This document shows, one piece after another, positions 1-64,000 of a DNA stretch of 64,000 nucleotides. A model generated the notes under the pieces. It did no database searches, was not told the origin of the DNA, and worked only from the letters and a program-made list of their open reading frames with translations. The DNA comes from a virus. Both the position numbers and the translations under genes were made by a program. The stretch lies in IMG/VR virus record IMGVR_UViG_3300025018_000121, positions 27,094-91,093 of that record, one strand, 5' to 3'. How positions within the stretch are numbered: position 1 is the first letter of the stretch; the number at the start of each line of letters is the position of its first letter.

Positions 1-2
1 CT

Positions 3-1031
3 ACGGACTTACAAAAATTAAATACTAAAACTGTAGAATTATCCGACATGTATCAGCACTTAGAAAAACTAGATTCAATTCTTGCTTCTTTAAGTGCAGG
101 CAAGTATGAGTATCAAGTAAAACAAACACTGACCACCACTGCATTAATGAAAGAAGCAAATGCGGTGAGAAAGAAAACGCAGAGTGCTATTGATGCTGCC
201 GAGAAATTTCTTTCAGGTGTAGCCAAAAAGAATGCCCCTGAGATTTTTACAGACACTGTAGAAAAATGCGTTAACATTGTTTTAGATAAGTATTCCGATC
301 ACTACACAGACTTTACTGAGAATCTTTATTTAACAACTGTGGAGAGCACACCTCCCGGTGCAAAAAAGAAAAAATACGATCTTAAATTTGTGCATTATTT
401 AAACGTAGAATTAGAGAATGATGAAATTGCCGCTGAAGATGTATTTCTGGTTTACACCGGCATTGTTGACATGGATAGACAGACTCTTACCATGTATGTT
501 ACTTTTTATAATTCCTTCGTACCGCCCGATAAAGTAGAATTCGGAAGAAATCTTTTTTCTAATGCTAATGAAGCCGCAGCTAAATCTTTGGCTTTACTTG
601 CAACAAATGCTTTTGAAGCCGAACTCGAAACTGTGCCTTTACCGCAAACAAATAAAAAGCTTATTGATGCTCTTAAAAAACATCCTTGGATAGGAATGGT
701 GTCAAATATTAAAGTTTCAAATGAAAATATTTACGTTAAATATAAATCTGATGTTAAGCGCGTGGAAATTCCGCCTTTAGAAAAACAGATTGTTAGAGAC
801 GTGGCTGTTCTTTTATACTCGCTAGTTCCTGATAAACAAAAGCCAAAAGTAAAAGTAAAAACTTATTCTAGTGGAAGTCGCGGACACGTGTCTAAAATAT
901 ACTTAGGAATTCCTACAGATAAAGAAGGGCGCGAAGGTAGAATTGATGCACTACTGTTGCAAAAACTTCGTGAGCTTTTCCCATTTACCGACGATCAAGT
1001 AAGACAGATTGTACGGATGGTAAACTATTAA
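3..1031 (+). CDS. Hypothetical protein, probably 5'-truncated by the window edge
   Basis: Frame is open from position 3 into the track ORF 48..1031; no recognisable motif. Confidence 0.6.
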   Translation, partial: TDLQKLNTKTVELSDMYQHLEKLDSILASLSAGKYEYQVKQTLTTTALMKEANAVRKKTQSAIDAAEKFLSGVAKKNAPEIFTDTVEKCVNIVLDKYSDHYTDFTENLYLTTVESTPPGAKKKKYDLKFVHYLNVELENDEIAAEDVFLVYTGIVDMDRQTLTMYVTFYNSFVPPDKVEFGRNLFSNANEAAAKSLALLATNAFEAELETVPLPQTNKKLIDALKKHPWIGMVSNIKVSNENIYVKYKSDVKRVEIPPLEKQIVRDVAVLLYSLVPDKQKPKVKVKTYSSGSRGHVSKIYLGIPTDKEGREGRIDALLLQKLRELFPFTDDQVRQIVRMVNY

Positions 1032-1043
1032 GAGGTATCCGTC

Positions 1044-2222
1044 ATGACTGCCTTTACTAACGGCCTGACAAAAGTGGTAGTGGGCAATTCTGCTACCACA
1101 ACAATTCAGTTTATTGTTCCTAGTGAGTTTTTAAATTTGGCTTCGGGTTACGTAACTTATTTTTTAATTGATAGTGTTGGCGCTGTTTATTCGACAGGTC
1201 TTGGTGCTAACTACACCGTAACCCCTATAAGTGTTGGAAGTCGTGTAACTGCTGATCTTTCTATTACGGTTCCTGCAAATATTCCCGTTAATGAAATTGG
1301 TACAAATTATCAAGTAAAAGTTTTATTAACGCTTCCTGATGAAGACAATAGTGAATTTGCAATTTTTGATACGCTAGTTGTTTTGCCCAGTGCTTCTGTT
1401 GCGTTAGGTGCTGAAGACTCTGTAGAGCTTTACGGTTCCAACGTGTCTTTAAAACTAGTGGTAGAAGAAAGTTTAGCAACAGCTCCAACTTGCGATGTTT
1501 ATTTTGGTAACGTACCTTTGATAAATAGTATAGTATCAACTGGCCCTGTTGCACTCGCTGATGGTTACGAATATGCCGTAGGTTTTCTTGCACAGAATAA
1601 TGGAATTATGCCATCTTTGATTCCTTACAACACTGTTTGGAATTACGAAATTTCTGGAATAAATCAGTCTGAAAGCAGCAACCTTTACGTTATTACCCCG
1701 TCTATCATGCAAGCAATGAAAGACATTTATGTAATAATAAATAAATCCAGAGCAAAGTTTGGCTATCAAAGTGTATTTAACGAAACAGAAATTCTTTCTT
1801 ATTTAAGACAAGGCGCTGATTTATTTAACGGCATGTTTAATCCTACTGTTTTCACAATGACAAATGCTATAGGCCCTGTCCGTCATTTTTGGCTACAGTG
1901 CAGTGCAATTATAGCGCTACGCTCACAGTATTTGATGGAAGGCGAGTCTGCATTTAATTTCTCAGGGCAGTCTGTTTCGCTAGACATAGACCGTTCGCAA
2001 TATTATGAATCATTAGCTTCAACACTAGAAAGCAGTATGCAAGAACCCGCTAGACAATTAAAAGCTAACTTAGCTAAACGTGGTCAGATTTCTGGTGACG
2101 GCAGTGTTAACCCGCTTAATCTTGCAGTTAATGCTATAGGAACAATTGGAATTTCTGCGTCGCAGGTTTCCAATATGCGTAACGTAGGCTTGAATGCTTT
2201 ATTGCAAGGTTTACGTTTTTAA
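1044..2222 (+). CDS. Probable virion structural protein (neck/head-completion-like C-terminal part)
   Basis: 392 aa, GAGG RBS, beta-rich N-half, C-terminal FNFSGQSVSLDIDRS segment resembling phage neck proteins; function inferred. Confidence 0.45.
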   Translation: MTAFTNGLTKVVVGNSATTTIQFIVPSEFLNLASGYVTYFLIDSVGAVYSTGLGANYTVTPISVGSRVTADLSITVPANIPVNEIGTNYQVKVLLTLPDEDNSEFAIFDTLVVLPSASVALGAEDSVELYGSNVSLKLVVEESLATAPTCDVYFGNVPLINSIVSTGPVALADGYEYAVGFLAQNNGIMPSLIPYNTVWNYEISGINQSESSNLYVITPSIMQAMKDIYVIINKSRAKFGYQSVFNETEILSYLRQGADLFNGMFNPTVFTMTNAIGPVRHFWLQCSAIIALRSQYLMEGESAFNFSGQSVSLDIDRSQYYESLASTLESSMQEPARQLKANLAKRGQISGDGSVNPLNLAVNAIGTIGISASQVSNMRNVGLNALLQGLRF

Positions 2223-2309
2223 TTAAAGCCGGTAACGGCATTTCGCTTACCCTAGAGGTAAACAAGTAAAGCGCCTGAAAAGGTAAACTTAAACCAGTGG
2301 AGAAACAAA

Positions 2310-3128
2310 ATGTCTAAAGGCTTCGATCTTTCCCGAGTTATTGCGAACTATCAAAATCGCACCCAAGGTAAGTTTGACGTAGTTGCTACTTTGCATGATA
2401 GTGCACCTATTACTGCAAACCTGCACAAAGTTTTAATTACTTTGAGTTCACCTTCTAACGACCGTGCAAAGAACTATCAAGCAATTGCCAATCTTTTTAA
2501 AAATGAGGCTGCTGCTGTTGTAGGTTCTTTCCGTGTAGTTCCGTCTAGCCGCGAACACGTTCTGGTAGGTTTTATTACCAAGAATGTTGAAACCCGCGAA
2601 GTTACTACAGCTTCTTTGGATAAATTCAAAGTAATGGCCGGTAATCTTTTGATGGACACTGAAGACAGTTCGCTTTGGGAGCTGAAAATTGTTGAAGGTA
2701 ATAAATACCTGTCGCGTAAAACTGAAGAAACTCTTTCTGATCTTGTTCAGTTTGCCAGTATTAAACACCACAATCATTTGGCTAACGTTGGTAAAATTCA
2801 GCACCTTGTAATGGCTTCTGTTCAAGAAGGCGAATACGCAGTTTTCGCTTCGCACAATACTAACGAAGTACACGCTGGATACGTTATTTCTAGCGAAGGT
2901 GACAAGCTGGAAATTCTGTGTTCGCATGATGACACTGTAGAAGAAATTAGTTCTGAGCAATTAATTGAATCTACTTTTATCACTAAGAAGTTTGATGAAA
3001 TTGCTATGCCTGAAAATTCGCAAGGCAATAAAGAAGCTATGAAGGAATACTACAAGAAACTCTATTCGTATAGCCCAGAATACTATGAGAAAATGGCTGC
3101 TATTATTGATGGTAACGCTGCAATTTGA
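2310..3128 (+). CDS. Hypothetical, probably highly expressed virion protein
   Basis: GGAG RBS, strongly biased codons (CGT/GCT/GTT), followed by a terminator. Confidence 0.6.
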   Translation: MSKGFDLSRVIANYQNRTQGKFDVVATLHDSAPITANLHKVLITLSSPSNDRAKNYQAIANLFKNEAAAVVGSFRVVPSSREHVLVGFITKNVETREVTTASLDKFKVMAGNLLMDTEDSSLWELKIVEGNKYLSRKTEETLSDLVQFASIKHHNHLANVGKIQHLVMASVQEGEYAVFASHNTNEVHAGYVISSEGDKLEILCSHDDTVEEISSEQLIESTFITKKFDEIAMPENSQGNKEAMKEYYKKLYSYSPEYYEKMAAIIDGNAAI

Positions 3129-3148
3129 TTTAAATAAATATGTAAAGT

Positions 3149-3172
3149 AGGGGAGGGAAACCTCCCCTTTTT
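3149..3172 (+). terminator. Rho-independent terminator
   Basis: AGGGGAGG-GAAA-CCTCCCCT followed by a T run. Confidence 0.8.
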
Positions 3173-3201
3173 ACTATGGTTTACTTACCCGTGAGGTAAA
3201 A

Positions 3202-3924
3202 ATGGCCAAGTTTAAAAAAAGCGGAATGTCTTTTAATTCAGCCGCCCATGAAGAAAAACCTAAAAAGAAAAGAAATCCTGTTGTACTAGAGGCTTCCCCT
3301 GTTGAAAAGAAGAAAAAGAAAAAGAAGAAACCTAAATCAGAATCTAGAGAACTTGCTTTGGTAAGTGAGAAACCTAAAAAGTACGAAGTTGTTAAAAGAA
3401 AAAGGGGCCGCCCCAAAAAGATTCAAACCAAAATACAAAATGCTTCCGAGTTAGCTAATACATTCGGAGGCGATGCTAGAAAGATTCAAAAGCTTCTGCG
3501 TCTAAAAGATGATGACTCTGCTATATTAAAAACACAACGTTCTTTGCTTAATATGCTTATTGAAATGATTCCTATAGCAGAAAATACTTATAGGACATAC
3601 GGTACGCAAAGCGCTGCTTACGCAATGAATGCTTTAGTATCCCAAGTAAGGGAACTAATGCAGGACATTGTTTCCTCTCAGGACAGACAACTCGCCGCAG
3701 ATAATATAATCGCGACTATTATTAATCCAAACATGTTATCGTTTGCTCAATTTATTCTGGATAACAACCACCAATTAATTAAAGAAGTGACAGAGCTAGT
3801 ACCAGTTGAAAGAGCAAAAGACGTTCAGAATATTGTTAACAAGTCTTCTAGAAATGTTGGTATTTATATTCAGACCATGTTGGAAGACTTTAGAAACAGA
3901 ATTCAAAAGGAGCTTTCCGATTGA
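3202..3924 (+). CDS. Basic, AT-hook-containing DNA-binding protein
   Basis: Poly-Lys N-terminus, KRGRPKK AT-hook, helical C-domain. Confidence 0.5.
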   Translation: MAKFKKSGMSFNSAAHEEKPKKKRNPVVLEASPVEKKKKKKKKPKSESRELALVSEKPKKYEVVKRKRGRPKKIQTKIQNASELANTFGGDARKIQKLLRLKDDDSAILKTQRSLLNMLIEMIPIAENTYRTYGTQSAAYAMNALVSQVRELMQDIVSSQDRQLAADNIIATIINPNMLSFAQFILDNNHQLIKEVTELVPVERAKDVQNIVNKSSRNVGIYIQTMLEDFRNRIQKELSD

Positions 3925-4238
3925 AAAAACGTACATTCAGACAAACGAATAAGTTTGGTGTCGTTAAAATTCGCAGAATGTCCTATACAAGTAAGTGGTC
4001 AACAACTTCTAAAGACGTTAAGAAAAGAGATGGTAATAGGTGCGCTATTTGCGGTTCTACTGATGGTCTGGAAACCCATCACATCATTCCGCGTTCTAAA
4101 GGCGGAACCGATAGAAAGACTAATTTAATTACACTATGCGAAAGACACCATAACAAAAGACATAGACATAAACAAAGTTCGCCAAAGAGGAAAAAGAATG
4201 AAAAGGTTAAATCAAAACGAACAATCAAAGCTAGATAA
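3921..4238 (+). CDS. HNH endonuclease
   Basis: RDGNRCAICG...HHIIPRSKGG...NLITLCERHH, the Zn-binding HNH signature. Confidence 0.9.
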   Translation: MKKRTFRQTNKFGVVKIRRMSYTSKWSTTSKDVKKRDGNRCAICGSTDGLETHHIIPRSKGGTDRKTNLITLCERHHNKRHRHKQSSPKRKKNEKVKSKRTIKAR

Positions 4239-4770
4239 AATTCTAGCTAAAATTGATTTTGGAACAGAAGAAATTAATTTAGAAGACGTTGCTGAAGTTG
4301 CTACTGTAGCACGAATAAAAATCTCACCTAATAAAGTCTTAAAGCAAGAAGCCTTAACATTTGATATTTCTGACGAAAGTAAAGCGGAACAGGACTTTGA
4401 AGCAACTGCTACAGAAGTAATGATTCGTACTCAGTTAAAATCAACTCACGACAAATTAGAAGAACTGCGCGAAATTGCCAGAGGCTTTTTCTACAGAACT
4501 GAAGCAGAGACTGAAGCAGAAATTGCAGACCATGTTAACATTATTGAAAACATGAAGTTTCCAAATTATTTTAGTGAGTATGTTAAAACAAAATACAGTT
4601 ATGCTTTTTGGCGACGTGACCCCGATATAGCATTTAAATACAGGCTCGCTAAAGAACTGTTAGAAGCCATTAGAAAACGTTCACCTTCTTTTTCTAATGC
4701 TGTTCTTGAAGGTATTGTAGAAATGTCGCCAGAGACTTCCTACATTATGTCATCTTGGATTGATAATTAA
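4198..4770 (+). CDS. Hypothetical protein with MKRLN leader
   Basis: GAGG RBS, 190-aa ORF, CTAATTTAAT motif upstream at 4120. Confidence 0.6.
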   Translation: MKRLNQNEQSKLDKILAKIDFGTEEINLEDVAEVATVARIKISPNKVLKQEALTFDISDESKAEQDFEATATEVMIRTQLKSTHDKLEELREIARGFFYRTEAETEAEIADHVNIIENMKFPNYFSEYVKTKYSYAFWRRDPDIAFKYRLAKELLEAIRKRSPSFSNAVLEGIVEMSPETSYIMSSWIDN

Positions 4771-4781
4771 CGGAGTTGAAA

Positions 4782-7700
4782 ATGGATAGAATTAATCCCC
4801 TCAACAAAGAAGTTACTGCTTCTGTTGAAAACGAAAAAGTAAACCTGAAAAAGTTTGCCGAAACTGCGCGTGTACGTCCTAATTTCTCTCCGCAAATTCA
4901 GCCTATGTATAAACAGCCCGCTATCAAAAACGGGGTTGTAGACACAGATGATTTCGGTAATGAAAAGTATTTGTTTATTAACGGTACTTATTTTGATTTG
5001 TTGCGTTTGCCTACAAACTCTGCACGTAACATTTCTAACACTGAAATGAATAAGATGCGTAATGCTATCCGTTCTATTTCAGTACGAAACACTAAAAAGG
5101 AACAAGGCACAGGCCCCGGTAAAGGCCGCAAGGCTTCTGTACCTATTTCAAAGTACAGCACTCTTGCTCATTTTTCTGACCTTGCTTACCGTTTATTGGA
5201 AGCAGGTTTCACGGCTGCTGTCCCTGAAGACATTCGTGTGCGTTCACTGGAAACAGACACTTTAGCAGAGCAGTTAAAAGAAAAAGAAAAAGAAGTAGAC
5301 AGAAAAAGAGCTTCTACCAAAAGCGAGAAAGAAAAAGAACAGCGTGAGCGTAAGCTTATGCTCGAAGGACAGCCCCGCGATTTCTTCAAATACTTTCACG
5401 ATACTTTTACCGACGATTGGAATAAAAAACAGATTCCAATGTTTAGTCAAAAGGTACGTGTAAAAGGCGGCGGTGGCGCTTTTAAAGTCGCACTTCCTAT
5501 CGCGAGCCGTGATCTTTCTAATCTGACTGGCGAATTATTTAATAAATCCGCTCTTGCACGTAGCGAGTATTCCGTTCCTGTATTAAAAATTATCGACGCC
5601 TTGAAAGATATATTTAAGCTGAACCTTCGTAATAAAGGTTCTAGCTCTGTTTCTCTTTCATATAATGAATTTATTAATGCTATACCACAAGCGTACAGAA
5701 CGTCTATTCCTAATTTGGATAAAGCTATTTCTAAATACGTAGATGGTATTCGTATTGAAATAGGCCCTGTTAAACAAGATAAAAACTTTGAGAAACATGT
5801 TCGTGATCTTCAAAAAGATATTGAAACTTTTGAGTTAACGGATGATCTGGTAGATGGCGAAAGACTTGCAGGTTCTTATTTCTATAAAGAAGCTTTGAAT
5901 GCACTAGCTACCTCTTTTATGAGCCGTAGCTTTACTTTCTATTTAGAAACGACTCTGCCGGCTACAGAAGCTCAATTTTTTACACAGACTCCGAAAGATA
6001 AAGTACGTGCAGTAGACGTGCTTGAATTTTTCCGTTCTGTTTACGGCACGTACTGGCTGCCTGTTGTTGAATACTATTATCCAGTAGAAGAAATTGCTCA
6101 GAAAAACGTTGGTTTCCAGCCTAACCCCAAATCAAACGGAGACGGCCTTTGTATTAACAGCAATAACGAATTATTTTATATTCCCAACGTAAACAATATC
6201 GACCGCTTTACTGCACTAAGAAACACAGAACTGTTTGATGAAGCAACCGGCGAATATGTTTTTGAGAAATCAGATGCTGGTATTCCTCTTAATTTGAGAA
6301 ACTATCTGGTTTACACGGATTGGGTTAATAATAAACTGGTTTATACAAACCGTGACGGAAAAATTACTGTTCTTGATATAGAAAACATGAACAGAATTAG
6401 ACCTCACGCTGTTGTTAGCTTATTAGATTCTAATCCTTCTATTCTTGCTAGTGTAAGTAACCCTAACCTGCCTTCCCCATTAGTTACTTTCGGTAATGCT
6501 TGTGACGCTGCTTATAGCCAAGGCTTTACGAATATGCTTTTGGACAAGGCTCAGGCACTTTTGGCAGAAACTCAAAACGCACCCATTAATAGAAAAGTTG
6601 CAGAAGAACTTTTAGGTTCTTTACGCGACCGCGCCCCTATCAATGAATTTATTCAGGTTGCTTATAAAGCCGAAGCTTTCCGTCTTTATTCTTTAGAGGG
6701 TATGAGTGCAGATGAAGCTTATGCTAATGCGTTTAAAAACTCCAATGCGGACGATGATGGTTTAGTTCCTTTCCAAAGAAAAATTGCTTCTGTTGGTATC
6801 CGTGAGTTCATGGGTTCTACTTACGGAAAAATGTTGGCAGAAACTTTAGATTTCTTTGTTGATAAAATTCTTTCAAACTTACAGAACTTTATTCAAGCCT
6901 CTGGCCTCAATTCCATTCGTTTCGCATTAAGCTATTTAGGCTTGATTATCGCACTTAAAAATTACAAAGGTCGATACACAGACTTCAAAATGCTCGATCA
7001 AAAAGAGCGTGAAATTTATTTGAAGTATGACGTAAAAGACGGCGACCCTACTTATGTTGCTAAACTGCCTAACGTAGCCACTGCGAAAGACGGCGAAGGT
7101 CGTATGTTGAAAAACTTCCAGTGGCGAGCATTGTCGCTTCTAGATAAATCGCCTGAGTATTCTATTCTTGCTGTTGATGCAGGTGGTGGTAAAACTATTA
7201 GTATTATCGCTAACATTCTTCAAGAATTACAGAAAAAGAAAGTCACACGTCCTCTGGTAATTTGTCCGTCGCACCTTGTTAAAGACTATGTTGGTGAAAT
7301 AAACTATTTATGCACAGGTAAAGTAAACGCGGTTGTTATCACTAATGATACTATTAAGTCTTATACGAAAAACGGAATGCTTTCGTTGATTGAGAAAGCT
7401 CCTATCAATACTGTATTCATAACCTCTTATGATGCTTTTACTGTAGGCGCTGACTTTAATCTCTATTGCAACGAAGTATTAGAAGACTACAGACACTTGG
7501 ATTTCTTTAGACAAGCTGCCTTCGATGGTGTTTGGTTAGACGAATCTCATTATCTGAAAAATAAATCTACTCGTTTTTATGCTGTAAGTTACGCTATCGC
7601 AGAAATTCCGCTGAAGCGTCTTGCTACTGGTACTTTGGCACCTAACAGACTTAAAGATATTGTTAATCAGTTTGCTTTATTTGACCCGACTGTTTTCGGT

Positions 7701-10700
7701 TCCGTTAGCCAGTTTGAAAAATTGGTGGATGCAAGTCCGGGTGAAATTCCGCAAGTGATTATGGAAAAACTGAAAGGGCACTGTACGTTTATTAATATCA
7801 AACGTCGTGAATGGGCGGCTGAGTTGCCTACACGTATTCAGTCTTTTGACCCTGTAGTAACTATCCAGTCTGAAAAACAAAAATTACTCTACCGTGCTTT
7901 ATTGAATGACGCCGCTAAAGAAGCTTTGAATGATGATCTGTTAAAAAACGAAATGGATAAAACTCATAGCGAAGCCAGTGAAAACGATGAAGATAGTGAC
8001 GAACGTCCTGACGATATGTCACAAGATGAAGTTCAACACTTAGTTACTAAGCAGTTGGATAAACATCTTGCACATATTGAATTGTTTTTATCTGCGCCTA
8101 TGGCACATCCTATTGCAAGACTTAAAGTTGACGGTAAACCTTACCTGTCAGAACACTTAGATCAAATGTCGCCAAAAGTTCCTGTAGTTGAATATCACTA
8201 CAGGGATCACATGGATTTCATTCGTACAGGTGTAATTTGGGAGCGTGACGAAAATGGTAACTACGCAGTTGAAACTTATAAAGACCCTGTTAGTGGGAAA
8301 TATATTCCTATAGATAATGGCCACGGCGGTAAAGTTGCTGCACAAGGTTTTAGAAAAGAAGACGGCTCACCTGATATTTTAGGAGAATCACCAGAGCGTA
8401 AAAATAAAGTTCTTGTTTTCACAAACTGGAAAGAATCCGTAGAAGAAATTTTTAGATTTTTAGCACCTGACATTAAAGCACGTACTATGAAGTATTATGC
8501 TTCAGATAAAGTGCGTAAGTTTAATGAGTTTCGAGACAACGATCATTTTATGATGATGATTGGTATTGGTAAGTCTATGAACACAGGTCTTAACTTACAA
8601 TTCTGTTCACGTCTTATTCTTTTAGAAGCTGTATGGGCACCGGGCGACTTGGAACAATCTTTAGCACGTGTATTCCGTCCAGTTAAACTTGAAATTGACG
8701 CCAACGGAAATAGAAAACCTGATCCGCGTAAACGTGTATTTATTAATCATGTTATTGTGGATGAAACAATTGATATTTTCAAAACTGGTAATCTTATTTC
8801 CAAGTGGGTTCAAATTACTAAGACAATGAACGCAGATAATCCTTTGTATGATAAAATTCCAGAAGTTCCTGAAATTCGTTTGAGTCTTAAAAATCTTTTC
8901 GGTGGTACTGAAGGTGTTTTCGTTGAAGAATTGGAAAATCATAAAAACGCTTTCTTAACACTGCTTGCTGTAGAGCACGAAGACTTCAGAACATTTAAAT
9001 TAAATAATCCTGACAAACTTGAAGTTAAACCAATTGAAAATGCTCCTAACTTAGAAGGCTCTGCAATTCTTGATAAAGTTCCCTACGTTCCGGGCATGTC
9101 TATCTACAACGATTCAGATGACTTGGATTTAATTCCGTATAATGAGTGGAAACGTCAGTATATGTTAGAAAATGACGGCCACTTTAATCTTGAAGAAATT
9201 GTAGCTGCTGAACCTGTTTATATTCACTGTGAACTTGGCGACGGTTTTGCTATTAAAGAAGGTAGCCGCAAGACTAAAAAAGCTAAGAAAGCGGATTCTG
9301 ATTTGTTAGTTGAAGAGGATGAAGCAGAGGATGAAGCTTTTGATTCAGACTTTGATATAAATGTAACTGAAGACCAAATCCGTTCAGGCAATTTAGATTG
9401 GGAAAAGATTAAAGACAACGTTAGCAACATTGTTGACGACGACGATACTGAAGAAGACGTAAAAGACGATAAGAAGAAAAATGTAAGAGTACGCTTTTAC
9501 ATTGATGATAGTACACTGACTAAAGAAGAACTTAATATACTGAGAGATAGTGGAGAAGACGTTGATATCAAAGATATTACGTTCTCTATTTCAATGAATC
9601 CTGATAAACTGTTTGTTATTGCTAAAAATGTGTCGTCTAAACGTGTTCGTGACATTGTTATTGAACAGATTGAAGGCATTGATGACGTAACTAAAACTGG
9701 ACTTGCTTATCAACCCTACAAGAAAGCAACTGATCCTGCTTATCAAGAAACCAAATTAAAAGCTGCTATTGAAAAACTTAAAAAGAGAGTTAACCGTCAT
9801 ACTAAGAGACTGGAAGAAGAAGAAGCTGAACGCAAAAATAACTTGAAAGAAGCAACTCGGGAAGCTGACCAAGAAAAACGTGGTCGTGGCCGTCCGAGAA
9901 AAACACCAGTTGATGAAATTAAACCGGAAGACATTATGCCGGAGTCTACTGAGCGTGAGCATCTGACAGTTAACGTTTCTCAGGCTTTCGGATTCCTTGC
10001 ACTTACTGTGTCTGCTGAACACGACGCAAGTATGAAAAAACTTAATTCTTTAATTACACACTCTGAGTTTTTTGACATTGGCCCTTATTACGCTGTTCCT
10101 GTTTCTGCTTCAAAGTTCGATAAATTAGCTATAATGATAGACAATATCTCTCCATTGTTTAATAACGGTGTACCAATTCTTAAAGACTCTCCTATTATCA
10201 AAAACCCAGTTCATTACATTAAGAAAGGAAAATTTTACGTAAATAAACTTACTGGTAATAAAATTGACGCAGAAGCTTTTGAAGCTGGAGAATATGTAAA
10301 CAAGGCAGAAAAAAGACCTAAGTTTAATCTTGAAGATAATGTTTACGGTATGCTTGCCAATGTTGAAGAATCCTTTGACCTTTGGGTTAAGAGAAAGCAG
10401 TTAAAGTTTGCCCGTGGTAAGGTAAACGATGAAATTCAAATTCGTAGAAACTATAAAAAGAAATCCAAACCTGATGAATTGAGAATGTTCACTTTGTTTA
10501 AACGTGCCACTGCAAATAAATACGGTCTGTTCCTTTGTGTTCCGACTAAGACTAATGCGGGAGGCGCAGTATCATGGTTTAAACAGAAGGCAAAAGCAGA
10601 GGGTGCATCTCTTCCTGTAATTAAAGAGTCTGGTATGTACGTTGCTCTTTATCCTATGGGTAAAAAAGCGGACCTGACTGCCGATCTTAATTCACTGAAA

Positions 10701-10781
10701 GAAAACTTTAAAATCGACAACAAAGACGAAATTAAAGAAGACTTAGCTAGACTTAAAGTACCGGGTAGAAAACCCTCTTAA
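4782..10781 (+). CDS. Large SNF2-family (SF2) helicase/ATPase, possibly virion-associated
   Basis: Walker A VDAGGGKT, LVICPS, DESH, ATGT, TGLNLQ, QSLARVFR; C-terminal RGRPRK AT-hook; GGAG RBS favours ATG 4782. Confidence 0.85.
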   Translation: MDRINPLNKEVTASVENEKVNLKKFAETARVRPNFSPQIQPMYKQPAIKNGVVDTDDFGNEKYLFINGTYFDLLRLPTNSARNISNTEMNKMRNAIRSISVRNTKKEQGTGPGKGRKASVPISKYSTLAHFSDLAYRLLEAGFTAAVPEDIRVRSLETDTLAEQLKEKEKEVDRKRASTKSEKEKEQRERKLMLEGQPRDFFKYFHDTFTDDWNKKQIPMFSQKVRVKGGGGAFKVALPIASRDLSNLTGELFNKSALARSEYSVPVLKIIDALKDIFKLNLRNKGSSSVSLSYNEFINAIPQAYRTSIPNLDKAISKYVDGIRIEIGPVKQDKNFEKHVRDLQKDIETFELTDDLVDGERLAGSYFYKEALNALATSFMSRSFTFYLETTLPATEAQFFTQTPKDKVRAVDVLEFFRSVYGTYWLPVVEYYYPVEEIAQKNVGFQPNPKSNGDGLCINSNNELFYIPNVNNIDRFTALRNTELFDEATGEYVFEKSDAGIPLNLRNYLVYTDWVNNKLVYTNRDGKITVLDIENMNRIRPHAVVSLLDSNPSILASVSNPNLPSPLVTFGNACDAAYSQGFTNMLLDKAQALLAETQNAPINRKVAEELLGSLRDRAPINEFIQVAYKAEAFRLYSLEGMSADEAYANAFKNSNADDDGLVPFQRKIASVGIREFMGSTYGKMLAETLDFFVDKILSNLQNFIQASGLNSIRFALSYLGLIIALKNYKGRYTDFKMLDQKEREIYLKYDVKDGDPTYVAKLPNVATAKDGEGRMLKNFQWRALSLLDKSPEYSILAVDAGGGKTISIIANILQELQKKKVTRPLVICPSHLVKDYVGEINYLCTGKVNAVVITNDTIKSYTKNGMLSLIEKAPINTVFITSYDAFTVGADFNLYCNEVLEDYRHLDFFRQAAFDGVWLDESHYLKNKSTRFYAVSYAIAEIPLKRLATGTLAPNRLKDIVNQFALFDPTVFGSVSQFEKLVDASPGEIPQVIMEKLKGHCTFINIKRREWAAELPTRIQSFDPVVTIQSEKQKLLYRALLNDAAKEALNDDLLKNEMDKTHSEASENDEDSDERPDDMSQDEVQHLVTKQLDKHLAHIELFLSAPMAHPIARLKVDGKPYLSEHLDQMSPKVPVVEYHYRDHMDFIRTGVIWERDENGNYAVETYKDPVSGKYIPIDNGHGGKVAAQGFRKEDGSPDILGESPERKNKVLVFTNWKESVEEIFRFLAPDIKARTMKYYASDKVRKFNEFRDNDHFMMMIGIGKSMNTGLNLQFCSRLILLEAVWAPGDLEQSLARVFRPVKLEIDANGNRKPDPRKRVFINHVIVDETIDIFKTGNLISKWVQITKTMNADNPLYDKIPEVPEIRLSLKNLFGGTEGVFVEELENHKNAFLTLLAVEHEDFRTFKLNNPDKLEVKPIENAPNLEGSAILDKVPYVPGMSIYNDSDDLDLIPYNEWKRQYMLENDGHFNLEEIVAAEPVYIHCELGDGFAIKEGSRKTKKAKKADSDLLVEEDEAEDEAFDSDFDINVTEDQIRSGNLDWEKIKDNVSNIVDDDDTEEDVKDDKKKNVRVRFYIDDSTLTKEELNILRDSGEDVDIKDITFSISMNPDKLFVIAKNVSSKRVRDIVIEQIEGIDDVTKTGLAYQPYKKATDPAYQETKLKAAIEKLKKRVNRHTKRLEEEEAERKNNLKEATREADQEKRGRGRPRKTPVDEIKPEDIMPESTEREHLTVNVSQAFGFLALTVSAEHDASMKKLNSLITHSEFFDIGPYYAVPVSASKFDKLAIMIDNISPLFNNGVPILKDSPIIKNPVHYIKKGKFYVNKLTGNKIDAEAFEAGEYVNKAEKRPKFNLEDNVYGMLANVEESFDLWVKRKQLKFARGKVNDEIQIRRNYKKKSKPDELRMFTLFKRATANKYGLFLCVPTKTNAGGAVSWFKQKAKAEGASLPVIKESGMYVALYPMGKKADLTADLNSLKENFKIDNKDEIKEDLARLKVPGRKPS

Positions 10782-10835
10782 TCCACGAAAACCGGGCGGT
10801 TGAAATATACCGCCCAAACTAATTAGGAGATACAA

Positions 10836-11471
10836 ATGAACAAGCTAGTAAAACGTATTCAAATATTTTTAAAGCAGCACGGCTTATACAACGGCGTAGC
10901 TGACGGTCAAGATGATTCAGAAACACGTCACGGTTACGATCTTTGGTGCCGATCCGTAGGAAAAAATTCTCCAACACAAAGAGCCTTTCCTGAGCATGAC
11001 TCTTTTATTCCAGAAGAAATTACTAAGTTTTTTGAATCAAGAAAGAAAGCAAAAGAAAATAAAATCCCTGTAGTTACTCCACAAGACAAAAATGATTCAA
11101 CAGAAAAACCCCTAACACTAGAAACCTTAGTTGACAGACTCAAAGAAGGCAATTTTGTTTTTAACGGCGATGATTTAAAAGCTCTGTTTACCCTTCCATT
11201 CTTGCCCTATGTAGACCACATCACTAAGGTAGAGGACTTGGAAAACGGTCAAGTAGGTACGTGTTTCGGCAAATCTATTTATACAGAGAACGTAGACTTG
11301 CTAAAAGAACTTCACGCCAGTTTTGAAGCTGACATTACAAAAAGTCTAAAAGAGATTGAAGACAGTAAGCAAAAAACTGAAAAGCCTAAGAGTAGCACAG
11401 AAACTAAGAAGCCTTCAGTACAAATTAAAAAAGGCGGTATCCCAAAAAACAAATCATCAAAGAAAAAATAA
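10836..11471 (+). CDS. Hypothetical protein with N-terminal peptidoglycan-binding-like motif
   Basis: VKRIQIFLKQHGLYNGVADG..ET resembles the PG_binding_1 consensus. Confidence 0.45.
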   Translation: MNKLVKRIQIFLKQHGLYNGVADGQDDSETRHGYDLWCRSVGKNSPTQRAFPEHDSFIPEEITKFFESRKKAKENKIPVVTPQDKNDSTEKPLTLETLVDRLKEGNFVFNGDDLKALFTLPFLPYVDHITKVEDLENGQVGTCFGKSIYTENVDLLKELHASFEADITKSLKEIEDSKQKTEKPKSSTETKKPSVQIKKGGIPKNKSSKKK

Positions 11472-11501
11472 AGTAGTCTCCTTGCGTGTGCGTGTGTACA
11501 C

Positions 11502-11530
11502 AGGCCGGCAAATAAGTCGGCCTTCTTTTT
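11502..11530 (+). terminator. Rho-independent terminator
   Basis: AGGCCGGC-AAATAA-GTCGGCCT followed by TCTTTTT. Confidence 0.65.
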
Positions 11531-11531
11531 C

Positions 11532-11540
11532 TGTAAAGTA
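11532..11540 (+). promoter_or_regulatory. TGTAAAGTA phage promoter-like motif (one of at least 10 copies)
   Basis: Same 9-mer in gene-sense orientation at 3141, 11532, 15567, 16494, 17420, 20921, 33013 (+) and 48056, 55153, 59580 (-). Confidence 0.65.
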
Positions 11541-11577
11541 AGACAGTAAGATAACCCACTGTGGTAGAGAAAAACTT

Positions 11578-14500
11578 ATGTACCCAAAAAGAGAGAAGCC
11601 CGCAGTTAACTGTGTATATAACACAGGAAACGAAATATTCAATGAGAAAGAAATGAGCTACTATTCTTTTCTTTCTGAAACTCCTCGCTCGGTACTTTCT
11701 GTATCGAAAGAATGCAAACCGTTTGATATGCGAGTACCCATTTCTAAGAAATGGAAGAAAAGCAAAAATCGAATGTTGTTTGTATGTCAGCACGTTCATA
11801 CCGAAGACTTGAAAACTAAAACCCTTTTAAGTGCACAATCAGGTACATTACTTAAAAACCTTTTGAATTACTCTAAGAAACTTGCTGTTGCTACTAGCAA
11901 TATTCCACAGGACTTTGCTTATGCAGCGGTTAACTTCAATTTCTTCAAGTCGTATCATTTATCCCCAGCACAGCAAAAAGAATTAAACATAAACTCAATT
12001 AATGCAAAGAGGGTGCGTCGTTTTATTCAAAAGACGCGCCCTACACACGTTTTCTTTTCAGGCTGTGAGGCGGCCTATGCTATTCTAGGGGACTCAGTTC
12101 CTAACATAGAACACAAAATGGGTTGGGTAATTGATGCAAAGATAGATGGATTAAAAGTAAAGGTATGCTCTTCTTTTGATTTTGTTGACGCTATCTCTGA
12201 TAAAAGAAAAAGAAAAGAGTGGGAAGATGATGAAGACGATGACAGTGGTGACGACGCCGGTCTAGAAGGTGCTTTTTCACTAGGGTATTTCGCACGCTGT
12301 CTTCGCAACGCACTAATTGATAAGATACCGCATGAAATTAATTTAGTACCTAAAGGGGAATATGTAGACACAATAGAAAAATTTGATGCAATGATGAAAG
12401 TGCTCAATAAAGCACAGTACATTGCTGTAGATACAGAAGCTCAGAATCTTAACAAAATTAAAAATAAAACATATACCCTTCAATTTGCAGTAAAGAAAAG
12501 CAAAGGGTATGTGTTGCCTTATTTACACGGTATGACACCTTTCAGCTCTGATGAACTTGCGTACATAAGGAAAAAGCTAAGAGCATTCTTTTCACAGAAA
12601 ATTGAGTTAAGCGGGGATATTAAAAAGGCGAGATTCCTTTTAATGTTCAACGGTAAATTTGACTTGTCTCTTTTGAGAAACGAGTTCGGTATTCGTGTCT
12701 ATCACTGGCCTCTTTGGGATATTCAAGCGGGTGAATACTTGCTTGACGAAAACTTAAAATTTATAGGCAAAGTTGCTAAAGTAGGTTCAAAGAAATTACA
12801 CCACGGTAACTTGGCACAATTACTTGCAAACTATGGTTGTGATTTTTATTACACGTCTGCATTCAGTAAAGCAGATCGTGGCGACATGGACAATACAGAT
12901 ATCACTAGCCAAGCCTTTATTAATTATGCGGCTATGGACGCTCAGTGTCTTATTGCTATGTTTGAACAACAGCTAAAAAGAGCAAAGCAAGAAACTCACA
13001 TGGTAAATGGCCAAAGGGTTTCTTATTTAAAAGACTATTGCAGAATGAATCTATGTCAAATGTCTAACATTATCCATGACTTTTCTGTTATGGAATACAG
13101 AGGAACTAATGTAGACAGAAGACACCTATTGTATTTAAAAACAAAACAGAGTCCTATTAGTCAGTCCATCTATAAAGCAAGAAACGATTTGTACGCTTTA
13201 AAATCTGTTAAGGAAGCAAACAAGTTTTTATTGAAAGAGAAAAATGTTCAAAGCAACTCACTTTTTGGTGAAGCATGGGCCTTTAATATCGACAAGCCTT
13301 ATCATAAACAGGTCTTGTATATTAAAGTTCTTGGACTAGAGCCTATCACTTACGGAAAGAGCGGAGAGCCTTCGTTAGGAAAAATATTTAAGAAGACTTA
13401 TAAAGACACTGAAGAAGTAAAAATTCTAGAAGCACTAGAAAAAGTTAAGAAACTTAAAACTTCCTACGTTAATGCTTTCATAAAGTTTTTGAGTGAGGGC
13501 GACGGCGCAGCAGATGGTAGAATCAGACCTAAGTTTGATTTCTTTCCTGTTGTTACAGGCCGAAGCAACTCTAGTAAACCTTCTTTGCAGCAGATTCCCC
13601 AGCGCGGTGATAATGCCAAACATCTAAAAAGAGTATTCGCAGCAGGAAAAGGAAAGATAAAAATCAAACAAGATTACTCAGCTCACGAAATTCGTTGCTG
13701 GTCTATTATTTCACTAGATAAGGTCTTGGGTTCTGTATTTATGATCGGTAGAAAACTCCGGTCAAAGTTTTTTAAGACAGGTAAAGAAAAATACAAGAAA
13801 GAAATTGCGTTAAAAGGTGACGTTCACAAACTAAACCAGAACTTCTTCTTTGGTACTCCTATTAAAGAAATTACACCCGAACAACGTGACGGTATCAAAG
13901 CTGTAGGCTTTGGTGCTATTTACGGCAAGTCTGTTTCTACACTTGCTAAAGACTTAAAGAAAGCTATTGAAATTGTTCAAGAACTTGTTGATAAATACTT
14001 TGGTCGTTACAAGAAAGCGAGTAATTGGTTAAAGTGGGCAAAATCTTTCAGTGAAAAATATCTTTTTGTTAACTCTCCTATTGGTCGCAGACGTTATCTG
14101 TTCGGCTATTTAACACAAGATAATCGTATCGTTGCTGCTATGCAACGTCGTGCTATGAACTCTCCTATTCAGGGTATGGCAGCAGACTTTGGCCACACTG
14201 CATCTAGACTATTTTCTATTGAGTTTGAAAAAGTTTTAACTAAGCTAAAACGTATTACCGAAGAAACAGAAAAGATGCCTTCCGACATTGAGGTTATGGT
14301 ACACGACTCAATGCAGACTGAAGTAGATTTTCAAAACGTACTTATCGCAGTTCATTTGTTACAGTGGTGTGCTACACAGGGCGTTGTTGACTATTACGGA
14401 AAACATTTTGGCTTGAAGTTTTCTGTTATTCCTGAAGTAGATATGGAATTTGGAATGTCTGAAGACAAAATGTATAACTGGAATTGGTCACTAACAGGTA

Positions 14501-14799
14501 AAGTAATACAGAAAGTAACGGAGGGAGACAAAGAAAAATTTTATGTTGTTGAATACGTGGATGGAAAAGAAGTAAAAAAGAGAATTAAAGGTAATGATGA
14601 ACTCGAAGCTGACGAGTCTTTTCCTTTAGACTACTGTATTCATAAAACGGCAGAAGACTACATTAAGATGTATCCAGAACACGACATAACAGCTAAAAAG
14701 ATCGTAAAAACTATTTATTCTGACTGGGAAAATTCCAAGATCAAAGCGTATCTTGATAAGAAGTATCCCATACTTGCGGAGTGGGAGTGTGAAATATGA
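11578..14799 (+). CDS. polA: Family A DNA polymerase with 3'-5' exonuclease and an N-terminal uracil-DNA-glycosylase-like domain
   Basis: Exo motifs DTE, FNGKFD, YAAMD; pol motifs TGRSNSSKPSLQQIP, DYSAHEIR, KAVGFGAIYG, VHDS; start may be 11653. Confidence 0.92.
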   Translation: MYPKREKPAVNCVYNTGNEIFNEKEMSYYSFLSETPRSVLSVSKECKPFDMRVPISKKWKKSKNRMLFVCQHVHTEDLKTKTLLSAQSGTLLKNLLNYSKKLAVATSNIPQDFAYAAVNFNFFKSYHLSPAQQKELNINSINAKRVRRFIQKTRPTHVFFSGCEAAYAILGDSVPNIEHKMGWVIDAKIDGLKVKVCSSFDFVDAISDKRKRKEWEDDEDDDSGDDAGLEGAFSLGYFARCLRNALIDKIPHEINLVPKGEYVDTIEKFDAMMKVLNKAQYIAVDTEAQNLNKIKNKTYTLQFAVKKSKGYVLPYLHGMTPFSSDELAYIRKKLRAFFSQKIELSGDIKKARFLLMFNGKFDLSLLRNEFGIRVYHWPLWDIQAGEYLLDENLKFIGKVAKVGSKKLHHGNLAQLLANYGCDFYYTSAFSKADRGDMDNTDITSQAFINYAAMDAQCLIAMFEQQLKRAKQETHMVNGQRVSYLKDYCRMNLCQMSNIIHDFSVMEYRGTNVDRRHLLYLKTKQSPISQSIYKARNDLYALKSVKEANKFLLKEKNVQSNSLFGEAWAFNIDKPYHKQVLYIKVLGLEPITYGKSGEPSLGKIFKKTYKDTEEVKILEALEKVKKLKTSYVNAFIKFLSEGDGAADGRIRPKFDFFPVVTGRSNSSKPSLQQIPQRGDNAKHLKRVFAAGKGKIKIKQDYSAHEIRCWSIISLDKVLGSVFMIGRKLRSKFFKTGKEKYKKEIALKGDVHKLNQNFFFGTPIKEITPEQRDGIKAVGFGAIYGKSVSTLAKDLKKAIEIVQELVDKYFGRYKKASNWLKWAKSFSEKYLFVNSPIGRRRYLFGYLTQDNRIVAAMQRRAMNSPIQGMAADFGHTASRLFSIEFEKVLTKLKRITEETEKMPSDIEVMVHDSMQTEVDFQNVLIAVHLLQWCATQGVVDYYGKHFGLKFSVIPEVDMEFGMSEDKMYNWNWSLTGKVIQKVTEGDKEKFYVVEYVDGKEVKKRIKGNDELEADESFPLDYCIHKTAEDYIKMYPEHDITAKKIVKTIYSDWENSKIKAYLDKKYPILAEWECEI

Positions 14800-15563
14800 G
14801 AGGGTGCCTAGTAATAAGTTCGTCAAGAAATGACGATTCTAATCTAAAAGATTTTTACCAAACTGTTTTTGAAGACTCCATGGTATTTCACGGAAACTCT
14901 TTCACTGATAAGTTTAGTATCAGCACAAATACTAGCATTAATACTGAGGCTGGTTCTTTTGCAGTGTCTGACGATGAAATCTATGAAATGCCTGTACCTA
15001 CTAGAGGCTCTATAATTTTAAATACATTTGAAGGTGTTATACCACAAGTCAATCAGGACATTATTAATGACTTTACTGAGATTGATGATGAACGCTATAA
15101 AGATAAAGCATACTGTGCAAGTAAACTTTTAACGCACCTAAACTCTAACAAGCACAAAGACTGTTTTCAAGAAAAAGAGATTGAACGTAACTACAACGAC
15201 CTTATTAAAGCGCGTATTGTCGATAGAATAGACGGCAGTTGGGCTTTTTCAATGGCCTACATAGCAATGTCAGGAAAAGGGCGAATCGTAATTGCACGAA
15301 AACTTAGGGATGTTTATTTCCACTTTGTAAGTACCAATACATTTAACGCAATCGTTTGGACTACTGACCTTCATTTATTCCATAGTCTAGATAAAAGATT
15401 TTTTGTGTATAGCATGACGCCACTCGCACATAAAGACTCTCTGGTATTGCATCCATTATTCTTGATAGATAAATGGAAGCGCTGGAACAGCAAGAAGACT
15501 AAAACAAATAGTTTCTCTGCAATTTCTATTTTAGAACAATACCTTACTAGAAGTGCGCGTTAA
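14796..15563 (+). CDS. Divergent class II glutamine-amidotransferase/Ntn-fold-like protein
   Basis: MRGCLV N-terminus, IDGSWAF and IVIARK..VYF resemble GATase-II motifs; the N-terminal nucleophile Cys is not at position 2. Confidence 0.4.
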   Translation: MRGCLVISSSRNDDSNLKDFYQTVFEDSMVFHGNSFTDKFSISTNTSINTEAGSFAVSDDEIYEMPVPTRGSIILNTFEGVIPQVNQDIINDFTEIDDERYKDKAYCASKLLTHLNSNKHKDCFQEKEIERNYNDLIKARIVDRIDGSWAFSMAYIAMSGKGRIVIARKLRDVYFHFVSTNTFNAIVWTTDLHLFHSLDKRFFVYSMTPLAHKDSLVLHPLFLIDKWKRWNSKKTKTNSFSAISILEQYLTRSAR

Positions 15564-15596
15564 ACATGTAAAGTATACGAACCCATGGAGGTAATA

Positions 15597-16661
15597 ATGC
15601 AGTTGTTATTTGATAGTGATGCGTTAACAGGTGTTATATCACGTTTAACCAAAGTTATTTCCAACCCTTCTGAAGTACATCTTGTAGTAAAAGACGGCAA
15701 GTGCTTTGTTTCCGCTTCTAGTGAAGGCTTTTTAGTTAGCTTATCTCTGAAAGCTGATTGTAAGAAAGACGGTTTTTGCTCTGTGGAATTTAACAGTTTC
15801 AAAACCGTATTTAAGAATAGAAAAACAGTAGAGCTTAAACTAGAAGGCACTAAACTGTTTTTCAAAGCGACTAACTCGAAAAGCTTTGCAGGAAATCTTG
15901 TAACACAGGACTACACAAAGCACAGACTGCCGTCCATAAAAGACTCTAAGACCGTACCTACGGAACAAGTCGATTTTATATCAGACGTTTTAAAAAATAT
16001 GTCTATTGAGGATTTTTACTTTAAGAAGCCCTTATCTTTTACCTGTTTTTCAAAAGATAAATTGGCCTACTGCTATGTAACTTCTACACATCACATGGCT
16101 ATAGCAAAGAAGTCCTGCAAAAAAGACTTCGTTGAGTTCACACTTCCTTTAAAATGCCTTTCTTCTATTATTGCAGTAATGGACGGGAAGTTTTCTTTCA
16201 GCATCGAAGAATCTAGAATCATCGTAACGAATAAAGCAGGTGACATTGTAGTTAATCCACTAGAGTCTGTAGAAGATGCTCCGAAGAAAGAAAAAGTTCT
16301 TGGAATGTATGACGAACTGCAATCGAGTAAGCGCATTGTGGCAAAAGCAATTTCTATTGATTCTGTTAAAGATAGCATGGCGGCCTTTTCTTCATTGAAA
16401 TCAGAAAAGTCTACACTTCAAATAGAGTCAACAAAGACAGGGCTTGAGCTAAGTATGTCGAGCACTAAAGGAACTCTAAACCAAACGATTAAATGTAAAG
16501 TAAAAAACAAAGGAAAAATTCTAGTTAATCCTGATATGCTTTCTAACTTTATAAGAATTGCCAGTAAGGACTCGTTTACTTTGAGCGCTACAGACCGTGC
16601 CTTTTCATTATTCACAGAGCAAAGTGAAAATGCTCTGTGTTATCTAGGAGCGCAGGTTTAA
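15597..16661 (+). CDS. Probable DNA sliding clamp (DnaN beta-clamp-like)
   Basis: About 355 aa, threefold alpha/beta pattern, near polymerase; GGAGG RBS before ATG 15597. Confidence 0.55.
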   Translation: MQLLFDSDALTGVISRLTKVISNPSEVHLVVKDGKCFVSASSEGFLVSLSLKADCKKDGFCSVEFNSFKTVFKNRKTVELKLEGTKLFFKATNSKSFAGNLVTQDYTKHRLPSIKDSKTVPTEQVDFISDVLKNMSIEDFYFKKPLSFTCFSKDKLAYCYVTSTHHMAIAKKSCKKDFVEFTLPLKCLSSIIAVMDGKFSFSIEESRIIVTNKAGDIVVNPLESVEDAPKKEKVLGMYDELQSSKRIVAKAISIDSVKDSMAAFSSLKSEKSTLQIESTKTGLELSMSSTKGTLNQTIKCKVKNKGKILVNPDMLSNFIRIASKDSFTLSATDRAFSLFTEQSENALCYLGAQV

Positions 16662-17101
16662 TGAAAAGACACCATAAAAAACAGATCATGTTTAAACTAA
16701 ATGTTCCCACTGGAAGAATCTATAAGTGCGCTCATTTAAACTTTTCTATGTTCTATAACTTTAAAGTACAGCCTAAAATATTCAAGAGTGTATTCCTTTC
16801 TAGACTTGAAACTATAAATCTTCCTAACCTTGACGTGTATGAAGTCAGAGCTAATGCACTAGAAGGTGCATTAATTGGATATGGTTTTGATTGTTACGGT
16901 AAAGTCACCGTGTTCCGAAGTAATTACGTAGGTTCATCTAACGTGTATTTTTCAACTTCAAAACTGAAAGAGTTAAACAAAGACAACCTAGACCTGAAGT
17001 TTTCTTTAAACAACATGTTGTTTTTTGAATACGAAGGTATGGCAACTCTTGTTACGCTAGGACTTGGTGACAAGATAAAAAATGCAATGGAAATAAACTA
17101 A
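16661..17101 (+). CDS. Hypothetical protein
   Basis: ATG overlaps previous stop. Confidence 0.6.
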   Translation: MKRHHKKQIMFKLNVPTGRIYKCAHLNFSMFYNFKVQPKIFKSVFLSRLETINLPNLDVYEVRANALEGALIGYGFDCYGKVTVFRSNYVGSSNVYFSTSKLKELNKDNLDLKFSLNNMLFFEYEGMATLVTLGLGDKIKNAMEIN

Positions 17102-17117
17102 CCCAAGTGGTAATAAC

Positions 17118-17660
17118 ATGACAAACAAATCTTTAAAGCGATTACTAAGAGCAGACAACCGTTTCGTTAAATATAAAAATATTTTAAGCCATGCAGAATC
17201 TATGGCAGAATTTGAAAACTATTTGACTGAATTAGAGAATATGCACAAAGCCAGAAAAGCAAGAACCCTTGTGCATAAAAGTATAAGTACGCAGCGCCTT
17301 ATGAAAGCCATTCTGCAAGACGCTTCTTATAGGTCACGTTGCGTAGAAATCATGGTACAGGTTAGTAAAGCACAGCGTTTACTGAACGCAGCAACAGACG
17401 AAATCTATAATCATATTTTTGTAAAGTACAAGGCATACCTTTCTCAGTACAGGACTAAAGCGGAGAAAGACTCATTCGTACAAGCGATTCTATCCGACTC
17501 TTATTCAAAGCAAGCAGACTTTGAAAGAATTGCAGACGTTGCTAAAAGTATCATTGAAGATATTGATAAGTTCAGTTGGTCTACGAAAAATATCATTGAA
17601 GCGATGAAGCTAATTTTCCAGAAAGAAAATGTTATCGGTCTGAAAACGCATACAATGTAA
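17118..17660 (+). CDS. Hypothetical helical protein (possible recombination mediator)
   Basis: 180-aa all-helical ORF in the replication block. Confidence 0.5.
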   Translation: MTNKSLKRLLRADNRFVKYKNILSHAESMAEFENYLTELENMHKARKARTLVHKSISTQRLMKAILQDASYRSRCVEIMVQVSKAQRLLNAATDEIYNHIFVKYKAYLSQYRTKAEKDSFVQAILSDSYSKQADFERIADVAKSIIEDIDKFSWSTKNIIEAMKLIFQKENVIGLKTHTM

Positions 17661-17670
17661 GGAGCTTAAT

Positions 17671-17868
17671 ATGGCTGAAGTAACTACACTAAACGGAATA
17701 ACCTTTATTAAGAATGACGACGGTACACTTGACGTGTCGGACGGAAAAAGAGTATTTAAAAACTGCTATATTAAAAGTATGAATGACGCGGATTTTTTTG
17801 ACTCTCCTGCTGATCCGCTTGTATTAAGTATGACTATTGAATACAAGATATCAGAGGACAACAAATGA
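17671..17868 (+). CDS. Small hypothetical protein
   Basis: AGGAG RBS, operon packing. Confidence 0.6.
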   Translation: MAEVTTLNGITFIKNDDGTLDVSDGKRVFKNCYIKSMNDADFFDSPADPLVLSMTIEYKISEDNK

Positions 17869-18098
17869 GTTACGAAGTAATAAAGTTTGTAAAGAGAGTG
17901 GGAAATGTAATTCCACTTATACCAAAAGATGTGCAGTCCGAACTTGCTTTTCTTGGACTTGAAAAAGATTATATACACAGAGTAGAACTTAAAAACGACA
18001 AGTATGTAGTGAGTATGGTATTAGTCGCACCCCCTGCGCCTTGTGAGCACATTACAGTGAACTTTAAGATAGGAGACATAGATGGAAATTCAAATTGA
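17865..18098 (+). CDS. Small hypothetical protein
   Basis: GAGG RBS, ATGA overlap. Confidence 0.6.
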   Translation: MSYEVIKFVKRVGNVIPLIPKDVQSELAFLGLEKDYIHRVELKNDKYVVSMVLVAPPAPCEHITVNFKIGDIDGNSN

Positions 18099-18279
18099 AA
18101 TTGAAACGTCAGTGTACGCAATTATGATAGTAACCAGTGTAATTTTTATTTTGTCTGTGTGGTGGTTTTCCTTTTCTCATAGAAAAAACGAACAGTTTAG
18201 AAACGAAAATCGAAGAAAATTACTTTCAAGGTTTTATTCTGAGGAAGACGTTGATTATTTAATGGGAGAGAAGGAATGA
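18082..18279 (+). CDS. Small single-TM membrane protein
   Basis: AGGAG RBS, hydrophobic helix then basic tail. Confidence 0.6.
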   Translation: MEIQIEIETSVYAIMIVTSVIFILSVWWFSFSHRKNEQFRNENRRKLLSRFYSEEDVDYLMGEKE

Positions 18280-18476
18280 CATCGTTAGGTATGGTAATAG
18301 TATGTTCAATTTCTATAGCGCTTGTACTACTCGCATTTTTCATTGTTAATCGAAGAGAGAAACAACGCAAGCAATATTACAAAGTATGGATTGACCACAT
18401 GCGCAAATCAGGTACACATGAAGCAGAAATAATGAGGCTTACTGGTTTGTATTATCTCTCAGTAGAGGAAGACTAA
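18276..18476 (+). CDS. Small single-TM membrane protein
   Basis: N-terminal hydrophobic helix then basic tail. Confidence 0.6.
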   Translation: MTSLGMVIVCSISIALVLLAFFIVNRREKQRKQYYKVWIDHMRKSGTHEAEIMRLTGLYYLSVEED

Positions 18477-20014
18477 TGTCTACATCTAACCGGATATTTT
18501 TCAAGGAAAGGATTTATATTCCTGAAAAAATAGTGGACATGGATGAAATAGAAAAACGGTTTCACAGAACTGTATACAACGAAGAAAAATGTTTGAGCTG
18601 CGAGTTCTATGAAGACAGACACTGTGACGTGTGTGATGAATGTCCGGGCTTCATCGGTACGTTTAAAATGTACAAGGAAAAAGTTTCCGGTGGTAAAAAT
18701 TATATTGGAATTCCTTATGGTGCCAGAGATCAAATCAAGAAAGTAATTACACGGTCTGCAAAAGGAAAAGATTTGCGGGCCTGTCCGCCGTTTAAAACAA
18801 AGGGAATTAAATTTATTGCTAAGGAAAAGCCCTATCAAAGAAAAGCAAGAAAGAAAATGATCGAACGTGGATATGGTATTTTAAAAGCACCTCCACGTTC
18901 AGGCAAAACTGTAATGGCTACTTCAATTGTATGCAAATTACAAAGCAAGACAATTATTCTAGCTTCTCAGCGTGAGTGGCTTGTAGGTTTTTACGAAACC
19001 TTCTGTGGAAACAAATCCAAAAAAATTAAACCTTTCACAACAATACCTGATTTAGAATCATCAAATAAAAAGATTATTGGCTTTCCAAAAACTCTAAAAG
19101 AATATGAAAAATATGATATATGCCTAGTTACCTACCAATCTCTTAATTCCAGAGGCGGCAAGAGACTGCTTAAAAAAATCAAGGATATGTTTGGCGTACT
19201 TGTTCTTGATGAATGTCATGACGCAGGCGCACCTGTGCTTGCGCGTGTAGTGAACTCTTTTAATTGCAAATACCGTTTTGGTTTATCTGGTACTCCAGAA
19301 AGAAAGGACAAGAAAGACTTTGTTTTTGAATCTGTGTTTGGGGGTATAACGTACAACGCAAAAGTAAAAACACTTAAACCAAAAGTAACTTTCATTGAGA
19401 CACACACCAAATCAGATAAGCAATATTCTTTACCTATTCATGCAGTTAAGTTTCTAGAGCGTGATAAAAGACGTACCAAATTAATCGTTAAGCACATTGT
19501 TAGTGATGTTAAAAGAGGCCACCACGTAGTTGTTCCTGTTGCTCACGTTGCTTATATGAAGATGTTAGTGGAGGAAATAAATAAAAAAGCAGGAAAAGAA
19601 ATTGCTGTTGGTTTCTTTGGTGGACTATCTAAACCAAAGAAAGACCAGATTATTGCAGATGCTCAGAGTGGAAAAATAAAAGTTATTGTAGGCATTAGGA
19701 GAATGGTTCAGGTTGGTGTGAATATTCCACTATGGTCAGCTCTATATGAAATAAATCCGATATCAAATCCTCCAAAGATGAAACAAGAAACAGCACGAAT
19801 TCTAACTGACATACCCGGAAAACTAAGTCCAGTTATTAGACACTTCTTAGACGACGTAGGCTTTTCTAGAGGGTGTCTTAGAACATGTCTATTCAAAACA
19901 TATTTCCCAGAACGTTTTATTATTTCAGAAAAAGATAGGGGTTTGGCGCTTAAATATACATCAAAAGCTACCCTGAGCCATGATATAAGCTCTGCGGGCA
20001 TCAAGAAGTTTTAA
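18476..20014 (+). CDS. SF2 DExH helicase (UvsW/XPB-like)
   Basis: APPRSGKT, VTYQS, DECH, GLSGTPERKD, GVNIP, QETARI; N-terminal Cys cluster. Confidence 0.9.
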   Translation: MSTSNRIFFKERIYIPEKIVDMDEIEKRFHRTVYNEEKCLSCEFYEDRHCDVCDECPGFIGTFKMYKEKVSGGKNYIGIPYGARDQIKKVITRSAKGKDLRACPPFKTKGIKFIAKEKPYQRKARKKMIERGYGILKAPPRSGKTVMATSIVCKLQSKTIILASQREWLVGFYETFCGNKSKKIKPFTTIPDLESSNKKIIGFPKTLKEYEKYDICLVTYQSLNSRGGKRLLKKIKDMFGVLVLDECHDAGAPVLARVVNSFNCKYRFGLSGTPERKDKKDFVFESVFGGITYNAKVKTLKPKVTFIETHTKSDKQYSLPIHAVKFLERDKRRTKLIVKHIVSDVKRGHHVVVPVAHVAYMKMLVEEINKKAGKEIAVGFFGGLSKPKKDQIIADAQSGKIKVIVGIRRMVQVGVNIPLWSALYEINPISNPPKMKQETARILTDIPGKLSPVIRHFLDDVGFSRGCLRTCLFKTYFPERFIISEKDRGLALKYTSKATLSHDISSAGIKKF

Positions 20015-20837
20015 ACTTTTTTATTTTATCAAGTAGTTTTGATTTATTAATACTAGAATTCTTACTCTTTTTATTATTCTCATTTTGTGTTATCAGTCTT
20101 AGATTGCAAGGGTGCGCTACTATTTCTACAGGTACTGGATTTTTGTACTTAAAGAACCCGTCGTACTTTGAAAGTGCGTGGTCTATATGAAAATCTCTCG
20201 ATCTTTTATTGTCTTTGTCTATTATATTTTTATATTTTTTATAATTCCTCATAGTTTCGGCGTGTACTTGCTTACAGTACAATTTAAATTCGCTATACTG
20301 CCTTTCTTGAATACCCTTACTCTTTCTTTTAATTACACTGGCCCTTAATTTACTCTCACTAATACTTCTTATTCTCCAATTCTCCTTTATAGCCCAATTA
20401 CGCATGGCAGTTGAACTTATTCCGTGTAGTATAGCAATTTGAGTTATAGGCCACCCTTTTACCTCATAAAGTCTTTTATAATCGTTCAACTCACTTCGTA
20501 AAATCCATTTCTTTTTAGCTCTCAGTTTCCACTTATCTCTTTTGGCTGTATACAAAATATTTTCTACGGTAACTCCAAGTTCTTTAGCTATGTCTGACAT
20601 CTCTCTTTTACTTTTTTCATATTCTTTTTTCGCATACTTCATTTGCTCTATTGAAATTTTATAGTTCCCAGCCGGCCCGTATTTCCATTTATTTTTTATA
20701 CATAATTGTCTTATTGTTTCGCCTGAACATCCGTAGGCTTCCCCAATAGAATAAAGACGCTCTCCTTTTTCGGCCCTTTCTTTTATATCTTTCATCTTCT
20801 TAACTGTTAATATTTTTGAAAACTCCCGAGGCTTCAT
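20001..20837 (-). CDS. Free-standing HNH homing endonuclease with tandem HTH repeats, inverted relative to neighbours
   Basis: Three HTH-like repeats; C-terminal FHIDH...AHPCNLRLITQNENNKK; GGAG RBS. Confidence 0.8.
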   Translation of the reverse strand: MKPREFSKILTVKKMKDIKERAEKGERLYSIGEAYGCSGETIRQLCIKNKWKYGPAGNYKISIEQMKYAKKEYEKSKREMSDIAKELGVTVENILYTAKRDKWKLRAKKKWILRSELNDYKRLYEVKGWPITQIAILHGISSTAMRNWAIKENWRIRSISESKLRASVIKRKSKGIQERQYSEFKLYCKQVHAETMRNYKKYKNIIDKDNKRSRDFHIDHALSKYDGFFKYKNPVPVEIVAHPCNLRLITQNENNKKSKNSSINKSKLLDKIKKFKTS

Positions 20838-20860
20838 TTTTTATCTCCAAAGCGGTTTTA

Positions 20861-20870
20861 ATAAAATTAG
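20861..20870 (-). promoter_or_regulatory. CTAATTTwA late-promoter-like motif upstream of the HNH gene
   Basis: Related motif at 4120, 23585, 27256 and 35746 (+), upstream of packaging/virion genes. Confidence 0.5.
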
Positions 20871-20891
20871 ACAACTACCGAAGTTTGAACA

Positions 20892-20987
20892 AGACTCTCC
20901 CGTGAAGAAATGGCGAAGGCTGTAAAGTATACCAGTAAGAGAACAATTAACCATGACAAAAGTGGCAGTGGCATTCGACAGTTCTAA
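20892..20987 (+). pseudogene. Stranded second copy of the helicase 3' end (31 codons plus stop)
   Basis: RLSREEMAKAVKYTSKRTINHDKSGSGIRQF* aligns without gaps to the helicase end IISEKDRGLALKYTSKATLSHDISSAGIKKF* (14/31 identical). Confidence 0.85.
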
Positions 20988-20996
20988 GGAACAGTT

Positions 20997-21689
20997 ATGA
21001 ACAACACTTATAAAAGAAAAGATTTTAAAAAATCTGCACCAACAAAAAAGGGAGACTTTAACGTAAGTCTCCCAGATTCATCTTACGAACACAAATTACT
21101 AACCTCACACGGAGTAGCACGGCAGGTAATGACGTTCCCTTCTTTTTCGTTAGAGAATCATGTAGCAAACTTTGTATCTGAAGTGGACGGTTTAAAACCA
21201 AAAAGTGTTCCGAAACAAAAACAACTAGACGCAGTAAAGAAAGTATATGAGAACCCATTTAAAGCACCTTACGTTTTTTGTATTTCTGGTAATCCTAATG
21301 ACATGCGAGCTAAAATGCTGGCCGTTATGATTCTCAGTAGAGCAATACATTTATTCAGGTCACAAAAAGATTTAGACGAAAAAACGGTTAGGAAACTAAA
21401 GCACAAGTCTAGTCCTGTATTTCATAATGTAATGGGATGGTCAAAAAATCCGTTACTGGAAAGCAGTAATTCTCCTAGTCTTCTAGTTTTGTCTAATGTT
21501 CCAAAAGGCATGACTCAATACAAGCAAGAAAAACTAAGAGATATATTAGAGAAATACTCAGATGTTCCTAGAATTGTTGTGACTACTGGACATGACCCTG
21601 TTACTTTTTTTAACGGGTCTTTGTATATGTCTGTTAACTATGTCTGTTACCTGACAGATAAGATCGTGAAAAAATCACACGAAATTTAA
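20997..21689 (+). CDS. Hypothetical protein, possible degenerate helicase loader
   Basis: Directly upstream of DnaB; strand-helix pattern like a P-loop fold but no intact Walker A. Confidence 0.45.
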   Translation: MNNTYKRKDFKKSAPTKKGDFNVSLPDSSYEHKLLTSHGVARQVMTFPSFSLENHVANFVSEVDGLKPKSVPKQKQLDAVKKVYENPFKAPYVFCISGNPNDMRAKMLAVMILSRAIHLFRSQKDLDEKTVRKLKHKSSPVFHNVMGWSKNPLLESSNSPSLLVLSNVPKGMTQYKQEKLRDILEKYSDVPRIVVTTGHDPVTFFNGSLYMSVNYVCYLTDKIVKKSHEI

Positions 21690-21699
21690 GAGAGGGAAT

Positions 21700-23013
21700 A
21701 TGAAACTGTTTTCTAACCGTTTGGAAATGCAAGCCATCTACAATATCTGCGAAGGTAAAACTAAATACAGTAGTGTCATGCTTGCTTCGTTGAGCGAAGA
21801 CCATTTTCATTCTGAATACTCTAAAGAGATTATAGGCAGAATTAAACGTGTAACTCAGATTAATGGAGAGATACCTAACATAAAGGAAATCAGCGTAGAC
21901 CCTGTAATTTCAGAAGACTCCCGCAAAGCTATTTCCAAGTTTGAAGGGGACATAGTTGACTCCCGTCGAAAGTCTTTGAAAATAGTTAATAATCTTCACA
22001 AATACTATCAGATGCGAAAGCTTTATTTCCTGTCTGAAAAAATCAACGAAGCCCTTTTAAGAGATAAAGTAGATGTAGAAAAACTGGTAAACCAAACCGC
22101 ACAAGAAATATCTAAGGTATCTATAAAAATTGATTCGCAACAGCAGATGTTTAACCTTGGGGGTAACGGTACTTTTTCTAAGGTACTAAAGAAACTTACC
22201 AATGATGAAAAACCCGAAATGATTCCTACAGGGTTTTCAGATTTTGACAGAACTAACGGTGGTTTGTTTTATGGTTCTATGGTTTTGATTGGTGGTACAA
22301 CAGGTGGCGGCAAATCCAGTCTTGCTATTCAACTTTTGAAAAACATGGCGGAAAATGCGGAGAGTTGCGTATACGTTCCTCTGGAAATGACAGAGGTAGA
22401 AAGCGGCGCTCGATTAATGTCCAACCTATCAGGAATTAGTCTACTAAAGATACTTCAAAAGAAACTTACCCGTGCGGAGAAAAAGAAAGTAATTAGTGAA
22501 GGAAAAAAGTTTCATGCCAAGTTGAAGAAACAAGGCAACATGTATTCTATTATGTCACCTGAAGAAGACATGACAGCGGAGGAGATTTTGTTAATGCTTC
22601 AGCCTTACGGATTCCGCGTAATTCTGATCGACTATATTTCTCTGTTAAAAGGCGTAGATGGCGAAGAATCTTGGAAGCAACTTTCAAATGTTGCGCGTAT
22701 GTGTAAGATTTACGCGAAGACTCACAACATTATTGTTATTCTTTTGGTACAGATTAATGATGAAGGCTATATTCGTTATTCAAAAGGCGTAGAAGAACAC
22801 GCAAACAATGCTTGGTATTTTGTAGCGAATAAAGAAACCCGTGAAGCTGGCGTTTTAAATATTACTCAGAAGAAAGCACGTAACCAAGCCATGTTTGATT
22901 TTCAACTGGCTTTTGAAGCTGACGTTATGCGGATATACGATATGGATAAAAGCACGGCAAGCAGTAATGAAAGCGGAGACACTGAAGAACTAAGTGATAT
23001 GAGTGGTGACTAA
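21700..23013 (+). CDS. dnaB: Replicative DnaB-like helicase
   Basis: IPTGFSDFD, GGTTGGGKS, LEM, ILIDYISLL, LLVQIN, KARN. Confidence 0.9.
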   Translation: MKLFSNRLEMQAIYNICEGKTKYSSVMLASLSEDHFHSEYSKEIIGRIKRVTQINGEIPNIKEISVDPVISEDSRKAISKFEGDIVDSRRKSLKIVNNLHKYYQMRKLYFLSEKINEALLRDKVDVEKLVNQTAQEISKVSIKIDSQQQMFNLGGNGTFSKVLKKLTNDEKPEMIPTGFSDFDRTNGGLFYGSMVLIGGTTGGGKSSLAIQLLKNMAENAESCVYVPLEMTEVESGARLMSNLSGISLLKILQKKLTRAEKKKVISEGKKFHAKLKKQGNMYSIMSPEEDMTAEEILLMLQPYGFRVILIDYISLLKGVDGEESWKQLSNVARMCKIYAKTHNIIVILLVQINDEGYIRYSKGVEEHANNAWYFVANKETREAGVLNITQKKARNQAMFDFQLAFEADVMRIYDMDKSTASSNESGDTEELSDMSGD

Positions 23014-23658
23014 ATGAAAGTTTTAAACGGCCCCGGTAATCCGATAACAGGCTCTACTTTAGCTTCGGACTTAGAAGATGAACAACTTCCGTTTGAAATT
23101 CTAGAAAGAATGAAAGAGATCGACGAAAACTTTGAGACACAAATCTTTGTTAAGAAAAGAAAGAAAGAGACAAAACAAATAAAAAAGAGTAATAAATTTC
23201 TGAATATTAAAGGAGAGTTGCCTTTCTGTATTCACTTACCAGAAAAAACTATTTCCATGTCTGGTAGCAAAAAAGAATGGGAGCAGCATAAAAAACAAGT
23301 ATCTAAGGAAATTGACGCAAAAACAACTGACATTATATCCGTAAATAAAAAATCTAAACATGCCTTTATCAATAAACTAGATCAGCACCAGAGAGACTTT
23401 GAAACTTTCTTTCTACATGAATTATCGCCCTTAGAGTCGGCGTTTGAACCTTCCTTAGATAACGTAAAACAAATACTAGAACTAATTACTAAATCAGAAG
23501 TAGACACTGGGGATTTGGGTACATTTAGAGCAATGCTGCGCGACGTTTTATATATTAAAGCTCTTGAATTCTTTGCAGATAAAGCTAATTTAAGTGAAAG
23601 TCAGCAGGCCATATTAAACGAGAAATACTTCAGGCCAAAGGAATTCAAAAAAGAGTAA
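23014..23658 (+). CDS. Hypothetical protein with MKVLN leader
   Basis: 214-aa ORF immediately upstream of terminase. Confidence 0.6.
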   Translation: MKVLNGPGNPITGSTLASDLEDEQLPFEILERMKEIDENFETQIFVKKRKKETKQIKKSNKFLNIKGELPFCIHLPEKTISMSGSKKEWEQHKKQVSKEIDAKTTDIISVNKKSKHAFINKLDQHQRDFETFFLHELSPLESAFEPSLDNVKQILELITKSEVDTGDLGTFRAMLRDVLYIKALEFFADKANLSESQQAILNEKYFRPKEFKKE

Positions 23659-23664
23659 AAGCGT

Positions 23665-26600
23665 ATGAAAACCTCAGATGTTAAATTTAGTAAAAGAAAA
23701 GCATTAGCAAAAGGAAAGAACTGTTTAAATTGTGCTTCCTTTTCCAAGTGCAGTAAAAGTAAAAAGTCAGGGTCTTATGTTTGCGAATCCTACAAGAAAA
23801 TAAAAGTAAAGGGAGAAAATGCTTTTTCTCTAGAGGATATGTTTGCTGATACTAATTTCCACGTAGCAGATGACTACTCAGACTTCGTTCCCATTGAAGA
23901 CGAACACGACTTTAAAAATATGGAAATTAATGTCGTTAAAATGATGGACGAAATCTTCGAGAGCGAAAATCCCTACCCCCGTGACTTAAAAATTGATGAT
24001 CGTGACTTACCGGAATTTAAAAATATTTATGAATACTTCTTTGACCCTGTTTATGGTCTAGCAAAAAATATGCAGCCTTTTTCTAGGCAGCTATGGGCTG
24101 GAGTAAAACTCTTTGGTGATTACTGCCCTATATGCTCAGACCACAAATTTATGGAGGACATTGAAAATTGCCCTATTTCTATGAGAGCAATTGATTTTCC
24201 AGAACATGTAGTATTTATGGAAAATGGAAAATGCCCTAAATGCAAAGGACATAAGTTAGACTTTGTTAAAAAAGGTTACATGAATTTTTATAGAGACTTT
24301 GCAGCTTGCTTAGGACAACGTTCCGGTAAGTCTGTGACTTTTTCTATGTTTAGTGGATATCATCACCACAAGTTTTTAAAAATGGGAAAGCCTGCTGAAT
24401 TATTAACAGGTCTGCCTAACGTAACTCTAACCGCAACATATACGGCAACAGATTTTAAAACTGCTATGGAAACCTTGTGGCAGCCTTTTGTAGATATTAT
24501 TGACGAATCGCCGTGGTTTAAAGCTTATCACTCTATGCTAGACCACTATGGTAAAAAATACGGCGAAGAAATTTATCGTTTTAAAGAAAGTTTCCTACAT
24601 TATAAACACACTAAAATGTTTACGTCGGCTGCTTCACCTAACAAAAGAACAATGCGTGGTCGTTGTTTAACAGGTGATACTCTTGTTAACACGTCACAAG
24701 GCACTATGCACTTTTCTGAATTTATTAAAGAAATGGACTACAATAAAACCGATCTACAGATTATGTCGCACCTTGGTGGGCGTACTGTAAGCCATACCTA
24801 CAAGTCAGAAGAAACAGAAACCTATAAATTAAGAACCCGAAATGGTTTTTCTGTAGAAGGTACTCCAGAGCATCCAATGCTTGTTTTAAATGAAGACCTT
24901 TCTATGGATTGGGTTACTTTAGATAAATTAAAAGTAGGGCAATGGATAGTATCAAAAACAAATAAAGAGAAAACCCTGTACGGAAATGCGAAGCTGTCTA
25001 AAACAGATGCTGAATTACTCGGATACTTTGTAGCTAACGGTTATAGGAATGAAGTTTCGACAAACGATCAAGACGTAGCCAACCGCTTAATTTATCTAGG
25101 TAAAAAGATAACTGGAGTAATTCCAACCCATACTAAAAATAATTCTTCTATTCGCGCAGACTCTTACAGGTTTATCTACAAAAACGGGGAGTCTAATTTC
25201 GTAAGAGACTACTTAAATCCTTTAGGGTATGACTTTAAAAATTCAAAAGATAAAATGATTCCTGCTATTGTCAGGATGGCCCCTAGAGAAGTTATGCACG
25301 AATTTTTGGAAGCTTATTTTAAATGTGATAGTGGTATTAATGGAGGCTCAAAAAATTCCCCTTCAGAAATAGAGGTGGGTTCCGCTAGTAAAAAACTGGC
25401 TAAACAACTACACGTTATTTTATTTAAAAACTACGGTATACTTGGAAGACTGACCAAGCACACTTTCTATGATAAACTGAACAAAACTACCGGAAACTTT
25501 AATGCAAAAAGAAACCATTGGACTATTACGATAACTGGTTACGACGCGAACCTATTTTTGCAGACTTTCAAGAAAGCAAAAGTTCAAAAATACAAAGATA
25601 GAATAAAAGACGTACCTAAAGGCTTTATGTCCGACAGAAGAAGTGTTCCTTATGTAAGAAAATTTCTTTGGGACTTATACGAAAACTCCCGACTGGTAGA
25701 TACATTAGGTAAAAGACTCAGAAGACTTATTGCAGAAAATGGCAGTGTAGTCTTAAACAATATCAAGCCCAAGTGTTTTGATAGGTTACGTTCTAGTAGA
25801 GATATTTACGAAGAAACGCCAGAATACTTAATTTACGGAGACGATTGGGATATTTTAATACCAAGAATTAAAGACCTTAATTTAAGCAAGGGTACTGCAC
25901 TTAAAGACTTTTTATCTTTTGAGGGGCACTTTGAACAAGTAGTTGAGATTAAAAAATCTTCTAAAAAGAAAACTGTATACGACGTTACCGTACCGGATGG
26001 CCATGCTTTTATTGCAAATTGTCTGGTTTCTCACAATACCCGTTTTGAATATGCAATCGACGAATTAGGCTGGTTTGATGCTTCAAGTGAATCAAAAGAT
26101 AAAGTACGTATTTCCGCAGATGAAATTTACGGCGCACTAGACCGTTCAATGAAAACAGTTATGTCTGCATCTAAAAGATTATTTCTACAAGGTTATAGTG
26201 GTACAACACCGGGAATGTCTTTTAATATTTCTTCGCCTTCTGCCTACGACGATAAAATTATGTCTATGTGCAGAATCCATAAAGACTCTAGAGTAGTTTT
26301 AGCGCTTCACTTACCCACTTGGAAATACAATCCTAAAGAGCCTAAAGAAAACTTCAGAAAAGAATACATGGAAGACCCTATAAAAGCTGAACGTGACTTT
26401 GGTGCTAATCCTCCTATGGCAGCCTCGCCATTCTTTGAAAACATTAACGCCATAGTTCCAAACTTCACAGACAAAGCAAATTTCGCAACTTACGAATATT
26501 CATTAAAGAAAGTAAATAACACACTTTATAAATCTGCTAAATTGAAGTTGAGTGTACGCGGCGATATTTACCCCTCAGTCCTCGCACTAGATGCTGGTTT

Positions 26601-27252
26601 TTCTAATAACTCTTTTGCTCTTGCTGTCGGCCACCGTAGAGAAAAAGAAACTATATTTACTACCCTTATTGAAATCATGCCAGATAAGGGTAAAAATGTT
26701 TTGAACTACAATTCTATCTTTGAAGAAGTAGTAGTCCCTTTAGTAGACTCATTAAATGTTCAATTTATTTGTGCTGACCGTTGGAACTCTTTATTCCTTT
26801 TACATAAATTAGAAGAAGATAAAAAAATAAAGCAAATGCAGTATAGCGTTAAATACGCAGACTTCAATTTATTTAAATCATACTCTGAGGGTAATAGAAT
26901 TCTATTTCCCAAAATGGAAATGCGAGCAGAAAAAGCATTAACTATTCCTAGCACAGAATACATAGAGAAGTTTACGTACAAACCCTGTGCCCATTTATTC
27001 TCTCAGATATTTACTGTTGAAGACAAAGGCCGCACTGTTGATAAAGGTAAAAACAGAACTGACGATTTATTTAGAGCTGTGGTATTAGCCTCTAGGTTCT
27101 TACTTGATGATTCATGGGTAGCTGAGAATCTTAATTTAACCAAAAGAAAAAACAGCAATATGGGAATCGTTGCACTGGCTAATGGTGCAAGCCCTACAGG
27201 CACTTTAGCTACGGCAACAGGTAAAGGAATTATTTCGTCAGGAGGTCATTAA
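23665..27252 (+). CDS. terL: Terminase large subunit containing an intein
   Basis: Walker A GQRSGKS, Walker B AIDE after the intein, ISSP, nuclease LALDAG, ADRWNS, TDDL; upstream of portal. Confidence 0.88.
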   Translation: MKTSDVKFSKRKALAKGKNCLNCASFSKCSKSKKSGSYVCESYKKIKVKGENAFSLEDMFADTNFHVADDYSDFVPIEDEHDFKNMEINVVKMMDEIFESENPYPRDLKIDDRDLPEFKNIYEYFFDPVYGLAKNMQPFSRQLWAGVKLFGDYCPICSDHKFMEDIENCPISMRAIDFPEHVVFMENGKCPKCKGHKLDFVKKGYMNFYRDFAACLGQRSGKSVTFSMFSGYHHHKFLKMGKPAELLTGLPNVTLTATYTATDFKTAMETLWQPFVDIIDESPWFKAYHSMLDHYGKKYGEEIYRFKESFLHYKHTKMFTSAASPNKRTMRGRCLTGDTLVNTSQGTMHFSEFIKEMDYNKTDLQIMSHLGGRTVSHTYKSEETETYKLRTRNGFSVEGTPEHPMLVLNEDLSMDWVTLDKLKVGQWIVSKTNKEKTLYGNAKLSKTDAELLGYFVANGYRNEVSTNDQDVANRLIYLGKKITGVIPTHTKNNSSIRADSYRFIYKNGESNFVRDYLNPLGYDFKNSKDKMIPAIVRMAPREVMHEFLEAYFKCDSGINGGSKNSPSEIEVGSASKKLAKQLHVILFKNYGILGRLTKHTFYDKLNKTTGNFNAKRNHWTITITGYDANLFLQTFKKAKVQKYKDRIKDVPKGFMSDRRSVPYVRKFLWDLYENSRLVDTLGKRLRRLIAENGSVVLNNIKPKCFDRLRSSRDIYEETPEYLIYGDDWDILIPRIKDLNLSKGTALKDFLSFEGHFEQVVEIKKSSKKKTVYDVTVPDGHAFIANCLVSHNTRFEYAIDELGWFDASSESKDKVRISADEIYGALDRSMKTVMSASKRLFLQGYSGTTPGMSFNISSPSAYDDKIMSMCRIHKDSRVVLALHLPTWKYNPKEPKENFRKEYMEDPIKAERDFGANPPMAASPFFENINAIVPNFTDKANFATYEYSLKKVNNTLYKSAKLKLSVRGDIYPSVLALDAGFSNNSFALAVGHRREKETIFTTLIEIMPDKGKNVLNYNSIFEEVVVPLVDSLNVQFICADRWNSLFLLHKLEEDKKIKQMQYSVKYADFNLFKSYSEGNRILFPKMEMRAEKALTIPSTEYIEKFTYKPCAHLFSQIFTVEDKGRTVDKGKNRTDDLFRAVVLASRFLLDDSWVAENLNLTKRKNSNMGIVALANGASPTGTLATATGKGIISSGGH
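24664..26037 (+). mobile_element. Intein (458 aa) with LAGLIDADG-type endonuclease domain
   Basis: MRGR|CLTGDT, GTPEHP block B, LLGYFVANG and FLEAYFKCDS, VYDVTV...SHN|T. Confidence 0.95.
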
Positions 27253-27287
27253 TAACTAATTTAATCCTATACAACAGGAGAGTTTTT

Positions 27288-27482
27288 ATGGAACGTATCA
27301 ACCCATTAAATGCAGAAGTTGCGTCAGAAAAAACTTCTGAAACAGCTAATCACAATTCAATTGATGACGTATCTATTTGTCCTGCTGACGGTTGTGGAAA
27401 GCCTATGCGAATTATGCGGGCTAATGGTCATAATTGTTTTGTTTGTTTGACTCACAGAATTGCACTGCCTTGCCCCGATTAA
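27288..27482 (+). CDS. Small Zn-ribbon protein with MERINPLN leader
   Basis: CPADGC...CLTHRIALP; AGGAG RBS; between terminase and portal. Confidence 0.7.
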   Translation: MERINPLNAEVASEKTSETANHNSIDDVSICPADGCGKPMRIMRANGHNCFVCLTHRIALPCPD

Positions 27483-27500
27483 TACCAAAAGGTAAATAAT

Positions 27501-29264
27501 ATGAAGCCGCTTAATAAAGTAGTGATTAAAGATAATCGAGTTGTATCTACTAAACTTGGTGGTAAAGGTACGAAAGTAGGCGCGTCCACAGAAGCAGGTA
27601 AAGAACAATTAGCATTTACCGGAACAGGTGGCGTACAAGGCGGAAGAAATTCTGTAAGCGTCTCGACAATTGGTACAGGCTCAGTAAAATATTTAGACAC
27701 TCTGTTGTCTGGTTTTATTGACGAAAGAAATGAAACGCAATTAAGAAATATATATCGTGACATTTATTATTATGACTCTGTATGTGGTGGGGCTGCTGAT
27801 ATGATAAGCACCCTGCCATTTTCTGATTTTTCCCTTAACGGTTTGGACGATAAAAAACTTGAAGTGTATCAACACGCAGTAGACCGTCTTAACTTAAAAA
27901 CACAGTTCCCTTCTTTTGCTTTAGGTTATTTAGTCGATGCAGAATATGCAGGTACTCTAGTTATGCAGGATAAATCCTTTACGGATATTCTGCCACACGA
28001 CATTCAAGACTGTAATATTGAGGACATGCCTTTCGTTTCACAAGACCCGTTAATTACAGTTTCTAAATCAGAAAAGCTTAAAAACTTTTTGGAGAGTGAA
28101 GCAGAAGTAATTAAGCGTCAGCGTAGAAACTATCCTGCAAAAATGCTGAAGGCACTAGAAGAAAATGAATTTGAACTTGACCCTTTGACAACAATTTATT
28201 TAGCACGTAAAGGAATTAATGGAAAACCAACTTCTTTCTTCAGGCGCGTACTTCCGTGGTACTTAATTGAGAAAACTCTTTTGCGGGGTACTATTGTAGA
28301 AGCTTCTAAACGTCAGCGCTCTGCATTGCATGTTGCTGCTGGCGGTGATATGTGGGAGCCAACACCTGAAGAATTATCTGCTATCGTTGCGCTTTTTCAA
28401 CAAGCAGACTTTGATCCTTTAGGCCCAACTATCGCCACAAGAAATGATATTCAGATAAATGAAATTCGCCAAGGCGGAGACTTCTGGAAAATTACAGATG
28501 TTATTGATACTACTAACCAATTAAAAATGAGAGCACTAGGAATTAGTGAAGCCTTTTTAAGTGGTGACGTTACTTACAACACTTCAGAAGCTGCATTGTC
28601 TGTATTCATTGAGAATATCCGTACTTTCCGTGACTACATGACACAACAAACTTTCTATCGTAAAATGTTCCCGCTTATTGCACATTTAAATGGATTCACA
28701 AAAAAGAAATCAGAAACTGCACAAACTCTTTCTTTTAGAATTAATGACACTACATCGTATGATATTCCACAAGTACGTTGGCATAAATCTCTGCACCCGC
28801 ACTCTGATAGAGACACTATGGAAATTCTTAATCAAATGGCAGACAAAGGAATTCCCGTTACTTTAAGAATGTGGGCGGCTGCCGGCGGTATTGATTTAGA
28901 TAGTGTTATTAATGAATTAGATCAGGACAAAAAAATTCGTGCCAGAATAAAAGAAAAGACTGCTGACATGGACAATGACGGCATGAATGATAATGCTGAA
29001 ATTGGCGAAGACAATTTTTCTTTTGCTAAACTCGCTCCTATTAGACGTATTGGTATGTTTGGTAGAGACTACGGCGAAGCTGCTGAAATTACAGGCACTA
29101 CTGTTACAGGTAAAAAGAAATACATATACAATCAAAAAGCTGCTAACGAAAAAGCTAACTGGCATATTGTTCAAGCCTTGTCTGCATTAAACGACCCTAG
29201 TCATTACATAGACACCAAAAAGAAAATTCAGAGTCGCTTAGGTAGAAGCAGGCGCGTGAGGTAA
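27501..29264 (+). CDS. Portal protein (probable)
   Basis: 587 aa after terminase; ALGISEAFLSG..YN..S motif typical of large-myovirus portals. Confidence 0.7.
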   Translation: MKPLNKVVIKDNRVVSTKLGGKGTKVGASTEAGKEQLAFTGTGGVQGGRNSVSVSTIGTGSVKYLDTLLSGFIDERNETQLRNIYRDIYYYDSVCGGAADMISTLPFSDFSLNGLDDKKLEVYQHAVDRLNLKTQFPSFALGYLVDAEYAGTLVMQDKSFTDILPHDIQDCNIEDMPFVSQDPLITVSKSEKLKNFLESEAEVIKRQRRNYPAKMLKALEENEFELDPLTTIYLARKGINGKPTSFFRRVLPWYLIEKTLLRGTIVEASKRQRSALHVAAGGDMWEPTPEELSAIVALFQQADFDPLGPTIATRNDIQINEIRQGGDFWKITDVIDTTNQLKMRALGISEAFLSGDVTYNTSEAALSVFIENIRTFRDYMTQQTFYRKMFPLIAHLNGFTKKKSETAQTLSFRINDTTSYDIPQVRWHKSLHPHSDRDTMEILNQMADKGIPVTLRMWAAAGGIDLDSVINELDQDKKIRARIKEKTADMDNDGMNDNAEIGEDNFSFAKLAPIRRIGMFGRDYGEAAEITGTTVTGKKKYIYNQKAANEKANWHIVQALSALNDPSHYIDTKKKIQSRLGRSRRVR

Positions 29265-29266
29265 TT

Positions 29267-30277
29267 ATGAATTATAAAGCTGATTTGAAATACGAAGTAG
29301 ACTATGAGGAATTTGAATTCTATTTAGAAAAAGCCAATGACGTTTATGTTATTGGTATTATATCTGAAACGCCCGTCCAACCTAACGAGTCTTTTATTCG
29401 TAAAAGACTCGGTACTCTTTTAATAAGAATAGAAGCAAACCTTAGACTAAAAGGTATTACTAAAATAGCCGCTGTAGTCCCAGAAGAAGACATTCATTTT
29501 TATTCCACTTTCTTTAACATGGCAGGTATTACTACATTTTTAATGTGCCGCTTTCCTCCCGACAATGAGTTCACAGATCATTATTTTATTTCAGACTCTG
29601 CCGAAAAAGACTTGAAGATTTATGAGAAATGCAGTGTAGTATTCAATATCTATAATCCGGATACTGAAGACGATATTGAAGCTACCGCAGATAATTTAGA
29701 AAATGAAAACATTGTTTATATTGAAGTAAAAGATATTGAGGACACTCAAATAGAAGGTGGCGACCCATTAAGTTTGGTGCGCGTATTAAAAGGCGAAAAC
29801 TTTAAGCGTAGAAAAAATGACCCTTATTCTACTTTCCCTGATGGCTCTGATCGTTTTACCAGAGAGCCTGAAACTTTTATGAGTAGAATGTTAGAAGCTA
29901 GGCCAAAAGATGACGCTCAAGAAATACGCCGCGTTGTTACTTCTAGTGTAGAGAATGTCCCACCACAAACTGTTAGAACCGAAGCACAAAAAGGTTTGGA
30001 TTACAGAGACAAATATAATAGAGGCGGAACTGCAATTGGTATTGCGCAGGCGCGTGACCTTTCTAACGGAAAAAATGTTTCAGAAAAAACAATCAGACGC
30101 ATGGTGGCTTTTTTTACTCGCCATGAAAAGAACAGAGTTCCCCCTAGTAAAAAGAAAAAGCCAGATGGAGGCCCTACTAATGGCTGGATTGCTTGGCTTC
30201 TTTGGGGTGGTGACTCTGGTTATGATTGGGCGCTTTCTCAGTTAAAGAAAATAGAGAAAGAAAAAGAATCTAAGTGA
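29267..30277 (+). CDS. Head-associated protein with conserved GGT..G...RM..FF.RH...WIAWLLWGGD domain
   Basis: C-terminal domain of a kind recurrent beside phage portal/protease genes; function unknown. Confidence 0.55.
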   Translation: MNYKADLKYEVDYEEFEFYLEKANDVYVIGIISETPVQPNESFIRKRLGTLLIRIEANLRLKGITKIAAVVPEEDIHFYSTFFNMAGITTFLMCRFPPDNEFTDHYFISDSAEKDLKIYEKCSVVFNIYNPDTEDDIEATADNLENENIVYIEVKDIEDTQIEGGDPLSLVRVLKGENFKRRKNDPYSTFPDGSDRFTREPETFMSRMLEARPKDDAQEIRRVVTSSVENVPPQTVRTEAQKGLDYRDKYNRGGTAIGIAQARDLSNGKNVSEKTIRRMVAFFTRHEKNRVPPSKKKKPDGGPTNGWIAWLLWGGDSGYDWALSQLKKIEKEKESK

Positions 30278-30287
30278 GGATTTATTT

Positions 30288-31064
30288 ATGCGTCAGGATT
30301 TTCAAGACTTGAGTTTAAGAGAGGCTGTCTACGCTGACGCCTTTATGGAAGGTAAAGCAATTGATATTCACAAAGAGGTACGTTCTAAGAATATTCAAAT
30401 TGCTACTAATGATATGGTTTTAAATAAAAGTTCCAACGTTCTTACAACAGAAGCAGAGCAGAAATTGGATATTACTAACTGGCTCCCTTTTGCTTCTAAA
30501 AAATATTTAATCAGCCCTGATATTAACGATTATATTTTTGTTCCTGTTTTGACTATCCCGTCTGACTTACCTAACAGAAATGGCGTAGCGTTTCCGTTGA
30601 AAACTCTATTGGAATTTAATGTTGATGCAGGCTGCCAAGGCTATAAAACTTTTAGAGGCAAGCCTGTACATTACGAACATCAAAATAAAGACCCGACGAA
30701 AGCAAAAGGTGTTATCGTTGATTCTTTTTTACGCCGTATTAATGGTTTTGGTGGTGGTAACGTCTGGAAGGTAATGTTGTTGCTTGCTATTGATAGAACA
30801 AAAGACGTTTCTCTTTCTAGTCAGATTATTAGTGGTGAAATGAACTCTTATTCAATGGGAGCTTACGTAGATAAATATACTTGTTCTTATTGTGGCTCCG
30901 ATGTTGGAAAATGCACTCACATTAAAGCAAATAGCCCTGTTAATTTTTACGAACTTAATGGCGACCTTGTATTTAAAAATATGCACGGCATGATGGGTTT
31001 TGAGTGTTCGTCTGTAGGCACGCCCGCTTGGAGTCCTGCTGCGAGTAATACTGTTTATATGTGA
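30288..31064 (+). CDS. Prohead maturation protease (probable)
   Basis: NRNGVAF, HYEH, SMG, CSYC..CTH, FECSSVGTPA. Confidence 0.75.
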   Translation: MRQDFQDLSLREAVYADAFMEGKAIDIHKEVRSKNIQIATNDMVLNKSSNVLTTEAEQKLDITNWLPFASKKYLISPDINDYIFVPVLTIPSDLPNRNGVAFPLKTLLEFNVDAGCQGYKTFRGKPVHYEHQNKDPTKAKGVIVDSFLRRINGFGGGNVWKVMLLLAIDRTKDVSLSSQIISGEMNSYSMGAYVDKYTCSYCGSDVGKCTHIKANSPVNFYELNGDLVFKNMHGMMGFECSSVGTPAWSPAASNTVYM

Positions 31065-31071
31065 GGCATTT

Positions 31072-32385
31072 ATGAAAGTTTTAAATGCAGAGCTTGCAGG
31101 TCTGTCTGATATTATTTTTCACGGTACAGACATAGATAAAGCATTTGCTATATTAAAACAGAACAAATTTATTCTAGCCTTTTCAAAAACAGGTTCTGCT
31201 GAAGACAGTCTTAATCCAAACCCTAAATTTCACTTTTATCTTTCTACTGCACGTTCAAAATTAAGTCACTACATTAGAACAAATAGCCCTGAAGCTATTT
31301 TTGTACTAGACGGTAGAAAGCTAGGTCAAAAATATAAAGGTGGGCCAATTAACTACTGGAAAGGTTTTTCTGAAAAAGAGCAAAAAGAAAAAGAGAAAGA
31401 AGATAGGGTTTACACAAAAGACTCTTATATCCCTAATGCCTACACCTATATAAAAGAATTGCAGGTTTCAGTAGACAGGCTAAACGATTACCGTAAAAAA
31501 TATTTACTTGGCCTATTAAAACTTGCTAAAAAGCACAACGTAAAAGTAGTTGGGTTTAAAACTTTCAAAGGTATGTTGATAAATAGTAGAACGGAAAGGC
31601 TAACAGAAGACGAATTGTTTGCTGCTGTTTCAGACGTTAAAGGAAAGCCCGATAGCCCTTATAGCTACACAAAGCCAGAAGATATAAGCATTTTTGTTTA
31701 CGCTTACGAACGGATGGAAGAAGCTATTAAAAAGAATCAAGATTTCTATAAGCTACTGGCTTCAAAGAATTATGCTAGATCAAAGTACGCTAAGAAATAT
31801 AAAGTTTACGACTTGCTACAACATGTTTTTCCACACAATCATCATGATTTTATTAGCACCCTAAGTATGTACATTGGAAACTCTAGACGAAACATGTCGC
31901 CAGAATTAAACGATGCCGTACAGTCTTTAAGTCGTTTAATGCGTAGACTAAAAGTAAATGACTTGGCTAATCTCTTTATAAAGTTTCGAGACTTATATTC
32001 AGAGTATAACACTCAGTCTTCTGTAAGATCAAAGCAACGATCCTTATTGTCTGCTAAAAAAGTAGCGCGTACTAAAGGATTATTGTATTCCGAAGTGACT
32101 CTAAAAGATGATGACCTTATTATAGTTCACGGAGCTAGAATAAAAAATAGGATAACTAAGAAAGACCTGTTAGACGTTGCTATGCACTTAACAAACAGTT
32201 TGCTTAATATTTTTTGGGGAATGAAAAGAATTGAAATAAAACTAAGCAAGCCTATAACGAAAAGCCAATTGTCTGTACTAGAAGAACTTGGATTTTCAGG
32301 CGATGGCCGAGAATATCTTTATATCAGTTACTACTCGTACAACAGAATTGATTTGGAATCTGTAAATTCAACAGAACTCGCGTAA
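31072..32385 (+). CDS. ADP-ribosyltransferase-fold protein with MKVLN leader
   Basis: FHGT, YLSTARS, LDG.KL...YK..PINYW, EKEDR. Confidence 0.55.
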   Translation: MKVLNAELAGLSDIIFHGTDIDKAFAILKQNKFILAFSKTGSAEDSLNPNPKFHFYLSTARSKLSHYIRTNSPEAIFVLDGRKLGQKYKGGPINYWKGFSEKEQKEKEKEDRVYTKDSYIPNAYTYIKELQVSVDRLNDYRKKYLLGLLKLAKKHNVKVVGFKTFKGMLINSRTERLTEDELFAAVSDVKGKPDSPYSYTKPEDISIFVYAYERMEEAIKKNQDFYKLLASKNYARSKYAKKYKVYDLLQHVFPHNHHDFISTLSMYIGNSRRNMSPELNDAVQSLSRLMRRLKVNDLANLFIKFRDLYSEYNTQSSVRSKQRSLLSAKKVARTKGLLYSEVTLKDDDLIIVHGARIKNRITKKDLLDVAMHLTNSLLNIFWGMKRIEIKLSKPITKSQLSVLEELGFSGDGREYLYISYYSYNRIDLESVNSTELA

Positions 32386-32396
32386 GAGGGTGAGCT

Positions 32397-33017
32397 ATGA
32401 CAGGTACGTACATAGAAGCTAAATTTAAACCAGTTTGTGTAGAAAAAATCTACGCCGTTGCTAATCGAGCAGCGGCTTTATTGCAGTGTACTCCTATTGA
32501 AAAAGAACAAATTCACTGCACCGTTTTATATTCAGAAATACCTAAAGAACCAAGGAAAGGCGAGTTTAAAGTAAATTGGAAAGTATCTACTAAAAAATAT
32601 GATTTATTCGGCCCCGAAAAAGATTGTCTTGTTATTCTTTTAAATTGCCCTGAATTAGTTAGGTTAAACTCAATGTGTATGTCAGCAGGTGCAACCTCTA
32701 CATACGCTCAATACTGTCCGCATATTACTTTGGCTTATGGCACGGACGCTGAGTTATTTAATTACCACAGCAAGCAGTTAAACAAAATGTTAGAATCATT
32801 ATCTTGTTTAACTATAGACTCTATACACGTAAAGCCCTTAGTAAGAGACTGGAAAATAACGGTTGAATCAAAATACATGGACAAAGACCTCTGTTGGAAA
32901 AACTACACAATGGTCGGACTAAAGAAAGACAAGAAAGGAAACTTAGTTCCTAATTGTGTACCAAAAGAGGATGTAAAAGAAAAAATCGAAAGCAGACTGT
33001 TGAGAGTAAGTCTGTAA
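32397..33017 (+). CDS. 2H phosphoesterase, Acb1/T4 gp57B-like, with C-terminal CWxxY..NCVP peptide
   Basis: GTYIEAKF, IHCTVLYS, PHITLAY (two HxT motifs). Confidence 0.75.
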   Translation: MTGTYIEAKFKPVCVEKIYAVANRAAALLQCTPIEKEQIHCTVLYSEIPKEPRKGEFKVNWKVSTKKYDLFGPEKDCLVILLNCPELVRLNSMCMSAGATSTYAQYCPHITLAYGTDAELFNYHSKQLNKMLESLSCLTIDSIHVKPLVRDWKITVESKYMDKDLCWKNYTMVGLKKDKKGNLVPNCVPKEDVKEKIESRLLRVSL

Positions 33018-33065
33018 AGTAAGCGACCTACAAAGGTGTACATAATATCGTTCAAGGAACTTAAA

Positions 33066-33515
33066 ATGCTTCTGTACAATTCTCCCCAGATGCGCAATTT
33101 TGTTAAAAAGAAAGGAGCCATTGGAACTATCCAAATGCCAATAAAAACCTTTCTGAAATTAACTTCCAATACAAGACTTCCTAGAATTAAAAAAGAGGCT
33201 ATGTCAGTAGGTGAATATAATGCACTGGCACTGCAAGGAAAGATAAATACTATGCCTTTTATTCGCATTTTACCTAACGGGAAAGTAAAAGGTCACGAAG
33301 GCAGACACCGTTCATGGTCTTTGTATCGTGAAGGTGAGCGCTACATTGAAGTGGCAATTATTGTTACTAAGCCAGATACAGAAAAAGGAAAAGGAAAGAA
33401 TAAAACTTACGAAACACTACCTAAATTTAAATCGAGAGACTTGCCTACTATTTGGGAAGGCCAGTTTTCAGAAGTTAAGTTACCTGTAAAACTTCAAACA
33501 TTTAAAAGGATGTGA
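33066..33515 (+). CDS. ParB/sulfiredoxin-like domain protein
   Basis: MPFI...VKGHEGRHR; paralogue of 37887..38462; AAGGA RBS before ATG 33066. Confidence 0.55.
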   Translation: MLLYNSPQMRNFVKKKGAIGTIQMPIKTFLKLTSNTRLPRIKKEAMSVGEYNALALQGKINTMPFIRILPNGKVKGHEGRHRSWSLYREGERYIEVAIIVTKPDTEKGKGKNKTYETLPKFKSRDLPTIWEGQFSEVKLPVKLQTFKRM

Positions 33516-33775
33516 ACATGGAAAAAATATTGATGGGCCGTGACAATCCAGACGGACATAAGTTAGAAGAACTACTAAAAAGATTGCAGGAAGAAATTGA
33601 GTCAAAGTCTCGTTTACTGACTGAGAACTCTGATTTAACTAAAATGATTATTGAGTCTAACGATAAAATAGTAAAGCTCCTTTATGAAGCTGAACAAATT
33701 CAAATAAATACTATGAAAGAAATAGAAAAACAGAGAGGCCCTAACAGAGGGCCGTCGAATCCGCGAGTTAGCTGA
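33512..33775 (+). CDS. Small coiled-coil hypothetical protein
   Basis: LMGRDNPDGHKLEELL followed by a heptad pattern. Confidence 0.6.
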   Translation: MNMEKILMGRDNPDGHKLEELLKRLQEEIESKSRLLTENSDLTKMIIESNDKIVKLLYEAEQIQINTMKEIEKQRGPNRGPSNPRVS

Positions 33776-33782
33776 GGGCGGT

Positions 33783-35660
33783 ATGAAAGTGCTTAATGAA
33801 GAAAAAGCAAGCTCACAGCAGATTAAAGCACTCGAAGCTAAAATTAAACGAGCTTCGGACATTTATTATAATACTGGCAAAATAATCATGCCAGATAAAG
33901 AATTCGACAAACTTGTTGAAGAATTAAAAGTACTAAGCCCAAAATCAAAAGTCTTGCAGCAGATAGGCGCACCTGTTAAAAGACAAAAAGTTAAGCTGAT
34001 GTATTTCATGGGAAGCCTTGACAAAATTAAGGCGGAAAATGCAGATACATGGTTGCAGAATAAAAGACCTAAGAATGGATATTGCGTCTCAGATAAAATT
34101 GATGGTGTTTCTATTTTAATTGTTTACACACCTAAAGAAATAAAAGCATTTACACGCGGGGATGGCACTTACGGACAAGACATTTCCTTTTTAGTACCTC
34201 ACTTGGGTATCCCAACATTAAAAACTAATCTGGTATTGCGAGCCGAAATCGTAATGCCTGTTTCGCGTTTTGAAACGTGGAAAAAAGATTTTGAGAATCC
34301 AAGAAATCTAGTATCAGGTATTGTTAATCGTAAATCTATCCACAGGGCTACCAGAGACTTAGACGTAATTGTTTACGAACAAATATCTCCAAGAATTGCA
34401 CAAAGCCAAGCACTAGAAAAATTAAAAGGTGTTGGCTTTAAAGTTGTACCCTTCAAAATATTTAAAGACCTTAATTCAAGTCTGTTATCTGAACTATTGA
34501 AATCAAGAAAACAGAAATCTAAATACGAAATTGATGGTCTTGTTGTTACTGTTAATGATAGCAACCCCGTTAATACAATGGGAAATCCAAGCTGGGCGAA
34601 AGCCTTTAAAGAAGTTGGCGAAGGTGCTGTACAGGAAGCCGAAGTTGTTGACGTTCATTGGGAAATATCCAAGCGTGGTTTATTGAAGCCTAGAGTAGAA
34701 ATTAAACCACTACGTTTAAGCGGTGTAACCGTTAAGTTTGCTACAGGCTTTAATGCAAAGTTTATCGAAGACAATAAAATTGGCCCCGGTGCGAAAATAA
34801 AAATCGTTAGGTCAGGTGACGTAATTCCGCACATAATGGAGGTTGTAAAGCCGGCTAAAACTGCACGTCTCCCTACTGATAAAGAATTCCGGTATATGTG
34901 GAATAAAACCGGGGTAGACATTGTTGCTATTGACAAGAAAAGCCATAAGTCTTATCAAGTAAAACGCTTGAATCATTTCTTCAAAACATTAGGCGTAGAA
35001 AATTTCAGTATTGGTTTAATCGAACGCTTTTTGTTAGACGGTCTTGATTCAATCGGAAAGATTACCAAAGCATCTAAGAAAAGACTGCTACAAGTAAATG
35101 GTATTCAAGAAAAATCAGCAGAAAAGATTTATTCCAATATTCAGACGGCAATTAAAAACGTACCTTTGGATAAACTAATGGATGCTTCTGGTTTGTTTGA
35201 AAATATGGCCCAGAAGAAAATCAAAAAAGTGTTGGATAAATATCCTAAAATTTTAGACTCTTTTTCCAAAGTGCCTACTCAGACTTTAGTAGATAAATTA
35301 AAACAAGTAGAGGGTTTTAGCGATGTGTCAGCAAAGGAGTTCGCTAAAGGTCTTCCGAAGTTTGTTGCCTTCGTAAATAAATATCCTAATATCACTTACG
35401 TTGTACCCAAAGAAAAGAAAACGCAAATAAAAGGAAAACTCGCTGGAAAAAGTTTTGTGTTTACAGGTTTTAGAGATAGACACTTGGAGTCTACACTTGA
35501 ATCCAAAGGCGGTAAAATAGGAGCGGGTGTAACTAAAACCACAACAATTCTTATCGTTAAAGATAAGTCAGCAGGTTCTACTAAGATACAAAAAGCAGAA
35601 GCTCTAGGCGTGAAAGTAATGGACGCTAATGAATTTCGACGTTGGCTTGATAAACAATAG
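33783..35660 (+). CDS. ligA: NAD-dependent DNA ligase with MKVLN leader
   Basis: YYN, MGSLDK, KIDG, TRGDG, NPRN, EIDGLV, RSGDVIP, HhH repeats, C-terminal BRCT; no Cys4 Zn finger. Confidence 0.95.
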   Translation: MKVLNEEKASSQQIKALEAKIKRASDIYYNTGKIIMPDKEFDKLVEELKVLSPKSKVLQQIGAPVKRQKVKLMYFMGSLDKIKAENADTWLQNKRPKNGYCVSDKIDGVSILIVYTPKEIKAFTRGDGTYGQDISFLVPHLGIPTLKTNLVLRAEIVMPVSRFETWKKDFENPRNLVSGIVNRKSIHRATRDLDVIVYEQISPRIAQSQALEKLKGVGFKVVPFKIFKDLNSSLLSELLKSRKQKSKYEIDGLVVTVNDSNPVNTMGNPSWAKAFKEVGEGAVQEAEVVDVHWEISKRGLLKPRVEIKPLRLSGVTVKFATGFNAKFIEDNKIGPGAKIKIVRSGDVIPHIMEVVKPAKTARLPTDKEFRYMWNKTGVDIVAIDKKSHKSYQVKRLNHFFKTLGVENFSIGLIERFLLDGLDSIGKITKASKKRLLQVNGIQEKSAEKIYSNIQTAIKNVPLDKLMDASGLFENMAQKKIKKVLDKYPKILDSFSKVPTQTLVDKLKQVEGFSDVSAKEFAKGLPKFVAFVNKYPNITYVVPKEKKTQIKGKLAGKSFVFTGFRDRHLESTLESKGGKIGAGVTKTTTILIVKDKSAGSTKIQKAEALGVKVMDANEFRRWLDKQ

Positions 35661-35695
35661 GAGTCTGCAATGAACAGTACTGAAACTATCTAACC

Positions 35696-35727
35696 AAAAG
35701 CGGGGGCCTTTAAAGCTCCCGTTTTTT
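35696..35727 (+). terminator. Rho-independent terminator
   Basis: GCGGGGGC-CTTTAAA-GCTCCCGT followed by a T run. Confidence 0.75.
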
Positions 35728-35782
35728 ATTTGCGTCCTAAAAAGGCTAATTTTATTGTATCAACCTAATAGAGATTTGGGAC

Positions 35783-37876
35783 ATGAATTCGTACTCTATT
35801 AATTCAATTTTGGCGAAAATGGCTACACACCTTTGGGGTGAAAATTGCCGTTATCCAGTATATACAGAACAAGGTTTATTTAAATGGCAGAATCCAGATA
35901 ATGCTTTTCGTTTTGTCGCTGACAACATTGAAAAGTGTTCGGACTCTGCCCAAATTATTTTATTTGGCTCTGGTTTTGTTGAACAGCAGAGTGCAAACGA
36001 ATGTGTATTGCATTCTTTTATTTTAGATAACCAAAAGATTATTGATTTATACGAAGACAAAATTGCCGTTTATTGTAACGATGGCTACAAACTTGCTAAC
36101 GTTCCTATTGGACAAGAAATATTTCGAGTATCTGTTAGTGAATTTAAAGACCTGTTTAAATCAAATGCCGAACATACAGAAGTAGAAGTTGCTTTTTCAG
36201 ATCAGAACTACGAAGCAGAAGCACTGGCATTTATTTACTGCGCTTATGTTATTTTTAAATACGTTATGACTCAGAACCCAAAAGAAATTACTAAGGAATC
36301 CATCGTAGGTTTATCTGAGAACGCACCAATTGCCCAAAAGTTTTTAACTAAGTACAAAGTAGGGTATCGTTTATTTAGCAAATTACTCTCTTTAATAGTT
36401 GCCAAAAAAGAATACAACGATCAGGTAGAAAATCTTGTATTGCGTTTTGGCAAAGACTTAAAAGGTGCAGTTCCTTTGTGGACTAAAAATAATAAGATTG
36501 GAAAAGACGCTCTAACTGCAATGAAAGCCTTTGGTACTTACTTGAGAAAACGCGATAGCAATAATGCAAAGAATTGGTTATTGGCTAACGTAAACAAGAT
36601 GCAGAGCAGAACTCTTGTACAGTTATTCTCTGACGCTAAATATCTTGGATTAAAGAATGACAAGGTTGGTGTTGACGTAAAAGGCAGTCAACAAGAATTA
36701 TTAAAGAAGATTAAAGCAGTGACTAAAAAATTAATTGGTAGTCCTGTTGAAGGTCTATCAATTGAACAAGCTAAGAAGGCAAGAGATAAAGACCCAGAGA
36801 CTTACAAAATATATTTAGAGTTACGACGCGCATTAGTACAATCATCCTCAGCTTTTCTTAGACTAAAAGTACGTCAGTCCGGAAAGCAACTTGTGCCTTA
36901 TGACAAAACAATCGAAGAAATGAATGCTGAAGGAATTAAGCACAATTACCCTGAAGGGTTTAAAGGTTACTTAGACGAAGATGGTTTTCTTTACACCACT
37001 GCAAAAAAGAAAATATCGAACAAGCCCGCAAGCCGCGTTAGCATGAATCCTAATTATGACGCAAATAAAGATGACACTTATGTATTTACAATAGTGTCTC
37101 CTACAGATAAAACAAAAGTCCTTTATTTTAGAACAGATGATTTTGCAAAGAAGCGTACAGCATTAAAATCTGAAAAAGTCTCTGAGCTAGGTGCGAGGCT
37201 GAAAACAATTCGTAATAAGTGGACGGGAAAAATTGGATACAAGAAAAGAGAAAACCTTGTTGCTTCTATTCTGGAATTAATTTATTTATTTGCTGCGCGT
37301 GTAGGTAAGACAGGTAACATGACAGGTGGTGAGCCTACTTTTGGTATGTCTACAATTCTGGTTAAGCACGTTAAGAAGCAAGGCAAGAATTATATATTTG
37401 CGTATCCCGGTAAAAAAGGAACAATTCAAAACTACACACTCACTCCCAAGCATCCTACCTATGCAAAACTTGCTGAAGTATTAGATCACCAAATGCAGGG
37501 AAAGAAGCCTACTGATTCTATCTGGACTTACAAGGGTGTATTTATTCCAAAGTCTGCAATTGATTCTTTCTGGAAAAGTTTAGACTCTGCTACAGCCAAT
37601 GTCGGCGTACACAAAATCCGAAATGCTGAAGCAACTAAAATGGCAAAAGATATTTTATCTAAACATCCCTTTAAGAGCGGTGTTACTAGTCAGGCACAAG
37701 TAGAAAAATGGTACAAAGACGAAATGAAAAAAGTAGGTCAAGCACTGCAACACCAAACCGGCGGAAATGTAACTAGCACTACTGCTATTAAAAGTTACAT
37801 TGACGCAGAGCTGCAAAAAGAATTCTTTTTAAGTTTAGGTTTGCGTGTGCCGTCTTTTGTACCACAGTCGAATTGA
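35783..37876 (+). CDS. Type IB DNA topoisomerase with long N-terminal extension
   Basis: Catalytic set RVG, GKKG, HKIR, LQH, AIKSYID. Confidence 0.8.
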   Translation: MNSYSINSILAKMATHLWGENCRYPVYTEQGLFKWQNPDNAFRFVADNIEKCSDSAQIILFGSGFVEQQSANECVLHSFILDNQKIIDLYEDKIAVYCNDGYKLANVPIGQEIFRVSVSEFKDLFKSNAEHTEVEVAFSDQNYEAEALAFIYCAYVIFKYVMTQNPKEITKESIVGLSENAPIAQKFLTKYKVGYRLFSKLLSLIVAKKEYNDQVENLVLRFGKDLKGAVPLWTKNNKIGKDALTAMKAFGTYLRKRDSNNAKNWLLANVNKMQSRTLVQLFSDAKYLGLKNDKVGVDVKGSQQELLKKIKAVTKKLIGSPVEGLSIEQAKKARDKDPETYKIYLELRRALVQSSSAFLRLKVRQSGKQLVPYDKTIEEMNAEGIKHNYPEGFKGYLDEDGFLYTTAKKKISNKPASRVSMNPNYDANKDDTYVFTIVSPTDKTKVLYFRTDDFAKKRTALKSEKVSELGARLKTIRNKWTGKIGYKKRENLVASILELIYLFAARVGKTGNMTGGEPTFGMSTILVKHVKKQGKNYIFAYPGKKGTIQNYTLTPKHPTYAKLAEVLDHQMQGKKPTDSIWTYKGVFIPKSAIDSFWKSLDSATANVGVHKIRNAEATKMAKDILSKHPFKSGVTSQAQVEKWYKDEMKKVGQALQHQTGGNVTSTTAIKSYIDAELQKEFFLSLGLRVPSFVPQSN

Positions 37877-37886
37877 TAGGTGAACT

Positions 37887-38462
37887 ATGAAACTTATTCA
37901 GACAGCTAGACACTATGACCTTCCAATTTCAAACGTACAAAAAAGAAATGCTATAGGAAATAAGTGCATTGGTTATATCACAATGCACCCTATGGATTTC
38001 TTGGAATTAACTACTACAAATAAAGAAGGCGTAGAGAGAATAATGAATGATTCTCAGCCTTTAGAAGTTTATTTGAAAAGTATTCGTAATCGTTCAAACC
38101 TTGTTATGCCTTTTCTCGGAATCGAAGTTGCGAAAGGAAAACTAGGTAAGGCTAAACGTGGTGAAGTCGTAGGTCACGAAGGTAGGCACAGAGCGGCAGC
38201 GCTTTTAAAGTCTGGAAAAACAAGACTACCTGTAGCCGTGCGCGTGCGCGAGGAAGGTAGAGAATGGAAATACTACGCCGAGCGTTATGTACCTAACGAA
38301 GGCCGTGAAAAAGTTTTTATGAACGCCTCTATTATTCCTGAAGTCTGGACAGGACAATTTAATTCTTCAATATCAAAAAACATGTCAAATGCTTTAAAAA
38401 CATTTGAATCTTTTTATTCAAGTTCCGCAACTAAAGATATTCAAGACGTGAGGGACTGGTAA
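37887..38462 (+). CDS. ParB/sulfiredoxin-like domain protein
   Basis: MPFL...VVGHEGRHRAAAL. Confidence 0.55.
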   Translation: MKLIQTARHYDLPISNVQKRNAIGNKCIGYITMHPMDFLELTTTNKEGVERIMNDSQPLEVYLKSIRNRSNLVMPFLGIEVAKGKLGKAKRGEVVGHEGRHRAAALLKSGKTRLPVAVRVREEGREWKYYAERYVPNEGREKVFMNASIIPEVWTGQFNSSISKNMSNALKTFESFYSSSATKDIQDVRDW

Positions 38463-39214
38463 TGAAAATCTTATCTAGCTTCGACCCTGAGCAATTAAAA
38501 ATAGGAACAGATGTAGAACTAGAACATACTAGTGACAGAAAAATTGCAGAGAAAATTGCTAAAGATCATTTGAAAGAATGTCCTAACTATTACACCCGTC
38601 TTTTGAAAATGGAAAAAGAATGTGATTCTGAGAAAGCCAGCGTACCAGATAATGACTACGTTTTCTTCGATACAGAGTTTTATGAGAACGGCGAAGTAAT
38701 TATTCCTATTTCAATTGGTATGGTAAAAGGTCTTGAAGGTAACGAACACTTGTATTTAGTCAACGCAGACTTTGACTATGATTGGATGGTAGCCGACGCG
38801 AAAAGCAGAGGCTCTGAAGAAACAATAGAATTCCTAGACAAAAATGTATTCAATAATATTTGCGCCACGTCTGAAAATACTTTTAGCATGTCGATCATCA
38901 AAGACATTATGACGCAGTTTTTACCGAAGGTTCCTTGTCTCTGGGCTTCTACTGCTTCTTACGACTGGATTCTTTTATGTCAAATGTTTGGTCGCATGGT
39001 AGATAAGCCAAAAGAGTATCCTTATTTTCCTATGGACACTGCACAACTTAAAAAGATGTTTCCACAAGTCACTGTTGATTATTCTTGTATGCCTGACAAT
39101 TCTATAACATTAGGTTGCGAACACAACGCATTGTTTGATGCTTACGAAACACGTTGTAAATACCTGAGTTATAGAAAATTCGTTACTGAAAATAAGTTAC
39201 CGATTAGTCTGTGA
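38462..39214 (+). CDS. DEDD 3'-5' exoribonuclease (Rv2179c-like) fused to a small N-terminal DUF5661-like domain
   Basis: FFDTEF, ISIGMV, SYDWILLCQMFG, HNALFDA; N-domain QLKIG..VELEHT...IAKDHLKE.PNYYT.L. Confidence 0.75.
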   Translation: MKILSSFDPEQLKIGTDVELEHTSDRKIAEKIAKDHLKECPNYYTRLLKMEKECDSEKASVPDNDYVFFDTEFYENGEVIIPISIGMVKGLEGNEHLYLVNADFDYDWMVADAKSRGSEETIEFLDKNVFNNICATSENTFSMSIIKDIMTQFLPKVPCLWASTASYDWILLCQMFGRMVDKPKEYPYFPMDTAQLKKMFPQVTVDYSCMPDNSITLGCEHNALFDAYETRCKYLSYRKFVTENKLPISL

Positions 39215-39221
39215 GGCTAGT

Positions 39222-39731
39222 ATGAAAGTTTTAGAGTTCTCTTCTACTTATTTATTTCATAGTACAAACAAAGAATATTCCCCCGGAGATTTGTTACAGT
39301 GGAAGGGAGCAAAAACAAAAGGTACTTTTGGGGATTATGAAAAGCTAATAGAGAAAAATCGACCTGCCTCTGCTCACAGTAGGCTGTCTTCGTTTTATAC
39401 AGCTAAAACAAAAAGAGAGTCTGAAATATTTGATGTTGGTATGTACACTTATAAGGTATTACCTGTAGGAAAAATTACGCCTTGCGCTCTTGGCTGGTTC
39501 AGTTTACTAATGGTTTATGTTAAACCGGAAGGCTATAGAAAAAACTACGGATATATAGTAAACGTAAACAAAGCAATGAAAGACCCTAAAGTTACGGAGC
39601 TGTGCAAAAATTATTGGAAAGGTATTGTTCCTACCAAAAAACAATTTGACGAATTTGATCGTGACATGGACGTGGAATCAAAAGTAATTGAAGTATTGTG
39701 CTCAAAAATAAAAATCGTAAAAGAGGTCTAA
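39222..39731 (+). CDS. ADP-ribosyltransferase-like protein (Arr-like) with MKVLE leader
   Basis: LFHST....PGD, RP....SRL, YKVLP.G, YWKG, terminal EVL. Confidence 0.5.
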   Translation: MKVLEFSSTYLFHSTNKEYSPGDLLQWKGAKTKGTFGDYEKLIEKNRPASAHSRLSSFYTAKTKRESEIFDVGMYTYKVLPVGKITPCALGWFSLLMVYVKPEGYRKNYGYIVNVNKAMKDPKVTELCKNYWKGIVPTKKQFDEFDRDMDVESKVIEVLCSKIKIVKEV

Positions 39732-39732
39732 G

Positions 39733-41541
39733 ATGCCTACTCCAGTTTTAGATGCAATGGCTAAAAAATATAACGTACCTTTGAAAAAAGTTGAATACTA
39801 TTGGGACTCTGGGAAAAAGCAGGCAGAAGAACAAGGTCTTCAAGGAGACGCCGTTTACAAGTATGCAATGGCAATTGTGAAACGCAGACTCGGCGTTAAA
39901 GAAGAAAAAGCAAACGATATTGTTCACGAAAAAGTTAAAGAGGTGCTGAACGATTTTATTAAGATCAAAGACCGTATCCTAAGCGACAACTCTGCTAAAC
40001 AAGCAATCACCATTAATTTAGCAGAAGAAATCGCTCAGTGGATTTCTATACTATCTCCTAAAGCAATACTAGATGAACTAGATAATCTGAAGCCTAACTT
40101 ACAAAAAGACGACCTGAAAGTGTTTGCTTTTTTTCAAGAATGTGTCAGTACGAAGTTTTCAAAAAAATACAAAGATAATTCTTTCTATCTAGTCTTCAAG
40201 TATAACTATTTACCTGACGTAATAGAGTCTGAACTCCGTTCAAAAGAAGACGCTCCGGGTTTATTCGTTAGGTATTTGTTAATCAATAACAAGGCTGCCT
40301 TCTTAATAAAGGACACGAAAATTAAAATACCTGAATACATTTTCGATACATTTGCTACCTACGTACTCCAATTTACAGAGTCGGCTGTTGATCTTTTGAT
40401 TTCTAAAAGACTCCCGGCTACTGAAAATATAGTTAATCGTGTTCTTACTAATTACCTTTCTAATAGGTTTAACTATCCACCAGAGTCTATATATACTATT
40501 TTCGATTTTTACAAACGCTTTAATGTAAAACCCAATAAAGAATTTTTTAATACCCTGACTTCTCTTTTAAGTAAAGAGAGATCTCCTGTTGATATACCTG
40601 ACAGCTTTCAAATACATGTGTTGTCTTTAAACCCCAGTTTGGCTAGAAAGATTTCTAATCTATCAGACGCATCACGAAAGTTTGTTGAAACCAAAATTGA
40701 GTGGAAAGAAAAGAAATATCTACCGAAGCACCTAGATGCAGACCAGCTCGCGGTTATTCGTTATATGGACTTAATGAAGATAGACGAAGTTTCTGTAAAA
40801 GATTTAAAGTCTAAGTTTTCTTTTACTCCTACTATAAAAGACCTTATCAATCTTAAAAGCGGAAAAAATTTATCAAGACAAGACGTAATGGACTTCATTC
40901 CGGCTGGAGAAAAAATTACGTTAACGGAACTATTAAAAAATTCGGTAATGCAAAAGTCCGCAAGATGGACTGGAATGCAGCAAATATTCAATTCCTCTGG
41001 CAATAAACAAAATCTAGTCGTAGTTATGGCTTGCAATATAGACGATCTATTAAAAGTGCTGGATATAAATAGTAATTTCCAAAAAGAATCTGTATTAGAA
41101 GGTATAAATCGTTACATGACATTATCGAATCACCCCAGATCGCCCACTAGACTTCTAGTTTTAGGTTGGGTGCGTTATACAGTTTTTGGAAAAATAGTTT
41201 GGATTGATGAAGTTCAAAGCGACTTGTACAAAGTGCTTGGTGATCTATCTAAGGACTTAAAAGGGCTTACAGAATATATAGCAAAAGAATTCATTCGTAC
41301 AATGCGTAGTAAAGGATTTGGTAAATTCGACTACCCTACTATGCAAATAAAAACTTCTCTATACGGAGCTAATCCACCTGCATCTATGTATGAAGACTTA
41401 CCGCGAAAACTAAGATTTAAAAAGAAGGAAGGTAGCACTTTGCCAGACTCTATTACAGAGAAAGAAGACAGATTAACTAAATATCAAGTTTGGGAACTAG
41501 CGGGCATTAAAGTTTTGGAGAAAGACAATGGCGATGAATAA
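39733..41541 (+). CDS. Large multidomain hypothetical protein, probably virion-associated
   Basis: Small N-terminal helical module; C-terminal H...LGWVR...WIDEVQSD motif. Confidence 0.55.
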   Translation: MPTPVLDAMAKKYNVPLKKVEYYWDSGKKQAEEQGLQGDAVYKYAMAIVKRRLGVKEEKANDIVHEKVKEVLNDFIKIKDRILSDNSAKQAITINLAEEIAQWISILSPKAILDELDNLKPNLQKDDLKVFAFFQECVSTKFSKKYKDNSFYLVFKYNYLPDVIESELRSKEDAPGLFVRYLLINNKAAFLIKDTKIKIPEYIFDTFATYVLQFTESAVDLLISKRLPATENIVNRVLTNYLSNRFNYPPESIYTIFDFYKRFNVKPNKEFFNTLTSLLSKERSPVDIPDSFQIHVLSLNPSLARKISNLSDASRKFVETKIEWKEKKYLPKHLDADQLAVIRYMDLMKIDEVSVKDLKSKFSFTPTIKDLINLKSGKNLSRQDVMDFIPAGEKITLTELLKNSVMQKSARWTGMQQIFNSSGNKQNLVVVMACNIDDLLKVLDINSNFQKESVLEGINRYMTLSNHPRSPTRLLVLGWVRYTVFGKIVWIDEVQSDLYKVLGDLSKDLKGLTEYIAKEFIRTMRSKGFGKFDYPTMQIKTSLYGANPPASMYEDLPRKLRFKKKEGSTLPDSITEKEDRLTKYQVWELAGIKVLEKDNGDE

Positions 41542-42658
41542 AGTACGCTATCACGAATTTGAGTTTGAAGTAGGCCAACGGATCGCAGCACAAGTTGGTA
41601 ATAAGAATCTGTGGTTTTTTGGTTTTATCGAAAGCTTAACTTCCAATTCTGCAAAGATTCGTTTTGACTTGGGATATCCTGCGCACAAAGTAAAAACAGT
41701 CGAACTGAAAGCGGTTGTTCCCGTTATCAACTGGAAGCTAACTACCAAAGGCGTAGACTTTCCTGATTTAGAAATAACGAAGAAAGCTATGCCTTGGACT
41801 GTTAACAAAGATTTGATGGAAATAACTCCGCACTTTTTTGACGCCATGTGGAGTTATGCTAACAACGTAGGATTTGGTGGAAAGCTAAAGCCCTGCAAAC
41901 TTGTAATTGATAATAACCAAACTTTTGGAACGTGCGCTAATACTCGCCCAAAGACTACTATTACAATAAGCCGAAAAAATAAATCTGTACATAATTACTG
42001 GAATACAGTTGTTCATGAAATGGTACACCAACAAAATTTTGAAATAGACATTTTTAAAAGCAAAGCTATTCTGGATTCTATTCTCAGAGACGGGCACGGC
42101 CCTGAGTTTATGAAGTACGCGCCCCACATGCAGTCAAAATTAAATACGAAAATTGAAGCTCTTGCTGATATGAATGATATTCAATTTAATATGGAGTTAC
42201 GCGAAGAAGACCTATCTAAATCTAAAACAAGAGAGACTTACTTTTTCGTTGTACACTTTCCTATTGATGAAAACCAGTATCCTATTTACGTTGGTGCAGC
42301 CTTTAATAACAAGGATACTGCTGAGAGTTTTTATATTCTGGCTCAGAGAACTACATACAGACAGAAAATCATAAACCATATTTTCAAGAATCTTACCAAA
42401 AGAAACACAAGTTCTTTCTTCTATCAGATTTATGAAAAAATGTACGATAGTGATATGAGCGCGTATGACACTTCTTTGTACCTTTACAAGTCTAACACGG
42501 CAGCAATTAAAAAAGTAATGCAGACAATTAGTAAACCTGAAGACCCTAACGATGTATTAAGAAAAACAAGCGCAGTTTCATCAAAGAATATTGATTTGAT
42601 TCGCCCAGAACTCGTTGCTGAAATGAGTTACAACGCAATTCAAAAAACGTGGAGATAA
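41528..42658 (+). CDS. SprT-like zinc metalloprotease with N-terminal SH3-like domain
   Basis: TVVHEMVH...GHGPEF. Confidence 0.75.
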   Translation: MAMNKVRYHEFEFEVGQRIAAQVGNKNLWFFGFIESLTSNSAKIRFDLGYPAHKVKTVELKAVVPVINWKLTTKGVDFPDLEITKKAMPWTVNKDLMEITPHFFDAMWSYANNVGFGGKLKPCKLVIDNNQTFGTCANTRPKTTITISRKNKSVHNYWNTVVHEMVHQQNFEIDIFKSKAILDSILRDGHGPEFMKYAPHMQSKLNTKIEALADMNDIQFNMELREEDLSKSKTRETYFFVVHFPIDENQYPIYVGAAFNNKDTAESFYILAQRTTYRQKIINHIFKNLTKRNTSSFFYQIYEKMYDSDMSAYDTSLYLYKSNTAAIKKVMQTISKPEDPNDVLRKTSAVSSKNIDLIRPELVAEMSYNAIQKTWR

Positions 42659-42663
42659 CGGGG

Positions 42664-43296
42664 ATGGGAAGAATACAAAAAACCGCTGTAGTTTTTGTTC
42701 ACGGTCTTATGACGGAAAAGAACAAGAGTATTTTGCAGGACTTAGAACATTTCTTTCCAAAAACCGAATTTAATTGTTTTTATTTTAACTACGGGTTTTT
42801 ATTTATTCTTGGAGCCATTAGGGACAATCAAAAAATTGCCAACAAGCTCTCTGAACAGGTTAACTCATTGTACCAAGAGTATGAAAGAGTCGTGTTAGTA
42901 GGACACTCAAACGGATGTGCTTTAATAAACATAGCCTCTAGGGATTTTCATTGGGTAGACCTTGCTGTGTTTCTTCACGGAGCGTCGCCAAGAGAAACTT
43001 TTCCTAAGAACGTGAAAACTCTACATGTATATTATTCACCAAAAGATTGGATAATACGTATTATACATAGAAATGTTTTATATCCGTTTAAGTGGCTACG
43101 CAAAAAGACAGGCTGGGGCGACATTGGCCTAAAAGGTTACAAAGGCATACTAAGAGAAAGCGCCGAGAACTTTAAAGTAGATACTTCAGGCTTAACTGGA
43201 TTTCAATCACACTATGCAGTTTTTAGAAAATTAAATGTCTACGGGCCTTTAATAGTTTCTAAAATAAATGAACAAATAGGAAGGGTATTAAAATGA
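42664..43296 (+). CDS. Alpha/beta hydrolase
   Basis: VFVHGL, LVGHSNG nucleophile elbow, Asp, SH. Confidence 0.8.
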   Translation: MGRIQKTAVVFVHGLMTEKNKSILQDLEHFFPKTEFNCFYFNYGFLFILGAIRDNQKIANKLSEQVNSLYQEYERVVLVGHSNGCALINIASRDFHWVDLAVFLHGASPRETFPKNVKTLHVYYSPKDWIIRIIHRNVLYPFKWLRKKTGWGDIGLKGYKGILRESAENFKVDTSGLTGFQSHYAVFRKLNVYGPLIVSKINEQIGRVLK

Positions 43297-45236
43297 TTTC
43301 AAGGTCAGTAACAGGACTCTCCGGTTTAGTAAGTTTGTTAGAAGCAGACAACAATATTAATAAAATGTTTGAAAATAATATTTCTGGAAGCAAAGGGTTA
43401 ATTAACTTATTTAACACCGCAGAGTCTTGGTCGCCATTAGACTTAGGTATAAAACTCCTGTCATGGGCAAGCAACACAAACTCATTTCAAGAATCTACAG
43501 GGGTAACTCCGATTACTAGTGCTGGACAGTCTGTGGGTCTTGTGCTAGACAAGTCACTAGAACTTGCAGAAACCTCCCTTGGCATAGGTACAGACTATAC
43601 GAATATTGGATTTGAAAACTTTAGTACCTCTGGTAGTTCTTTTATTGCTGAAAAAACGATTGCTGGCGGTAATGACTACGCTATATCTTCGTCAGCATTT
43701 TCTGTGGTTAGTGGAAAGCCCTATAAAGTTAAGCTTGACGTGGCGCAGTGCTCTAATAATTTTAATATTTTGTTTTCGGTTAGTACCAATAGCAGGTCTA
43801 CTCCTTTTACAATTAGTGCCCCCGGACTGTACGAATTTTATTTATACCCAAATGCCACTGGTATTTTTTCAATTACATTGCAGAACGCTCAGTTGCAATT
43901 AATAGAAACTGTTTCGATAGAAGTTATCGAGGTTGCCGGAAACCATTGGTCACAGAAAACTTCGCCAGCAAGACCTATCTATTCTGTTATTCCAGTTACA
44001 GGCAGAAAAAATTTAGCTGACTATACTGACGATTTATCGGGATGGGGAGTTAGAAGCGTTACACGCACACTTGGGCAACCCGATCCTTTTGGTGGCAGTA
44101 CTGCAAGTCAAGTACTATGTAATATAAATAGTGATATTCATATAGTAACGCGCCCTCTATCCGGGTTTATTCCGGGCGAAACCTATACTGTAAGTTATAA
44201 TTTTAAAGGTGTAGGAATTGGAAAAATTTCTGTTGGTTCTACAAGCGCAGGTTTAGGTTTAAATGGTACTATTCGACTAGATTTAATCGCTGGAACAATA
44301 AATTCCGTGTATTCAGGTTTCTCGAACGCTACGCTAATTCCAATTGGCGACGGGTGGTATAATTTTAAATACAATTTTATTGCTGTTCAGAGTACTTTGA
44401 CTGCCATAGTATACATAACAGACGACACTTTCCAGACAGTGTACGCAGGCGATGGAGTTTCAGGCTTTCTAATTAATCGTGTCCAGTTTGAGAAAAGCGA
44501 GGTGCCTACTTCTTATCAACGTGTTGGTGAATACTATGATATTACAGAGGAAGGTGTTGAAAGTATTTATTACTACCACTACGACTCAATAGACGACGCT
44601 ATTTCTGTAGTTCTCCCTGAAATTATTGACGGGCAAATTGTTATTAATTCTATTGTTGGAACTTGGATTGCACCCTTAACATTTGCTGGTGGTACATTTA
44701 CGTTTGGGCCAGATACTTATACAGGGGGGCCTACTGGATTAATTGAAATTCTTGGTAATGCAGAAACTGATATTTTTATTTTGAAAGAAGTGATGACTAG
44801 CGAAGAGCAGTCAAAACTTATTAATTATCTAATAGAGCAAGGTTCGCCGGGTCTTATAACACTTGGCGACAATCTGTTCGTCAATGGGACTTTTGACACT
44901 GACCTTAGTGGTATTACTTCAAGTTCGGGGGCGTACTGGGAGGATGGGAAACTACGTTGTTCTGACGGCAACTTCTTTATTTCTGCGGTAGCTGAAGGCG
45001 CTAAAAAATTACTCGTTTCTTGGGAGCAGTCTATTAATAGTGGTACTCGTTCCCGTGTAAGACTAAGGAACCAAACAAACTCCGCTGACGTAGGGCCTTT
45101 TAGTTATTACACAGGCACGGCTCTAATCACTCTCCTTATTGATACGCCTGCCGGTCTTAGTCTGACCTTCACATGCGAAACTGGAAATGACATATCTTTC
45201 GACAATATAAAAGTTAGAGAGGTAATTTTTCCATGA
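43293..45236 (+). CDS. Beta-rich fibre/decoration protein with carbohydrate-binding-like modules
   Basis: Gly/Ser/Thr-rich and Lys-poor; GQSVGLVLDKS..GNH..Q....RP.Y; NLFVNGTFD. Confidence 0.55.
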   Translation: MISRSVTGLSGLVSLLEADNNINKMFENNISGSKGLINLFNTAESWSPLDLGIKLLSWASNTNSFQESTGVTPITSAGQSVGLVLDKSLELAETSLGIGTDYTNIGFENFSTSGSSFIAEKTIAGGNDYAISSSAFSVVSGKPYKVKLDVAQCSNNFNILFSVSTNSRSTPFTISAPGLYEFYLYPNATGIFSITLQNAQLQLIETVSIEVIEVAGNHWSQKTSPARPIYSVIPVTGRKNLADYTDDLSGWGVRSVTRTLGQPDPFGGSTASQVLCNINSDIHIVTRPLSGFIPGETYTVSYNFKGVGIGKISVGSTSAGLGLNGTIRLDLIAGTINSVYSGFSNATLIPIGDGWYNFKYNFIAVQSTLTAIVYITDDTFQTVYAGDGVSGFLINRVQFEKSEVPTSYQRVGEYYDITEEGVESIYYYHYDSIDDAISVVLPEIIDGQIVINSIVGTWIAPLTFAGGTFTFGPDTYTGGPTGLIEILGNAETDIFILKEVMTSEEQSKLINYLIEQGSPGLITLGDNLFVNGTFDTDLSGITSSSGAYWEDGKLRCSDGNFFISAVAEGAKKLLVSWEQSINSGTRSRVRLRNQTNSADVGPFSYYTGTALITLLIDTPAGLSLTFTCETGNDISFDNIKVREVIFP

Positions 45237-45553
45237 AGGATTCTTTCCGTACCTTAATAGTCCCAGCAGAAATTTCTGAAAAATGTAGAACTTTAGCGGC
45301 GCGTTGGCCGGGTGGAATTGGAATGTTTACCGTTCCACTCTATACTGGAAAAAACATTACGCACTACATTAGTACAGGCTACATTAAAACTGAAGTTGCT
45401 GAAATTCTTGATAATCCAGAAGCATTCGCGGAGGCCACTGGAATACCACAAGAAGAAGCAGAATTATTGCGTTCACAGATTCACATTAGTACACGCCAAT
45501 ATGTTCACACAGAGTTGTCTGAATTAGGTTTGTCACTGAAGCCAACAGAATGA
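45233..45553 (+). CDS. Hypothetical protein, partner of the preceding fibre gene
   Basis: ATGA overlap, GAGG RBS. Confidence 0.6.
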   Translation: MKDSFRTLIVPAEISEKCRTLAARWPGGIGMFTVPLYTGKNITHYISTGYIKTEVAEILDNPEAFAEATGIPQEEAELLRSQIHISTRQYVHTELSELGLSLKPTE

Positions 45554-45599
45554 CTTTTTTAAAGTCACTTAAAAATTAACGTAAAGATGGAGAAATGAA

Positions 45600-46016
45600 A
45601 TGCCTATCAATATCGCAGCAAGTAAAACAAATTTTATTAAGAAAGACGAAACTGCTGGTAAAATATATTTTGCAGTAGGCGGAACGTCCCAATCAATCAT
45701 TTTATTGTTTGATTCACCTAATGCGCCGGGAGCTGCTGTAACAGTAGCCTTTACTGCAATCATAAAAGGAATGGGAAGGCGGGAATATCAAATTTTGAGT
45801 GCAACGAATCCAGTAGCTACTTATTCTTTGGGTTATGATGCAGCAGGCGCTTTCATATTACCTGTACCTTTGCCTCTACAAGTTGAAGAAGTAGTAGCAA
45901 CACTAACAGGATTTAATAACGCAGTTGATATTTTAAATGTAGACTTTGTTGCAGAGAGAAGTTTAATGGCACCTACAGGCCGTTGGGCAAATAATGCTTC
46001 TGGCCCCGGTAAATAA
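45600..46016 (+). CDS. Hypothetical beta-rich virion protein
   Basis: GGAG RBS; last + strand gene before the terminator. Confidence 0.6.
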   Translation: MPINIAASKTNFIKKDETAGKIYFAVGGTSQSIILLFDSPNAPGAAVTVAFTAIIKGMGRREYQILSATNPVATYSLGYDAAGAFILPVPLPLQVEEVVATLTGFNNAVDILNVDFVAERSLMAPTGRWANNASGPGK

Positions 46017-46081
46017 ATAATAGAAGAATTTAAATACGAACAACTAAAATTGAATAATATTTTAGCTAGAGAGAGTTAATT

Positions 46082-46109
46082 AAAAGCCGCATTTATTTGC
46101 GGCTTTTTT
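46082..46109 (+). terminator. Rho-independent terminator, possibly bidirectional
   Basis: AAAAGCCGCA-TTTATT-TGCGGCTTTTTT. Confidence 0.85.
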
Positions 46110-46119
46110 ATTGTCTGAA

Positions 46120-46400
46120 ACTCAGGGCGTCCGAGCCTCTGCCCTGCCCTGCCGAGGCCAGAATTGGTCAAAAAATGACCAATTCTGGAAGGCCCTGTAA
46201 GCCTCTGGGAGGTGGTTTAGGGTATGGGGAGCTAGTAGGGTACAGGGTAGGCACCAATCAGGCCCATTCTGGGCCGTCTGGTGTCTTGGCGGGGTGTCTG
46301 GGGAAGGGGTTTCTAGGGTGCTGGTTATCTTGAGGGACGGGGGCTGACTGGCCGGGTAGCGCGTTAGCCTGACTGCGGGGGGCTGCGAGGGACTAGATAC
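46120..46400. other. GC-rich, G-skewed non-coding island with perfect inverted repeat and G-quadruplex motif
   Basis: Composition sharply unlike the flanks; many GGG tracts on +; overlapping ORFs look spurious. Confidence 0.7.
46158..46188. repeat. Perfect 13-bp inverted repeat
   Basis: CCAGAATTGGTCA-AAAAA-TGACCAATTCTGG. Confidence 0.95.
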
Positions 46401-46433
46401 CAACAGCAATTTTAAATGTGAATTTCAGGCAAT

Positions 46434-46466
46434 AAAAAAGGGAGACAAATAAATTGTCTCCCTTTT
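46434..46466 (-). terminator. Rho-independent terminator, possibly bidirectional
   Basis: AAAAAAGGGAGACAA-ATAAA-TTGTCTCCCTTTT. Confidence 0.85.
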
Positions 46467-46473
46467 GTTTTAT

Positions 46474-46851
46474 TTACTCAGTAGTATCGTCGTTTGAAAC
46501 ACTGGAATTATTTGCACGGCGGCTTGGAGGTACACCACAAATCTGTTCCCAGTTCTTAGAATTAAAATCTACTACGTACCAGTCTCGTGACATCATATCT
46601 TCAATTGTCGGAGTCCAGATAGAAATTTTATCTCCACGATTTTTTCTGCACGGGTGATTTAACATTGTTAGTTCTTTAACTTTAAAGAATCCAGACTCTT
46701 CCATTACTTGAGGCAGCGAAGTTGTATATGCTTTTTCTAACATAACAAAAGATACACTGTTAACGTCACCGTCGTTAATATCTTTATTCCAACGGTGACG
46801 TGCAACCATCGCACCATTTTCAAAGTTCGCCATAGCTTGAGAAAAACGCAT
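46474..46851 (-). CDS. DUF2829/Tad2-like protein (cyclic-signal sponge family)
   Basis: MRFSQAM...G..VAR..WN and WTPT.EDM...DW.VV match the family pattern. Confidence 0.65.
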   Translation of the reverse strand: MRFSQAMANFENGAMVARHRWNKDINDGDVNSVSFVMLEKAYTTSLPQVMEESGFFKVKELTMLNHPCRKNRGDKISIWTPTIEDMMSRDWYVVDFNSKNWEQICGVPPSRRANNSSVSNDDTTE

Positions 46852-46970
46852 TTTTTATCTCTCCAAAATTTGATTGAGTTATTTGTTTACGGTTTGTAGA
46901 AAAGGGAACTGCTTTATTTGTGTTGTATTAACCCCTCCATACTAATGTCGTTTCTCGCTACCACTATGGG

Positions 46971-47249
46971 TTATTGAGTTGCTAACTGAATCGAAGTTGT
47001 TGCTTGAATGTAGTTCGACTCGATTTCTTTTTTAACTTTTACGGGCAGCGTTAAAATGCTAGTAGACGGAAACTCAATTACGTCTTCGTCTGAAAAGAAC
47101 AAAGCACTAACTGGAACAATTTGGACAGAGCCTCGTTCAGAAGGAACCAACATTCTAGGTTTTTTAACAACTAAGTTGCTATCAACCTTAGTAAAAACGT
47201 CGCCCACCACAACACTACCGTTAATTAATTCAAATACACAAATATTCAT
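46971..47249 (-). CDS. Small Sm-like-fold hypothetical protein
   Basis: FELINGSVVVG...VVKKP pattern. Confidence 0.5.
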   Translation of the reverse strand: MNICVFELINGSVVVGDVFTKVDSNLVVKKPRMLVPSERGSVQIVPVSALFFSDEDVIEFPSTSILTLPVKVKKEIESNYIQATTSIQLATQ

Positions 47250-47254
47250 TTAGC

Positions 47255-47710
47255 TCACCAAGAGACTTTAATTGAGTAGTACACACTATTGTTTGTATCA
47301 ACAAGGTCTTCTAGTTTAACCAAACCTTCCGGCGAAACACTCTCTTGAAATACTTCTACAACAAACCCCATTTCAGAGAAGCGTTTACTTAAAGCCTTTA
47401 TAACAACAACGTTTTCATGGTTTATATAAACAGACTTACCAAAGTCTTTCGCAGACTGCTCAATTTCTTTACACACACGTTTAAACGCTTTGTCTACGTC
47501 ATTAGACAGCTTGCGAATTTTATCTAGGTATTTGAATGGATTTTCTTTCTTTGCCTTCTTGGCAATTTTCTTTGCAGTTTTCTTTTGCGCTTTCTTTGCA
47601 GCCGTTTGTACTTTGCCAGATTTCACTGTCGTTGAGCCTTCTGTGGTCACAACAACACTGTCCTTTTTAACTTCAACTTTTGCTTTCTTTGCTTTTTGGT
47701 TCTTAGCCAT
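47255..47710 (-). CDS. Lys/Ala-rich hypothetical protein
   Basis: AGGAG RBS, histone-like N-terminus. Confidence 0.6.
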   Translation of the reverse strand: MAKNQKAKKAKVEVKKDSVVVTTEGSTTVKSGKVQTAAKKAQKKTAKKIAKKAKKENPFKYLDKIRKLSNDVDKAFKRVCKEIEQSAKDFGKSVYINHENVVVIKALSKRFSEMGFVVEVFQESVSPEGLVKLEDLVDTNNSVYYSIKVSW

Positions 47711-47721
47711 GATGTTTCTCC

Positions 47722-48024
47722 TTAGATTCCAATAGTGAGTGTTTTGAGTTTGATATTAAAAGTTCTGTCTTGTTGTTCGTAAGACTTAATAGCTTTTTTG
47801 TTGATTACGTAAATACGAAATTCCCAACGGTTCGGTTTGTAATTTTGGGTATTTTCTCTATCAATAATCCGACGACGCTTCTCGGCGTGATAAAGAACAA
47901 CAAGTTCGCTGTCTTTTACTTCATCGTTTATTTCTTTTTTGATACTTTCAACTACTTGCATACCTTCGTTTTTCGTAGCTACAGTAGTTTCAAGATAAGG
48001 CCGAACAATTACAGTAGTGTACAT
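47722..48024 (-). CDS. Hypothetical protein
   Basis: AAGGA RBS; TGTAAAGTA motif upstream. Confidence 0.6.
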   Translation of the reverse strand: MYTTVIVRPYLETTVATKNEGMQVVESIKKEINDEVKDSELVVLYHAEKRRRIIDRENTQNYKPNRWEFRIYVINKKAIKSYEQQDRTFNIKLKTLTIGI

Positions 48025-48069
48025 TTTAGTTTTCCTTTAGTGTGTTGTTGCTCTCTACTTTACAGATTG

Positions 48070-48960
48070 TTACTGAGCCATTTCTACTTTAACGTCTAGC
48101 TCTGGATTCTTTGCTTTAGGAAGGTCAATGACTTCAATATCTGAATACTCAAGTGCTAGAATATCGTCCAAGCTACTAAGCTCTTTGTTAATATTAATTT
48201 TCGGTTCAGGCAAACTCAGACCTTTCCACAAATTATTAAACTGTGTAGTTGTTTTTTCTACAAGTTCAAATTGGTTAGAGTAAACATGTACGTCAGTTCC
48301 TACATACATTATTTCACCCGGAGTCATTTTCAACGCTTTACTAAAAAAAGATAACCACATTGCAGCGAACGCCATGTTGTAAGGCAAACCAAAAACAACG
48401 TCAGAAGATCGTAGAGTAAATCTCAAATTCAAAATGTTTCCGACAGGAACAAACTGATAATCATAATGACAGGGAGGCAACGCCATTTCTGGAAGTTCAG
48501 GAACATTCCAGAAATTGATAATGTGACGACGATCATTAGGGTTATTTTTCAATCCATCAAAAAGTTTTTGTAGTTGATCTACACCGCCAAAACTACGCAT
48601 TTGATATCCGTAACCTTTTCCAATGAATCCAGTAGGTACATCGTGCAAACCGTTCTTATCAAGAAACTCTCGGGTAGTGTTGCCATCCCAAATTCTAATT
48701 CCTTTATCTTGTAGAATTTTGGCGTCTGTTTGCCCACGCAACATCCACATTAATTCTTCAAAAGCAATTCGTGGATTAAAGGCTCGACAGAACATGAAAG
48801 GCATTCTGTTTTCTTTTCCTACTTCGTACTTGTAGGTTACTCCAAATACTTTTTTATTGCTTCCTACTGACGTTCTATCGAGAGCACTATGTCCATTTTT
48901 AATAATGTTAGCCGCCAGACCAAGATAAAACATATCAAAATTATCTACTAGACTACTCAT
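48070..48960 (-). CDS. thyA: Thymidylate synthase
   Basis: EELMWMLRG, YGYQMR, MALPPCH, RSSD..FGLPYN, HVYSNQ. Confidence 0.95.
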   Translation of the reverse strand: MSSLVDNFDMFYLGLAANIIKNGHSALDRTSVGSNKKVFGVTYKYEVGKENRMPFMFCRAFNPRIAFEELMWMLRGQTDAKILQDKGIRIWDGNTTREFLDKNGLHDVPTGFIGKGYGYQMRSFGGVDQLQKLFDGLKNNPNDRRHIINFWNVPELPEMALPPCHYDYQFVPVGNILNLRFTLRSSDVVFGLPYNMAFAAMWLSFFSKALKMTPGEIMYVGTDVHVYSNQFELVEKTTTQFNNLWKGLSLPEPKININKELSSLDDILALEYSDIEVIDLPKAKNPELDVKVEMAQ

Positions 48961-48975
48961 TTTTATCTCCTCAAT

Positions 48976-49548
48976 TTACTCTGCTGTGTTTGGATATGCA
49001 TCATCCTCGAAGAAAGGAACAGCAACATCTTCAATCATTTCGTTGATTTTAACAATAGAATTTTTACAATTAATTATATTTTCTTGTAAGTTAGAGAAAA
49101 GTTTTCTTTGTTCAGTTAACAACATCTTGATTGTAGAAATAACATCCGGCAGTAATCTAGCTTCCGCTCCAGTTTCTTCTTGTTCTTTCTCTCCAGAAAG
49201 TTGACAAGCCAGACTCTTAGAATTAGCACATAGATTTTCTAATTCTTCGTTCATGTATGAAAGATACTCTCTTAGGTCTACTAAAGAGTTTGGTACAGAA
49301 GTAAAATCGAATACGTCTTCCGGTTCGCTTTCACCATCAGATACGCTCCCTAAAAACCTTATAACTTCTTTTTCAAAGTTTCTACAGTCTCTTGTGAAAG
49401 TATGAAAGGTTAATTCTTCTTTTTCTTTTTCTTTTTCGGCAGGGTGGCATCTGAGCGCCTTACATTCCTGTAGTGTTTCTAGTATAGCAATCATATTTCT
49501 CTGTACAGAACTTTTTACCTTTTCATTAATTACGTCAATGTAGCTCAC
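48976..49548 (-). CDS. Acidic coiled-coil hypothetical protein
   Basis: ORF track, GGAG RBS. Confidence 0.6.
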   Translation of the reverse strand: MSYIDVINEKVKSSVQRNMIAILETLQECKALRCHPAEKEKEKEELTFHTFTRDCRNFEKEVIRFLGSVSDGESEPEDVFDFTSVPNSLVDLREYLSYMNEELENLCANSKSLACQLSGEKEQEETGAEARLLPDVISTIKMLLTEQRKLFSNLQENIINCKNSIVKINEMIEDVAVPFFEDDAYPNTAE

Positions 49549-50177
49549 TGTTCTCTCCTGTTTGCTTTTTGGTTTAGACTTGCTAATGAAGGAATGACTG
49601 CTGGCTTAGGTTCCTCTTCGTAAAAAACTTCTAAATTATCAAAAGTTGCTAAAGTATCTTTCAAAAGGTTTTGTAGTTTTACTAATTTTTCCTCAAGCTT
49701 ATAACAAGTTATATTAAATGCTTTAAATTTTGACTCTATACTATGAATCAAAGTGGTTTCAGCGTCCATTGATTTCCCTTTTTCTTCTTCGTAGTCGTCT
49801 TTTTCTACCCCTCCGTATTCCAAAGTAGATATTAGGTCTTGTGTTCTTTCAATTACCTTTTTTAGAATTTTATTAACAGTGTCAAAGTATTCGAGTGTAT
49901 ATAACAAAGACTCTTTTTCTACAGGCAAGTTCTCAATATCAGATAAGTCAGCCCTTTTGTAGTCACTGTTAGGATTTATAAAATTGAGTACGTACTCTTC
50001 CATGTTATTAAATGTAGAAACGAATTTTGGTAAAGAACTCGTTTCTACATTTTTGTCATCTTCTCCTTCACTGTCCCCACCTATTGAAAATATAATTGAT
50101 ACTTGAGTCTCCAATCTCAAAAACGTAAGATGTAGAAACTTTTCAACTCTTTCTGATACTTTCGTTTTCAAAGTCAT
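49545..50177 (-). CDS. Acidic coiled-coil hypothetical protein
   Basis: ORF track, GGAG RBS. Confidence 0.6.
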   Translation of the reverse strand: MTLKTKVSERVEKFLHLTFLRLETQVSIIFSIGGDSEGEDDKNVETSSLPKFVSTFNNMEEYVLNFINPNSDYKRADLSDIENLPVEKESLLYTLEYFDTVNKILKKVIERTQDLISTLEYGGVEKDDYEEEKGKSMDAETTLIHSIESKFKAFNITCYKLEEKLVKLQNLLKDTLATFDNLEVFYEEEPKPAVIPSLASLNQKANRREQ

Positions 50178-50410
50178 GCTTGTACTCCGTTAAGTTTAGG
50201 TGCTTTAGGTTTTAATGTTCGTGGCCATTTTAAATAATTTTTATACAGATAGAATCCTTTATATTCTTGAACAGGAAGCTGATTGTCTTCTGGTAAAGGT
50301 TTTTGGTTAAACCAATAACCTCTCCCTTCACAGCACTTTGGATACGCACCATCTTCCCTCTGTTTCATTTCGTGTCCACACTCAGCACAATACATTTTTT
50401 CATCCTTCAT
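50174..50410 (-). CDS. Small Cys-containing hypothetical protein
   Basis: CAEC...CC. Confidence 0.55.
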   Translation of the reverse strand: MKDEKMYCAECGHEMKQREDGAYPKCCEGRGYWFNQKPLPEDNQLPVQEYKGFYLYKNYLKWPRTLKPKAPKLNGVQA

Positions 50411-50895
50411 CGCATTACTCTTTGTATTGTGGTTTTAGTATCTACAAACTTTTCTAAGTCTAAAAAAGTTCTACTAAATAGAAGGTTTCTTGTGTCGAGT
50501 TCTTTTCCTTTATAAAGAGTATAGTTCTTTCTATAGTATTTGAAAGGACTCTCGCTTTGTTTAAACGCACCTCTGTACTTTTCCAGAAACTGTTTTTTAA
50601 CATCTTCTGAGCACATTGTTTTTAACAATATAATATTTTCTTTGTCTGAACACGGCATAAATAAATATTCAGCATCTTCTTGATTGTAGTAGTCTCTGCC
50701 TGTACAACCCGACGGATATACATAGTGCATACCAGAAACAAGATAAATAGAACTGATAGGGTGCTTTTTGCCGCAAGTGCATTTAATTAGTTTTCTACCT
50801 CTTAGTGTGTCTAGCATTTGCTTTAATAGAACCTGTTCCTCCTTTTTCTGCTCTATCAATTTTTCACATTTCTTTATAGTTCTGTCTAAGCTCAT
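50407..50895 (-). CDS. Hypothetical protein
   Basis: ORF track, GGAG RBS. Confidence 0.6.
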   Translation of the reverse strand: MSLDRTIKKCEKLIEQKKEEQVLLKQMLDTLRGRKLIKCTCGKKHPISSIYLVSGMHYVYPSGCTGRDYYNQEDAEYLFMPCSDKENIILLKTMCSEDVKKQFLEKYRGAFKQSESPFKYYRKNYTLYKGKELDTRNLLFSRTFLDLEKFVDTKTTIQRVMR

Positions 50896-50896
50896 A

Positions 50897-52114
50897 TCAA
50901 GTCTCCAACAGGTTTCTGATAGTTTCTTTTACATCAGGAGTTTTCAGCATTATAGTTTGTACAGTAGCTGGGATGAAAAGTTTCTCACTCTCAAAGTCAA
51001 CTTCACATTCGTAGAAGAACTCCAGAGCTTTTTTAACCACTGTGCTATCTACGTAACCAATTTCTTTGTTGAAGTCTACACGTCCGTCTCTTATTAAAGC
51101 ATCGTCTAATTTTTCAGGATGATTAGTTGTCATAATAACAACCAATCCATCAGGTGTAAAAGGCCCGTCTAAACAATTCAATAAAGTAGACAAGCTCATT
51201 TCTTGTTTTTCTTTTGGTTGTGCAACTTCGTTCTTACCATCTGTTTCTAAAGTCAAAGACTTCTCTTCCCTTTTACTTACAACGTTGAAAGAATCTACGT
51301 CTTCTATCAAAAGGATGCCTGTGTTTGTGTGCATGTAACTGAAAGCTTTAAGTAAGCTACTGTCATTTTGGATTGACGAAAGGCTCGCGGCATACAATTT
51401 TCTATCGAGCATTGAGGCTAAGTATAAAGCCAAGGAACTCTTTCCTGTACCCGGCGGGCCTTTGAATAAATAAACTCTTTTGTAAGGAATTCCTTTTTGT
51501 CTGTACCAGTCTTTCCTTTCTACAAAGTTTTTCAAATCTGCTTCTATTTCTTCTAGCTCCCCTGCATTAAAGAATAAACTCTCTCTCGCTCTACGTTCTT
51601 TTTCAGAATACTTACTCCACCACCCGTCCCAAATAAAAACAGGTGTTGTATCAGTATTTTTTGTTTTAATTGCTTCTTTAATAATACCCCGCATTAAGGC
51701 TGTTGAACGCCCTAAAGTTCTTAACTTAATTGTTTCTTCTGATTTTTTGCCTGCTGTTTCATTAAGGCTTCGAGAGACTAGAATAGGTTTTTTGTTGTGC
51801 CAAACAATATATGTTCCATAACCTATTCCATATTTAGGTTCTCCGTCTTCAACTGTATCACAAACCTTTACGTCTCGAATTTGATCCCTGATATTTTTAT
51901 TCATCCATTCTTCAAGATAGTAAAAAACGTCTGAAGTGTCTCTTACAGTCATGGAATAAGAAAACACTCTTTCTAATTTTCCATAAACAGTTCTAGGAAT
52001 ACCTTTAGCCAAGTACAAAGCAGACGCAAATATACTTGCACCCACTAAGCCTGAAAACATTTCGTTTGTTTGAAACTGAGTAAGAATCCAAGAATATATA
52101 ATATCAAACATCAC
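50897..52114 (-). CDS. BCS1-like AAA+ ATPase with N-terminal membrane anchor
   Basis: GIPYKR, GPPGTGKS, IEDVD, LSTLLNCLDG, TTNHPEKLDDALIRDGRVD. Confidence 0.9.
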   Translation of the reverse strand: MMFDIIYSWILTQFQTNEMFSGLVGASIFASALYLAKGIPRTVYGKLERVFSYSMTVRDTSDVFYYLEEWMNKNIRDQIRDVKVCDTVEDGEPKYGIGYGTYIVWHNKKPILVSRSLNETAGKKSEETIKLRTLGRSTALMRGIIKEAIKTKNTDTTPVFIWDGWWSKYSEKERRARESLFFNAGELEEIEADLKNFVERKDWYRQKGIPYKRVYLFKGPPGTGKSSLALYLASMLDRKLYAASLSSIQNDSSLLKAFSYMHTNTGILLIEDVDSFNVVSKREEKSLTLETDGKNEVAQPKEKQEMSLSTLLNCLDGPFTPDGLVVIMTTNHPEKLDDALIRDGRVDFNKEIGYVDSTVVKKALEFFYECEVDFESEKLFIPATVQTIMLKTPDVKETIRNLLET

Positions 52115-52124
52115 TCTCTTCCCT

Positions 52125-52301
52125 TCATTCGTAGCCTACAAAAATTCTTTTGTTGCACTTCGTACAACATTCGTAAATACGAACTGCGTGAAAGGTTTCA
52201 GTAGTTCCGTCTAGTTTATGTATAGTTACAGGCCCGTATCCTTCTTGTTTTTCAAATTCATGATTACAAAAGTGTTTTTTAAACTTTTCTACAATCCACA
52301 T
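52125..52301 (-). CDS. Small Zn-binding protein, 58 aa (not in the ORF track)
   Basis: MWIVEKFKKHFCNHEF...CTKCNK; fills the intergenic gap. Confidence 0.6.
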   Translation of the reverse strand: MWIVEKFKKHFCNHEFEKQEGYGPVTIHKLDGTTETFHAVRIYECCTKCNKRIFVGYE

Positions 52302-52311
52302 AAAAGTTACC

Positions 52312-52740
52312 TTAAAGTTTTTTAAGAATAGCTCTTGTAATGTCTCTTTCCTTATCTACTGTGGTTAGTCTCTCTCTTACTAAATTAGATTGTACGAATC
52401 CAATCCAACGTTGGCACTTAGCATTATCCATGTTGCCAAACCGAATTTGGTTACACATCCAGTAGGTGTGTTCCAAAGAATTTGGCTTCTCAGGTGTCCT
52501 TTCAGGAACAACGTTTATTTTATCTAACATACTTTCATAACGAGCACACAGAAACATTAACAGCGACTCGCTCTGTTTATATTCTGAAATCTTTCTAGTT
52601 GGAATATTTCCATTCTCAAGAGTATGTTTTAAGGTTTTTATCATTTCGGTTTTAGCACTAGGCAGATATTGAGTTTCATCTTCAAGTAATTCTACAATAA
52701 GTTGTACGTGTGCCCTATGCAACATAAATTCATTTAACAT
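52312..52740 (-). CDS. Hypothetical protein
   Basis: C-terminal H..WM...K.QRWIGFVQ motif. Confidence 0.6.
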   Translation of the reverse strand: MLNEFMLHRAHVQLIVELLEDETQYLPSAKTEMIKTLKHTLENGNIPTRKISEYKQSESLLMFLCARYESMLDKINVVPERTPEKPNSLEHTYWMCNQIRFGNMDNAKCQRWIGFVQSNLVRERLTTVDKERDITRAILKKL

Positions 52741-52741
52741 G

Positions 52742-53389
52742 TTATACCCTCACGTATTTACGAATCTCAAAGTTTTTAGGTTCGTTTTCTTGGGCCAGCT
52801 CTAAGCAATGATCTAAAGTAAACCCAGAAGGTTGAGTGTACAGAGCTACCTCATAATAATTGTAGTGATGTATTCTCTTAACAAGAGGCGAGAAAAAAGA
52901 AACTTTTTCTTTAACTTCGAGTACATTTTCAACAGGTGCTAAGAACACTTTAAGACTATCAAACTTCATTACAGTTACCCAAACTTCCGAGCACAAATCA
53001 ATGTAGTCTTTGTAAATTGATTCTCCACCAATAAACCAAACTGTATCAAGACTTTCAATGTCGCCTTTACTAGTTAAAAGTGCGATACCAATTAGAAGTC
53101 CCAAGTCCGCTTTAACTTTATCAGAATTTTTAAATCCGTTAGTGAATACAAGATTTTTATGTTCGTTGTCTACATTGTATTTTTCAGGTTGACGGGTTAT
53201 GACTATATTGAATCTATTAGGTAGTGGCTTGCTACCCATAGACTCAAATGTTTTTCTACCCATTACTACGATACAACCCGAAGTTTTTTCTTTAAAGTGT
53301 TTCATATCAGTAGAACACTTCCACGGAATCTGGTTATCTATTCCAATAACGCCTTGTAAGTCACAAGCTACGATCATTTTAAAATTCAT
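52742..53389 (-). CDS. folA: Dihydrofolate reductase
   Basis: IVA...VIG..NQIPW...DMKHFK..T, VMGRKTFES, PLPNR, IGG..IY. Confidence 0.95.
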   Translation of the reverse strand: MNFKMIVACDLQGVIGIDNQIPWKCSTDMKHFKEKTSGCIVVMGRKTFESMGSKPLPNRFNIVITRQPEKYNVDNEHKNLVFTNGFKNSDKVKADLGLLIGIALLTSKGDIESLDTVWFIGGESIYKDYIDLCSEVWVTVMKFDSLKVFLAPVENVLEVKEKVSFFSPLVKRIHHYNYYEVALYTQPSGFTLDHCLELAQENEPKNFEIRKYVRV

Positions 53390-53631
53390 TTCTGTTTCTC
53401 CAATAACCTTCTTGCAAATCCCGGCCTGTTTGCCGTTTCATAAAGGTGACGTGCGATTACAATACCAAAAACTTTATGGCCAATATTAGAAATGTACTTT
53501 CTTTTATTCTTAGACATTCTTGGTCTTCTTGAACTTACTTGAAGACTTGTTACGTACTCATACTCGGCAACCACTATCTTTTCTTTATCGTTTAGTTTCA
53601 GCTCTGGATAATAATCTTTAAGAATTTCCAT
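53386..53631 (-). CDS. Hypothetical protein
   Basis: ORF track, operon packing. Confidence 0.55.
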   Translation of the reverse strand: MEILKDYYPELKLNDKEKIVVAEYEYVTSLQVSSRRPRMSKNKRKYISNIGHKVFGIVIARHLYETANRPGFARRLLEKQK

Positions 53632-53639
53632 GTCTATTT

Positions 53640-54134
53640 TTATCTCCGTCTACGTGACTTAATTCTGTCCTGTGATTGTTTACGTTCTTCTAGTATTCTA
53701 AAACAATATTCTTCATCACTCTCAGTTACTTTTTCAGTAGTCTTTTCGGTATGCTCATAAGTCATACGCAAGAAAGTTTTATTAGTGCTCTGGTCGTAGA
53801 CAATGCTTGTTTTAAATTTATCAGGCAACTTTTCAAAATCCTTTTTGGTATTATCCTTACATATTTCAATTTCCTTTGTTTCCCTTACAACTTTAATTTT
53901 TTCTACACTATTTAATCTAGGCCAGTTTTTAAACTCAACTATGAAATTGTTATCTTTGGGGCCAAGAAGCTTTTCTTTATTAAGTTCGAGTTTCAATTCT
54001 CTAAAAGATTGTGCTTGCATAAAAGTTTCGTGGTTAACAACCCGTTTGTCAAAACTGTAACGCCTTTCTATTTCTTTCAAAATGTTAGTAACCGTTCTAC
54101 TCGCATAAATTACTTTAGTGTCTGAGTTAATCAT
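53640..54134 (-). CDS. Hypothetical protein
   Basis: ORF track, operon packing. Confidence 0.6.
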   Translation of the reverse strand: MINSDTKVIYASRTVTNILKEIERRYSFDKRVVNHETFMQAQSFRELKLELNKEKLLGPKDNNFIVEFKNWPRLNSVEKIKVVRETKEIEICKDNTKKDFEKLPDKFKTSIVYDQSTNKTFLRMTYEHTEKTTEKVTESDEEYCFRILEERKQSQDRIKSRRRR

Positions 54135-54535
54135 TTGCTATTATCCTTTATTTCTTTCCATTGACCTTCAAAAACTAAAGAGCCTTCATTTGTGTACAGA
54201 CTATCAACTTGAAGTATCTTAATGGGAACTGTAGTGTTCCGGTATTGAAAAACTTCCTCAATAAGTTGATCCTCACTAGTAGCAAAGGCCAATGAGTTTC
54301 CGTACCTAATTACATTGAAAAGAAACCTCATTAAACTTTCTAATTTTTCAGCGTTATAGTTTTTGAAGTTATTCTGTACATACTCTTTAACAGCGTTTCG
54401 GTGGCCTTCCGTTAAATTAAACATGCCTAGACTTTCTATAAAATGGATTAGGGAATTCAAGTCACTCCAGTAAGTTTTAGCCATACAAAAACAACTGCGA
54501 GTATTAAGATCACAAAGATAAGAATTACTAGACAT
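54131..54535 (-). CDS. Hypothetical protein
   Basis: GAGG RBS. Confidence 0.6.
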   Translation of the reverse strand: MSSNSYLCDLNTRSCFCMAKTYWSDLNSLIHFIESLGMFNLTEGHRNAVKEYVQNNFKNYNAEKLESLMRFLFNVIRYGNSLAFATSEDQLIEEVFQYRNTTVPIKILQVDSLYTNEGSLVFEGQWKEIKDNSK

Positions 54536-54551
54536 TTTTCTTTCCTCAATT

Positions 54552-54592
54552 TGGCGCGCCCAGCAGGACTCGAACCTGCAACCTACGGCTTA
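54552..54592 (-). pseudogene. 3' half of a split canonical tRNA-Arg gene
   Basis: TAA-GCCGT-AGGTT-GCAGG-TTCGAGT-CCTGC-TGGGCGC-G-CCA; acceptor strand pairs perfectly with 55139-55145. Confidence 0.9.
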
Positions 54593-55015
54593 TCTATTTA
54601 GTTGTATCTTCCTACTGGCAATACCATTACACCTTCTACTACACTTAGGTACTGTCCCTTTCTTTATTTGATTAACATACTTTATAAATTTTTTATTACA
54701 CACAGGACAAATTAACTTGGCCTGTTTTCTCTTAGGTCTTTCTAAAAGCGTCTTGGCTAAATGTTCTTTCTTAGAAAGAACTTGCAAGTTCTTTGACCTG
54801 TCATTGGTTTTGTCTCCGTCTATATGGTCAATCTCATATTTTGACGGTATTATCTTTCCTGTTTTTACTGAGAGTTTGTACCTAGCGTATGATATAGTTG
54901 TTCTATCTTTATTAGAATTGAATAAATCAACTCTTTTTCTTCCATCTTTTTTGCTTTCTCTTAGATACCCAGATTTCCATTTCTCTTTAAATGGACTTTT
55001 TAGTTTTATTTTCAC
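54590..55015 (-). CDS. HNH homing endonuclease with C-terminal Zn finger, inserted in the tRNA-Arg gene
   Basis: EIDHIDGDKTND...NLQVLS..EH; CPVC...CSRRC; GAGG RBS before GTG 55015. Confidence 0.88.
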   Translation of the reverse strand: MKIKLKSPFKEKWKSGYLRESKKDGRKRVDLFNSNKDRTTISYARYKLSVKTGKIIPSKYEIDHIDGDKTNDRSKNLQVLSKKEHLAKTLLERPKRKQAKLICPVCNKKFIKYVNQIKKGTVPKCSRRCNGIASRKIQLNR

Positions 55016-55030
55016 AGGCACCTCTATAAA

Positions 55031-55109
55031 TGGCGGGAGTGGTGGGACTCGAACCCACATTGATCCTATTACGGGACTACAGCTTAGAAGGCTGTTCCGA
55101 TACACCCCC
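55031..55109 (-). tRNA. Non-canonical D-armless tRNA-Arg(UCU)-like gene with long variable arm
   Basis: GGGGGTG/CACTCCC acceptor, TA, TCGGA in place of the D arm, ACAGC-CTTCTAA-GCTGT, 20-nt variable region, GTGGG-TTCGAGT-CCCAC, G-CCA. Confidence 0.8.
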
Positions 55110-55115
55110 TTTTAA

Positions 55116-55145
55116 CGTTGCTCTATCCAATTGAGCTATGGGCGC
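55116..55145 (-). pseudogene. 5' half of the split canonical tRNA-Arg gene
   Basis: GCGCCCA-TA-GCTC-AATTGGATA-GAGC-A-ACG; TGTAAAGTA motif 7 nt upstream. Confidence 0.9.
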
Positions 55146-55168
55146 TTTGATTTACTTTACAGAACTGC

Positions 55169-55543
55169 TTAAAAAGGTATTTCGTCGTCATAAAGTCCGT
55201 TTTCTTCTAAAATCTTTTTTAATTTCTCATTCTTTGATTCCAGTTCGTAAATTCTTAGGTGCAGCTCGTCCCTGTAGTTTTTATTCCCTGTAGGGTCTAG
55301 TATCTTTATCCACATTTCTGTTCTTTCTGAAAACATTTCTTGCATTTCTTTGTCTTGTATAAAAGCTACAACGTGTCTTAGGTCGTAAGCACAACGTAAA
55401 GCATTTTTTGAAAGCAAACGGTATCTTTCAGCCAGTACACTAAAAGGTGTATTGCACAGTTGCCATACGGTTACAAAACGTCTAATGGACATGGAAACCT
55501 CTAGGTCTTTCCATTTTTGAAATGCAGACATGATCCATAGCAA
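55169..55543 (-). CDS. Hypothetical protein ending in DDEIPF
   Basis: ORF track; true start may be further downstream. Confidence 0.55.
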   Translation of the reverse strand: MLWIMSAFQKWKDLEVSMSIRRFVTVWQLCNTPFSVLAERYRLLSKNALRCAYDLRHVVAFIQDKEMQEMFSERTEMWIKILDPTGNKNYRDELHLRIYELESKNEKLKKILEENGLYDDEIPF

Positions 55544-55841
55544 ATATGTGCGCGTAATCGGTTACTTGATAAATCTTGTTCACCGCTGTTACTTTATAAC
55601 CTTCCTTAGTTTTTGTTATTTTTGTAATAGTTAATTTTTCTCCATAGTCCTTATGCTGCCACACGCTACCAACACCAGCATCTAAAACAAGTTTTTCATA
55701 ACTACATTTAATGCACGTAAGACCTTTTACGTTACGTTCGCCAAAGCCACCTGAAACTATTTTATGACATGTGTTACACACAAAGCTATTGTTGAGTTGC
55801 GCATACCATTCTTTAAAAAATTTAGTAAATGAATTTTTCAT
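55482..55841 (-). CDS. Hypothetical Zn-finger protein
   Basis: CNTC...CIKC. Confidence 0.55.
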   Translation of the reverse strand: MKNSFTKFFKEWYAQLNNSFVCNTCHKIVSGGFGERNVKGLTCIKCSYEKLVLDAGVGSVWQHKDYGEKLTITKITKTKEGYKVTAVNKIYQVTDYAHIFAMDHVCISKMERPRGFHVH

Positions 55842-55963
55842 ATTCTTTAATCCTTCTGTTTGAGATTCTACGTCTATGTGCGCTTGAAAAAATAAGCAGA
55901 GCTAAAGCACACCACACAAAGTTTATCGCGTATAAATAACCAACTAAGATGAAACAAAATAAA

Positions 55964-56242
55964 TTAAAGATGTTCATCTATCTGACCTTCCTTGCTGACG
56001 TGACTAAATTTCATTACTTGGCAATTGTTGCAAACTTTATACCAGCTTTGAGTTCCTTCTACACCCTTGCCGTCTTCTTTCATCATCATTCCCTTTTTAC
56101 CACTGACGTATCTAAAATTGTGTCTACCGAAAGTACACTTCAAACCTTTAGTATCAAGATCTTTCATTAGGCTTGCAATCAAAGGAGACATTAGAAGAAA
56201 CATTATTACTGCGTATGCGTAAATGTCATTTAGGTTTTCCAT
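55964..56242 (-). CDS. Small membrane-anchored Zn-binding protein
   Basis: TM helix, C..GRH...CNNC; GGAGG RBS. Confidence 0.55.
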   Translation of the reverse strand: MENLNDIYAYAVIMFLLMSPLIASLMKDLDTKGLKCTFGRHNFRYVSGKKGMMMKEDGKGVEGTQSWYKVCNNCQVMKFSHVSKEGQIDEHL

Positions 56243-56539
56243 TCAGTCCTCCAAAGACTTTAAGTCAGTATCACTAGCTAAATCTCTAATAATGTCGTTT
56301 CTATTGTAAGTAAGGTAACTCACAATCTGTTTTTGATTAACTTCTAGAAAACTAATTATCTTTCTTGCTTTGTCGTGCCAGCAATCGCAGTAGTCTACGT
56401 AGTCTTTATTTTCGATTCTTACGTATCCGTAGTCATACAAATCATTTTCTTCAAAAACCTTGCCACAACTACACACAGCATCAGGCCCAAAAATTCCAAG
56501 GTGAAAAGCTCGATTGAAATTATTTAGTTTGCTATCCAT
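56243..56539 (-). CDS. Hypothetical protein
   Basis: CSC...CDC. Confidence 0.55.
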   Translation of the reverse strand: MDSKLNNFNRAFHLGIFGPDAVCSCGKVFEENDLYDYGYVRIENKDYVDYCDCWHDKARKIISFLEVNQKQIVSYLTYNRNDIIRDLASDTDLKSLED

Positions 56540-56933
56540 TTTTAGGCTTTCCTTTCTGAAAATCCCACTTCATAACTTTTAGCTTCATAGACTCTGCTGT
56601 ATCTTTATCTACATGCAATGTCGTAAGGTCAGCATACTTAGGAGTCAATTGGTTCTGCTGCTTATCCTTTTCCTTTGTCTTCTTATATTTTACTGCGTAG
56701 TAAACCCAAGTTGAATTGACTACTGCCAAGAATACTGCCGCAAGCATACTGAAAGTTTGTTCAAGACTTCCGTAGTAAAGAATATTCCAAAACCCCCAAA
56801 CCGAAAAGAAAATAAAAGGCGCTATATGAACGCCTTTGACTTGCTTGTGTTTACGAATTTCCATTACGTTTAACAAATTGATAAATGCACCCGCCAGTTC
56901 AAATGAAGCATTTACAAGATCAAACATAACCAT
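56532..56933 (-). CDS. PQ-loop/SemiSWEET-like three-helix membrane protein
   Basis: Three hydrophobic helices, K.VKGV, WGFWN..YY. Confidence 0.55.
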   Translation of the reverse strand: MVMFDLVNASFELAGAFINLLNVMEIRKHKQVKGVHIAPFIFFSVWGFWNILYYGSLEQTFSMLAAVFLAVVNSTWVYYAVKYKKTKEKDKQQNQLTPKYADLTTLHVDKDTAESMKLKVMKWDFQKGKPKNG

Positions 56934-56936
56934 AAG

Positions 56937-57695
56937 TTACCCCTTTCTTTTCTTTTGTATAAGACATGCAGTAATAAAGGAATCCGAATTTTTTCCTTTA
57001 TTTCTAGGAAGCTTGCCCCTTTTATATTTGTTCATGTTTGCTTCGTAATATGACACCAACGAAACTTTTCTTCTCGGGAACATACTAAAGACAATATTAT
57101 TTTGGGTAGTCCTTACGAACTCTTTAAACTTTTCCTCTCTGTCCATCTGTTCCTGAGTAATTCGAGGTATGCTATTCTTGTCAGCGAAGAATTCTAGGGG
57201 TACACCTAAAGCCTGCGCTATGTAGTTCCCATACTCAAATAGAAATACCTCATATTCAGATAGGTTAGTTCCTTGTTTAGTAAAAGGAAGAATGTTCACA
57301 CAACACCCCCCAAAGTTTCTATATACAAACAACGGCTTCAATGTAAAAATTCTATGGTGCAGCCTGTCATGTATAGGCGTTGTGTACCTATCTTTTCTTT
57401 CTGAATAAAGTTTTTCAATTTCTTTAGTAAGCTCAACAGGGTTTACACTGTACACCCATTTTTTATAATACTTACTATACCTTCTAGTTACCAAAGTTTC
57501 TTTCTTTAAAGCTTTTTCGATCAAGCTTTTATTGCTGAAATTTGCTTTATGTTCATGTAATGAATAGTAGATCATGTCCATGTTTATAGGTATAGAAAAA
57601 GTTTCATTTCTTTTAACGCAAAGATCGGAGTAGTGTCCAAGCCTAACACAACTGTATGTATCAAGTAAGGCGCTCAACAAAAGAAACCTATCCAT
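56937..57695 (-). CDS. Hypothetical protein
   Basis: GAGGT RBS, 252 aa. Confidence 0.6.
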   Translation of the reverse strand: MDRFLLLSALLDTYSCVRLGHYSDLCVKRNETFSIPINMDMIYYSLHEHKANFSNKSLIEKALKKETLVTRRYSKYYKKWVYSVNPVELTKEIEKLYSERKDRYTTPIHDRLHHRIFTLKPLFVYRNFGGCCVNILPFTKQGTNLSEYEVFLFEYGNYIAQALGVPLEFFADKNSIPRITQEQMDREEKFKEFVRTTQNNIVFSMFPRRKVSLVSYYEANMNKYKRGKLPRNKGKNSDSFITACLIQKKRKG

Positions 57696-57703
57696 AAATC
57701 ACC

Positions 57704-58027
57704 TCAGTATACATCGTAGTTTTTAATGTCTTTGAGCAGCAATCTCTTTGAAATTATCAAAACACGTATCTTTTCTATGTCTTCACTATCAGGTGACTTA
57801 TATGAGTAAGACACGCTGAAATGTAGCTTTGGAAAAGTTTTGTTTAGAAACTCTGTTATTATTTTTTCTTTAGCCTTAATAGGAGCGAAATAGCTATGAA
57901 ATATTTCTATCTGCTTAAAGCTACTTTTGTTTCTGTGTGGTGAAACTATGTTGTAAATCCTCTCATAAAAACACCCTAACAGAAACTCGTCTGAGTATAT
58001 TAAACTGTGGATAGTTGTCTTAGACAC
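57704..58027 (-). CDS. Hypothetical protein
   Basis: ORF track, operon packing. Confidence 0.5.
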   Translation of the reverse strand: MSKTTIHSLIYSDEFLLGCFYERIYNIVSPHRNKSSFKQIEIFHSYFAPIKAKEKIITEFLNKTFPKLHFSVSYSYKSPDSEDIEKIRVLIISKRLLLKDIKNYDVY

Positions 58028-58349
58028 TTATTGTTCCTATAGCAGCAGTCTCGTATTCGATAGGGTCGTGTACCGTAGTTACTTTGTCAATCTTGCTGAC
58101 ATTTTTTAAGCTAGAGTAATCAAAGTTCTTCAGGTCTAAATTAACTTGGTAAATTAACAGTAGTCTTGCATCACACAGCCCCGCAGCTTCTAGCCTCAAA
58201 GCTAAATTAGTAGTTATTCGTATCTTCCCAGAGCTAACGTCTCTCAGAGTCTTTTTGTCAATTCCTAGTTTTTTACAAAAAGCTTTTTTAGACAGACCGC
58301 TTTCGATAAGCAGTTTTTCAAGAAACCTTCCGCAATGACGCTTTTCCAT
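58020..58349 (-). CDS. HigA-like XRE-family HTH protein
   Basis: HCGRFL...GLS...F...LGI.....RITTNLALRLE....LLIYQ..LDL. Confidence 0.75.
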   Translation of the reverse strand: MEKRHCGRFLEKLLIESGLSKKAFCKKLGIDKKTLRDVSSGKIRITTNLALRLEAAGLCDARLLLIYQVNLDLKNFDYSSLKNVSKIDKVTTVHDPIEYETAAIGTISV

Positions 58350-58365
58350 TCTAGTCTCCTTGTAA

Positions 58366-58402
58366 AATAAAAATGCCTACTCACACTAAGCAAGCAGGCA
58401 TT
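58366..58402 (-). terminator. Rho-independent terminator
   Basis: ATGCCTGCTTGC-TTAGT-GTGAGTAGGCAT followed by TTTTATTTT on -. Confidence 0.65.
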
Positions 58403-58404
58403 CA

Positions 58405-58626
58405 TCACTTAGTCTTCAGTTTATTTTTTGCAGCTTTCAATTGTTTCTCTAGGTACAAAATCCTTTTCTCTAGATTTTTCTTTGATATCTCATAACACTT
58501 GAAAGTAGAATCTACTTCCTTACCGTTGCCTTGGTCGCTTTGGTATCCCCAAGACTGCGCTGAGTCATCAAAATCCGTAAACAATTCTCTACTAAGTCTA
58601 GACAACTTAATTTCTTTAGTTTTCAT
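58405..58626 (-). CDS. Hypothetical protein
   Basis: AAGGA RBS before ATG 58626 (MKTKEIK). Confidence 0.6.
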   Translation of the reverse strand: MKTKEIKLSRLSRELFTDFDDSAQSWGYQSDQGNGKEVDSTFKCYEISKKNLEKRILYLEKQLKAAKNKLKTK

Positions 58627-58649
58627 TTTTGTTTTCCTTAAACTGTTTA

Positions 58650-58885
58650 GTACCGGAAACTGTCGGTAACTAGGTGCAGGTCTTATCACCTAAGCCTGAC
58701 TTTTAATACCTTCCGACAGCCTCCTAAGTTTTTTAAATACTTCTGCATATAAGAACCTATAACTCATATTCAGAAGCATGACTTGCCACATCTATAGAAG
58801 TTAGCAAATCTTCTATACCTTGCACGATAGTGGCCGACATGATTTTACGTTACTGATTCCCTCACAAGTTTCTTTCAGCAACGGG
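58650..58885 (-). ncRNA. Candidate structured non-coding RNA (four stem-loop domains)
   Basis: Long intergenic gap almost wholly occupied by paired stems with G-U wobbles on the - strand. Confidence 0.55.
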
Positions 58886-58890
58886 TGAAT

Positions 58891-59235
58891 TCAACAAGTT
58901 CTTTCAAAGTCTTCTTCGTCAAGCAATTTTTTCAAAGCAGGAATAGCCTTTACTTTGTAGATAGGTTTAATTTCATCTTTGAAAGTTTTTCTTGCTTTCC
59001 CTAAGTTGTAGTTATTCTGTAGACCTAACCAAATATTAGCACTACTTAGACCAAAAGCTTCGAGTTCCAGCTTCAATGCTAACTCTACGCTAACAGCAGC
59101 TTTTTCGTTAATTACTTTAGACAGAGCTGACCTTCCAATTTTCAAAAGGCTTGCAGCTTCTGTTACTGACATTTCTCTAATTTCAAGTTCTTGTTTAATA
59201 AAATGTCCGGGGTGACTTGGAGTATGTTCACTCAT
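58891..59235 (-). CDS. HigA-family antitoxin-like HTH protein
   Basis: PSHPG.FIK.EL...MSVTEAA..L.IGRSALS..IN.KAAVS.ELALKLE.....WL.LQ..Y.L. Confidence 0.85.
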   Translation of the reverse strand: MSEHTPSHPGHFIKQELEIREMSVTEAASLLKIGRSALSKVINEKAAVSVELALKLELEAFGLSSANIWLGLQNNYNLGKARKTFKDEIKPIYKVKAIPALKKLLDEEDFERTC

Positions 59236-59468
59236 AATTTATTTTCCTTTTGAAAAGTATCAAGATCAATTTCTTGTACAGGCTCATTATTTTCATCAAC
59301 AAGAAAAACTTTGAATACTACGTCTTTTCGTTTACTCATTATTTCTTCTATATTCGTTTTGAGAACAGGTTTTCTATTTTGTCTTAGTATACGCACAAGT
59401 TCTTCCAAGTGATGCAATTCTATATAGCTAAGTTCATCAGTTTCTATACAAATAATATTCTTAGTCAT
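59232..59468 (-). CDS. Hypothetical protein
   Basis: AGGA RBS before ATG 59468; the longer track start overlaps tRNA-Leu. Confidence 0.6.
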   Translation of the reverse strand: MTKNIICIETDELSYIELHHLEELVRILRQNRKPVLKTNIEEIMSKRKDVVFKVFLVDENNEPVQEIDLDTFQKENKL

Positions 59469-59482
59469 AACGTTTCCTAAAA

Positions 59483-59569
59483 TGGTGCCCGGTGCCGGAC
59501 TCGAACCGGCACGGAGTTTCCTCCGAGGGATTTTAAGTCCCATGCGTCTACCAATTTCGCCAACCGGGC
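59483..59569 (-). tRNA. tRNA-Leu(UAA)
   Basis: GCCCGGT acceptor, D arm, GGGA-CTTAAAA-TCCC, long variable arm GGAG-GAAA-CTCC, GCCGG-TTCGAGT-CCGGC, A-CCA. Confidence 0.95.
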
Positions 59570-59596
59570 GTTGACCTTTTACTTTACAGATTTGAA

Positions 59597-59782
59597 TTAG
59601 TCTGTTCTGACAGGTGGGTTAATCAGACCAATTGTTATTACAAGCCCAATAGACAATACAGCTAAAATACCAAAAGTCTTAGGTACACTTTCTGCATTAT
59701 GAATAATAAGAATGCAGAAAATCATCCATATCAATGTCGCAATAAATGTAAGGGTCTTTTTTAAATGGGACTCCATAAACAC
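59597..59782 (-). CDS. Small two-TM membrane protein
   Basis: Two hydrophobic helices. Confidence 0.6.
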   Translation of the reverse strand: MFMESHLKKTLTFIATLIWMIFCILIIHNAESVPKTFGILAVLSIGLVITIGLINPPVRTD

Positions 59783-59798
59783 CTCTTGTGTAATTTCT

Positions 59799-60215
59799 CT
59801 ATAGGATTAAAGGTTCTATTTTACTAATATTGAATTTAGATGTTACTCGGTTGATTGTAGTTAGAGCTAATACTAATGTACGCCTGTTAAATTCACAGGT
59901 GTCTTCAAAACACTTTGCCTTTAAATTTTCTTTCTTTATTACTGCCCCAATTAAAGTACGTCCCTTTATTTGAAAGTCTCCATTTACCCGTACCACATTA
60001 AGTCTTAGAAAACCTTTTTTATATAACGGGTATCCATCGTGAATTCCTTCAGGGAAACCATAAGATTCATTTAAGTGTTTACAAATTAAGCTCACGTAAT
60101 CAGGTGGCAAGGTGCTGTCTACAGCAAATGTTAATACTACGTCATGGTCACTAGCTAAGGTATTTAATATGCGAGGGTCTAATGATTTCCAAACGTAATC
60201 TTTAAACGCTTCCAT
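59799..60215 (-). CDS. Hypothetical protein
   Basis: AGGT RBS before ATG 60215 (MEAFKDY). Confidence 0.55.
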   Translation of the reverse strand: MEAFKDYVWKSLDPRILNTLASDHDVVLTFAVDSTLPPDYVSLICKHLNESYGFPEGIHDGYPLYKKGFLRLNVVRVNGDFQIKGRTLIGAVIKKENLKAKCFEDTCEFNRRTLVLALTTINRVTSKFNISKIEPLIL

Positions 60216-60612
60216 AACTAGGCACCTTTTCTGCGTCTTTCCATTGAAGGGGGTGTGATACTTCACGCGGCATGAATAGTTCTTGTTTAATTTGTTCAGA
60301 ATACTTTCCACGAACAGCACTAAACACGTCAACTTTAAATTTTTCGTGGCGAAGTTTACGCCAGCTTCTGTTTTTGCAATCAAAAATCGCGTGGGCTTTG
60401 TACAAAGGAGTTTGTTGCGTGGCGGGCCTTCGCGGAGTATCGCTGCTATAAACACTTAAAATTTCAGGAACCCAATACACTTTGTCATGTATCAAAAACA
60501 AATAGCCATCGTTCGGCAGGTCTAAGCCCGTACTTGCAAAAGAAATACTAGGAATTTTTGCTACAGCTAAACACGACGTTGCTATTAAGAACTTTCTTCG
60601 CGTAAGTTTCAT
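60202..60612 (-). CDS. Hypothetical protein with twin-arginine-like signal peptide
   Basis: MKLTRRKFLIATSCLAVA...SFA; AGGAG RBS. Confidence 0.6.
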   Translation of the reverse strand: MKLTRRKFLIATSCLAVAKIPSISFASTGLDLPNDGYLFLIHDKVYWVPEILSVYSSDTPRRPATQQTPLYKAHAIFDCKNRSWRKLRHEKFKVDVFSAVRGKYSEQIKQELFMPREVSHPLQWKDAEKVPSYGSV

Positions 60613-60613
60613 T

Positions 60614-60937
60614 TCAGTCTCCTGCGTTATATACTCTACTAGAGGCTAGTTGTTTAATTAATTTTCCTTCGTACTCTACTTCAATTTCCGCTTCACCTAA
60701 ATGGCATTCGTTTGTTTGTATAGCGTAGTGAATCTGGCAGCCTGCAACAATCATGTTTCCGATTACTACATACCAATTTGTAGCGTTTCTATTTGTTCGT
60801 ATTCCTAGAGTTTCTTCACTGTTCTGAACTGCGCTAACCTTTCCAAATACGACTCTGTGCTGCGCTCCATTAGGTGCGTAAAACCAATTGTCTGTTGTTA
60901 TTAAATAACGCTTACCAACTTCTATTTTCATACTCAC
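60614..60937 (-). CDS. Hypothetical protein
   Basis: YLITTDNWFYAPNG...IVAGCQIHYA; AAGGAG RBS. Confidence 0.65.
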   Translation of the reverse strand: MSMKIEVGKRYLITTDNWFYAPNGAQHRVVFGKVSAVQNSEETLGIRTNRNATNWYVVIGNMIVAGCQIHYAIQTNECHLGEAEIEVEYEGKLIKQLASSRVYNAGD

Positions 60938-61458
60938 TCCTTAATTAAGTTAGTATGTACAAGTCTAAGAGCTACTTCTAACTTTGTACAAAAGCCTTCG
61001 ATCGCAGCCTCTAGGTCATCTATATGAACAGAGTAGAGGCAATAAGAATTCCTTCCACAACATAAATTAATGATAAACATCCTATGCTTAGGCCCACCTA
61101 GATTCCTTAATTTTTCTTTAAAAGAAAGCAAACCTTCTTCATTTTGAAGTTGGCTTAAAAAGGGCGTTGTAATTTCCAGTGTTGAAAGATTGTCTTTCAC
61201 TAACCACAACTTTACATGCGGCAATATAGGTTGGCAAATATCGTCTTCTTCAGGTCTGTTAATATGAAGAGTATCACTAACTTTTTCGTAATATTCTCTA
61301 AGCTTTTCCACCAGTTCTGGGGACATTTGTTCAAGCGGACTTATTACGTCTACGTCAAGGTCAATTAAAAGACCAAGTAATTTGTAGTATGCGTCTCTAT
61401 GTTTTTGTATAAGTCTTTCATTTTCTTTTTTCAAAACTTCAATCACGACGTTTTCCAT
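60934..61458 (-). CDS. Hypothetical protein
   Basis: GGAG RBS. Confidence 0.6.
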   Translation of the reverse strand: MENVVIEVLKKENERLIQKHRDAYYKLLGLLIDLDVDVISPLEQMSPELVEKLREYYEKVSDTLHINRPEEDDICQPILPHVKLWLVKDNLSTLEITTPFLSQLQNEEGLLSFKEKLRNLGGPKHRMFIINLCCGRNSYCLYSVHIDDLEAAIEGFCTKLEVALRLVHTNLIKE

Positions 61459-61522
61459 TCTTTACTCCCCAAGACTTGGTTTTGTTTCAGCATAAAACTT
61501 TCTATAAGTTCATCCCCCATTA

Positions 61523-61957
61523 CTACAATATGTTACTGAGAGTGACTTTGTGAGCTTGTTCTAGTATGTCTATTCCTAAGCTTGACCTTTCTTTTAATCT
61601 AGTACCATTAAAGCAACACATAATTGCTTCTGCATGTTCTATGGCTCTCAAAGAAATTTTTGGATAGTTGTCTTTGTGTCCCGCATTAAGCCTACCCGGA
61701 ACCCAAAACACTTTACCTCGCAGTCTTTCGTCTTTATTCAGATCAGAGAAATAAAATAAGAAACCACTTTTGTACTTCGACTGGTCTAGAGGATGGGTTT
61801 CTAGCTTTAGTTCGTCGTATTTATTTAGCCCAAATGCCCATGCTGCATTTTTATCGTGCATTCTGTGTGATAAGTCTTTTGGTAGAAACATCATTAACGG
61901 ATGTACTATAACATTATGCACAAACTCTTTAAGCCACTTTTTCATGTTTTTCTCCAA
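61523..61957 (-). CDS. Hypothetical two-module protein
   Basis: N-module FVHNVIVHPLM; C-module resembles 60202..60612. Confidence 0.6.
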   Translation of the reverse strand: MEKNMKKWLKEFVHNVIVHPLMMFLPKDLSHRMHDKNAAWAFGLNKYDELKLETHPLDQSKYKSGFLFYFSDLNKDERLRGKVFWVPGRLNAGHKDNYPKISLRAIEHAEAIMCCFNGTRLKERSSLGIDILEQAHKVTLSNIL

Positions 61958-62385
61958 GTCATCTTTCCTTGTTTAAGTTCAGCACCAAGATCAACACTCA
62001 AGTTTAACCTTTCTGCCAAGTCGCCCACATGCTTAATGCAAAACTCAATCGCTTTTTTAGAATCATACATTTCCAAAAAGTCTTTCAACTCCTTTTGAGT
62101 ACACTGGTGCTTGTTTAGTTTTGAATATTCTGTTTTTACTTTCTTCAGAATATCTTCTAGGGAAAGATACTCTTGTACTAACACTGAAATAATAACGTCG
62201 TTTCTTGCCAACATATCACTTACAAGAATATCTTTTACCCGTGCGCGAACTTCCGTGTTAAGATGAAAAATGTTTCTGTAGTCTTCCCTTACCTTCAGTT
62301 CTTGTTTATCTGGTACTGTTGCAATGTTGGGAATGAAAACATAAACATTACTCAATAACAAGTTTAAGTACTCTAAGGGTTTCAT
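61942..62385 (-). CDS. Hypothetical protein
   Basis: AGGAG RBS. Confidence 0.6.
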   Translation of the reverse strand: MKPLEYLNLLLSNVYVFIPNIATVPDKQELKVREDYRNIFHLNTEVRARVKDILVSDMLARNDVIISVLVQEYLSLEDILKKVKTEYSKLNKHQCTQKELKDFLEMYDSKKAIEFCIKHVGDLAERLNLSVDLGAELKQGKMTWRKT

Positions 62386-62422
62386 TAATATCTCCTAATT
62401 GGACTTCCTTGTCCTTTTTAAA

Positions 62423-63217
62423 TTAAAGAATATCTACAAAAATAGCTTCACGGTAGCCAACAGACTTTAGGAACTTTCCTTGCGGTGCATCAGGTTGATC
62501 TTTAGCAGACTTAACAACTTTCTTTGGAAACTCACTTTCAACGTAAACTTCAGTAATGCCTTTGCTGTGCCAGTGTTTAATAGTAGCTTGCAGTTCTTCT
62601 TCGTCTCGGCAGAAACGTGTCATAACACCATCAATTACTGATTGCATATCTTGCAGTGGGTCAACACCCAAACGCAACTGTTGCAAGTGTGCAATATCAA
62701 TAATTTCAGCAAGATTTTGACAGAATATTTTTACCAACCCGTCACCGTTCATAATTACTTTTTCTACTGAGCAAGTTTCTTGTTTTAGTTCTTCGATTTT
62801 TTTCATTAGATGGAAAAAAAGATTACTAAGTGCGTCTAAAGTATCCTGCATATCAGATTTGCAAATCAGATAAACCGAGGAATAACGACCTTGATGAAGT
62901 TCATCAGGGAACTCTACGATAATAGTGCCGTTAAACCCCATAAGATGAAAAGCACCGTAAGCAAATACTTTAATGTCACATAAAGCATCACGAATATGTT
63001 TAAACAATTCTTTCAAGGTTTCGTGGTCAGGTTCTTTACCGTCTTCATAAGCATTGTATAGCTCACTTACTGCTTTTTTAAGTTCGTTGGTTTCGTCTTT
63101 AATATTCTTGCATTGCTTTTCAATTTTAGTCCAATCAATTTTTGAAAGATTTCCAAAAGGATTACCAAAAGCTGTATTCATTTCGGATACTAAGGTGTAT
63201 TCATTCACTTCAGACAT
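62423..63217 (-). CDS. MazG-like/all-alpha NTP pyrophosphatase
   Basis: V.EMN.AFGN, IKDETNEL, IRDALCDI.VFAYG, GKFLKSVGY. Confidence 0.7.
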   Translation of the reverse strand: MSEVNEYTLVSEMNTAFGNPFGNLSKIDWTKIEKQCKNIKDETNELKKAVSELYNAYEDGKEPDHETLKELFKHIRDALCDIKVFAYGAFHLMGFNGTIIVEFPDELHQGRYSSVYLICKSDMQDTLDALSNLFFHLMKKIEELKQETCSVEKVIMNGDGLVKIFCQNLAEIIDIAHLQQLRLGVDPLQDMQSVIDGVMTRFCRDEEELQATIKHWHSKGITEVYVESEFPKKVVKSAKDQPDAPQGKFLKSVGYREAIFVDIL

Positions 63218-63488
63218 TTTGCATTTCCTTTTGTTGGCGGTAGTTGTTAATTGCTCTTTCTGCTGAACAGTTTCCGTTGTACTTGTTATGTAGCGAAGTA
63301 CAGACCATGCTCAGATTTCTTAATTCAACATGTATATTCTTTCCATCAATCTGCATAAAGTAAAAACCGTCTTTTTTTGTTTCTCTTTCCTTCACAAGAC
63401 TTTCAAAGTAAGGCATTATTTTTTTATCACCCTTTGCGTTGTAAATAGCAAAAAGCACTTCTTCTTTTTTCAAATCACTGCAATCCAT
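63210..63488 (-). CDS. Hypothetical protein
   Basis: AGGAG RBS before ATG 63488. Confidence 0.55.
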   Translation of the reverse strand: MDCSDLKKEEVLFAIYNAKGDKKIMPYFESLVKERETKKDGFYFMQIDGKNIHVELRNLSMVCTSLHNKYNGNCSAERAINNYRQQKEMQNV

Positions 63489-63489
63489 A

Positions 63490-63834
63490 CTACACTCCTG
63501 TTTTTGAAACCCAAATATACCGTTGTTCTTTATAGTCCCGGAAAGCTTCAACCATCAGAGTCCTTTGCATGGTAGTCATTTCAGTTAACAGATATAACCA
63601 CGGGAGTCTTAACCTTTCTAACTGAACTATAGGGTAAACTCTGTAATTACGGTATTCTTTGTAAGACTCGTAGCCATCCTTACATACAAAAGTTTTACAG
63701 ATAACTCCTAAAGTCTCTCCTAACCCTTCTATATTTTCTAGTCGCGCCTCCCATAATATTTCTGAAAAGTTTTCATCGTTGTTTTTTATATGATTAACTA
63801 CGTCTAATAAATGGTCATCATTTCCTAAGTTCAT
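63490..63834 (-). CDS. Hypothetical protein
   Basis: GGAG RBS before ATG 63834. Confidence 0.5.
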   Translation of the reverse strand: MNLGNDDHLLDVVNHIKNNDENFSEILWEARLENIEGLGETLGVICKTFVCKDGYESYKEYRNYRVYPIVQLERLRLPWLYLLTEMTTMQRTLMVEAFRDYKEQRYIWVSKTGV

Positions 63835-64000
63835 TTGAAATGCTCTCCACATAAGATGAATCAATACCTCTACTTCCATCTACAGGAATAAACTTTCTAC
63901 CAAAGTAGGTTGTAAAGTTCCAACAGTGTCCACAATCGTCTAACACTACAAAATTTCTTATCTTGTGTTTATTTACGAACTTTAAAATTGATCTTGCTCG
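63818..64000 (-). CDS. C-terminal end of a HAD-family protein (Swiss-Army-knife RNA-repair type), partial
   Basis: RARSILKFV....NFVVLDD...VDG..GI; runs off the window edge. Confidence 0.55.
   Translation of the reverse strand, partial: RARSILKFVNKHKIRNFVVLDDCGHCWNFTTYFGRKFIPVDGSRGIDSSYVESISNELRK

Follow-up and report, generated by a model that had tools for sequence, protein, structure and literature searches.

How can a free-standing homing endonuclease gene occupy a conserved gene that its host still needs? The window analysed here, a 64,000-nucleotide stretch of a viral genome (IMG/VR record IMGVR_UViG_3300025018_000121), holds one conventional solution, an intein at about residues 348-791 of the 1195-aa open reading frame for the terminase large subunit (23665-27252, plus strand; phrog_17415, E=1e-179). 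Pfam Intein_splicing (67.4 bits) and LAGLIDADG_3 both matched, confirming an identification made earlier from the letters and their translations. The same earlier note proposed that two HNH genes in the window follow another logic, in which a useful gene is entered, a diverged replacement of the displaced part stands on one side of the insert, and the original is left orphaned on the other.

At the first locus an SF2 helicase gene (18476-20014, plus strand; ResIII, SNF2, DEAD and Helicase_C domains in Pfam) is now a hybrid of a conserved core and a replacement C-terminal tail, the latter being an in-frame and presumably incoming 31-codon copy (19919-20014, plus strand). The second copy of the tail, presumably native (20892-20987, plus strand), lies in the native place before the next gene, in a frame that is still open and otherwise non-coding. 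Between the copies is a free-standing endonuclease gene encoding 278 aa (20001-20837, minus strand), inverted relative to the helicase and overlapping its stop by 14 nt. Between it and the orphan tail is a 54-nt AT-rich spacer (20838-20891; GC 0.30, read from the sequence), which contains the ribosome-binding site of the endonuclease gene (GGAG, minus strand) and is closed by an in-frame TGA directly ahead of the orphan tail. The TAA stop of the orphan overlaps a TAAGGA ribosome-binding site 9 nt ahead of the ATG of p230 (phrog_20094; 20997-21689, plus strand), the conserved downstream gene and native neighbour of the helicase stop. The tails align without gaps, with 14 of 31 residues identical and their stops at the same position, and a motif KY(T/A)S..GI..F-stop is kept in homologs P0002 and P0003. 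The nearest homologs score slightly closer to the orphan than to the proximal tail (53 versus 40, and 40 versus 35), and the left boundary of the cassette probably lies at ~19919. The function of the helicase gene would be kept through the cassette's own replacement tail.

The duplication is far outside the statistical background. Tail and orphan gave a local score of 79 (z = 8.2; shuffled tails 38.4 +/- 5.0), and when all six frames of the complete 91-kb genome were searched, the orphan was the top non-self match of the tail (79 versus 41 for the next). When each of the 106 ORFs of the genome was taken as the "insert" and its flanks were compared, the HNH-like gene ranked first (79; next 59, median 38), and two other endonuclease genes of the same genome showed no flank duplication. 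The tails share 52% of their nucleotides, with identity at 20/32 first, 20/32 second and 10/32 third codon positions. Because first and second positions are conserved, third positions are at 10/32 and the orphan frame is open, the copies acquired their differences while coding, in separate lineages, and not via decay after a local duplication.

The enzyme encoded between the tails had been called HNH, a label that needs softening. Its product combines three HTH-like repeats with a C-terminal HNH-like domain bearing the motif DH..N..N..K, in which D, H, N, N and K are invariant among 650 relatives of that domain; HTH matches were present and no Pfam HNH model matched. The best structural neighbours of an AF2 model (pLDDT 94) were weak matches to HNH nucleases (Z 5.0, rmsd 5.0, 72 aligned; Z 4.6, rmsd 3.4, 74 aligned), and we call the protein HNH-like by motif and weak predicted fold similarity only. 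The flank screen of endonuclease genes suggested by the earlier note gave a divided result, with duplications at all four endonuclease inserts in the helicase 3' end (described below) and none detectable in 62 other members of this enzyme's family or at the two other endonuclease genes of the genome. Since both of the latter groups lack duplications, belonging to a given endonuclease family does not bring the spare-part design with it.

We compared 61 related jumbo-phage loci with helicase, p230 and DnaB in the same order. When each helicase's own tail was searched for, downstream copies were found only in L029 (z = 55), L023 (z = 35), L014 (z = 17.5) and the window (z = 8.2), and it is in just these four that an endonuclease gene separates the copies. 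The enzymes are of different kinds (DUF7487/"homing endonuclease" phrogs, GIY-YIG twice, and HNH-like), and the helicase site offers three further independent examples with other endonuclease families. At this junction, as the earlier note had anticipated, duplications are commoner with endonuclease inserts than with others: they accompany 4/4 endonuclease inserts and are absent from the distinct loci, at least 8 in number, that hold 0.9-2.3 kb of other inserted genes. The proximal tail is complete, in frame and stops at the homologous position in all four cases, and the endonuclease gene is on the opposite strand in two. In L023 and L029 the orphan has the same position relative to p230 as in the window, its stop lying 9 nt ahead of the p230 ATG in L023 and overlapping it in L029, a coupling as in uninterrupted relatives; in L014 an 87-aa ORF and others intervene. 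L023 and L014 (67% nucleotide identity) have GIY-YIG genes that are related to each other, and in both loci the orphan copy starts at the homologous helicase position.

Filled and empty alleles of the site can be compared directly, as the flanks of L029 are 90-97% identical to those of L049 and L061, both without an endonuclease insert. Relative to these empty sites, L029 has a precise 2.3-kb insertion ~25 codons ahead of the helicase stop. Its proximal copy is native as far as CATCCNAAAATA and foreign beyond, and its orphan copy is foreign as far as this same 12-mer and thereafter identical to L061, the site being split between a recoded tail and a stranded native tail. No close relative of the window's phage was found, so the boundaries of its cassette and the assignment of native and incoming copies rest on position and a small score difference.

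At the second locus, all on the minus strand, the broken gene is a canonical tRNA-Arg(UCU), interrupted in its anticodon loop. The stranded 5' part (55145-55114; tRNA positions 1-31, read from the sequence) comprises the acceptor strand, D-arm and 5' strand of the anticodon stem, followed by AAAA, and its D-arm AATTGGATAGAGC is of the type usual for the tRNA-Arg(UCU) genes that phages P19 and 10AMN carry. The stranded 3' part (54552-54592) comprises positions 36-76 with CCA. The acceptor strands of the two parts pair at 7/7 positions, and loop positions 32-35 are missing from the halves. Between them lie a complete tRNA(UCU) (55031-55109) and a gene for a 141-aa endonuclease (54590-55015; phrog_14913, E=6e-50), for which the HNH assignment stands (Pfam HNH_3, E=1.4e-10). 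This gene starts with GTG, has AGAGG 5 nt upstream and encodes a Zn ribbon as well; its TAA stop coincides with anticodon-loop positions 36-38 of the old tRNA. The replacement tRNA has the anticodon loop CUUCUAA and an encoded CCA, and scores 42.1 bits against the Rfam tRNA model (cut-off 29) with D-arm positions deleted. It is not a cloverleaf: its rewired core has a 3-bp stem around the anticodon arm, then a D-loop-like GUAAUAGGA stretch. Old and replacement tRNAs differ in architecture, and their acceptor stems are unrelated. AGA accounts for 42% of Arg codons and encodes 5 of the 8 invariant helicase arginines. The logic said to be shared by the two loci needs amending, as the helicase tail is orphaned beyond its insert, whereas remnants of the original tRNA gene flank the cassette on either side.

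The rewired tRNA belongs to a family with 110 IMG/VR matches, and in an alignment of 75 sequences 97.9% of cells are paired, with covariation of 0.91 versus 0.23 when shuffled. Homologs of the tRNA-side HNH protein (37-58% identity) occur in 55 phage records, and the annotation of one notes similarity to T5 TflI. A tRNA(UCU) gene lies within ~260 nt of the homolog in 15 of the 19 phage loci examined, being of the rewired type in 11 (at least 7 phage groups) and canonical in 4; this HNH family travels with tRNA(UCU) genes. Stranded canonical tRNA-Arg 5' parts, broken at positions 31-34, lie upstream of HNH and rewired tRNA genes in PA11 and L177, and directly upstream of the rewired tRNA in the L097/L121/L147/L188 lineage. 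In Kuravirus, rewired and canonical tRNA-Arg(UCU) share one locus behind the HNH gene, with flanks 89-93% identical; the rewired RNA behaves as a tRNA-Arg allele. In the window, B9 and AM24 the tRNA gene precedes the HNH gene, and in PA11 and Kuravirus it follows it. Because PA11 has a 5' remnant without a 3' remnant and a gene order unlike that of the window, the tRNA-side cassette is not one fixed unit. The proposal that such cassettes spread odd tRNAs between phages may hold in part: HNH homologs adjoin the rewired tRNA at those 11 of 19 loci, but an endonuclease gene of the kinds tested was near it in 8/80 loci, a lower bound. Since the rewired tRNA mostly has none nearby, homing is at most one route of its spread.

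Taken together, the anatomy of both loci, the recurrence at the helicase site with three nuclease families, the filled/empty pair and the HNH_3-tRNA(UCU) linkage make it probable that both loci are free-standing homing-endonuclease cassettes, each carrying a pre-diverged copy of the gene part that it displaced. The earlier suggestion that a recoded spare part, and not splicing, restores the gene is upheld by the three further helicase examples, that pair and that linkage. The cassettes would have entered useful genes at, or a few bases from, the cutting site of the enzyme. The helicase cassette (about 19919-20891) would bring 31 recoded codons and a stop, then the inverted HNH-like gene, leaving the native 31 codons untranslated in their old place ahead of the next gene. 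The tRNA cassette (about 54593-55113) would have landed in the anticodon loop of the canonical gene, supplying a whole non-cloverleaf isoacceptor and the HNH gene. Neither copy still has the uninterrupted target, each keeping a single half of the native sequence or a restructured RNA gene, and the carrier genome should therefore be immune to cutting. In co-infecting relatives, alleles without the insert would be cut and then mended by copying from the carrier, which would transfer cassette and spare part together; we infer cleavage specificity, immunity and active homing. For the first origin of such a cassette, the best explanation is that a double-strand break was repaired in a one-sided or illegitimate way from a diverged donor, in which the endonuclease gene would have lain beside its own resistant allele.

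Alternatively, the duplications could be scars left by recombination, illegitimate or mosaic, among diverged phages, with endonuclease genes that simply mark exchange boundaries and a spare part that is not co-mobilised as a unit. Nuclease genes are known at boundaries of inter-phage genetic exchange (PMC10448857), junction anomalies arise from one-sided illegitimate repair (PMC2988022), and both the differing gene order among tRNA carriers and the 0/62 family members with duplications would fit. We nevertheless consider such scars unlikely, because both L029 junctions fall at the same 12-mer, as expected when a pre-formed cassette is copied into a break there, every proximal copy is whole, in frame and closed by a stop at the homologous position, and duplications at the helicase junction go with endonuclease inserts and not with others. 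If the end of the gene (or the tRNA) had been duplicated locally in tandem, with an endonuclease gene then entering between the copies and divergence in place, this too would give the same gene order and copies on one strand and in register. This reading is disfavoured as very improbable: third codon positions are at chance (10/32) with first and second conserved and the untranslated orphan still open, the L029 orphan is identical to the L061 empty-site allele while the in-frame tail is foreign, and the two tRNAs differ in architecture and acceptor stems.

Bacterial tRNA group I introns lie in the anticodon loop, the position of the insert in tRNA-Arg. HNH genes are known from phage introns (PMC3984707), and the 0.5-kb insert might be a self-splicing intron encoding HNH, the halves being joined after transcription. 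This reading is barely credible, as no intron family matched the insert at E<=10, the insert holds a complete tRNA with its own CCA, and the halves lack loop positions 32-35 and with them two anticodon bases, so that joining would give no UCU anticodon.

The cassette reading has several known relatives. In T4-type intronless homing by the free-standing endonucleases SegB (tRNA cluster), SegF, SegG and MobE (PMC2988022; PMC2330249), the endonuclease gene likewise adjoins its target, the carrier allele is resistant in T4, and flanking markers are co-inherited, tRNA genes included; one-sided, illegitimate break repair also occurs during T4 homing (PMC2988022). Unlike in the window, these cases are intergenic, the recipient allele is replaced by gene conversion, and neither a stranded original nor a duplicated part is described for them. 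Free-standing endonuclease genes that are neither intron nor intein have also left conserved coding regions in pieces (mobE in Aeh1 nrdA, mobA in T4 gene 60/39, seg in Aeromonas phage 25 gene 43; PMC2988022), but there both pieces are used and reassemble as protein subunits, whereas in the window a substitute stands in for one piece, whose old version is discarded. In fractured genes a free-standing endonuclease gene lies between the halves of a split intein (PMC2677866). This arrangement is seen in the same helicase family, where L053 and L066 have split inteins and a DUF7487-type endonuclease on the opposite strand; in fractured genes protein trans-splicing, and not a spare part, restores function.

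Integrative elements restore the gene at their att site. In Caldiarchaeum subterraneum a tRNA gene is disrupted and a stranded tRNA fragment lies beside a mobile insert (PMC3293823). As in the window, a 5' tRNA fragment adjoins an insert and a working tRNA gene follows; however, such elements carry a gene for a recombinase or integrase, and the tRNA end that they restore is near-identical, whereas the window has no recombinase, a break in the anticodon loop and a structurally different isoacceptor as replacement. Engineered "cleave-and-rescue" and "home-and-rescue" gene drives link a nuclease against a needed gene to a recoded, cleavage-resistant rescue copy; these are synthetic, RNA-guided and used in insects, and the resemblance is functional only.

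The closest parallel is found in fungal mitochondria. We found no description of the spare-part design for phages in the literature, but it has long been known there as "mORF gene hybrids", in Allomyces macrogynus atp6 (1994), Glomus sp. atp6, atp9, cox2 and nad3 (2013), atp9 of Rhizopus oryzae, and cox2 of Mortierella verticillata (PMC3630166). In these an endonuclease ORF is accompanied by a foreign in-frame C-terminus and the native C*-terminus is stranded downstream (PMC3630166), an architecture that leaves the earlier claim of a new class of cassette unsupported. The likeness extends to the ORF lying within a conserved gene's 3' part, the diverged foreign C-terminus joined in frame to the core, the stranded native C*-terminus being closest to the allele of near relatives, and the presence of filled and empty alleles in close relatives. 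Unlike mORFs, the elements described here reside in a virulent-type jumbo phage and not in mtDNA, and their enzymes are HNH-like, GIY-YIG and DUF7487, on the opposite strand in 2/4 helicase cases and not fused in frame. The design in the window is the phage counterpart of the mORF gene hybrids; one of its cassettes replaces a whole RNA gene in place of a protein tail, and this replacement of an entire tRNA is a new form of the design.

The SF2 helicase ORF (18476-20014; ResIII, SNF2, DEAD and Helicase_C domains) meets, on the opposite strand, the gene for a 278-aa protein (20001-20837, the first enzyme), the two ORFs overlapping by 14 nt at the helicase stop. Beyond that gene, in DNA without any listed ORF, the frame 20892-20987 encodes a second version of the final 31 helicase residues (14/31 identical). 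This orphan and the in-frame proximal tail (19919-20014) have equal lengths and stop positions, and the proximal tail keeps the family motif. Their local alignment score is 79, compared with 38.4 +/- 5.0 for shuffled tails, and when all six frames of the genome were searched the orphan was the sole non-self match above 41 for the helicase tail. Because the homologs P0002 and P0003 terminate in the same KY(T/A)S...GI..F motif, the tail is a genuine family feature.

Two observations bear on the history of the copies. Their DNA is 52% identical, and codon positions 1, 2 and 3 match at 20, 20 and 10 of 32 codons, indicating that the tails diverged under coding constraint, each in its own lineage, and are not a young local duplication in decay. 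Moreover, the orphan TAA overlaps a TAAGGA ribosome-binding site 9 nt ahead of p230, the conserved next gene (20997-21689), which is the native junction of uninterrupted relatives. We therefore read the orphan as the probable native helicase end and the proximal tail as the incoming one. For the window, whose close relatives were not found, this assignment draws on location and a small difference in score (orphan versus proximal, 53 vs 40 toward P0002 and 40 vs 35 toward P0003, the nearest homologs). A stop lies just ahead of the orphan frame, whose only ATG is internal.

The source genome is a linear 91-kb IMG/VR phage record, of which the window covers 64 kb, with a GC content of 36.5% and a CheckV completeness estimate of 37%. 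The nearest relatives of its replication genes are jumbo phages such as phiRSL1, BcepSaruman and the Erwinia and Dickeya giants. No close relative of the window emerged from megablast against phage records or from scans of IMG/VR and JGI metagenome contigs that used the helicase as the single protein query, and a word-based protein search gave relatives at 55-60% only. When each of 106 ORFs in this genome was treated as an insert, the first-enzyme gene ranked first for flank-to-flank similarity. The association of endonuclease genes with flanking duplications that the earlier note anticipated thus held for this gene and failed for two other endonuclease-like genes, both intergenic and without flank duplication: a small classical HNH gene (PF01844; 3921-4238, + strand) and a DUF7487/treble-clef endonuclease-like gene outside the window (genome positions 11856-12896; L195:895-1935). 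The conventional solution named for the terminase was confirmed: the large-subunit gene (23665-27252) contains an intein with an in-frame splicing domain (Intein_splicing, 67.4 bits, cut-off 35.8) and an endonuclease domain (LAGLIDADG_3, 29.8 bits), inserted in a conserved host protein whose exteins match terminase large subunit phrog_17415.

Scanning IMG/VR by profile recovered 61 loci at which the helicase, p230 and DnaB genes keep their synteny, and each was searched with its own helicase tail. At most of them helicase runs into p230 uninterrupted. With the window (z=8.2) included, only four loci had a downstream tail copy, the others being L029 (z=55, ~83 aa), L023 (z=35, ~46 aa) and L014 (z=17.5, ~46 aa), and exactly these four carry an endonuclease gene between the copies. 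The L029 insert contains two DUF7487/'homing endonuclease' ORFs on the strand opposite the helicase, and those of L023 and L014 contain GIY-YIG genes that are related to each other and oriented like the helicase; in all three the in-frame tail is complete to its stop, as in the window. Tail duplication was absent from at least eight distinct loci with 0.9-2.3 kb of other genes at the same junction; Pfam searches of four of these inserts identified one AAA ATPase and left three without a match. L023 and L014 share 67% DNA identity, yet their orphan copies start at the homologous helicase position, as a site-specific enzyme would produce. The orphan tails lie inside small ORFs in L029 (7528-7860, 110 aa), L023 (6507-6674, 55 aa) and L014 (6728-6922, 64 aa), which have their own start codons, so translation of the stub might persist.

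At this one locus, then, duplication accompanies 4/4 endonuclease inserts and 0 of at least 8 others, in line with the predicted enrichment around endonuclease genes. The prediction failed across the first enzyme's own family, where flank duplication exceeded background in 0/62 other members within the +/-450 nt screened, a span that would miss multi-ORF cassettes or more distant copies. The design, an endonuclease gene carrying its own replacement for the displaced gene part (a spare-part cassette), is therefore not a trait of that enzyme family; it is the outcome of where a cassette lands.

A comparison of filled and empty sites comes from L029, which has close relatives at 90-95% nucleotide identity (L049, L050 and L061) in which the 3' insert is missing and an intein occupies the helicase P-loop instead. 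In a three-way alignment the L029 in-frame copy is native until CATCCNAAAATA and unrelated beyond it, while the orphan is diverged until the same 12-mer and from there identical to L061 through the stop into p230. These junctions define an insert of ~2.3 kb (~L029:5447-7779) placed ~25 codons ahead of the stop; its two ends are formed by the recoded tail and by a foreign upstream piece. The stranded tail, being identical to L061, is closer to the near relative than is the foreign tail in frame, and each copy retains only one native half of the junction-flanking sequence. A pre-formed cassette copied into a break at the junction would yield this structure, and the single native half per copy would offer a way for the carrier to escape cutting. 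We infer that the junction is the probable cleavage site, and the L029 DUF7487 enzyme would be expected to cut the L049/L061 helicase 3' end near the boundary between CATCCTAAAATA and the following AG. This helicase family, a hotspot for other mobile elements as well, displays three solutions in parallel: a P-loop intein (L049:2168-5089; protein P0006), a split intein accompanied by an endonuclease gene (L053, L066) and the spare-part cassette. In L053:1688-4843 and L066:1820-4840 the halves of the intein, split at the DExH box, are separated by a DUF7487-type endonuclease gene in inverted orientation, the layout of a 'fractured gene'.

In the first enzyme, three HTH-like repeats precede a C-terminal domain common to 650 proteins, whose N-terminal parts (HTH, NUMOD3, CapR, DUF7487) are typical modular DNA-binding modules of homing endonucleases. 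Residues D219, H220, N245, N254 and K257 are invariant among 28 relatives. No Pfam HNH model matched the protein, a sequence search of the PDB gave nothing informative, and a word-based homolog search returned the query itself only. An AF2 model (pLDDT 94; from the single sequence the model was poor, pLDDT 45) places beta-beta-alpha elements at the motif. The top Foldseek rows for the model were nearly all HNH nucleases, at weak significance (E>=0.4), and VIA-align superpositions were likewise weak (Gme HNH: Z 5.0, rmsd 5.0, 72 aligned; GVE2 HNH: Z 4.6, rmsd 3.4, 74 aligned). From the motif and these weak structural neighbours we call the enzyme HNH-like.

At the second locus the interrupted gene is a canonical tRNA-Arg(UCU) on the minus strand. 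Its stranded 5' part (55145-55114, canonical positions 1-31) comprises the acceptor strand, the D-arm with AATTGGATAGAGC and the 5' strand of the anticodon stem, and is followed directly by AAAA. Next comes a complete replacement tRNA (55109-55031, minus strand) with a perfect 5-bp anticodon stem, the loop CUUCUAA (anticodon UCU), a normal T-arm, discriminator G and an encoded CCA. The gene for the second enzyme, a 141-aa HNH_3 protein with a zinc ribbon (55015-54590, minus strand), begins with GTG behind an AGAGG ribosome-binding site; its TAA stop doubles as positions 36-38 of the old anticodon loop, from which the old 3' part continues to CCA at 54552. The acceptor stem of the old halves pairs 7/7, and positions 32-35 are gone from them. 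Searches for an empty site (exact 30-mer of the 5' half) and for the window-specific pattern of the replacement tRNA had no match in IMG/VR, and the small flanking proteins (54131-54535, 55169-55543) had no homolog in five related phage records. The only tRNA called in the window by default ARAGORN is an ordinary tRNA-Leu(UAA) (59483-59569, minus strand).

Several other readings of this locus were considered. A group I intron would also separate tRNA halves; here no ribozyme core or intron family was detected at E<=10 in 54400-55300, and halves missing positions 32-35 are unable to rebuild the anticodon, so splicing is excluded. Relaxed ARAGORN offers tRNA-Gly(CCC) for the inner tRNA, which needs a poor anticodon stem, compared with the perfect 5-bp stem and consensus loop for UCU. 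Recoding of AGA to serine by the odd tRNA is rejected because AGA occupies invariant arginine positions: it makes up 42% of arginine codons in the phage, including 5/8 invariant helicase arginines, and therefore means arginine, which also makes a tRNA-Arg(UCU) useful to the phage. Finally, 55031-55109 scores 42.1 bits for RF00005, above the gathering cut-off, with the D-arm positions deleted and 17 nt inserted after the anticodon arm; since the D-arm between acceptor and anticodon arms is missing, it is no canonical four-arm cloverleaf.

A search pattern was derived from the replacement tRNA and its look-alikes, and in strict form gave 110 IMG/VR matches (81 distinct sequences, 76 with perfect 7-bp acceptor stems), of which default ARAGORN recognises only 3. 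In an alignment of 75 sequences, pairing was found in 97.9% of cells across four helices, with a covariation score of 0.91, compared with 0.23 for shuffles and <=0.18 for slid controls. One helix, a covarying stem of 3 bp, surrounds the anticodon arm and is followed by a D-loop-like GUAAUUGGA stretch; a conventional D-arm is missing. Because the search pattern itself specified the anticodon loop, the GUAAUUGGA stretch and the T-loop, these are bound to be conserved. By the covariation of its helices, the replacement tRNA is rewired rather than degenerate. Family loci, besides the window, are L004:1927-2007, L005:1941-2020, L073:605-687 and L084-L193, and approximately L003 ~1345-1425, L076 ~340-425, L069 ~600-685 and L006 ~1292-1375. 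The tRNA is unannotated in PA11, Ty, 1-6af, Bas93, B9, AM24, KissB, Aszh-1 and Vibrio 1.084.O, and our literature search found no paper on it. Escherichia phage Bas93 (L078:925-1040) carries it at the tip of a longer hairpin, where a 13-nt inverted repeat (AAGAGCTTCTAGC / GCTAGAAGCTCTT) lengthens the acceptor stem and the 3' end is GCUA instead of CCA.

Kuravirus phages hold, at one locus behind the HNH gene, either the rewired tRNA (1-6af, Bas93) or a canonical tRNA-Arg(UCU) (CHD5UKE1, O18-011, YF01), within flanks that are 89-93% identical. The two forms behave as alleles, and this allelism suggests that the rewired RNA works like a tRNA-Arg(UCU), of which it is a putative functional version. 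Between two Kuravirus phages (L005:1762-2031 versus L079:762-1124) the swapped segment starts inside the HNH gene, past its first ~270 nt, and the C-terminal (zinc-ribbon) part of the enzyme changes together with the tRNA allele.

The second enzyme belongs to PF13392 HNH_3 (41.1 bits, cut-off 24.8; 42.4 bits in the genome-wide run of the same model) and matches phrog_14913 (E=6e-50), with homologs of 37-58% identity in 55 phage records; the PA11 annotation records similarity of its homolog to T5 TflI. The rewired tRNA lies within ~200 nt of the HNH gene in 11/19 loci examined, upstream in the window, AM24, Bestia, KissB, Aszh-1, B9 and Vibrio 1.084.O and downstream in PA11, Ty, 1-6af and Bas93. 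Canonical tRNA-Arg(UCU) adjoins it in 4/19 (three Kuravirus phages and 10AMN), and the remaining HNH genes sit among other tRNA genes. The B9 pair, tRNA then HNH, is intergenic without tRNA halves, so the two exist as a unit outside a target. Seen from the tRNA side the linkage is weak: only 2/80 rewired tRNA genes have this HNH gene within 1.6 kb, and 8/80 have any of nine endonuclease queries nearby. A stranded 5' part of a canonical tRNA-Arg, its break falling at positions 31-34, occurs upstream of HNH in PA11 (L004:1390-1420) and in L177:11385-11410, and such a part stands directly upstream of the rewired tRNA in the lineage of L121 (1280-1325), L097, L147 and L188; no 3' part was seen beside any of them. 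In L188 (5909-6664) and L097 a 251-aa DUF559/MTES_1575-like nuclease gene lies beside the rewired tRNA; it is absent from L121 (~1440-1465), and a short ATAAATAAT repeat flanks the L188/L121 difference. We consider it rather unlikely, though worth stating, that the HNH_3 family (relatives of T5 TflI) specifically cuts canonical tRNA-Arg(UCU) around the anticodon loop and that the rewired allele is kept, and perhaps first arose, as one it fails to recognise. If so, a novel tRNA architecture, now spread across many phages, would owe its origin to pressure from a selfish nuclease.

In summary, both the helicase and the tRNA locus have an endonuclease gene inside a useful gene, together with a replacement and the stranded original, which lies on one side of the cassette at the helicase and on both sides at the tRNA, and the logic of spare-part cassettes is supported. 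Such cassettes would give homing endonucleases a third route, besides introns and inteins, into essential phage genes without killing the phage, a putative natural 'cut and rescue' drive. They would account for annotation debris beside endonuclease genes (orphan gene ends, tRNA halves, 'hypothetical' mini-ORFs), offer a route for swapping protein termini and whole tRNA genes among distant phages, and, through the endonuclease link, suggest why the unusual rewired tRNA-Arg exists. Natural allele pairs are at hand in the L029-type versus L049-type helicase and in the rewired versus canonical Kuravirus tRNA-Arg behind allelic HNH genes.

Free-standing phage endonucleases are described as causing nearby genes to be inherited together (in T4 also the tRNA region, via SegB) and as splitting genes into usable pieces, and one-sided illegitimate break repair has been demonstrated in phages (PMC2988022; PMC2330249). 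A stranded original with a recoded replacement was not found described in the incompletely searchable phage literature. The earlier note's proposal of a new class must nonetheless be given up, as the mitochondrial mORF (mobile endonuclease ORF) gene hybrids of fungi, reported first in Allomyces macrogynus atp6 and later in Glomus, Rhizopus and Mortierella genes, already have the design: an endonuclease ORF with a foreign C-terminus in frame and the native C*-terminus downstream, the latter matching a close relative's allele (PMC3630166). The phage cassettes share this architecture, the match to a close relative's allele being seen in L029, and the window has an endonuclease ORF within the coding region relative to uninterrupted homologs together with a complete in-frame copy. 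What is new here is several phage examples of a known mitochondrial design, and a whole-tRNA variant of it with a rewired isoacceptor.

Follow-up and report, generated by a model that had tools for sequence, protein, structure and literature searches.

A phage helicase gene with two homologous ends flanking an antisense homing-endonuclease-like gene

In a 64,000-nucleotide stretch of viral DNA (the window), a helicase gene is followed by an antisense endonuclease-like gene, and beyond that gene lies a second, diverged copy of the last 31 helicase codons and their stop. In the following, the end attached to the helicase is called tail A and the stranded one tail B. With a probability of roughly three in four, we consider that the 3′ region of the helicase gene received, from a related phage, a cassette made up of a diverged helicase tail plus the endonuclease gene, and that tail B is the remnant of the native end.

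The helicase locus and its source

The window comes from a metagenome-assembled IMG/VR virus record of 91 kb, with a CheckV completeness of 37%. The features of the locus are listed in Table 1. The helicase matches Pfam ResIII (2e-18) and PHROG 16, and its length is similar in 251 homologues. Its nearest isolates are jumbo phages, namely phiRSL1, BcepSaruman and jumbo phages of Erwinia and Dickeya, which share 35-39% identity with it. Profile scans for relatives gave a best identity of 47% or less; the DNA of the locus had no match among GenBank phages, and single-protein scans of viral and metagenome contigs did not find a close relative.

The minus-strand open reading frame was judged to be a real gene, preceded by the Shine-Dalgarno sequence GGAG at 20845-20848 on the minus strand, and it occurs as a single copy in the phage's own record. 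Its 3′ end overlaps the last 14 nt of tail A, which argues that tail A and the endonuclease gene form one cassette. The GC and GC3 values of both tails and of the endonuclease gene were uninformative.

Table 1. Features of the helicase locus, in positions of the window
Feature	Position	Strand	Description
SF2 (ResIII/Helicase_C) helicase gene	18476-20014	+	512 aa, intact, with an N-terminal Cys4 ribbon
Tail A, attached	19919-20014	+	31 codons plus stop; probably arrived in a cassette with the endonuclease gene
Homing-endonuclease-like gene, free-standing	20001-20837	-	278 aa; three HTH modules and a C-terminal HNH-like nuclease domain
Spacer, the right insertion junction	20838-20891		54 nt; contains the RBS of the endonuclease gene and an in-frame TGA (20886-20888)
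Tail B, stranded	20892-20987	+	31 codons plus stop; putative native helicase end
TGTAAAGTA promoter-like motif	20921-20929	+	located in tail B, with the ATG of the next gene 67 nt downstream
Downstream replication-module gene, conserved	20997-21689	+	PHROG 20094
DnaB gene	21700-23013		follows the PHROG 20094 gene

Two homologous helicase ends

The duplication of the helicase tail is real, and chance is ruled out as its cause. Tail A (19919-20011, stop at 20012-20014) encodes IISEKDRGLALKYTSKATLSHDISSAGIKKF, and tail B (20892-20984, stop at 20985-20987) encodes RLSREEMAKAVKYTSKRTINHDKSGSGIRQF. The two peptides align without gaps and with their stops in register, sharing 14 of 31 residues (BLOSUM62 score of 76), and at the DNA level 50 of 96 bases are identical (52%). 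When the last 45 residues of the helicase were searched against the whole window by tblastn, tail B was the sole significant second match (E 8e-7). Among the 853 open 31-codon frames with a stop in the window (mean score -26, sd 11), the next best end-anchored score was 19 compared with 76 for tail B, which lies about 9 sd above this background. Alignment and tblastn thus confirm the claim, made earlier from the letters of the DNA, of two tails of equal length and stop position with this degree of identity and with diverged DNA. Tail B also retains residues conserved in the family, namely KYTSK and the terminal F.

The in-frame TGA in the spacer closes the frame of tail B, so that about 32 codons are stranded, with the junction on the right side of the insertion being uncertain by a few codons. 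Extension by eye upstream of 20889 is suggestive of a further remnant, with a possible GGA to TGA change, which we do not claim.

The residues Y494 and F481 are nearly invariant across the helicase family, and Y494 is situated in tail A. Since the helicase is full length with Y494 kept in tail A, splicing is not needed. The proposal that the helicase stays intact without splicing is thereby upheld, as its reading frame is continuous and full length and Rfam gave no intron match in 19500-21300 at E<=1. A group I intron or an intein was rejected on the same observations.

Divergence of the two tails

The differences between the tails fall on codon positions 1, 2 and 3 in the numbers 12, 12 and 22, and 11 of the 14 conserved residues show a synonymous codon change; dS is saturated, and dN is 0.51. 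In a neutral-decay simulation that started from tail A and ran to 46 differences, at least 14 identical residues remained in 2 of 10,000 runs (P=2e-4), and the frame remained open in 18% of runs. Together, the third-position excess, the codon changes and the rejection of the neutral model argue that the tails diverged as working alleles in different genomes, and they support the view that purifying selection acted on both during that separate history.

The tails are each other's best match, with a local score of 79, whereas the tails of 242 relatives reach 53 or less. Therefore, the donor would be a fairly close phage, nearer than anything sampled. Within the helicase body, residues 466-481 find their best match in the distant relative P0026 (0.87 of the self score, versus 0.51 for the nearest clade), which may give a faint hint of a co-conversion tract over just these 16 residues.

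The inserted gene and its nuclease family

We read the inserted gene as a divergent HNH-type homing endonuclease with a predicted cleavage activity. For the 278-aa protein, Pfam returned only weak HTH matches and no HNH match, and PHROGs returned weak matches to families annotated as HNH endonuclease. An exhaustive HMMER search collected 650 endonuclease homologues at E<1e-3, three of which are full length (27-33% identity), while in all others the similarity covers the C-terminal 100 residues, which occur in many architectures. Across 93 homologues, five residues do not vary: D219, H220, N245, N254 and K257.

The AlphaFold (AF2) model, with a pLDDT of 88 for the whole protein and 93 for the nuclease domain, contains three three-helix HTH modules and a beta-beta-alpha unit (beta-hairpin plus helix) at residues 216-257. 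The conserved nuclease residues are placed on E216-220, just before E246-250 and in H251-257, and the elements of the His-Me finger motif, that is, the His of the DH pair, the structural Asn and a metal-ligand Asn/His in the helix, are all present in the model. The fold search with the whole protein was dominated by the HTH modules, which match the DNA-binding domains of GcrA, Tc3 and Myb type (Z 6-8). The top structural matches of the C-terminal domain are weak: 4h9d with Z 5.0-5.3 (rmsd of 4.9 with 72 residues aligned at Z 5.0), BrxU with 4.2 and GVE2 HNH with 4.0. The top Foldseek rows for this domain are nearly all HNH domains, none of them significant (E>0.8). None of the curated HNH models (Pfam HNH, HNH_3, HNH_4) reaches its threshold for the endonuclease, just two among 16 homologues of the domain touch PF01844 (E 0.033), and a profile search of the nuclease domain against PDB sequences returned nothing. 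The label HNH, which the sequence-only reading had given to the inverted gene, rests on the motif and the predicted topology and not on a significant match to a curated family.

In three phage contigs, relatives of the nuclease domain are neighbours of group I introns, in agreement with a role in homing. For the closest homologue of the endonuclease, P0122, a search for genomic context found none.

A second case in a DNA ligase gene

A screen of 52 viral contigs encoding the nuclease domain, in which similar peptides were sought on both sides of the gene, recovered the window itself and a second case, L154. Here, an NAD-dependent DNA ligase with adenylation, OB and BRCT domains ends at 1832, and an endonuclease gene on the ligase strand (1816-2808) starts inside the last codons of the ligase. 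The nuclease domains of L154 and the window are 40% identical (E 2e-12). Directly after the stop of the endonuclease gene follows a stranded BRCT end of 52 residues (38% identical, E 4e-9), the TGA of which overlaps the ATG of the next gene. This tail pair shows 48% DNA identity, with differences of 23, 20 and 38 by codon position; 15 of 20 conserved residues are on different codons, and the neutral model gives P<5e-5. The combination of two unrelated host genes, one nuclease family and one architecture favours a shared mechanism over accident. Close relatives of the L154 ligase or of the L154 endonuclease were sought and not found, and tblastn of either endonuclease, from the window or from L154, gave no match in 50,697 GenBank phage records. 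The flank repeats at L156, L176 and L185 proved to be group I introns and not gene-end duplications.

The probable native helicase end

The gene order helicase, PHROG 20094 gene and DnaB is conserved across 123 related loci. In none of these loci is the helicase followed by a duplicated tail, the best spurious matches having E values of at least 9e-4 and lying far away. A duplication in relatives that lack the HNH gene would have spoken against the sequence-only reading, and the search of the 123 loci found none. The endonuclease itself is present at this site and gave no tblastn match in the helicase loci L002-L081, a sporadic presence of the kind seen for free-standing homing endonucleases. 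The gap ORFs that were tested in some relatives encode radical SAM, AAA or unknown proteins, none of them a nuclease, and tail B had no exact-pattern match in viral contigs.

Many insert-free relatives, among them L082, L003, L004, L014 and L125 and including the closest with DNA context, have a helicase stop that abuts or runs into the start of the next gene. The junction reads TAATG in L082 and L014, TAAATG in L004 and TAAaATG in L003. As had been noticed, the stop of the stranded copy overlaps the RBS of the next gene: its TAA runs into AAGGA, 9 nt ahead of the ATG at 20997. The motif TGTAAAGTA, likewise noticed earlier, does occur within the stranded copy. It has 10 copies in the window compared with 1.3 expected, and seven of the 10 stand immediately upstream of a gene or a tRNA and point the same way as that gene, the copy ahead of tRNA-Leu at a distance of 11 nt. 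The motif is also found 30 nt before the orthologous downstream gene in the relative L002. In tail B, this motif is probably an embedded promoter for the next gene.

With its native-type stop/RBS junction and its promoter-like motif, tail B fits the original gene end. From this synteny we infer that tail B is the native helicase end and tail A the imported one, and the proposal that the stranded copy is the ancestral gene end gains support from the junctions of the HNH-less relatives. The fact that tail B still carries the RBS and the promoter-like motif of the next gene would also explain its persistence.

Alternative explanations

That the closest match of each tail is the other tail would also follow from a local tandem duplication of the helicase end, with the endonuclease gene later inserted between the copies and the unused copy decaying. 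However, such decay is at odds with the purifying selection on both copies, as seen in the third-position excess and the synonymous saturation, and the neutral model is rejected at 2e-4 here and likewise for the L154 pair, which makes this history highly improbable. Chance similarity or an assembly chimera deserves even less credence. While the record is a metagenome-assembled fragment, tails with 52% DNA identity contain no long exact stretch at which an assembler could mis-join, and the helicase and endonuclease proteins are recorded in identical form on 2 contigs each, in three source collections; for the identical downstream protein there are four contigs. Chance would have to account for a tail score about 9 sd over background, and both explanations would have to account for the independent second case in L154.

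The direction of transfer could also have been the reverse, with tail A being native and a cassette of the endonuclease gene and tail B, possibly with the start of the next gene, entering after the helicase stop. Phylogeny does not decide here, as relatives score both tails about equally: in the nearest clade, P0002-P0005 (54% identical, available as proteins only), the scores are 40/46/53/38 for tail B and 35/45/40/39 for tail A. Nevertheless, the donor in this scheme would itself need to have carried the duplication, with the endonuclease gene ahead of tail B, and the left crossover would have to fall inside the 14-nt overlap of tail A and the endonuclease gene. Furthermore, the usual stop/RBS junction of the family and the promoter-like motif of the clade belong to B, not A, and we regard the reverse direction as unlikely. 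Finally, tail B, or the 25 codons from an internal ATG at 20910, might be an independently expressed mini-gene kept for its peptide, in line with a frame that is open for 32 codons and with the retained KYTSK and terminal F. In contrast to neighbouring genes, however, this ATG is preceded only by GTGAAGAA, without a clear SD; the head of the frame has no start codon, the putative gene is absent from all relatives examined, and recent stranding together with the promoter/RBS constraint explains the open frame. A mini-gene is very unlikely.

Proposed mechanism

In the mechanism that we propose, the endonuclease would cut alleles without an endonuclease gene in the conserved 3′ part of the helicase gene, and its own gene would have entered about 32 codons before the helicase stop. 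On the left, the broken end would invade the helicase body of a donor phage infecting the same cell, and break repair would copy the donor tail together with the endonuclease gene, whereby the donor tail A is fused in frame to give a full-length helicase including the nearly invariant Tyr. In the founding event, the right end may have been joined without homology, which would leave the last 32 codons of the recipient (tail B) abutting the next gene. Tail B would then no longer be translated as part of the helicase and would still supply the RBS and the promoter-like motif of the next gene. The target of the endonuclease is presumably disrupted in the invaded allele, and recombination between the two tails is unlikely, given their DNA identity of 52%. 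An insertion about 30 codons before the stop that brought a diverged replacement tail, as first suggested from the letters of the DNA, is supported by the selection signature, the synteny and L154.

More speculatively, the unannotated family with HTH modules and an HNH-like domain might consist of phage homing endonucleases that habitually carry a portable replacement gene end. Replication proteins (the helicase, the ligase with its BRCT end) would then have their C-terminal tails, probably modules for protein contacts, shuffled between jumbo phages, with the stranded ends being retained as promoter and RBS of the next gene. We hold this broader view only tentatively.

Implications

The arrangement would represent a third outcome for a selfish nuclease in an essential phage gene, beside splicing of an intron or intein and gene splitting. 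By bringing its own copy of the gene end, the element would keep the host gene whole, make the invaded allele unlike the target and leave a dated fossil of the native allele. Such stranded-end fossils may mark recombination boundaries and could serve as a resource for following exchange among uncultivated phages. In addition, the analysis draws attention to a widespread nuclease domain missed by current family libraries, and it carries a warning for annotation, since intergenic DNA beside nuclease genes may represent displaced gene ends with regulatory signals.

Comparison with known systems

Prophages and islands that target tRNA genes or gene ends use an integrase and near-identical att repeats, and they supply a replacement 3′ end. 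The locus described here is similar in that the native gene end is displaced and a substitute keeps the gene functional. In contrast, it has no integrase, its repeats are 52% identical, and a nuclease appears to be the driving component.

The Seg and Mob genes of T4 encode free-standing phage homing endonucleases, which spread by intronless homing. As in T4, a sporadic nuclease gene is situated between or beside essential replication genes and has presumably spread by cleaving alleles without the endonuclease and by co-conversion of the flanks. For such phage endonucleases, however, the outcomes on record are a clean insertion between genes or the splitting of a gene (T4 39/60, Aeh1 nrdA). In the phage literature that was searched, the coverage of which is incomplete, insertions were intergenic, borne by an intron or intein, or gene-splitting, and a duplicated and replaced gene end was not found. 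Free-standing phage homing endonucleases and intronless homing are cited in PMC8351571 and PMC10448857.

With the HNH (His-Me finger) nucleases Gme HNH (4h9d), phage GVE2 HNH (5h0o) and I-HmuI (1u3e), the endonuclease has in common the DH...N...N pattern on a predicted beta-hairpin and helix. It differs in that the matches are weak (Z 4-5.3; Foldseek E>0.8) and no Pfam HNH model is reached at threshold. Moreover, its nuclease domain is C-terminal to the DNA-binding modules, whereas I-HmuI has the reverse order.

The closest parallel in architecture is found in the mobile ORFs (mORFs) of fungal mitochondria, where an endonuclease brings a foreign C-terminal and the native C*-terminal is left downstream (PMC3630166; see also PMC6279837). 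Their hosts are atp6 of Allomyces macrogynus, atp6, atp9, cox2 and nad3 of Glomus, atp9 of Rhizopus and cox2 of Mortierella (PMC3630166). In both settings, an endonuclease ORF lies near the 3′ end of an essential gene, the foreign C-terminal is in frame, the native copy is unused downstream, and the copies are far more diverged as DNA than as protein. An in-frame C-terminal, an adjacent endonuclease and a stranded homologous end are found in the window as well as in L154. The present case differs in having a phage as host and an HNH-like nuclease with HTH modules instead of LAGLIDADG or GIY-YIG; in the window, the endonuclease gene runs antisense and out of frame with the host gene, and the stranded end carries the RBS and a promoter-like motif of the next gene. 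In addition, the native C* in mitochondria is nearly identical to that of sister species, whereas the nearest relatives here are 54% identical. Taken together, we rate as new the phage host, the nuclease family, the antisense arrangement and the likely regulatory role of the stranded end, within an architecture that is known from fungal mitochondria.

The helicase/next-gene junction and its surroundings

In this phage group, insertions recur at the junction between the helicase and the next gene. Gaps of 0.3-2 kb separate the two genes in many loci of the group, and in L002, the closest relative having DNA context, a Cys-rich, zinc-ribbon-like ORF occupies this position. In the window, the helicase stretch preceding the attached tail A scores 0.87 of the self score in P0026, from a distant subclade, versus 0.51 in the nearest relatives. 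This stretch is possibly a co-conversion tract. On the other side of the antisense HNH-like gene, the terminator-like hairpin in the downstream gene is directed towards the endonuclease gene.

TGTAAAGTA occurs 10 times in the window (1.3 expected), each copy in the orientation of its gene and mostly 10-70 nt 5' of either a gene start or tRNA-Leu. Relatives L002 and L082 likewise carry it upstream of genes. TGTAAAGTA is probably a clade-specific promoter element.

The window also holds a second selfish element, the intein of a 1195-aa protein, at a distance of 2.7 kb from the HNH-like gene.

Features of the window and of related loci
Feature	Location	Strand	Details
Helicase residues 466-481 (16 residues)	window 19871-19918		directly before tail A
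Terminator-like hairpin, then T-run	window 21050-21073	-	within 5' end of downstream gene
TGTAAAGTA	window 3141, 11532, 15567, 16494, 17420, 20921, 33013	+	
TGTAAAGTA	window 48064, 55161, 59588	-	
tRNA-Leu	window 59483-59569		
Intein-containing protein, 1195 aa	window 23665-27252		intein PF14890, residues 348-791, carrying LAGLIDADG_3 domain
Cys-rich, zinc-ribbon-like ORF, 110 aa	L002:5578-5910		between helicase and downstream gene
Group I introns	L156:1821-2172, 3180-3386		Rfam RF00028
Group I intron	L176:942-1246		Rfam RF00028
Group I introns	L185:2547-2803, 3290-3530, 4044-4220		Rfam RF00028
Second gene-end duplication	L154:1665-2982		IMGVR_UViG_3300001765_000117

Same-family endonucleases in other viral contigs

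Endonuclease genes of the nuclease-domain family found in the window adjoin group I introns in three viral contigs (L156, L176 and L185). In L156, the endonuclease ORF (2596-3297), which lies between tube-like and sheath-like genes, is flanked or overlapped by two copies of the intron core; these agree with each other at roughly two-thirds of the positions aligned. In L154, a same-family endonuclease has a duplicated NAD ligase BRCT end on either side, and the TGA of the stranded copy overlaps the ATG of the next gene.

Follow-up and report, generated by a model that had tools for sequence, protein, structure and literature searches.

A candidate capsid-loading peptide common to a SNF2-type helicase and a small zinc-ribbon protein of a jumbo myophage

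Capsid-loading signals and the phage examined

Short N-terminal signals that load proteins into phage capsids have precedents in the capsid-targeting sequence of T4 and the N-terminal signal of P1 DarB (PMC5694885; PMC9024508). Every T4 gp21-type protease characterised so far cleaves C-terminal to a Glu (PMC5694885), and a gp21 ortholog is present in group 2 jumbo phages (PMC7824862). In phiKZ, 201phi2-1, and SPN3US, which are jumbo phages like the one described here, many head proteins carry N-terminal propeptides that are cut by the prohead protease; these propeptides are mostly longer than 100 residues, are cut at (S/A/G)-x-E, and have identical first 15 residues in some paralogs (PMC5694885). 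The present phage belongs to a jumbo clade other than the phiKZ group, namely, subgroup 2.2 (PMC7824862).

The window, a 64,000-nucleotide stretch of DNA, represents ~37% of a jumbo myophage genome (~245 kb; G+C content 36%) of the PaBG/RSL1/Lu11/JA11 clade. The features discussed are listed in Table 1 and named by their start positions. The gene order DnaB, small gene, TerL, small protein, and portal is syntenic across the clade, and in JA11 and Afa-NA1 this stretch is surrounded by ordinary replication and nucleotide-metabolism genes that have no leaders. A sequence-only reading of the window had taken the entire 23014-41541 block for a packaged, injected toolkit whose products begin alike. 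All ten N-termini and the internal strings that it quoted were found where it had placed them. The packaged block itself was not borne out, the surroundings of the portal gene in the clade being a replication and metabolism region. Overall, the block consists of replication and counter-defence genes rather than a proven set of cargo genes.

Table 1. Features of the window that bear on the N-terminal peptides.
Feature	Coordinates	Strand	Basis
190-aa protein directly upstream of the helicase gene, start M-K-R-L-N-Q	4198..4770	+	
1999-aa SNF2-type helicase	4782..10781	+	Pfam SNF2-rel_dom, Helicase_C; PHROG DNA helicase
214-aa protein between DnaB and TerL, start M-K-V-L-N-G	23014..23658	+	
Large terminase carrying an intein that contains a LAGLIDADG domain	23665..27252	+	Family matches
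64-aa protein between terminase and portal, N-terminal peptide followed by a Cys-rich zinc ribbon	27288..27482	+	
Portal protein	27501..29264	+	PHROG portal, 4e-154; orthologs
Head maturation protease	30288..31064	+	PHROG 18299, 2e-76
437-aa protein, putative N-terminal DarT/Tpt1-like ADP-ribosyltransferase-fold domain, start M-K-V-L-N-A-E-L-A-G	31072..32385	+	
NAD-dependent DNA ligase, start M-K-V-L-N-E-E-K-A-S	33783..35660	+	Pfam, PHROG; alignment with relatives
DUF5661 domain and DEDD-type exonuclease	38462..39214	+	
169-aa orphan, start M-K-V-L-E-F-S-S-T-Y-L-F-H-S-T	39222..39731	+	

The peptide of the helicase and the 64-aa protein

The first 13 to 14 residues are common to the zinc-ribbon protein, which starts M-E-R-I-N-P-L-N-A-E-V-A-S and continues with S-E-T-A-N, and the SNF2-type helicase. 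After Met, 8 of 11 residues are identical, the top value among 5778 pairs, and the local alignment score is 51 compared with 20.5 ± 4.2 for shuffles (z-score 7.3). Different codons are used at 8 of the 10 identical residues, which argues for selection on the peptide. In the helicase, residues ~1-31 are a lineage-specific add-on that resembles the N-terminus of the 64-aa protein; comparison of N-termini placed the beginning of the conserved helicase at R-V-R-P-N, with a [LV]-R-P-[TN] start among orthologs. In the small protein, the R-I-x-P and E-T-A motifs are kept at the N-terminus of orthologs from IMG/VR, metagenomes, JA11, and GR11A. These comparisons support a short N-terminal peptide, under selection at the protein level, that is common to at least two unrelated proteins.

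The N-termini of the helicase and the small protein are dissimilar in G001, G002, GR11A, and JA11 (z ≤ 1.5), so the tag is not a feature of the clade. In G002, a complete relative, no leaders common to non-paralogs were found.

The M-K-V-L-N starts and other listed leaders

Exact M-K-V-L-N starts are found on three non-homologous proteins (23014, 31072, and 33783; column-shuffle p ~2e-4), such that identical first five residues occur in three pairs where at most 0.18 are expected (empirical between-genome rate ~3e-5 per pair). The pattern L-N-x-E-x(1,2)-A-[SG] has four matches in 28,755 residues, each within the first 15 residues of a protein; since it was built from the four N-termini that it matches, only its absence elsewhere is informative. 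The claim that unrelated proteins have a common leader holds strongly for 4782/27288 and weakly for these three proteins, and fails for 38462, 37887, and the portal protein.

Each of the three M-K-V-L-N proteins was compared with its own relatives. In 31072, the conserved domain covers all but the first 5 or 6 residues, and the residues before G-L-S are conserved in the family even in copies that lie inside large proteins. Its E-L-A-G is not supported as a tag, being part of its own DarT/Tpt1-like domain. No Pfam match was found for this protein, and the tentative assignment comes from its predicted structure and family alignment. The AF2 model has pLDDT > 90 over residues 11-200; the top Foldseek matches are Tpt1/KptA and DarT, with probability ~1, E of only 2e-3, and target-normalised TM-scores of 0.46-0.64; the ESM Atlas pointed, as a lead, to a DarT/PARP cluster; and all 74 sequences compared have H17, T19, S58, R61, E108, E110, and R112. 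In the ligase, ~8 residues precede domain Ia, and the RHEph12 ligase has an internal counterpart of this start, whose K-V-[VL] may be lineage sequence to judge from the alignment. The 214-aa protein has ~19 extra N-terminal residues compared with its G001 ortholog and ~13 compared with that of L014, and its start is N-P-rich, as in both orthologs. No family match was found for it. By position it is possibly a small terminase, a non-virion protein, and this would weaken the reading of M-K-V-L-N as a cargo signal.

Other candidate leaders were rejected as native N-termini: M-K-I-L-S of 38462 directly precedes the DUF5661 match, which begins at residue 6, and M-K-P-L-N-K of the portal protein is not an N-terminal extension compared with orthologs. 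The start of 37887 was also rejected; its paralog 33036 starts differently. The N-terminal pattern of the 31072 family also covers the start of 39222. This link comes from a regular expression only, as comparison of profiles gave no significant match, and the orphan is possibly a diverged or truncated paralog and maybe not an independent case. It is uncertain whether the 190-aa protein 4198, with V-A-E-V-A-T at residues 30-35, belongs to any tag set. Most leaders in the earlier list are native N-termini of their own families, and the other listed leaders are coincidence.

Similar E/Q-x-A sites had been proposed to mark domain joints. Generic E-x-A proved to be at chance frequency, with 27 E-x-A-[SGN] sites observed and 21 expected, and minus-strand genes have them too. 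The sub-motif E-K-A-[SN] occurs six times (1.36 expected), a marginal excess of a pattern chosen post hoc; S-E-K-A-S of 38462 sits in an inter-domain linker. The E-x-A domain joints are a coincidence.

All these resemblances might have no common function and combine native N-termini, a Met-Lys-hydrophobic preference, A/T-rich early codons, and one old fusion of the 5' end of the small gene onto the helicase gene. The N-terminus intrinsic to the 31072 domain, the possible lineage sequence of the ligase, the native starts of 38462, portal, and 37887, the chance frequency of E-x-A sites, the same 12 nucleotides in three M-K-V-L starts, and the relatives without any tag all agree with this explanation, which we nevertheless regard as somewhat unlikely: the same first five residues on three non-homologous proteins are improbable under it (three pairs and the p-value above), and the helicase/small-protein identity has outlasted saturated synonymous change, as a neutral relic would not.

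The 12 nucleotides (A-U-G-A-A-A-G-U-U-U-U-A) could instead be an RNA signal, i.e., a translational operator or initiation element over the start codon that co-regulates a few genes. T4 RegA co-regulates its targets through such translational operators. The exact 12-mer occurs three times in the window, always at a gene start (~0.05 expected by our own composition estimate), and 31072 and 39222 also have an upstream T-G-T-G-A-G-G-C at the same spacing. However, the ligase and the two R-I-N-P-L-N genes encode the peptide with different codons, the sequences ahead of the starts show no further similarity, and a RegA homolog was not found in the contig or in one complete relative, which makes such a signal very unlikely.

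Possible virion incorporation and comparison with known systems

The PaBG ortholog of the helicase, gp202, was identified in purified particles, in virion band 1 (PMC7412058, Table 1). It has 1969 aa and a calculated mass of 221,159 Da (221 kDa), and the gene order helicase, lysozyme-like, and DNA polymerase is the same in PaBG and the present phage. Virion proteins of PaBG are proteolytically processed, and the capsid protein loses ~20% of its mass. In seven aligned capsid proteins, one Ala at 18 to 22% of the length never varies and is preceded, two or three positions earlier, by a Glu; this location agrees with the 20% mass loss in PaBG. This conserved Glu/Ala site, which reads K-E-V-L-A-S in the present phage, is probably where trimming occurs; the alignment would be compatible with cutting after Glu or after Ala. 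The K/A-E-V-(x)-A-S motif of the leaders matches this Glu-x-x-Ala site of the seven capsid proteins, which lies in a region rich in Ala and Glu, so the E-x-x-A of the capsid proteins could be compositional. E-V-x(0,1)-A-S occurs only four times in the proteome: in the capsid protein, at the C-terminus of the sheath, and in the two leaders.

The head maturation protease (30288) is the presumed reader of any cleavable leader. It had no Pfam match, PF03420 included; comparison with T4 gp21 by hhalign gave E = 0.09 and a plausible His...N-x-D-P motif. Its AF2 model is poor, too poor for a structure search.

The bearers might also be recruited and not packaged, with the shared peptide acting as an epitope for a partner outside the prohead, such as the terminase/packaging motor, a chaperone/unfoldase adaptor, or a host factor. 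The clade-wide position of the small gene between TerL and portal fits such a partner, as does the N-P-rich M-K-V-L-N start of the 214-aa protein upstream of TerL. We consider this improbable, since PaBG virions do contain the ortholog of the helicase, and capsid incorporation fits better than a purely cytoplasmic role.

The explanation that we tentatively favor, with a probability of roughly 0.4, has two layers. In the first, which the sequences support, the helicase carries over its initial 14 to 30 residues a copy of the conserved N-terminal peptide of the 64-aa protein, and selection on the peptide maintains both copies. This peptide may load both proteins into the capsid, and the head protease may trim it at a K/A-E-V-(x)-A-S site like that of the capsid protein. 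In the second, the resemblance among the ligase, the 214-aa protein, and the DarT/Tpt1-like protein in their M-K-V-L-N starts is weaker; the same reader may recognise these starts, which are at least partly native. A broader version appears doubtful, in which an address (M-[KED]-x-[LI]-N, then E-x-(x)-A-[SG]) would be read by the head-assembly machinery, load the helicase, the zinc-ribbon protein, the DarT/Tpt1-like protein, and the NAD-dependent DNA ligase for co-injection, and be clipped by the protease at the capsid-protein site, possibly after Ala rather than Glu.

If the helicase/small-protein peptide is a capsid-loading signal, it would give the PaBG/RSL1/Lu11 clade its first sequence-based means of predicting which proteins are packaged and injected, and it would provide a candidate cleavage motif for the uncharacterised head protease of this clade. 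It would also mean that a DarB-like counter-defence helicase has borrowed the address carried by a conserved head-assembly protein, and the peptide could serve as a compact tag for loading foreign proteins, a use already made of the T4 and P1 signals. The broad M-[KED]-x-[LI]-N address, if true, would be the first defined capsid-targeting tag of the clade along with its first cleavage rule. At present, the case mainly shows how easily native Met-Lys-hydrophobic N-termini are over-read as a tag.

The 23014-41541 block also codes for a SprT-like zincin, a lipase-like protein, an exonuclease, and a 2H phosphoesterase, which we take to overlap the repertoire of polyvalent proteins. The 31072-type domain occurs internally in proteins of 1200-2566 aa, together with Pfam ART-PolyVal, GNAT, and NUDIX, and so is found inside giant multidomain proteins as in the account of polyvalent proteins cited in PMC7824862 (Iyer et al., 2017). 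Unlike in polyvalent proteins, the domains here are separate genes and a MuF-type portal-binding module was not seen; injection is only a prediction for polyvalent proteins too.

In T4, the capsid-targeting sequence is likewise a short N-terminal peptide (10-20 residues) on unrelated proteins (IPI-III and Alt) that gp21 removes. Among its bearers, Alt is an ADP-ribosyltransferase, and that fold is the one predicted for 31072. Both phages encode a head maturation protease, the one here being only a candidate member of the gp21 family. Leaders of T4 terminate in L/I-x-E at mapped cleavage positions, whereas the putative motif here ends in A-S/G; compared with the T4 set, only two bearers are convincing.

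P1 DarB is a ~250 kDa helicase-containing protein that travels in the capsid and is targeted to it by its first 30 residues (PMC9024508). The helicase here is similarly of the 228-kDa class, with an N-terminal add-on of ~31 residues and an ortholog in PaBG virions. It is DarB-like in size and role; at most, it works like DarB and is not a member of the DarB family. Unlike in P1, the helicase and methyltransferase combination was not detected in this SNF2-type protein (Pfam and PHROG gave SNF2-rel_dom and Helicase_C only, and no methyltransferase domain), and no DarA, Hdf, or Ddr partners were identified. The N-termini of P1 Dar proteins yielded no sequence consensus, whereas the putative signal here is common to a second protein.

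Genomic context and relatives

The window spans positions 27094-91093 of a viral contig of 91,093 bp. CheckV rated this contig 37% complete, so the whole genome would measure ~245 kb. The capsid, scaffold-like and tail genes are located upstream of the window. The portal, the capsid protein and the giant helicase each match the same ~95 phages at 25-47% identity, including Vibrio GR11A, Ralstonia RSL1, Pseudomonas PaBG and Lu11, Dickeya JA11, Erwinia Alexandra/Y3-type phages, and Burkholderia BcepSauron. This group is the jumbo-phage subgroup 2.2 (PMC7824862). A megablast search against phages for closer relatives gave no match, and portal-based scans of IMG/VR and metagenomes found relatives at 36-48% identity only. 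An identical copy of the 39222 protein is present on one 134-kb contig.

Loci discussed, with genes of the window named by their start coordinates (L001 is the contig of this phage; other L numbers are sequences of relatives)
Locus	Length (aa)	Product
4198	190	Unknown
4782	1999	SNF2 helicase
11578		DNA polymerase
21700		DnaB
23014	214	Unknown
23665-27252		TerL with intein
27288-27482	64	Small protein between TerL and portal
27501		Portal
29267	336	Unknown
30288		Head maturation protease
31072-32385	437
32397-33017		Acb1-like 2H phosphoesterase
33036-33515		Paralog of 37887
33783		NAD-dependent ligase
35783	697	Weak integrase/topoisomerase IB-type match
37887-38462		Paralog of 33036
38462		DUF5661 + exonuclease
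39222	169
39733	602
39733-39900	~55	N-terminal module of 39733
41528		SprT-like
42649		Lipase-like
L001:3678-5159	493	Scaffold-like protein
L001:9109-11271		Tail sheath
L010:9782-9976, L011:5068-5283, L003:801-1025		Small gene between TerL and portal
L010:13520-14068, L014:13225-13773, L068:249-815		Acb1-like loci compared with 32397-33017
L032:5407-10016		Six Lys-rich coiled-coil proteins of G001

Within TerL, the intein has a LAGLIDADG domain and spans roughly residues 348-791; relatives encode intein-free terminases of 735-760 aa. The paralogs 33036 and 37887 (28% identity over 149 aa, E = 2e-11) both contain a G-H-E-G-R-H-R-type motif of ParB/sulfiredoxin-like appearance, and no family match was obtained for either.

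A peptide common to the helicase and a portal-adjacent protein

Sequence comparison points to a real but narrow finding, namely one convincing N-terminal peptide common to the giant helicase (4782) and the small protein encoded next to the portal gene (27288). Eight of the 11 residues after Met are identical, the best result among 5778 protein pairs, and the local alignment score is 51 (shuffles: 20.5 ± 4.2). Different codons are used at eight of 10 identical residues, so the likeness is not a recent DNA repeat, and the peptide itself is under selection. The sequence-only reading had proposed an MKVLN-type leader with E/Q-x-A sites as a capsid-loading tag on the enzymes encoded at 23014-41541; a shared N-terminal peptide holds for this pair, and most of the other starts listed do not stand up.

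Helicase orthologs start near a conserved [LV]-R-P-[TN] motif, and the distance of this motif from the start is 2 residues in BcepSauron, 13 in RSL1, 17 in the IMG/VR relative G001, and 31 in this phage. The extra N-terminal residues here are the peptide that resembles the small protein. A search for homologs of the first 400 residues of the helicase found none. The R-I-x-P and E-T-A motifs near the N-terminus of the small protein are kept across the clade. More generally, TerL and portal are separated by a conserved gene for a 64-87-aa product that combines an R-I-x-P / N-P-L motif at its N-terminus with an E-T-A motif and, at the C-terminus, a zinc ribbon; the JA11 copy is mis-annotated as a DNA ligase.

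The likeness between the two proteins is limited to this phage when compared with G001, G002, GR11A, and JA11, in all of which it is absent (z <= 1.5). Furthermore, no shared leaders were found outside paralogs in the complete relative G002 (249 kb, 324 ORFs) or among the neighbor genes of JA11 and Afa-NA1. Together, these absences rule out a clade-wide tag. In both JA11 and Afa-NA1, DnaB is followed by the small gene, TerL, the small protein, and the portal, as in this phage, amid genes for ordinary enzymes of replication and nucleotide metabolism whose starts have nothing in common. Proximity to the portal therefore does not indicate cargo status, and the proposal that these enzymes form a packaged toolkit is not supported.

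Other N-terminal extensions and modules occur among the relatives. The Acb1-like proteins of G001, L014, L006, and Voja-6 start with M-K/R-x-L, on 14-21-residue extensions that the copy in this phage lacks; these look like extensions orthologous to one another rather than portable tags. In G001 (a 114-kb contig of the IMG/VR relative L010), six proteins are alike only in a 46-residue N-terminal module ending in W-L-K-D-H-P-x-S-K-F, which is a true shared module distinct from the leader in this phage. Their genes are flanked by the neck genes on one side and the giant helicase on the other, which makes no difference to their status as candidates for internal head proteins of that phage. Portal-adjacent proteins with a related W-W-E motif were found in L009 and L007/L008.

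M-K-V-L-N starts and the remaining leaders

All strings quoted in the sequence-only reading are present in the sequence, and most of the leaders listed there fail on inspection. Exact M-K-V-L-N opens three non-homologous proteins (23014, 31072, and the ligase 33783; column-shuffle p ~2e-4). First pentamers are shared at ~3e-5 per cross-genome pair, giving an expectation of <=0.18 pairs vs 3 seen. The pattern L-N-x-E-x(1,2)-A-[SG] is carried by 4782, 27288, 31072, and 33783, with no other occurrence in 28,755 residues. Whether or not these three weakly similar M-K-V-L-N proteins form part of the helicase/small-protein set, their resemblance is the lesser signal. The same exact 12-mer is found at the start of three genes, for which an RNA-level operator would be a less probable reading; a search for a RegA homolog in this contig and in a complete relative found none, and a RegA-type translational operator was dropped. 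Generic E-x-A-[SGN] matches number 27 vs 21 expected and include minus-strand genes, so the suggestion that these sites mark domain joints draws on matches at chance level. E-K-A-[SN] is seen 6 times vs 1.36 expected, a marginal and post hoc enrichment.

The N-terminal ~200 residues of 31072 are predicted to adopt a DarT/Tpt1-like ADP-ribosyltransferase fold that lacks a Pfam model. The AF2 model is confident at residues 11-200 with coil at residues 1-13, its best structural matches are Tpt1/KptA and DarT, and an ESM Atlas lead agrees. The family (2743 representatives; H17, T19, S58, R61, E108, E110, and R112 invariant in 74 sequences) occurs as ~300-aa stand-alone proteins or inside 1200-2566-aa polyvalent proteins with ART-PolyVal, GNAT, and NUDIX domains. 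The residue before a conserved G-L-S is Glu in 48 and Ala in 26 of 102 stand-alone copies, and the same split is seen in embedded copies (12 and 8 of 27). Thus, the E-L-A-G of 31072 is domain sequence, and only ~5 N-terminal residues are free of the domain. The start of 39222 fits the N-terminal pattern of this family by regular-expression match only and is possibly no independent case. The two proteins are not demonstrable paralogs (hhalign not significant), agreeing in this pattern only, and no homologs of 39222 were found.

The ligase has ~8 residues before domain Ia. Extensions of other kinds are found on related phage ligases, and a similar K-V-V...IK-x-LEA stretch lies inside the RHEph12 ligase. 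In 38462, the DUF5661 match begins at residue 6, such that the start leads directly into the domain. The portal has no extension relative to its orthologs, and 37887 starts differently from its paralog. The first ~55 residues of 39733 (M-P-T-P-x-L ... E-Y-Y-W) recur as separate genes of 60-64 aa next to the protease gene in GR11A and L006 and as the N-terminal part of a G001 protein of 159 aa, and the E-E-K-A-N string lies exactly at the end of this module.

Capsid processing and known loading signals

In PaBG, virion proteins are processed, with the mass of the capsid protein reduced by ~20%, and the helicase ortholog is band 1 (221,162 Da) of the purified virion (PMC7412058 Table 1). This ortholog (1969 aa, calculated 221,159 Da) has the same gene neighbors. 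Alignment of seven capsid proteins revealed an Ala that never varies (A64 here), preceded by a Glu 2-3 residues upstream, at 18-22% of the length; the N-terminal region of the capsid protein is Ala- and Glu-rich, and the site could reflect this composition. The capsid site of this phage reads K-E-V-L-A-S, the helicase leader K-E-V-T-A-S and the small protein A-E-V-A-S, and E-V-x(0,1)-A-S has only four matches in the proteome. Another of the four is the tail sheath C-terminus (A-E-V-A-A-S-G-V). The alignment is compatible both with the cut after Ala of the sequence-only reading and with a cut after the preceding Glu; the gp21-type proteases characterized so far all cleave after Glu (PMC5694885). 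For the protease of this phage, searches of Pfam (including PF03420) and of PDB sequences gave no match, hhalign against T4 gp21 was not significant, and the AF2 model was unusable (pLDDT 44).

The 493-aa protein encoded ahead of the capsid gene is probably the scaffold, although PaBG and PHROGs annotate it as an ATPase. It has zinc ribbons, a strongly acidic central part, and a helical domain at the C-terminus that is conserved. Its E-x-A-S sites, considered as protease sites, are not kept in homologs.

The peptide common to the helicase and the small protein may be a capsid-incorporation signal of the kind known from T4 and P1 DarB, which is the best of the readings considered and to which we assign a probability of about 40%. 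The T4 capsid-targeting sequence has 10-20 residues (PMC5694885), and the first 30 residues of P1 DarB are enough to load a reporter into capsids (PMC9024508). The stretch preceding [LV]-R-P-[TN] in the helicase is 31 residues long, against the 30 of the DarB loading signal.

Follow-up and report, generated by a model that had tools for sequence, protein, structure and literature searches.

A phage tRNA-Arg gene split by an HNH endonuclease gene and a noncanonical tRNA-Arg(UCU) suggests a mobile cassette with its own spare tRNA

We describe a viral locus in which the anticodon arm of a canonical tRNA-Arg(UCU) gene is interrupted by an insert encoding a second tRNA(UCU) of noncanonical shape and a free-standing HNH_3 endonuclease. 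The window analyzed here, a stretch of 64,000 nucleotides, is part of a 91-kb IMG/VR viral contig that was recovered from an aquifer metagenome and is estimated to be 37% complete. Taken as a whole, the locus is best explained, in our judgement and with moderate confidence, by a two-gene mobile cassette composed of the noncanonical tRNA-Arg(UCU) gene and the HNH_3 gene, which broke the anticodon arm of the resident tRNA-Arg.

The window has a GC content of 36% and the genes around the split tRNA-Arg locus lie on the minus strand. The initial annotation had proposed a nested layout at 54552-55145, and each of its elements was recovered base for base on that strand. The outer tRNA-Arg 5' fragment (55145-55116, minus strand) comprises positions 1-29 (GCGCCCA TA GCTC AATTGGATA GAGC A ACG), that is an acceptor strand, an intact D arm and the first 3 nt of the anticodon stem. 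It is joined to the inner tRNA by TTAAAA (55115-55110, minus strand), a junction filler that was read directly and is not a conserved functional element, because a second contig bearing the same cassette (L156, see below) is without 8 nt at this place. The inner noncanonical tRNA(UCU) (55109-55031, minus strand) is 79 nt long, with anticodon loop CTTCTAA and an encoded CCA. A 15-nt spacer (55030-55016, minus strand) containing a ribosome-binding site, AGAGGTG, then leads to the HNH_3 homing-endonuclease gene (55015-54590, minus strand; 141 aa), which runs from a GTG start to a TAA stop at 54592-54590. The outer 3' fragment (54592-54552, minus strand; TAA GCCGT AGGT TGCAGG TTCGAGT CCTGC TGGGCGC G CCA) corresponds to positions 36-76 plus CCA and supplies the 3' anticodon-stem strand, the variable loop, an intact T arm, the other acceptor strand and discriminator G. 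As annotated, the HNH stop codon falls inside the outer anticodon loop, 54592-54590 being positions 36-38 of the outer tRNA. Across the family, the stop coincides with T36-A37-A38 of a downstream tRNA or tRNA half in at least 10 loci, as in the window. No promoter-like site was found nearby on the cassette strand, and the transcription from the original promoter that the initial annotation proposed is putative.

The acceptor strands of the outer halves do pair perfectly (GCGCCCA/TGGGCGC, 7/7). When the halves were joined directly, no tRNA was called by ARAGORN under default settings; when the six bases reported absent from the anticodon arm were supplied as GCCTTC, the program called a tRNA-Arg(tct) with a perfect cloverleaf, and the completed gene shares 84-96% identity with many intact phage tRNA-Arg genes. 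We agree with the earlier conclusion that simple splicing cannot restore the gene, given that six bases including the anticodon are gone and no ribozyme was found. The absence of a group I or II intron core was likewise borne out: no Rfam intron model matched in 54000-56000 at E values up to 10. The insertion has thus almost certainly broken a canonical tRNA-Arg(UCU) and inactivated the outer gene, and the outer halves are insertion scars rather than a working split tRNA.

The same cassette is present in L156, an unrelated metagenome contig, in the order outer 5' part (GCGCCCG TA GTTC AACCGGATA GAAC AA), inner tRNA, HNH gene and outer 3' part (...CGGGCGC GCCA). The inner tRNA of L156 is that of the window except for the discriminator base (78/79 identical), the HNH proteins are 76% identical, and GGAGGT stands at an equal distance ahead of the same HNH GTG start. 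The 3' part of the HNH gene shows about 62% DNA identity between the two; judging from this comparison, the inner tRNA is under strong constraint. BLAST similarity between the window and L156 extends from 55145 to 54548, i.e. from outer base 1 to 4 nt beyond the CCA. The immediate flanks of L156 are unrelated to the window, and one weak protein-level match lies 2.3 kb downstream. Similarity bounded by the ends of the tRNA is what would be predicted of homing into a conserved tRNA gene, with repair templated by the tRNA halves alone. On the other hand, the two loci differ at their junctions, by an indel of 8 nt at the left one and in the HNH C-terminus at the right one, and this counts against simple homing, because exact copies of the junctions would be expected if a single donor had spread by homologous homing alone. 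All changes in the outer tRNA between the window and L156 are structure-neutral: pair 7-66 changes from A-T to G-C and pair 11-24 from C-G to T-A, together with two D-loop bases and one variable-loop base. One of these two compensatory pairs spans the insert: the outer 3' fragment is identical at 39/41 bases in L156 and its change at position 66 compensates that at position 7. The outer halves are therefore better conserved than expected of neutral relics, which may be explained by repeated capture of fresh functional tRNA-Arg genes or by continued selection on the halves.

The inner tRNA scores 42.1 bits with the Rfam tRNA model (cut-off 29, E = 4.8e-7), with the D-arm positions deleted, and 90.6 bits with a family model, R1, built in this analysis; ARAGORN does not detect it. 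Its acceptor, anticodon and T arms are present, the anticodon loop being of 7 nt and the T loop canonical. The D hairpin is absent, as just 5 nt (TCGGA) separate position 9 from the anticodon arm. The initial description of this tRNA as D-armless holds in that there is no canonical D hairpin, but covariation indicates that a D-stem-like helix surrounds the anticodon arm instead. This helix has 3 bp (CGG/CCG) and is followed by D-loop-like TAATAGGATCAAT, a single strand (TAAnnGGAnnnAT) resembling a D loop (G18, G19, A20). BLAST relatives with compensatory changes in the acceptor and anticodon stems were found in Stenotrophomonas, Agrobacterium and Alishewanella phages, and a sequence-pattern search for the shape returned 60 IMG/VR contigs, of which about 54 were genuine and about 6 false. 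Cultured phages with this tRNA include AM24, PA11, 1-6af, SOVA965, Atu_ph04 and Slicko01. Among 45 distinct relatives, all with anticodon UCU, 96% of stem cells are paired and 14/20 pairs change on both sides, a covariation score reached by none of 500 shuffles (0/500). Alignment columns 11-13 pair with 37-39, just past the anticodon arm; pair 11-39 is C-G in 32 relatives, U-A in 13 and unpaired in none. More distant members carry other complementary pairs at the helix site, namely CCC/GGG in phage PA11 and L012, CTTC/GAAG in phage 1-6af, CCACC/GGTGG in L157 and TCC/GGA in L160. A hairpin in the extra region, as in a tRNA-Ser-like reading, was also considered and rejected, since just 42% of the cells were paired. 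GenBank records leave the noncanonical tRNA-Arg(UCU) unannotated or label it tRNA-Ser. Our literature search, in which coverage of subscription journals was poor, returned no description of this tRNA shape.

The expectation that the odd tRNA travels with the HNH gene was not upheld, as a family HNH gene is nearby at just 4/58 loci bearing the tRNA shape. In large phage tRNA arrays the noncanonical gene fills the Arg(UCU) slot, with no canonical Arg(UCU) called beside it. Being rarely near an HNH gene and filling this slot, it is read as the normal tRNA-Arg(UCU) of those phages and not as a nuclease accessory. The family keeps C35, U36 and a nearly invariant GGA (possibly G18-G19-A20), from which, leaning on the identity elements of E. 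coli ArgRS, we infer charging with arginine. The inner tRNA is probably a working tRNA-Arg. In the window phage such a spare would be needed, because AGA is the main Arg codon (48% of Arg codons in the long ORFs of the window, or 25 per 1000 codons) and no tRNA(UCU) other than the inner one occurs on the 91-kb contig, whose only further tRNA is Leu(UAA).

The HNH ORF matches Pfam HNH_3 (PF13392, 1.4e-10) and phrog_14913 (5.7e-50, aligned from residue 1), with a weak match to a C-terminal zinc ribbon. Residues H64, N76, H85, C103, C106, C125 and C129 are invariant among 13 relatives and the enzyme looks active, its catalytic and zinc-binding residues being retained. A search of solved structures with the HNH profile gave no sequence-related one, the sole match being a zinc-finger artefact (E = 0.0019), and a search of NCBIfam gave no useful match. 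The homologue in phage PA11 was likened to T5 TflI by those who deposited it; T5 was absent from the tblastn matches of the HNH protein at E <= 1e-10. Homologues numbered 98 proteins at E <= 1e-5, and the family survey covered 140 distinct ORFs with their flanks. Neighboring tRNA genes lie on the same strand as the HNH ORF in 307/310 cases. The tRNAs that directly adjoin HNH genes have an NNU or UAA anticodon in 72/82 cases, compared with about 54% of other tRNAs at the same loci. Orphan tRNA fragments, unreported by ARAGORN, were found at many loci of the family.

In about 12 distinct HNH-family loci the anticodon arm of a tRNA gene is interrupted. The acceptor strands on either side of the HNH gene are fully complementary (7/7) in L039, L051, L067, L156, L157, L158, L181, L213, L214 and L219, identified by a scan that demanded at least 6/7 pairing and thus biases the 7/7 count, and in L199, identified by eye. 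A full tRNA lies inside the split in eight loci. The order 5' fragment, tRNA, HNH, 3' fragment is found in the window, L156 and L157 (tRNA-Arg), L181 (Ile UAU) and L199 (Met CAU), and the order 5' fragment, HNH, tRNA, 3' fragment in L051, L067 (CAU) and L213 (UAU), whereas L039, L158, L214 and L219 have the HNH gene between the fragments without an inner tRNA. The split-plus-spare layout therefore also occurs with tRNA-Met/Ile(CAU) and tRNA-Ile(UAU). Three loci retain the outer anticodon loop, namely L067 (CAU), L199 (CAU) and L213 (UAU), and the inner anticodon is the same in each (3/3). In most loci the 5' fragment stops at positions 26-31, and the 3' fragments mostly start at 31-39; the break is at about position 20 in Kuraviruses and at 26-31 elsewhere, with 0-13 target bases lost. 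L067, L199 and L219 are clean insertions in which no target bases were lost. The inserts of L181 and L177 begin with a consensus TTGACA-17-TATAAT promoter. The tRNA fragments of L160 and L169 are decayed or mismatched. Finally, an HNH gene is also paired with the noncanonical tRNA in PA11, SOVA965 and L169.

Intact and disrupted alleles coexist among Kuraviruses. The cultured E. coli Kuraviruses ECBP2 and SU10 have an intact canonical tRNA-Arg(UCU), whereas in 1-6af and in CHD5UKE1, a phage belonging to the SU10 species, the first ~20 nt of tRNA-Arg precede a family HNH gene, which is followed by a different tRNA-Arg(UCU); in 1-6af the latter is of the noncanonical shape. Empty alleles were seen within the wider family, but none at this exact locus, for which no close relative was found. 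A megablast search with 19 kb around the locus returned no related phage record, the proteins of the flanking genes 54134-54535 and 55172-55543 had no relatives in IMG/VR, the outer 5' half (30 nt) had no exact match in IMG/VR, and the aquifer assemblies contained no empty allele of the window phage. Similar tRNAs bridging both halves in these assemblies are all tRNA-Arg, mostly UCU; the joined forms that skip 523-536 nt were rejected as candidates, being tRNA-Arg genes of other organisms with 3-6 mismatches in 41 nt. A cassette-free allele of the window phage would contain ...GAGCAACGGCCTTCTAAGCCGTAGG... between the same flanking genes.

The locus was initially read as a homing element that destroys a tRNA gene and offsets the loss with a tRNA of the same specificity. 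Much of this reading stands: the insertion kills the canonical tRNA-Arg, the layout recurs with matching anticodons, and the homology with L156 is bounded by the tRNA. What does not stand is a general linkage of the odd tRNA to HNH genes. We consider it reasonably likely that the two genes move as one unit that targets tRNA genes. When phages with and without the cassette infect one cell, the HNH enzyme would nick or cut tRNA genes lacking the insert near the anticodon stem and loop. Repair would then copy from the genome bearing the cassette, where homology would be confined to the two tRNA halves, and the resulting allele would be immune because its target site is now split. The inner tRNA has no canonical D-arm sequence beside the break point and would keep AGA decoding going. 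Both the cut site and the escape of the spare from cutting are inferred from the layout alone. Immunity of the inner tRNA to the enzyme is possible, though we lean somewhat against it. Its anticodon arm is nearly identical to the inferred outer arm, so that the spare is not immune if the enzyme reads that arm only; moreover, most members of the noncanonical tRNA family have no adjoining HNH gene, and so the shape need not relate to immunity. A bolder proposal, which we hold to be rather unlikely, is a natural cleave-and-rescue drive in which HNH attack on canonical tRNA genes selects rearranged, unrecognized D-arm regions. Such selection would explain both the wide spread of the rearranged tRNA-Arg(UCU) among phages and its repeated role as a rescue copy beside nucleases.

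Other explanations of the locus differ widely in probability. Since the window comes from a metagenome contig and tRNA k-mers are common to many organisms in the sample, an assembly chimera, arising from a mis-join at repeated tRNA sequence, had been named as a danger and was checked. It is exceedingly improbable. An independent Logan contig of 10,998 nt, assembled from the run that is the likely source, covers 53600-56000 with 0 differences, and identical fragments from three other aquifer samples cross both junctions, by 12 and 21 nt. The layout is also the same in the unrelated L156, and the inner and outer tRNAs share just an 11-nt identical run, with the junctions outside the shared sequence. 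An intron spliced from the pre-tRNA to restore tRNA-Arg is scarcely more credible, although the anticodon-loop position and the endonuclease ORF resemble mobile tRNA introns and the clean insertions of L067, L199 and L219 would suit one. Besides the lack of any intron model match and the loss of exon bases 30-35 in the window, non-coding sequence makes up only about 100 nt of the 523-nt insert, 79 nt of it inner tRNA, which is too little for a ribozyme core; L039 and L219 are left with about 20 non-coding nt. An archaeal-type split tRNA or a BHB-intron tRNA does not fit either, because both fragments lack the anticodon and half of the stem.

It is harder to dismiss, though still quite unlikely, that the outer halves remain functional as a tRNA-like scaffold that directs RNase P and 3'-end processing or stabilizes the HNH transcript or, less plausibly, that they are joined into a working tRNA. 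The restriction of outer-tRNA differences between the window and L156 to structure-neutral changes, set beside the low DNA identity of the HNH 3' part, would favor this, as would the 7/7 acceptor pairing in a dozen split loci, a count biased by the scan. Decoding by the outer tRNA is nevertheless impossible because six bases including the anticodon are absent, there is no ribozyme, and the transcript would be severed between the halves when the inner tRNA is processed. The fragments of L160 and L169 have decayed or mismatch, and repeated capture of fresh tRNA-Arg genes explains the conservation equally, given that independent phage tRNA-Arg genes are themselves this much alike (84-96%). Finally, the locus could be a scar of illegitimate recombination, in which tRNA-array breaks of any cause are repaired with neighboring HNH and tRNA DNA without directed homing, the HNH gene merely residing in tRNA clusters and the inner tRNA playing no part. 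The variable break points and base losses, the orphan 5' or 3' fragments standing alone at many loci, the four split loci without an inner tRNA and the usual absence of any HNH gene beside the noncanonical tRNA all fit this account. We nonetheless regard it as unlikely, because L156 carries this cassette in a like tRNA within an unrelated context, with homology bounded by the tRNA ends, because the inner and outer anticodons agree at every readable locus, because about a dozen independent loci have their breaks concentrated at the anticodon arm, and because adjoining tRNAs are enriched for NNU or UAA anticodons. The mobile cassette with a spare tRNA therefore remains the reading we prefer.

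Endonuclease genes whose products cut tRNA genes in phage tRNA clusters are already established. T4 SegB and the T5 enzymes F-TflI/II/IV are free-standing homing endonucleases in such clusters (PMC2330249). SegB cuts tRNA genes of relatives without segB and the region is inherited at near 100% (Akulenko et al. 2004, as cited in PMC2330249); its ORF abuts a tRNA-Arg gene, and tRNA processing is thought to clip the SegB mRNA at the stop codon (PMC2330249). The nuclease gene of the window likewise has phage tRNA genes around it that share its strand. SegB, however, is located between intact tRNA genes, recognizes a T-loop motif and has a GIY-YIG fold, the T5 F-Tfl enzymes being HNH proteins, whereas the gene described here encodes an HNH enzyme, lies inside a tRNA gene, is associated with breaks at the anticodon arm and is accompanied by a tRNA of the same anticodon. 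Mobile group I introns in the anticodon loops of bacterial tRNA genes, as outlined in a review (PMC3984707), share the anticodon-loop insertion, the endonuclease ORF inside and homing into intron-less alleles, which is here proposed. In contrast to them, the window insert has no ribozyme, exon bases are missing and rescue would come from a second gene copy instead of splicing. In phage Aeh1, a free-standing HNH gene, mobE, lies inside a ribonucleotide reductase gene, a case of 'genes in pieces' (J Bacteriol 2007, cited in PMC2330249). There, as here, a free-standing HNH gene splits another gene without an intron or intein. The two protein halves reportedly reassemble and stay functional; the tRNA halves of the window cannot work and a replacement gene is carried instead. 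The engineered ClvR and HomeR systems are Cas9 cleave-and-rescue and home-and-rescue drives in insects, in which a needed gene is destroyed by the nuclease and supplied again by the element in a recoded form that cannot be cut. Their break-and-rescue logic resembles that proposed here, except that the phage cassette is natural, its HNH nuclease is protein-guided and the immunity of its rescue copy is putative. As for the shape of the inner tRNA, the D-armless tRNAs of metazoan mitochondria also have no canonical D hairpin and are presumed functional. Compared with these mitochondrial tRNAs (described in PMC4394434), the phage tRNA keeps U8-A9, a D-stem-like helix and a GGA D-loop-like strand in a different order; its T loop is canonical and its source is a bacterial virus. 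The literature searched, in which subscription journals are poorly covered and absence is not proof, gave no case of an HNH cassette that splits a tRNA gene and brings a spare tRNA.

Homing endonucleases persist in important genes by hiding in self-splicing introns or inteins. If our reading is correct, rescue by a carried spare gene would be a third solution beside these two, following the logic of engineered cleave-and-rescue drives, and would explain the orphan tRNA fragments in phage tRNA clusters. It also suggests one route by which tRNA genes may be exchanged between unrelated phages. Phage tRNA inventories are under-counted, because ARAGORN misses a common shape of tRNA-Arg(UCU) and GenBank records leave it unannotated or mislabeled, and the noncanonical tRNA-Arg(UCU) represents a fold worth solving. 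Since both features occur in the cultured phages 1-6af, CHD5UKE1, PA11, AM24 and SOVA965, the steps proposed here are open to bench testing.

The open reading frames of the HNH_3 family (PF13392/phrog_14913) frequently end in T36-A37-A38 of the anticodon loop of a downstream tRNA or tRNA half (loci L007-L086 and L156-L235). Among the 82 tRNAs adjoining family HNH genes at these loci, 72 have an anticodon of the form NNU or UAA, a set that comprises Leu UAA, Met CAU, Arg UCU and Ile UAU. In L156, the metagenome contig with the same split tRNA-Arg layout as the window, the right junction (~1500-1520) contains a 6-nt sequence repeated in tandem, CCGTAG CCGTAG, and the HNH stop codon arises from this duplication. 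At the left junction, 8 nt of the window are absent from L156. The related Acinetobacter phages AM24 (L236) and Bestia (L237) carry differing alleles of the family HNH, which flank opposite sides of a tRNA-Thr gene common to both; the Bestia HNH has no annotation, and an odd gene resembling tRNA-Ile(UAU) comes after it.

The tRNA-Arg(UCU) of unusual shape, in which the anticodon arm lies inside a D-stem-like helix and this helix is followed by a D-loop-like strand, is widespread among phages and undetected by ARAGORN. It is found in the window (55031-55109, minus strand), in AM24 (745-842), in L087 (1508-1586), L088 (1502-1577) and L089 (1496-1572), and in loci L093-L152. It is unannotated in the GenBank records of PA11, AM24, Bestia, SOVA965 and Atu_ph04 and labelled tRNA-Ser in that of Slicko01.

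Other genes were also seen. In the viral contigs L014 and L015, ARAGORN reports a permuted tmRNA-like gene (4025-4461; tag AANDAQFAPQLKLAA) ~1.6 kb downstream of the HNH. The start of a 215-aa window ORF (52742-53389, minus strand) is, as we take it by eye, similar to dihydrofolate reductase (IVACDLQGVIG...IPW...).

Additional tRNA halves lie upstream of the HNH gene in L178 (~374 to 56 nt) and L186 (~297 to 44 nt), with acceptor strands complementary at 7/7 positions in each and a gap of ~250-300 nt between the halves. These may represent a second, different insert in an adjoining tRNA gene. In L181 (~560-620) and L177 (~700-750), a consensus TTGACA-17-TATAAT promoter stands immediately 3' of an orphan 5' tRNA fragment and is followed by tRNA-Ile(UAU) and then HNH. 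Since this promoter lies inside the inserts, some cassettes carry their own predicted promoter, unlike that of the window, which has none.
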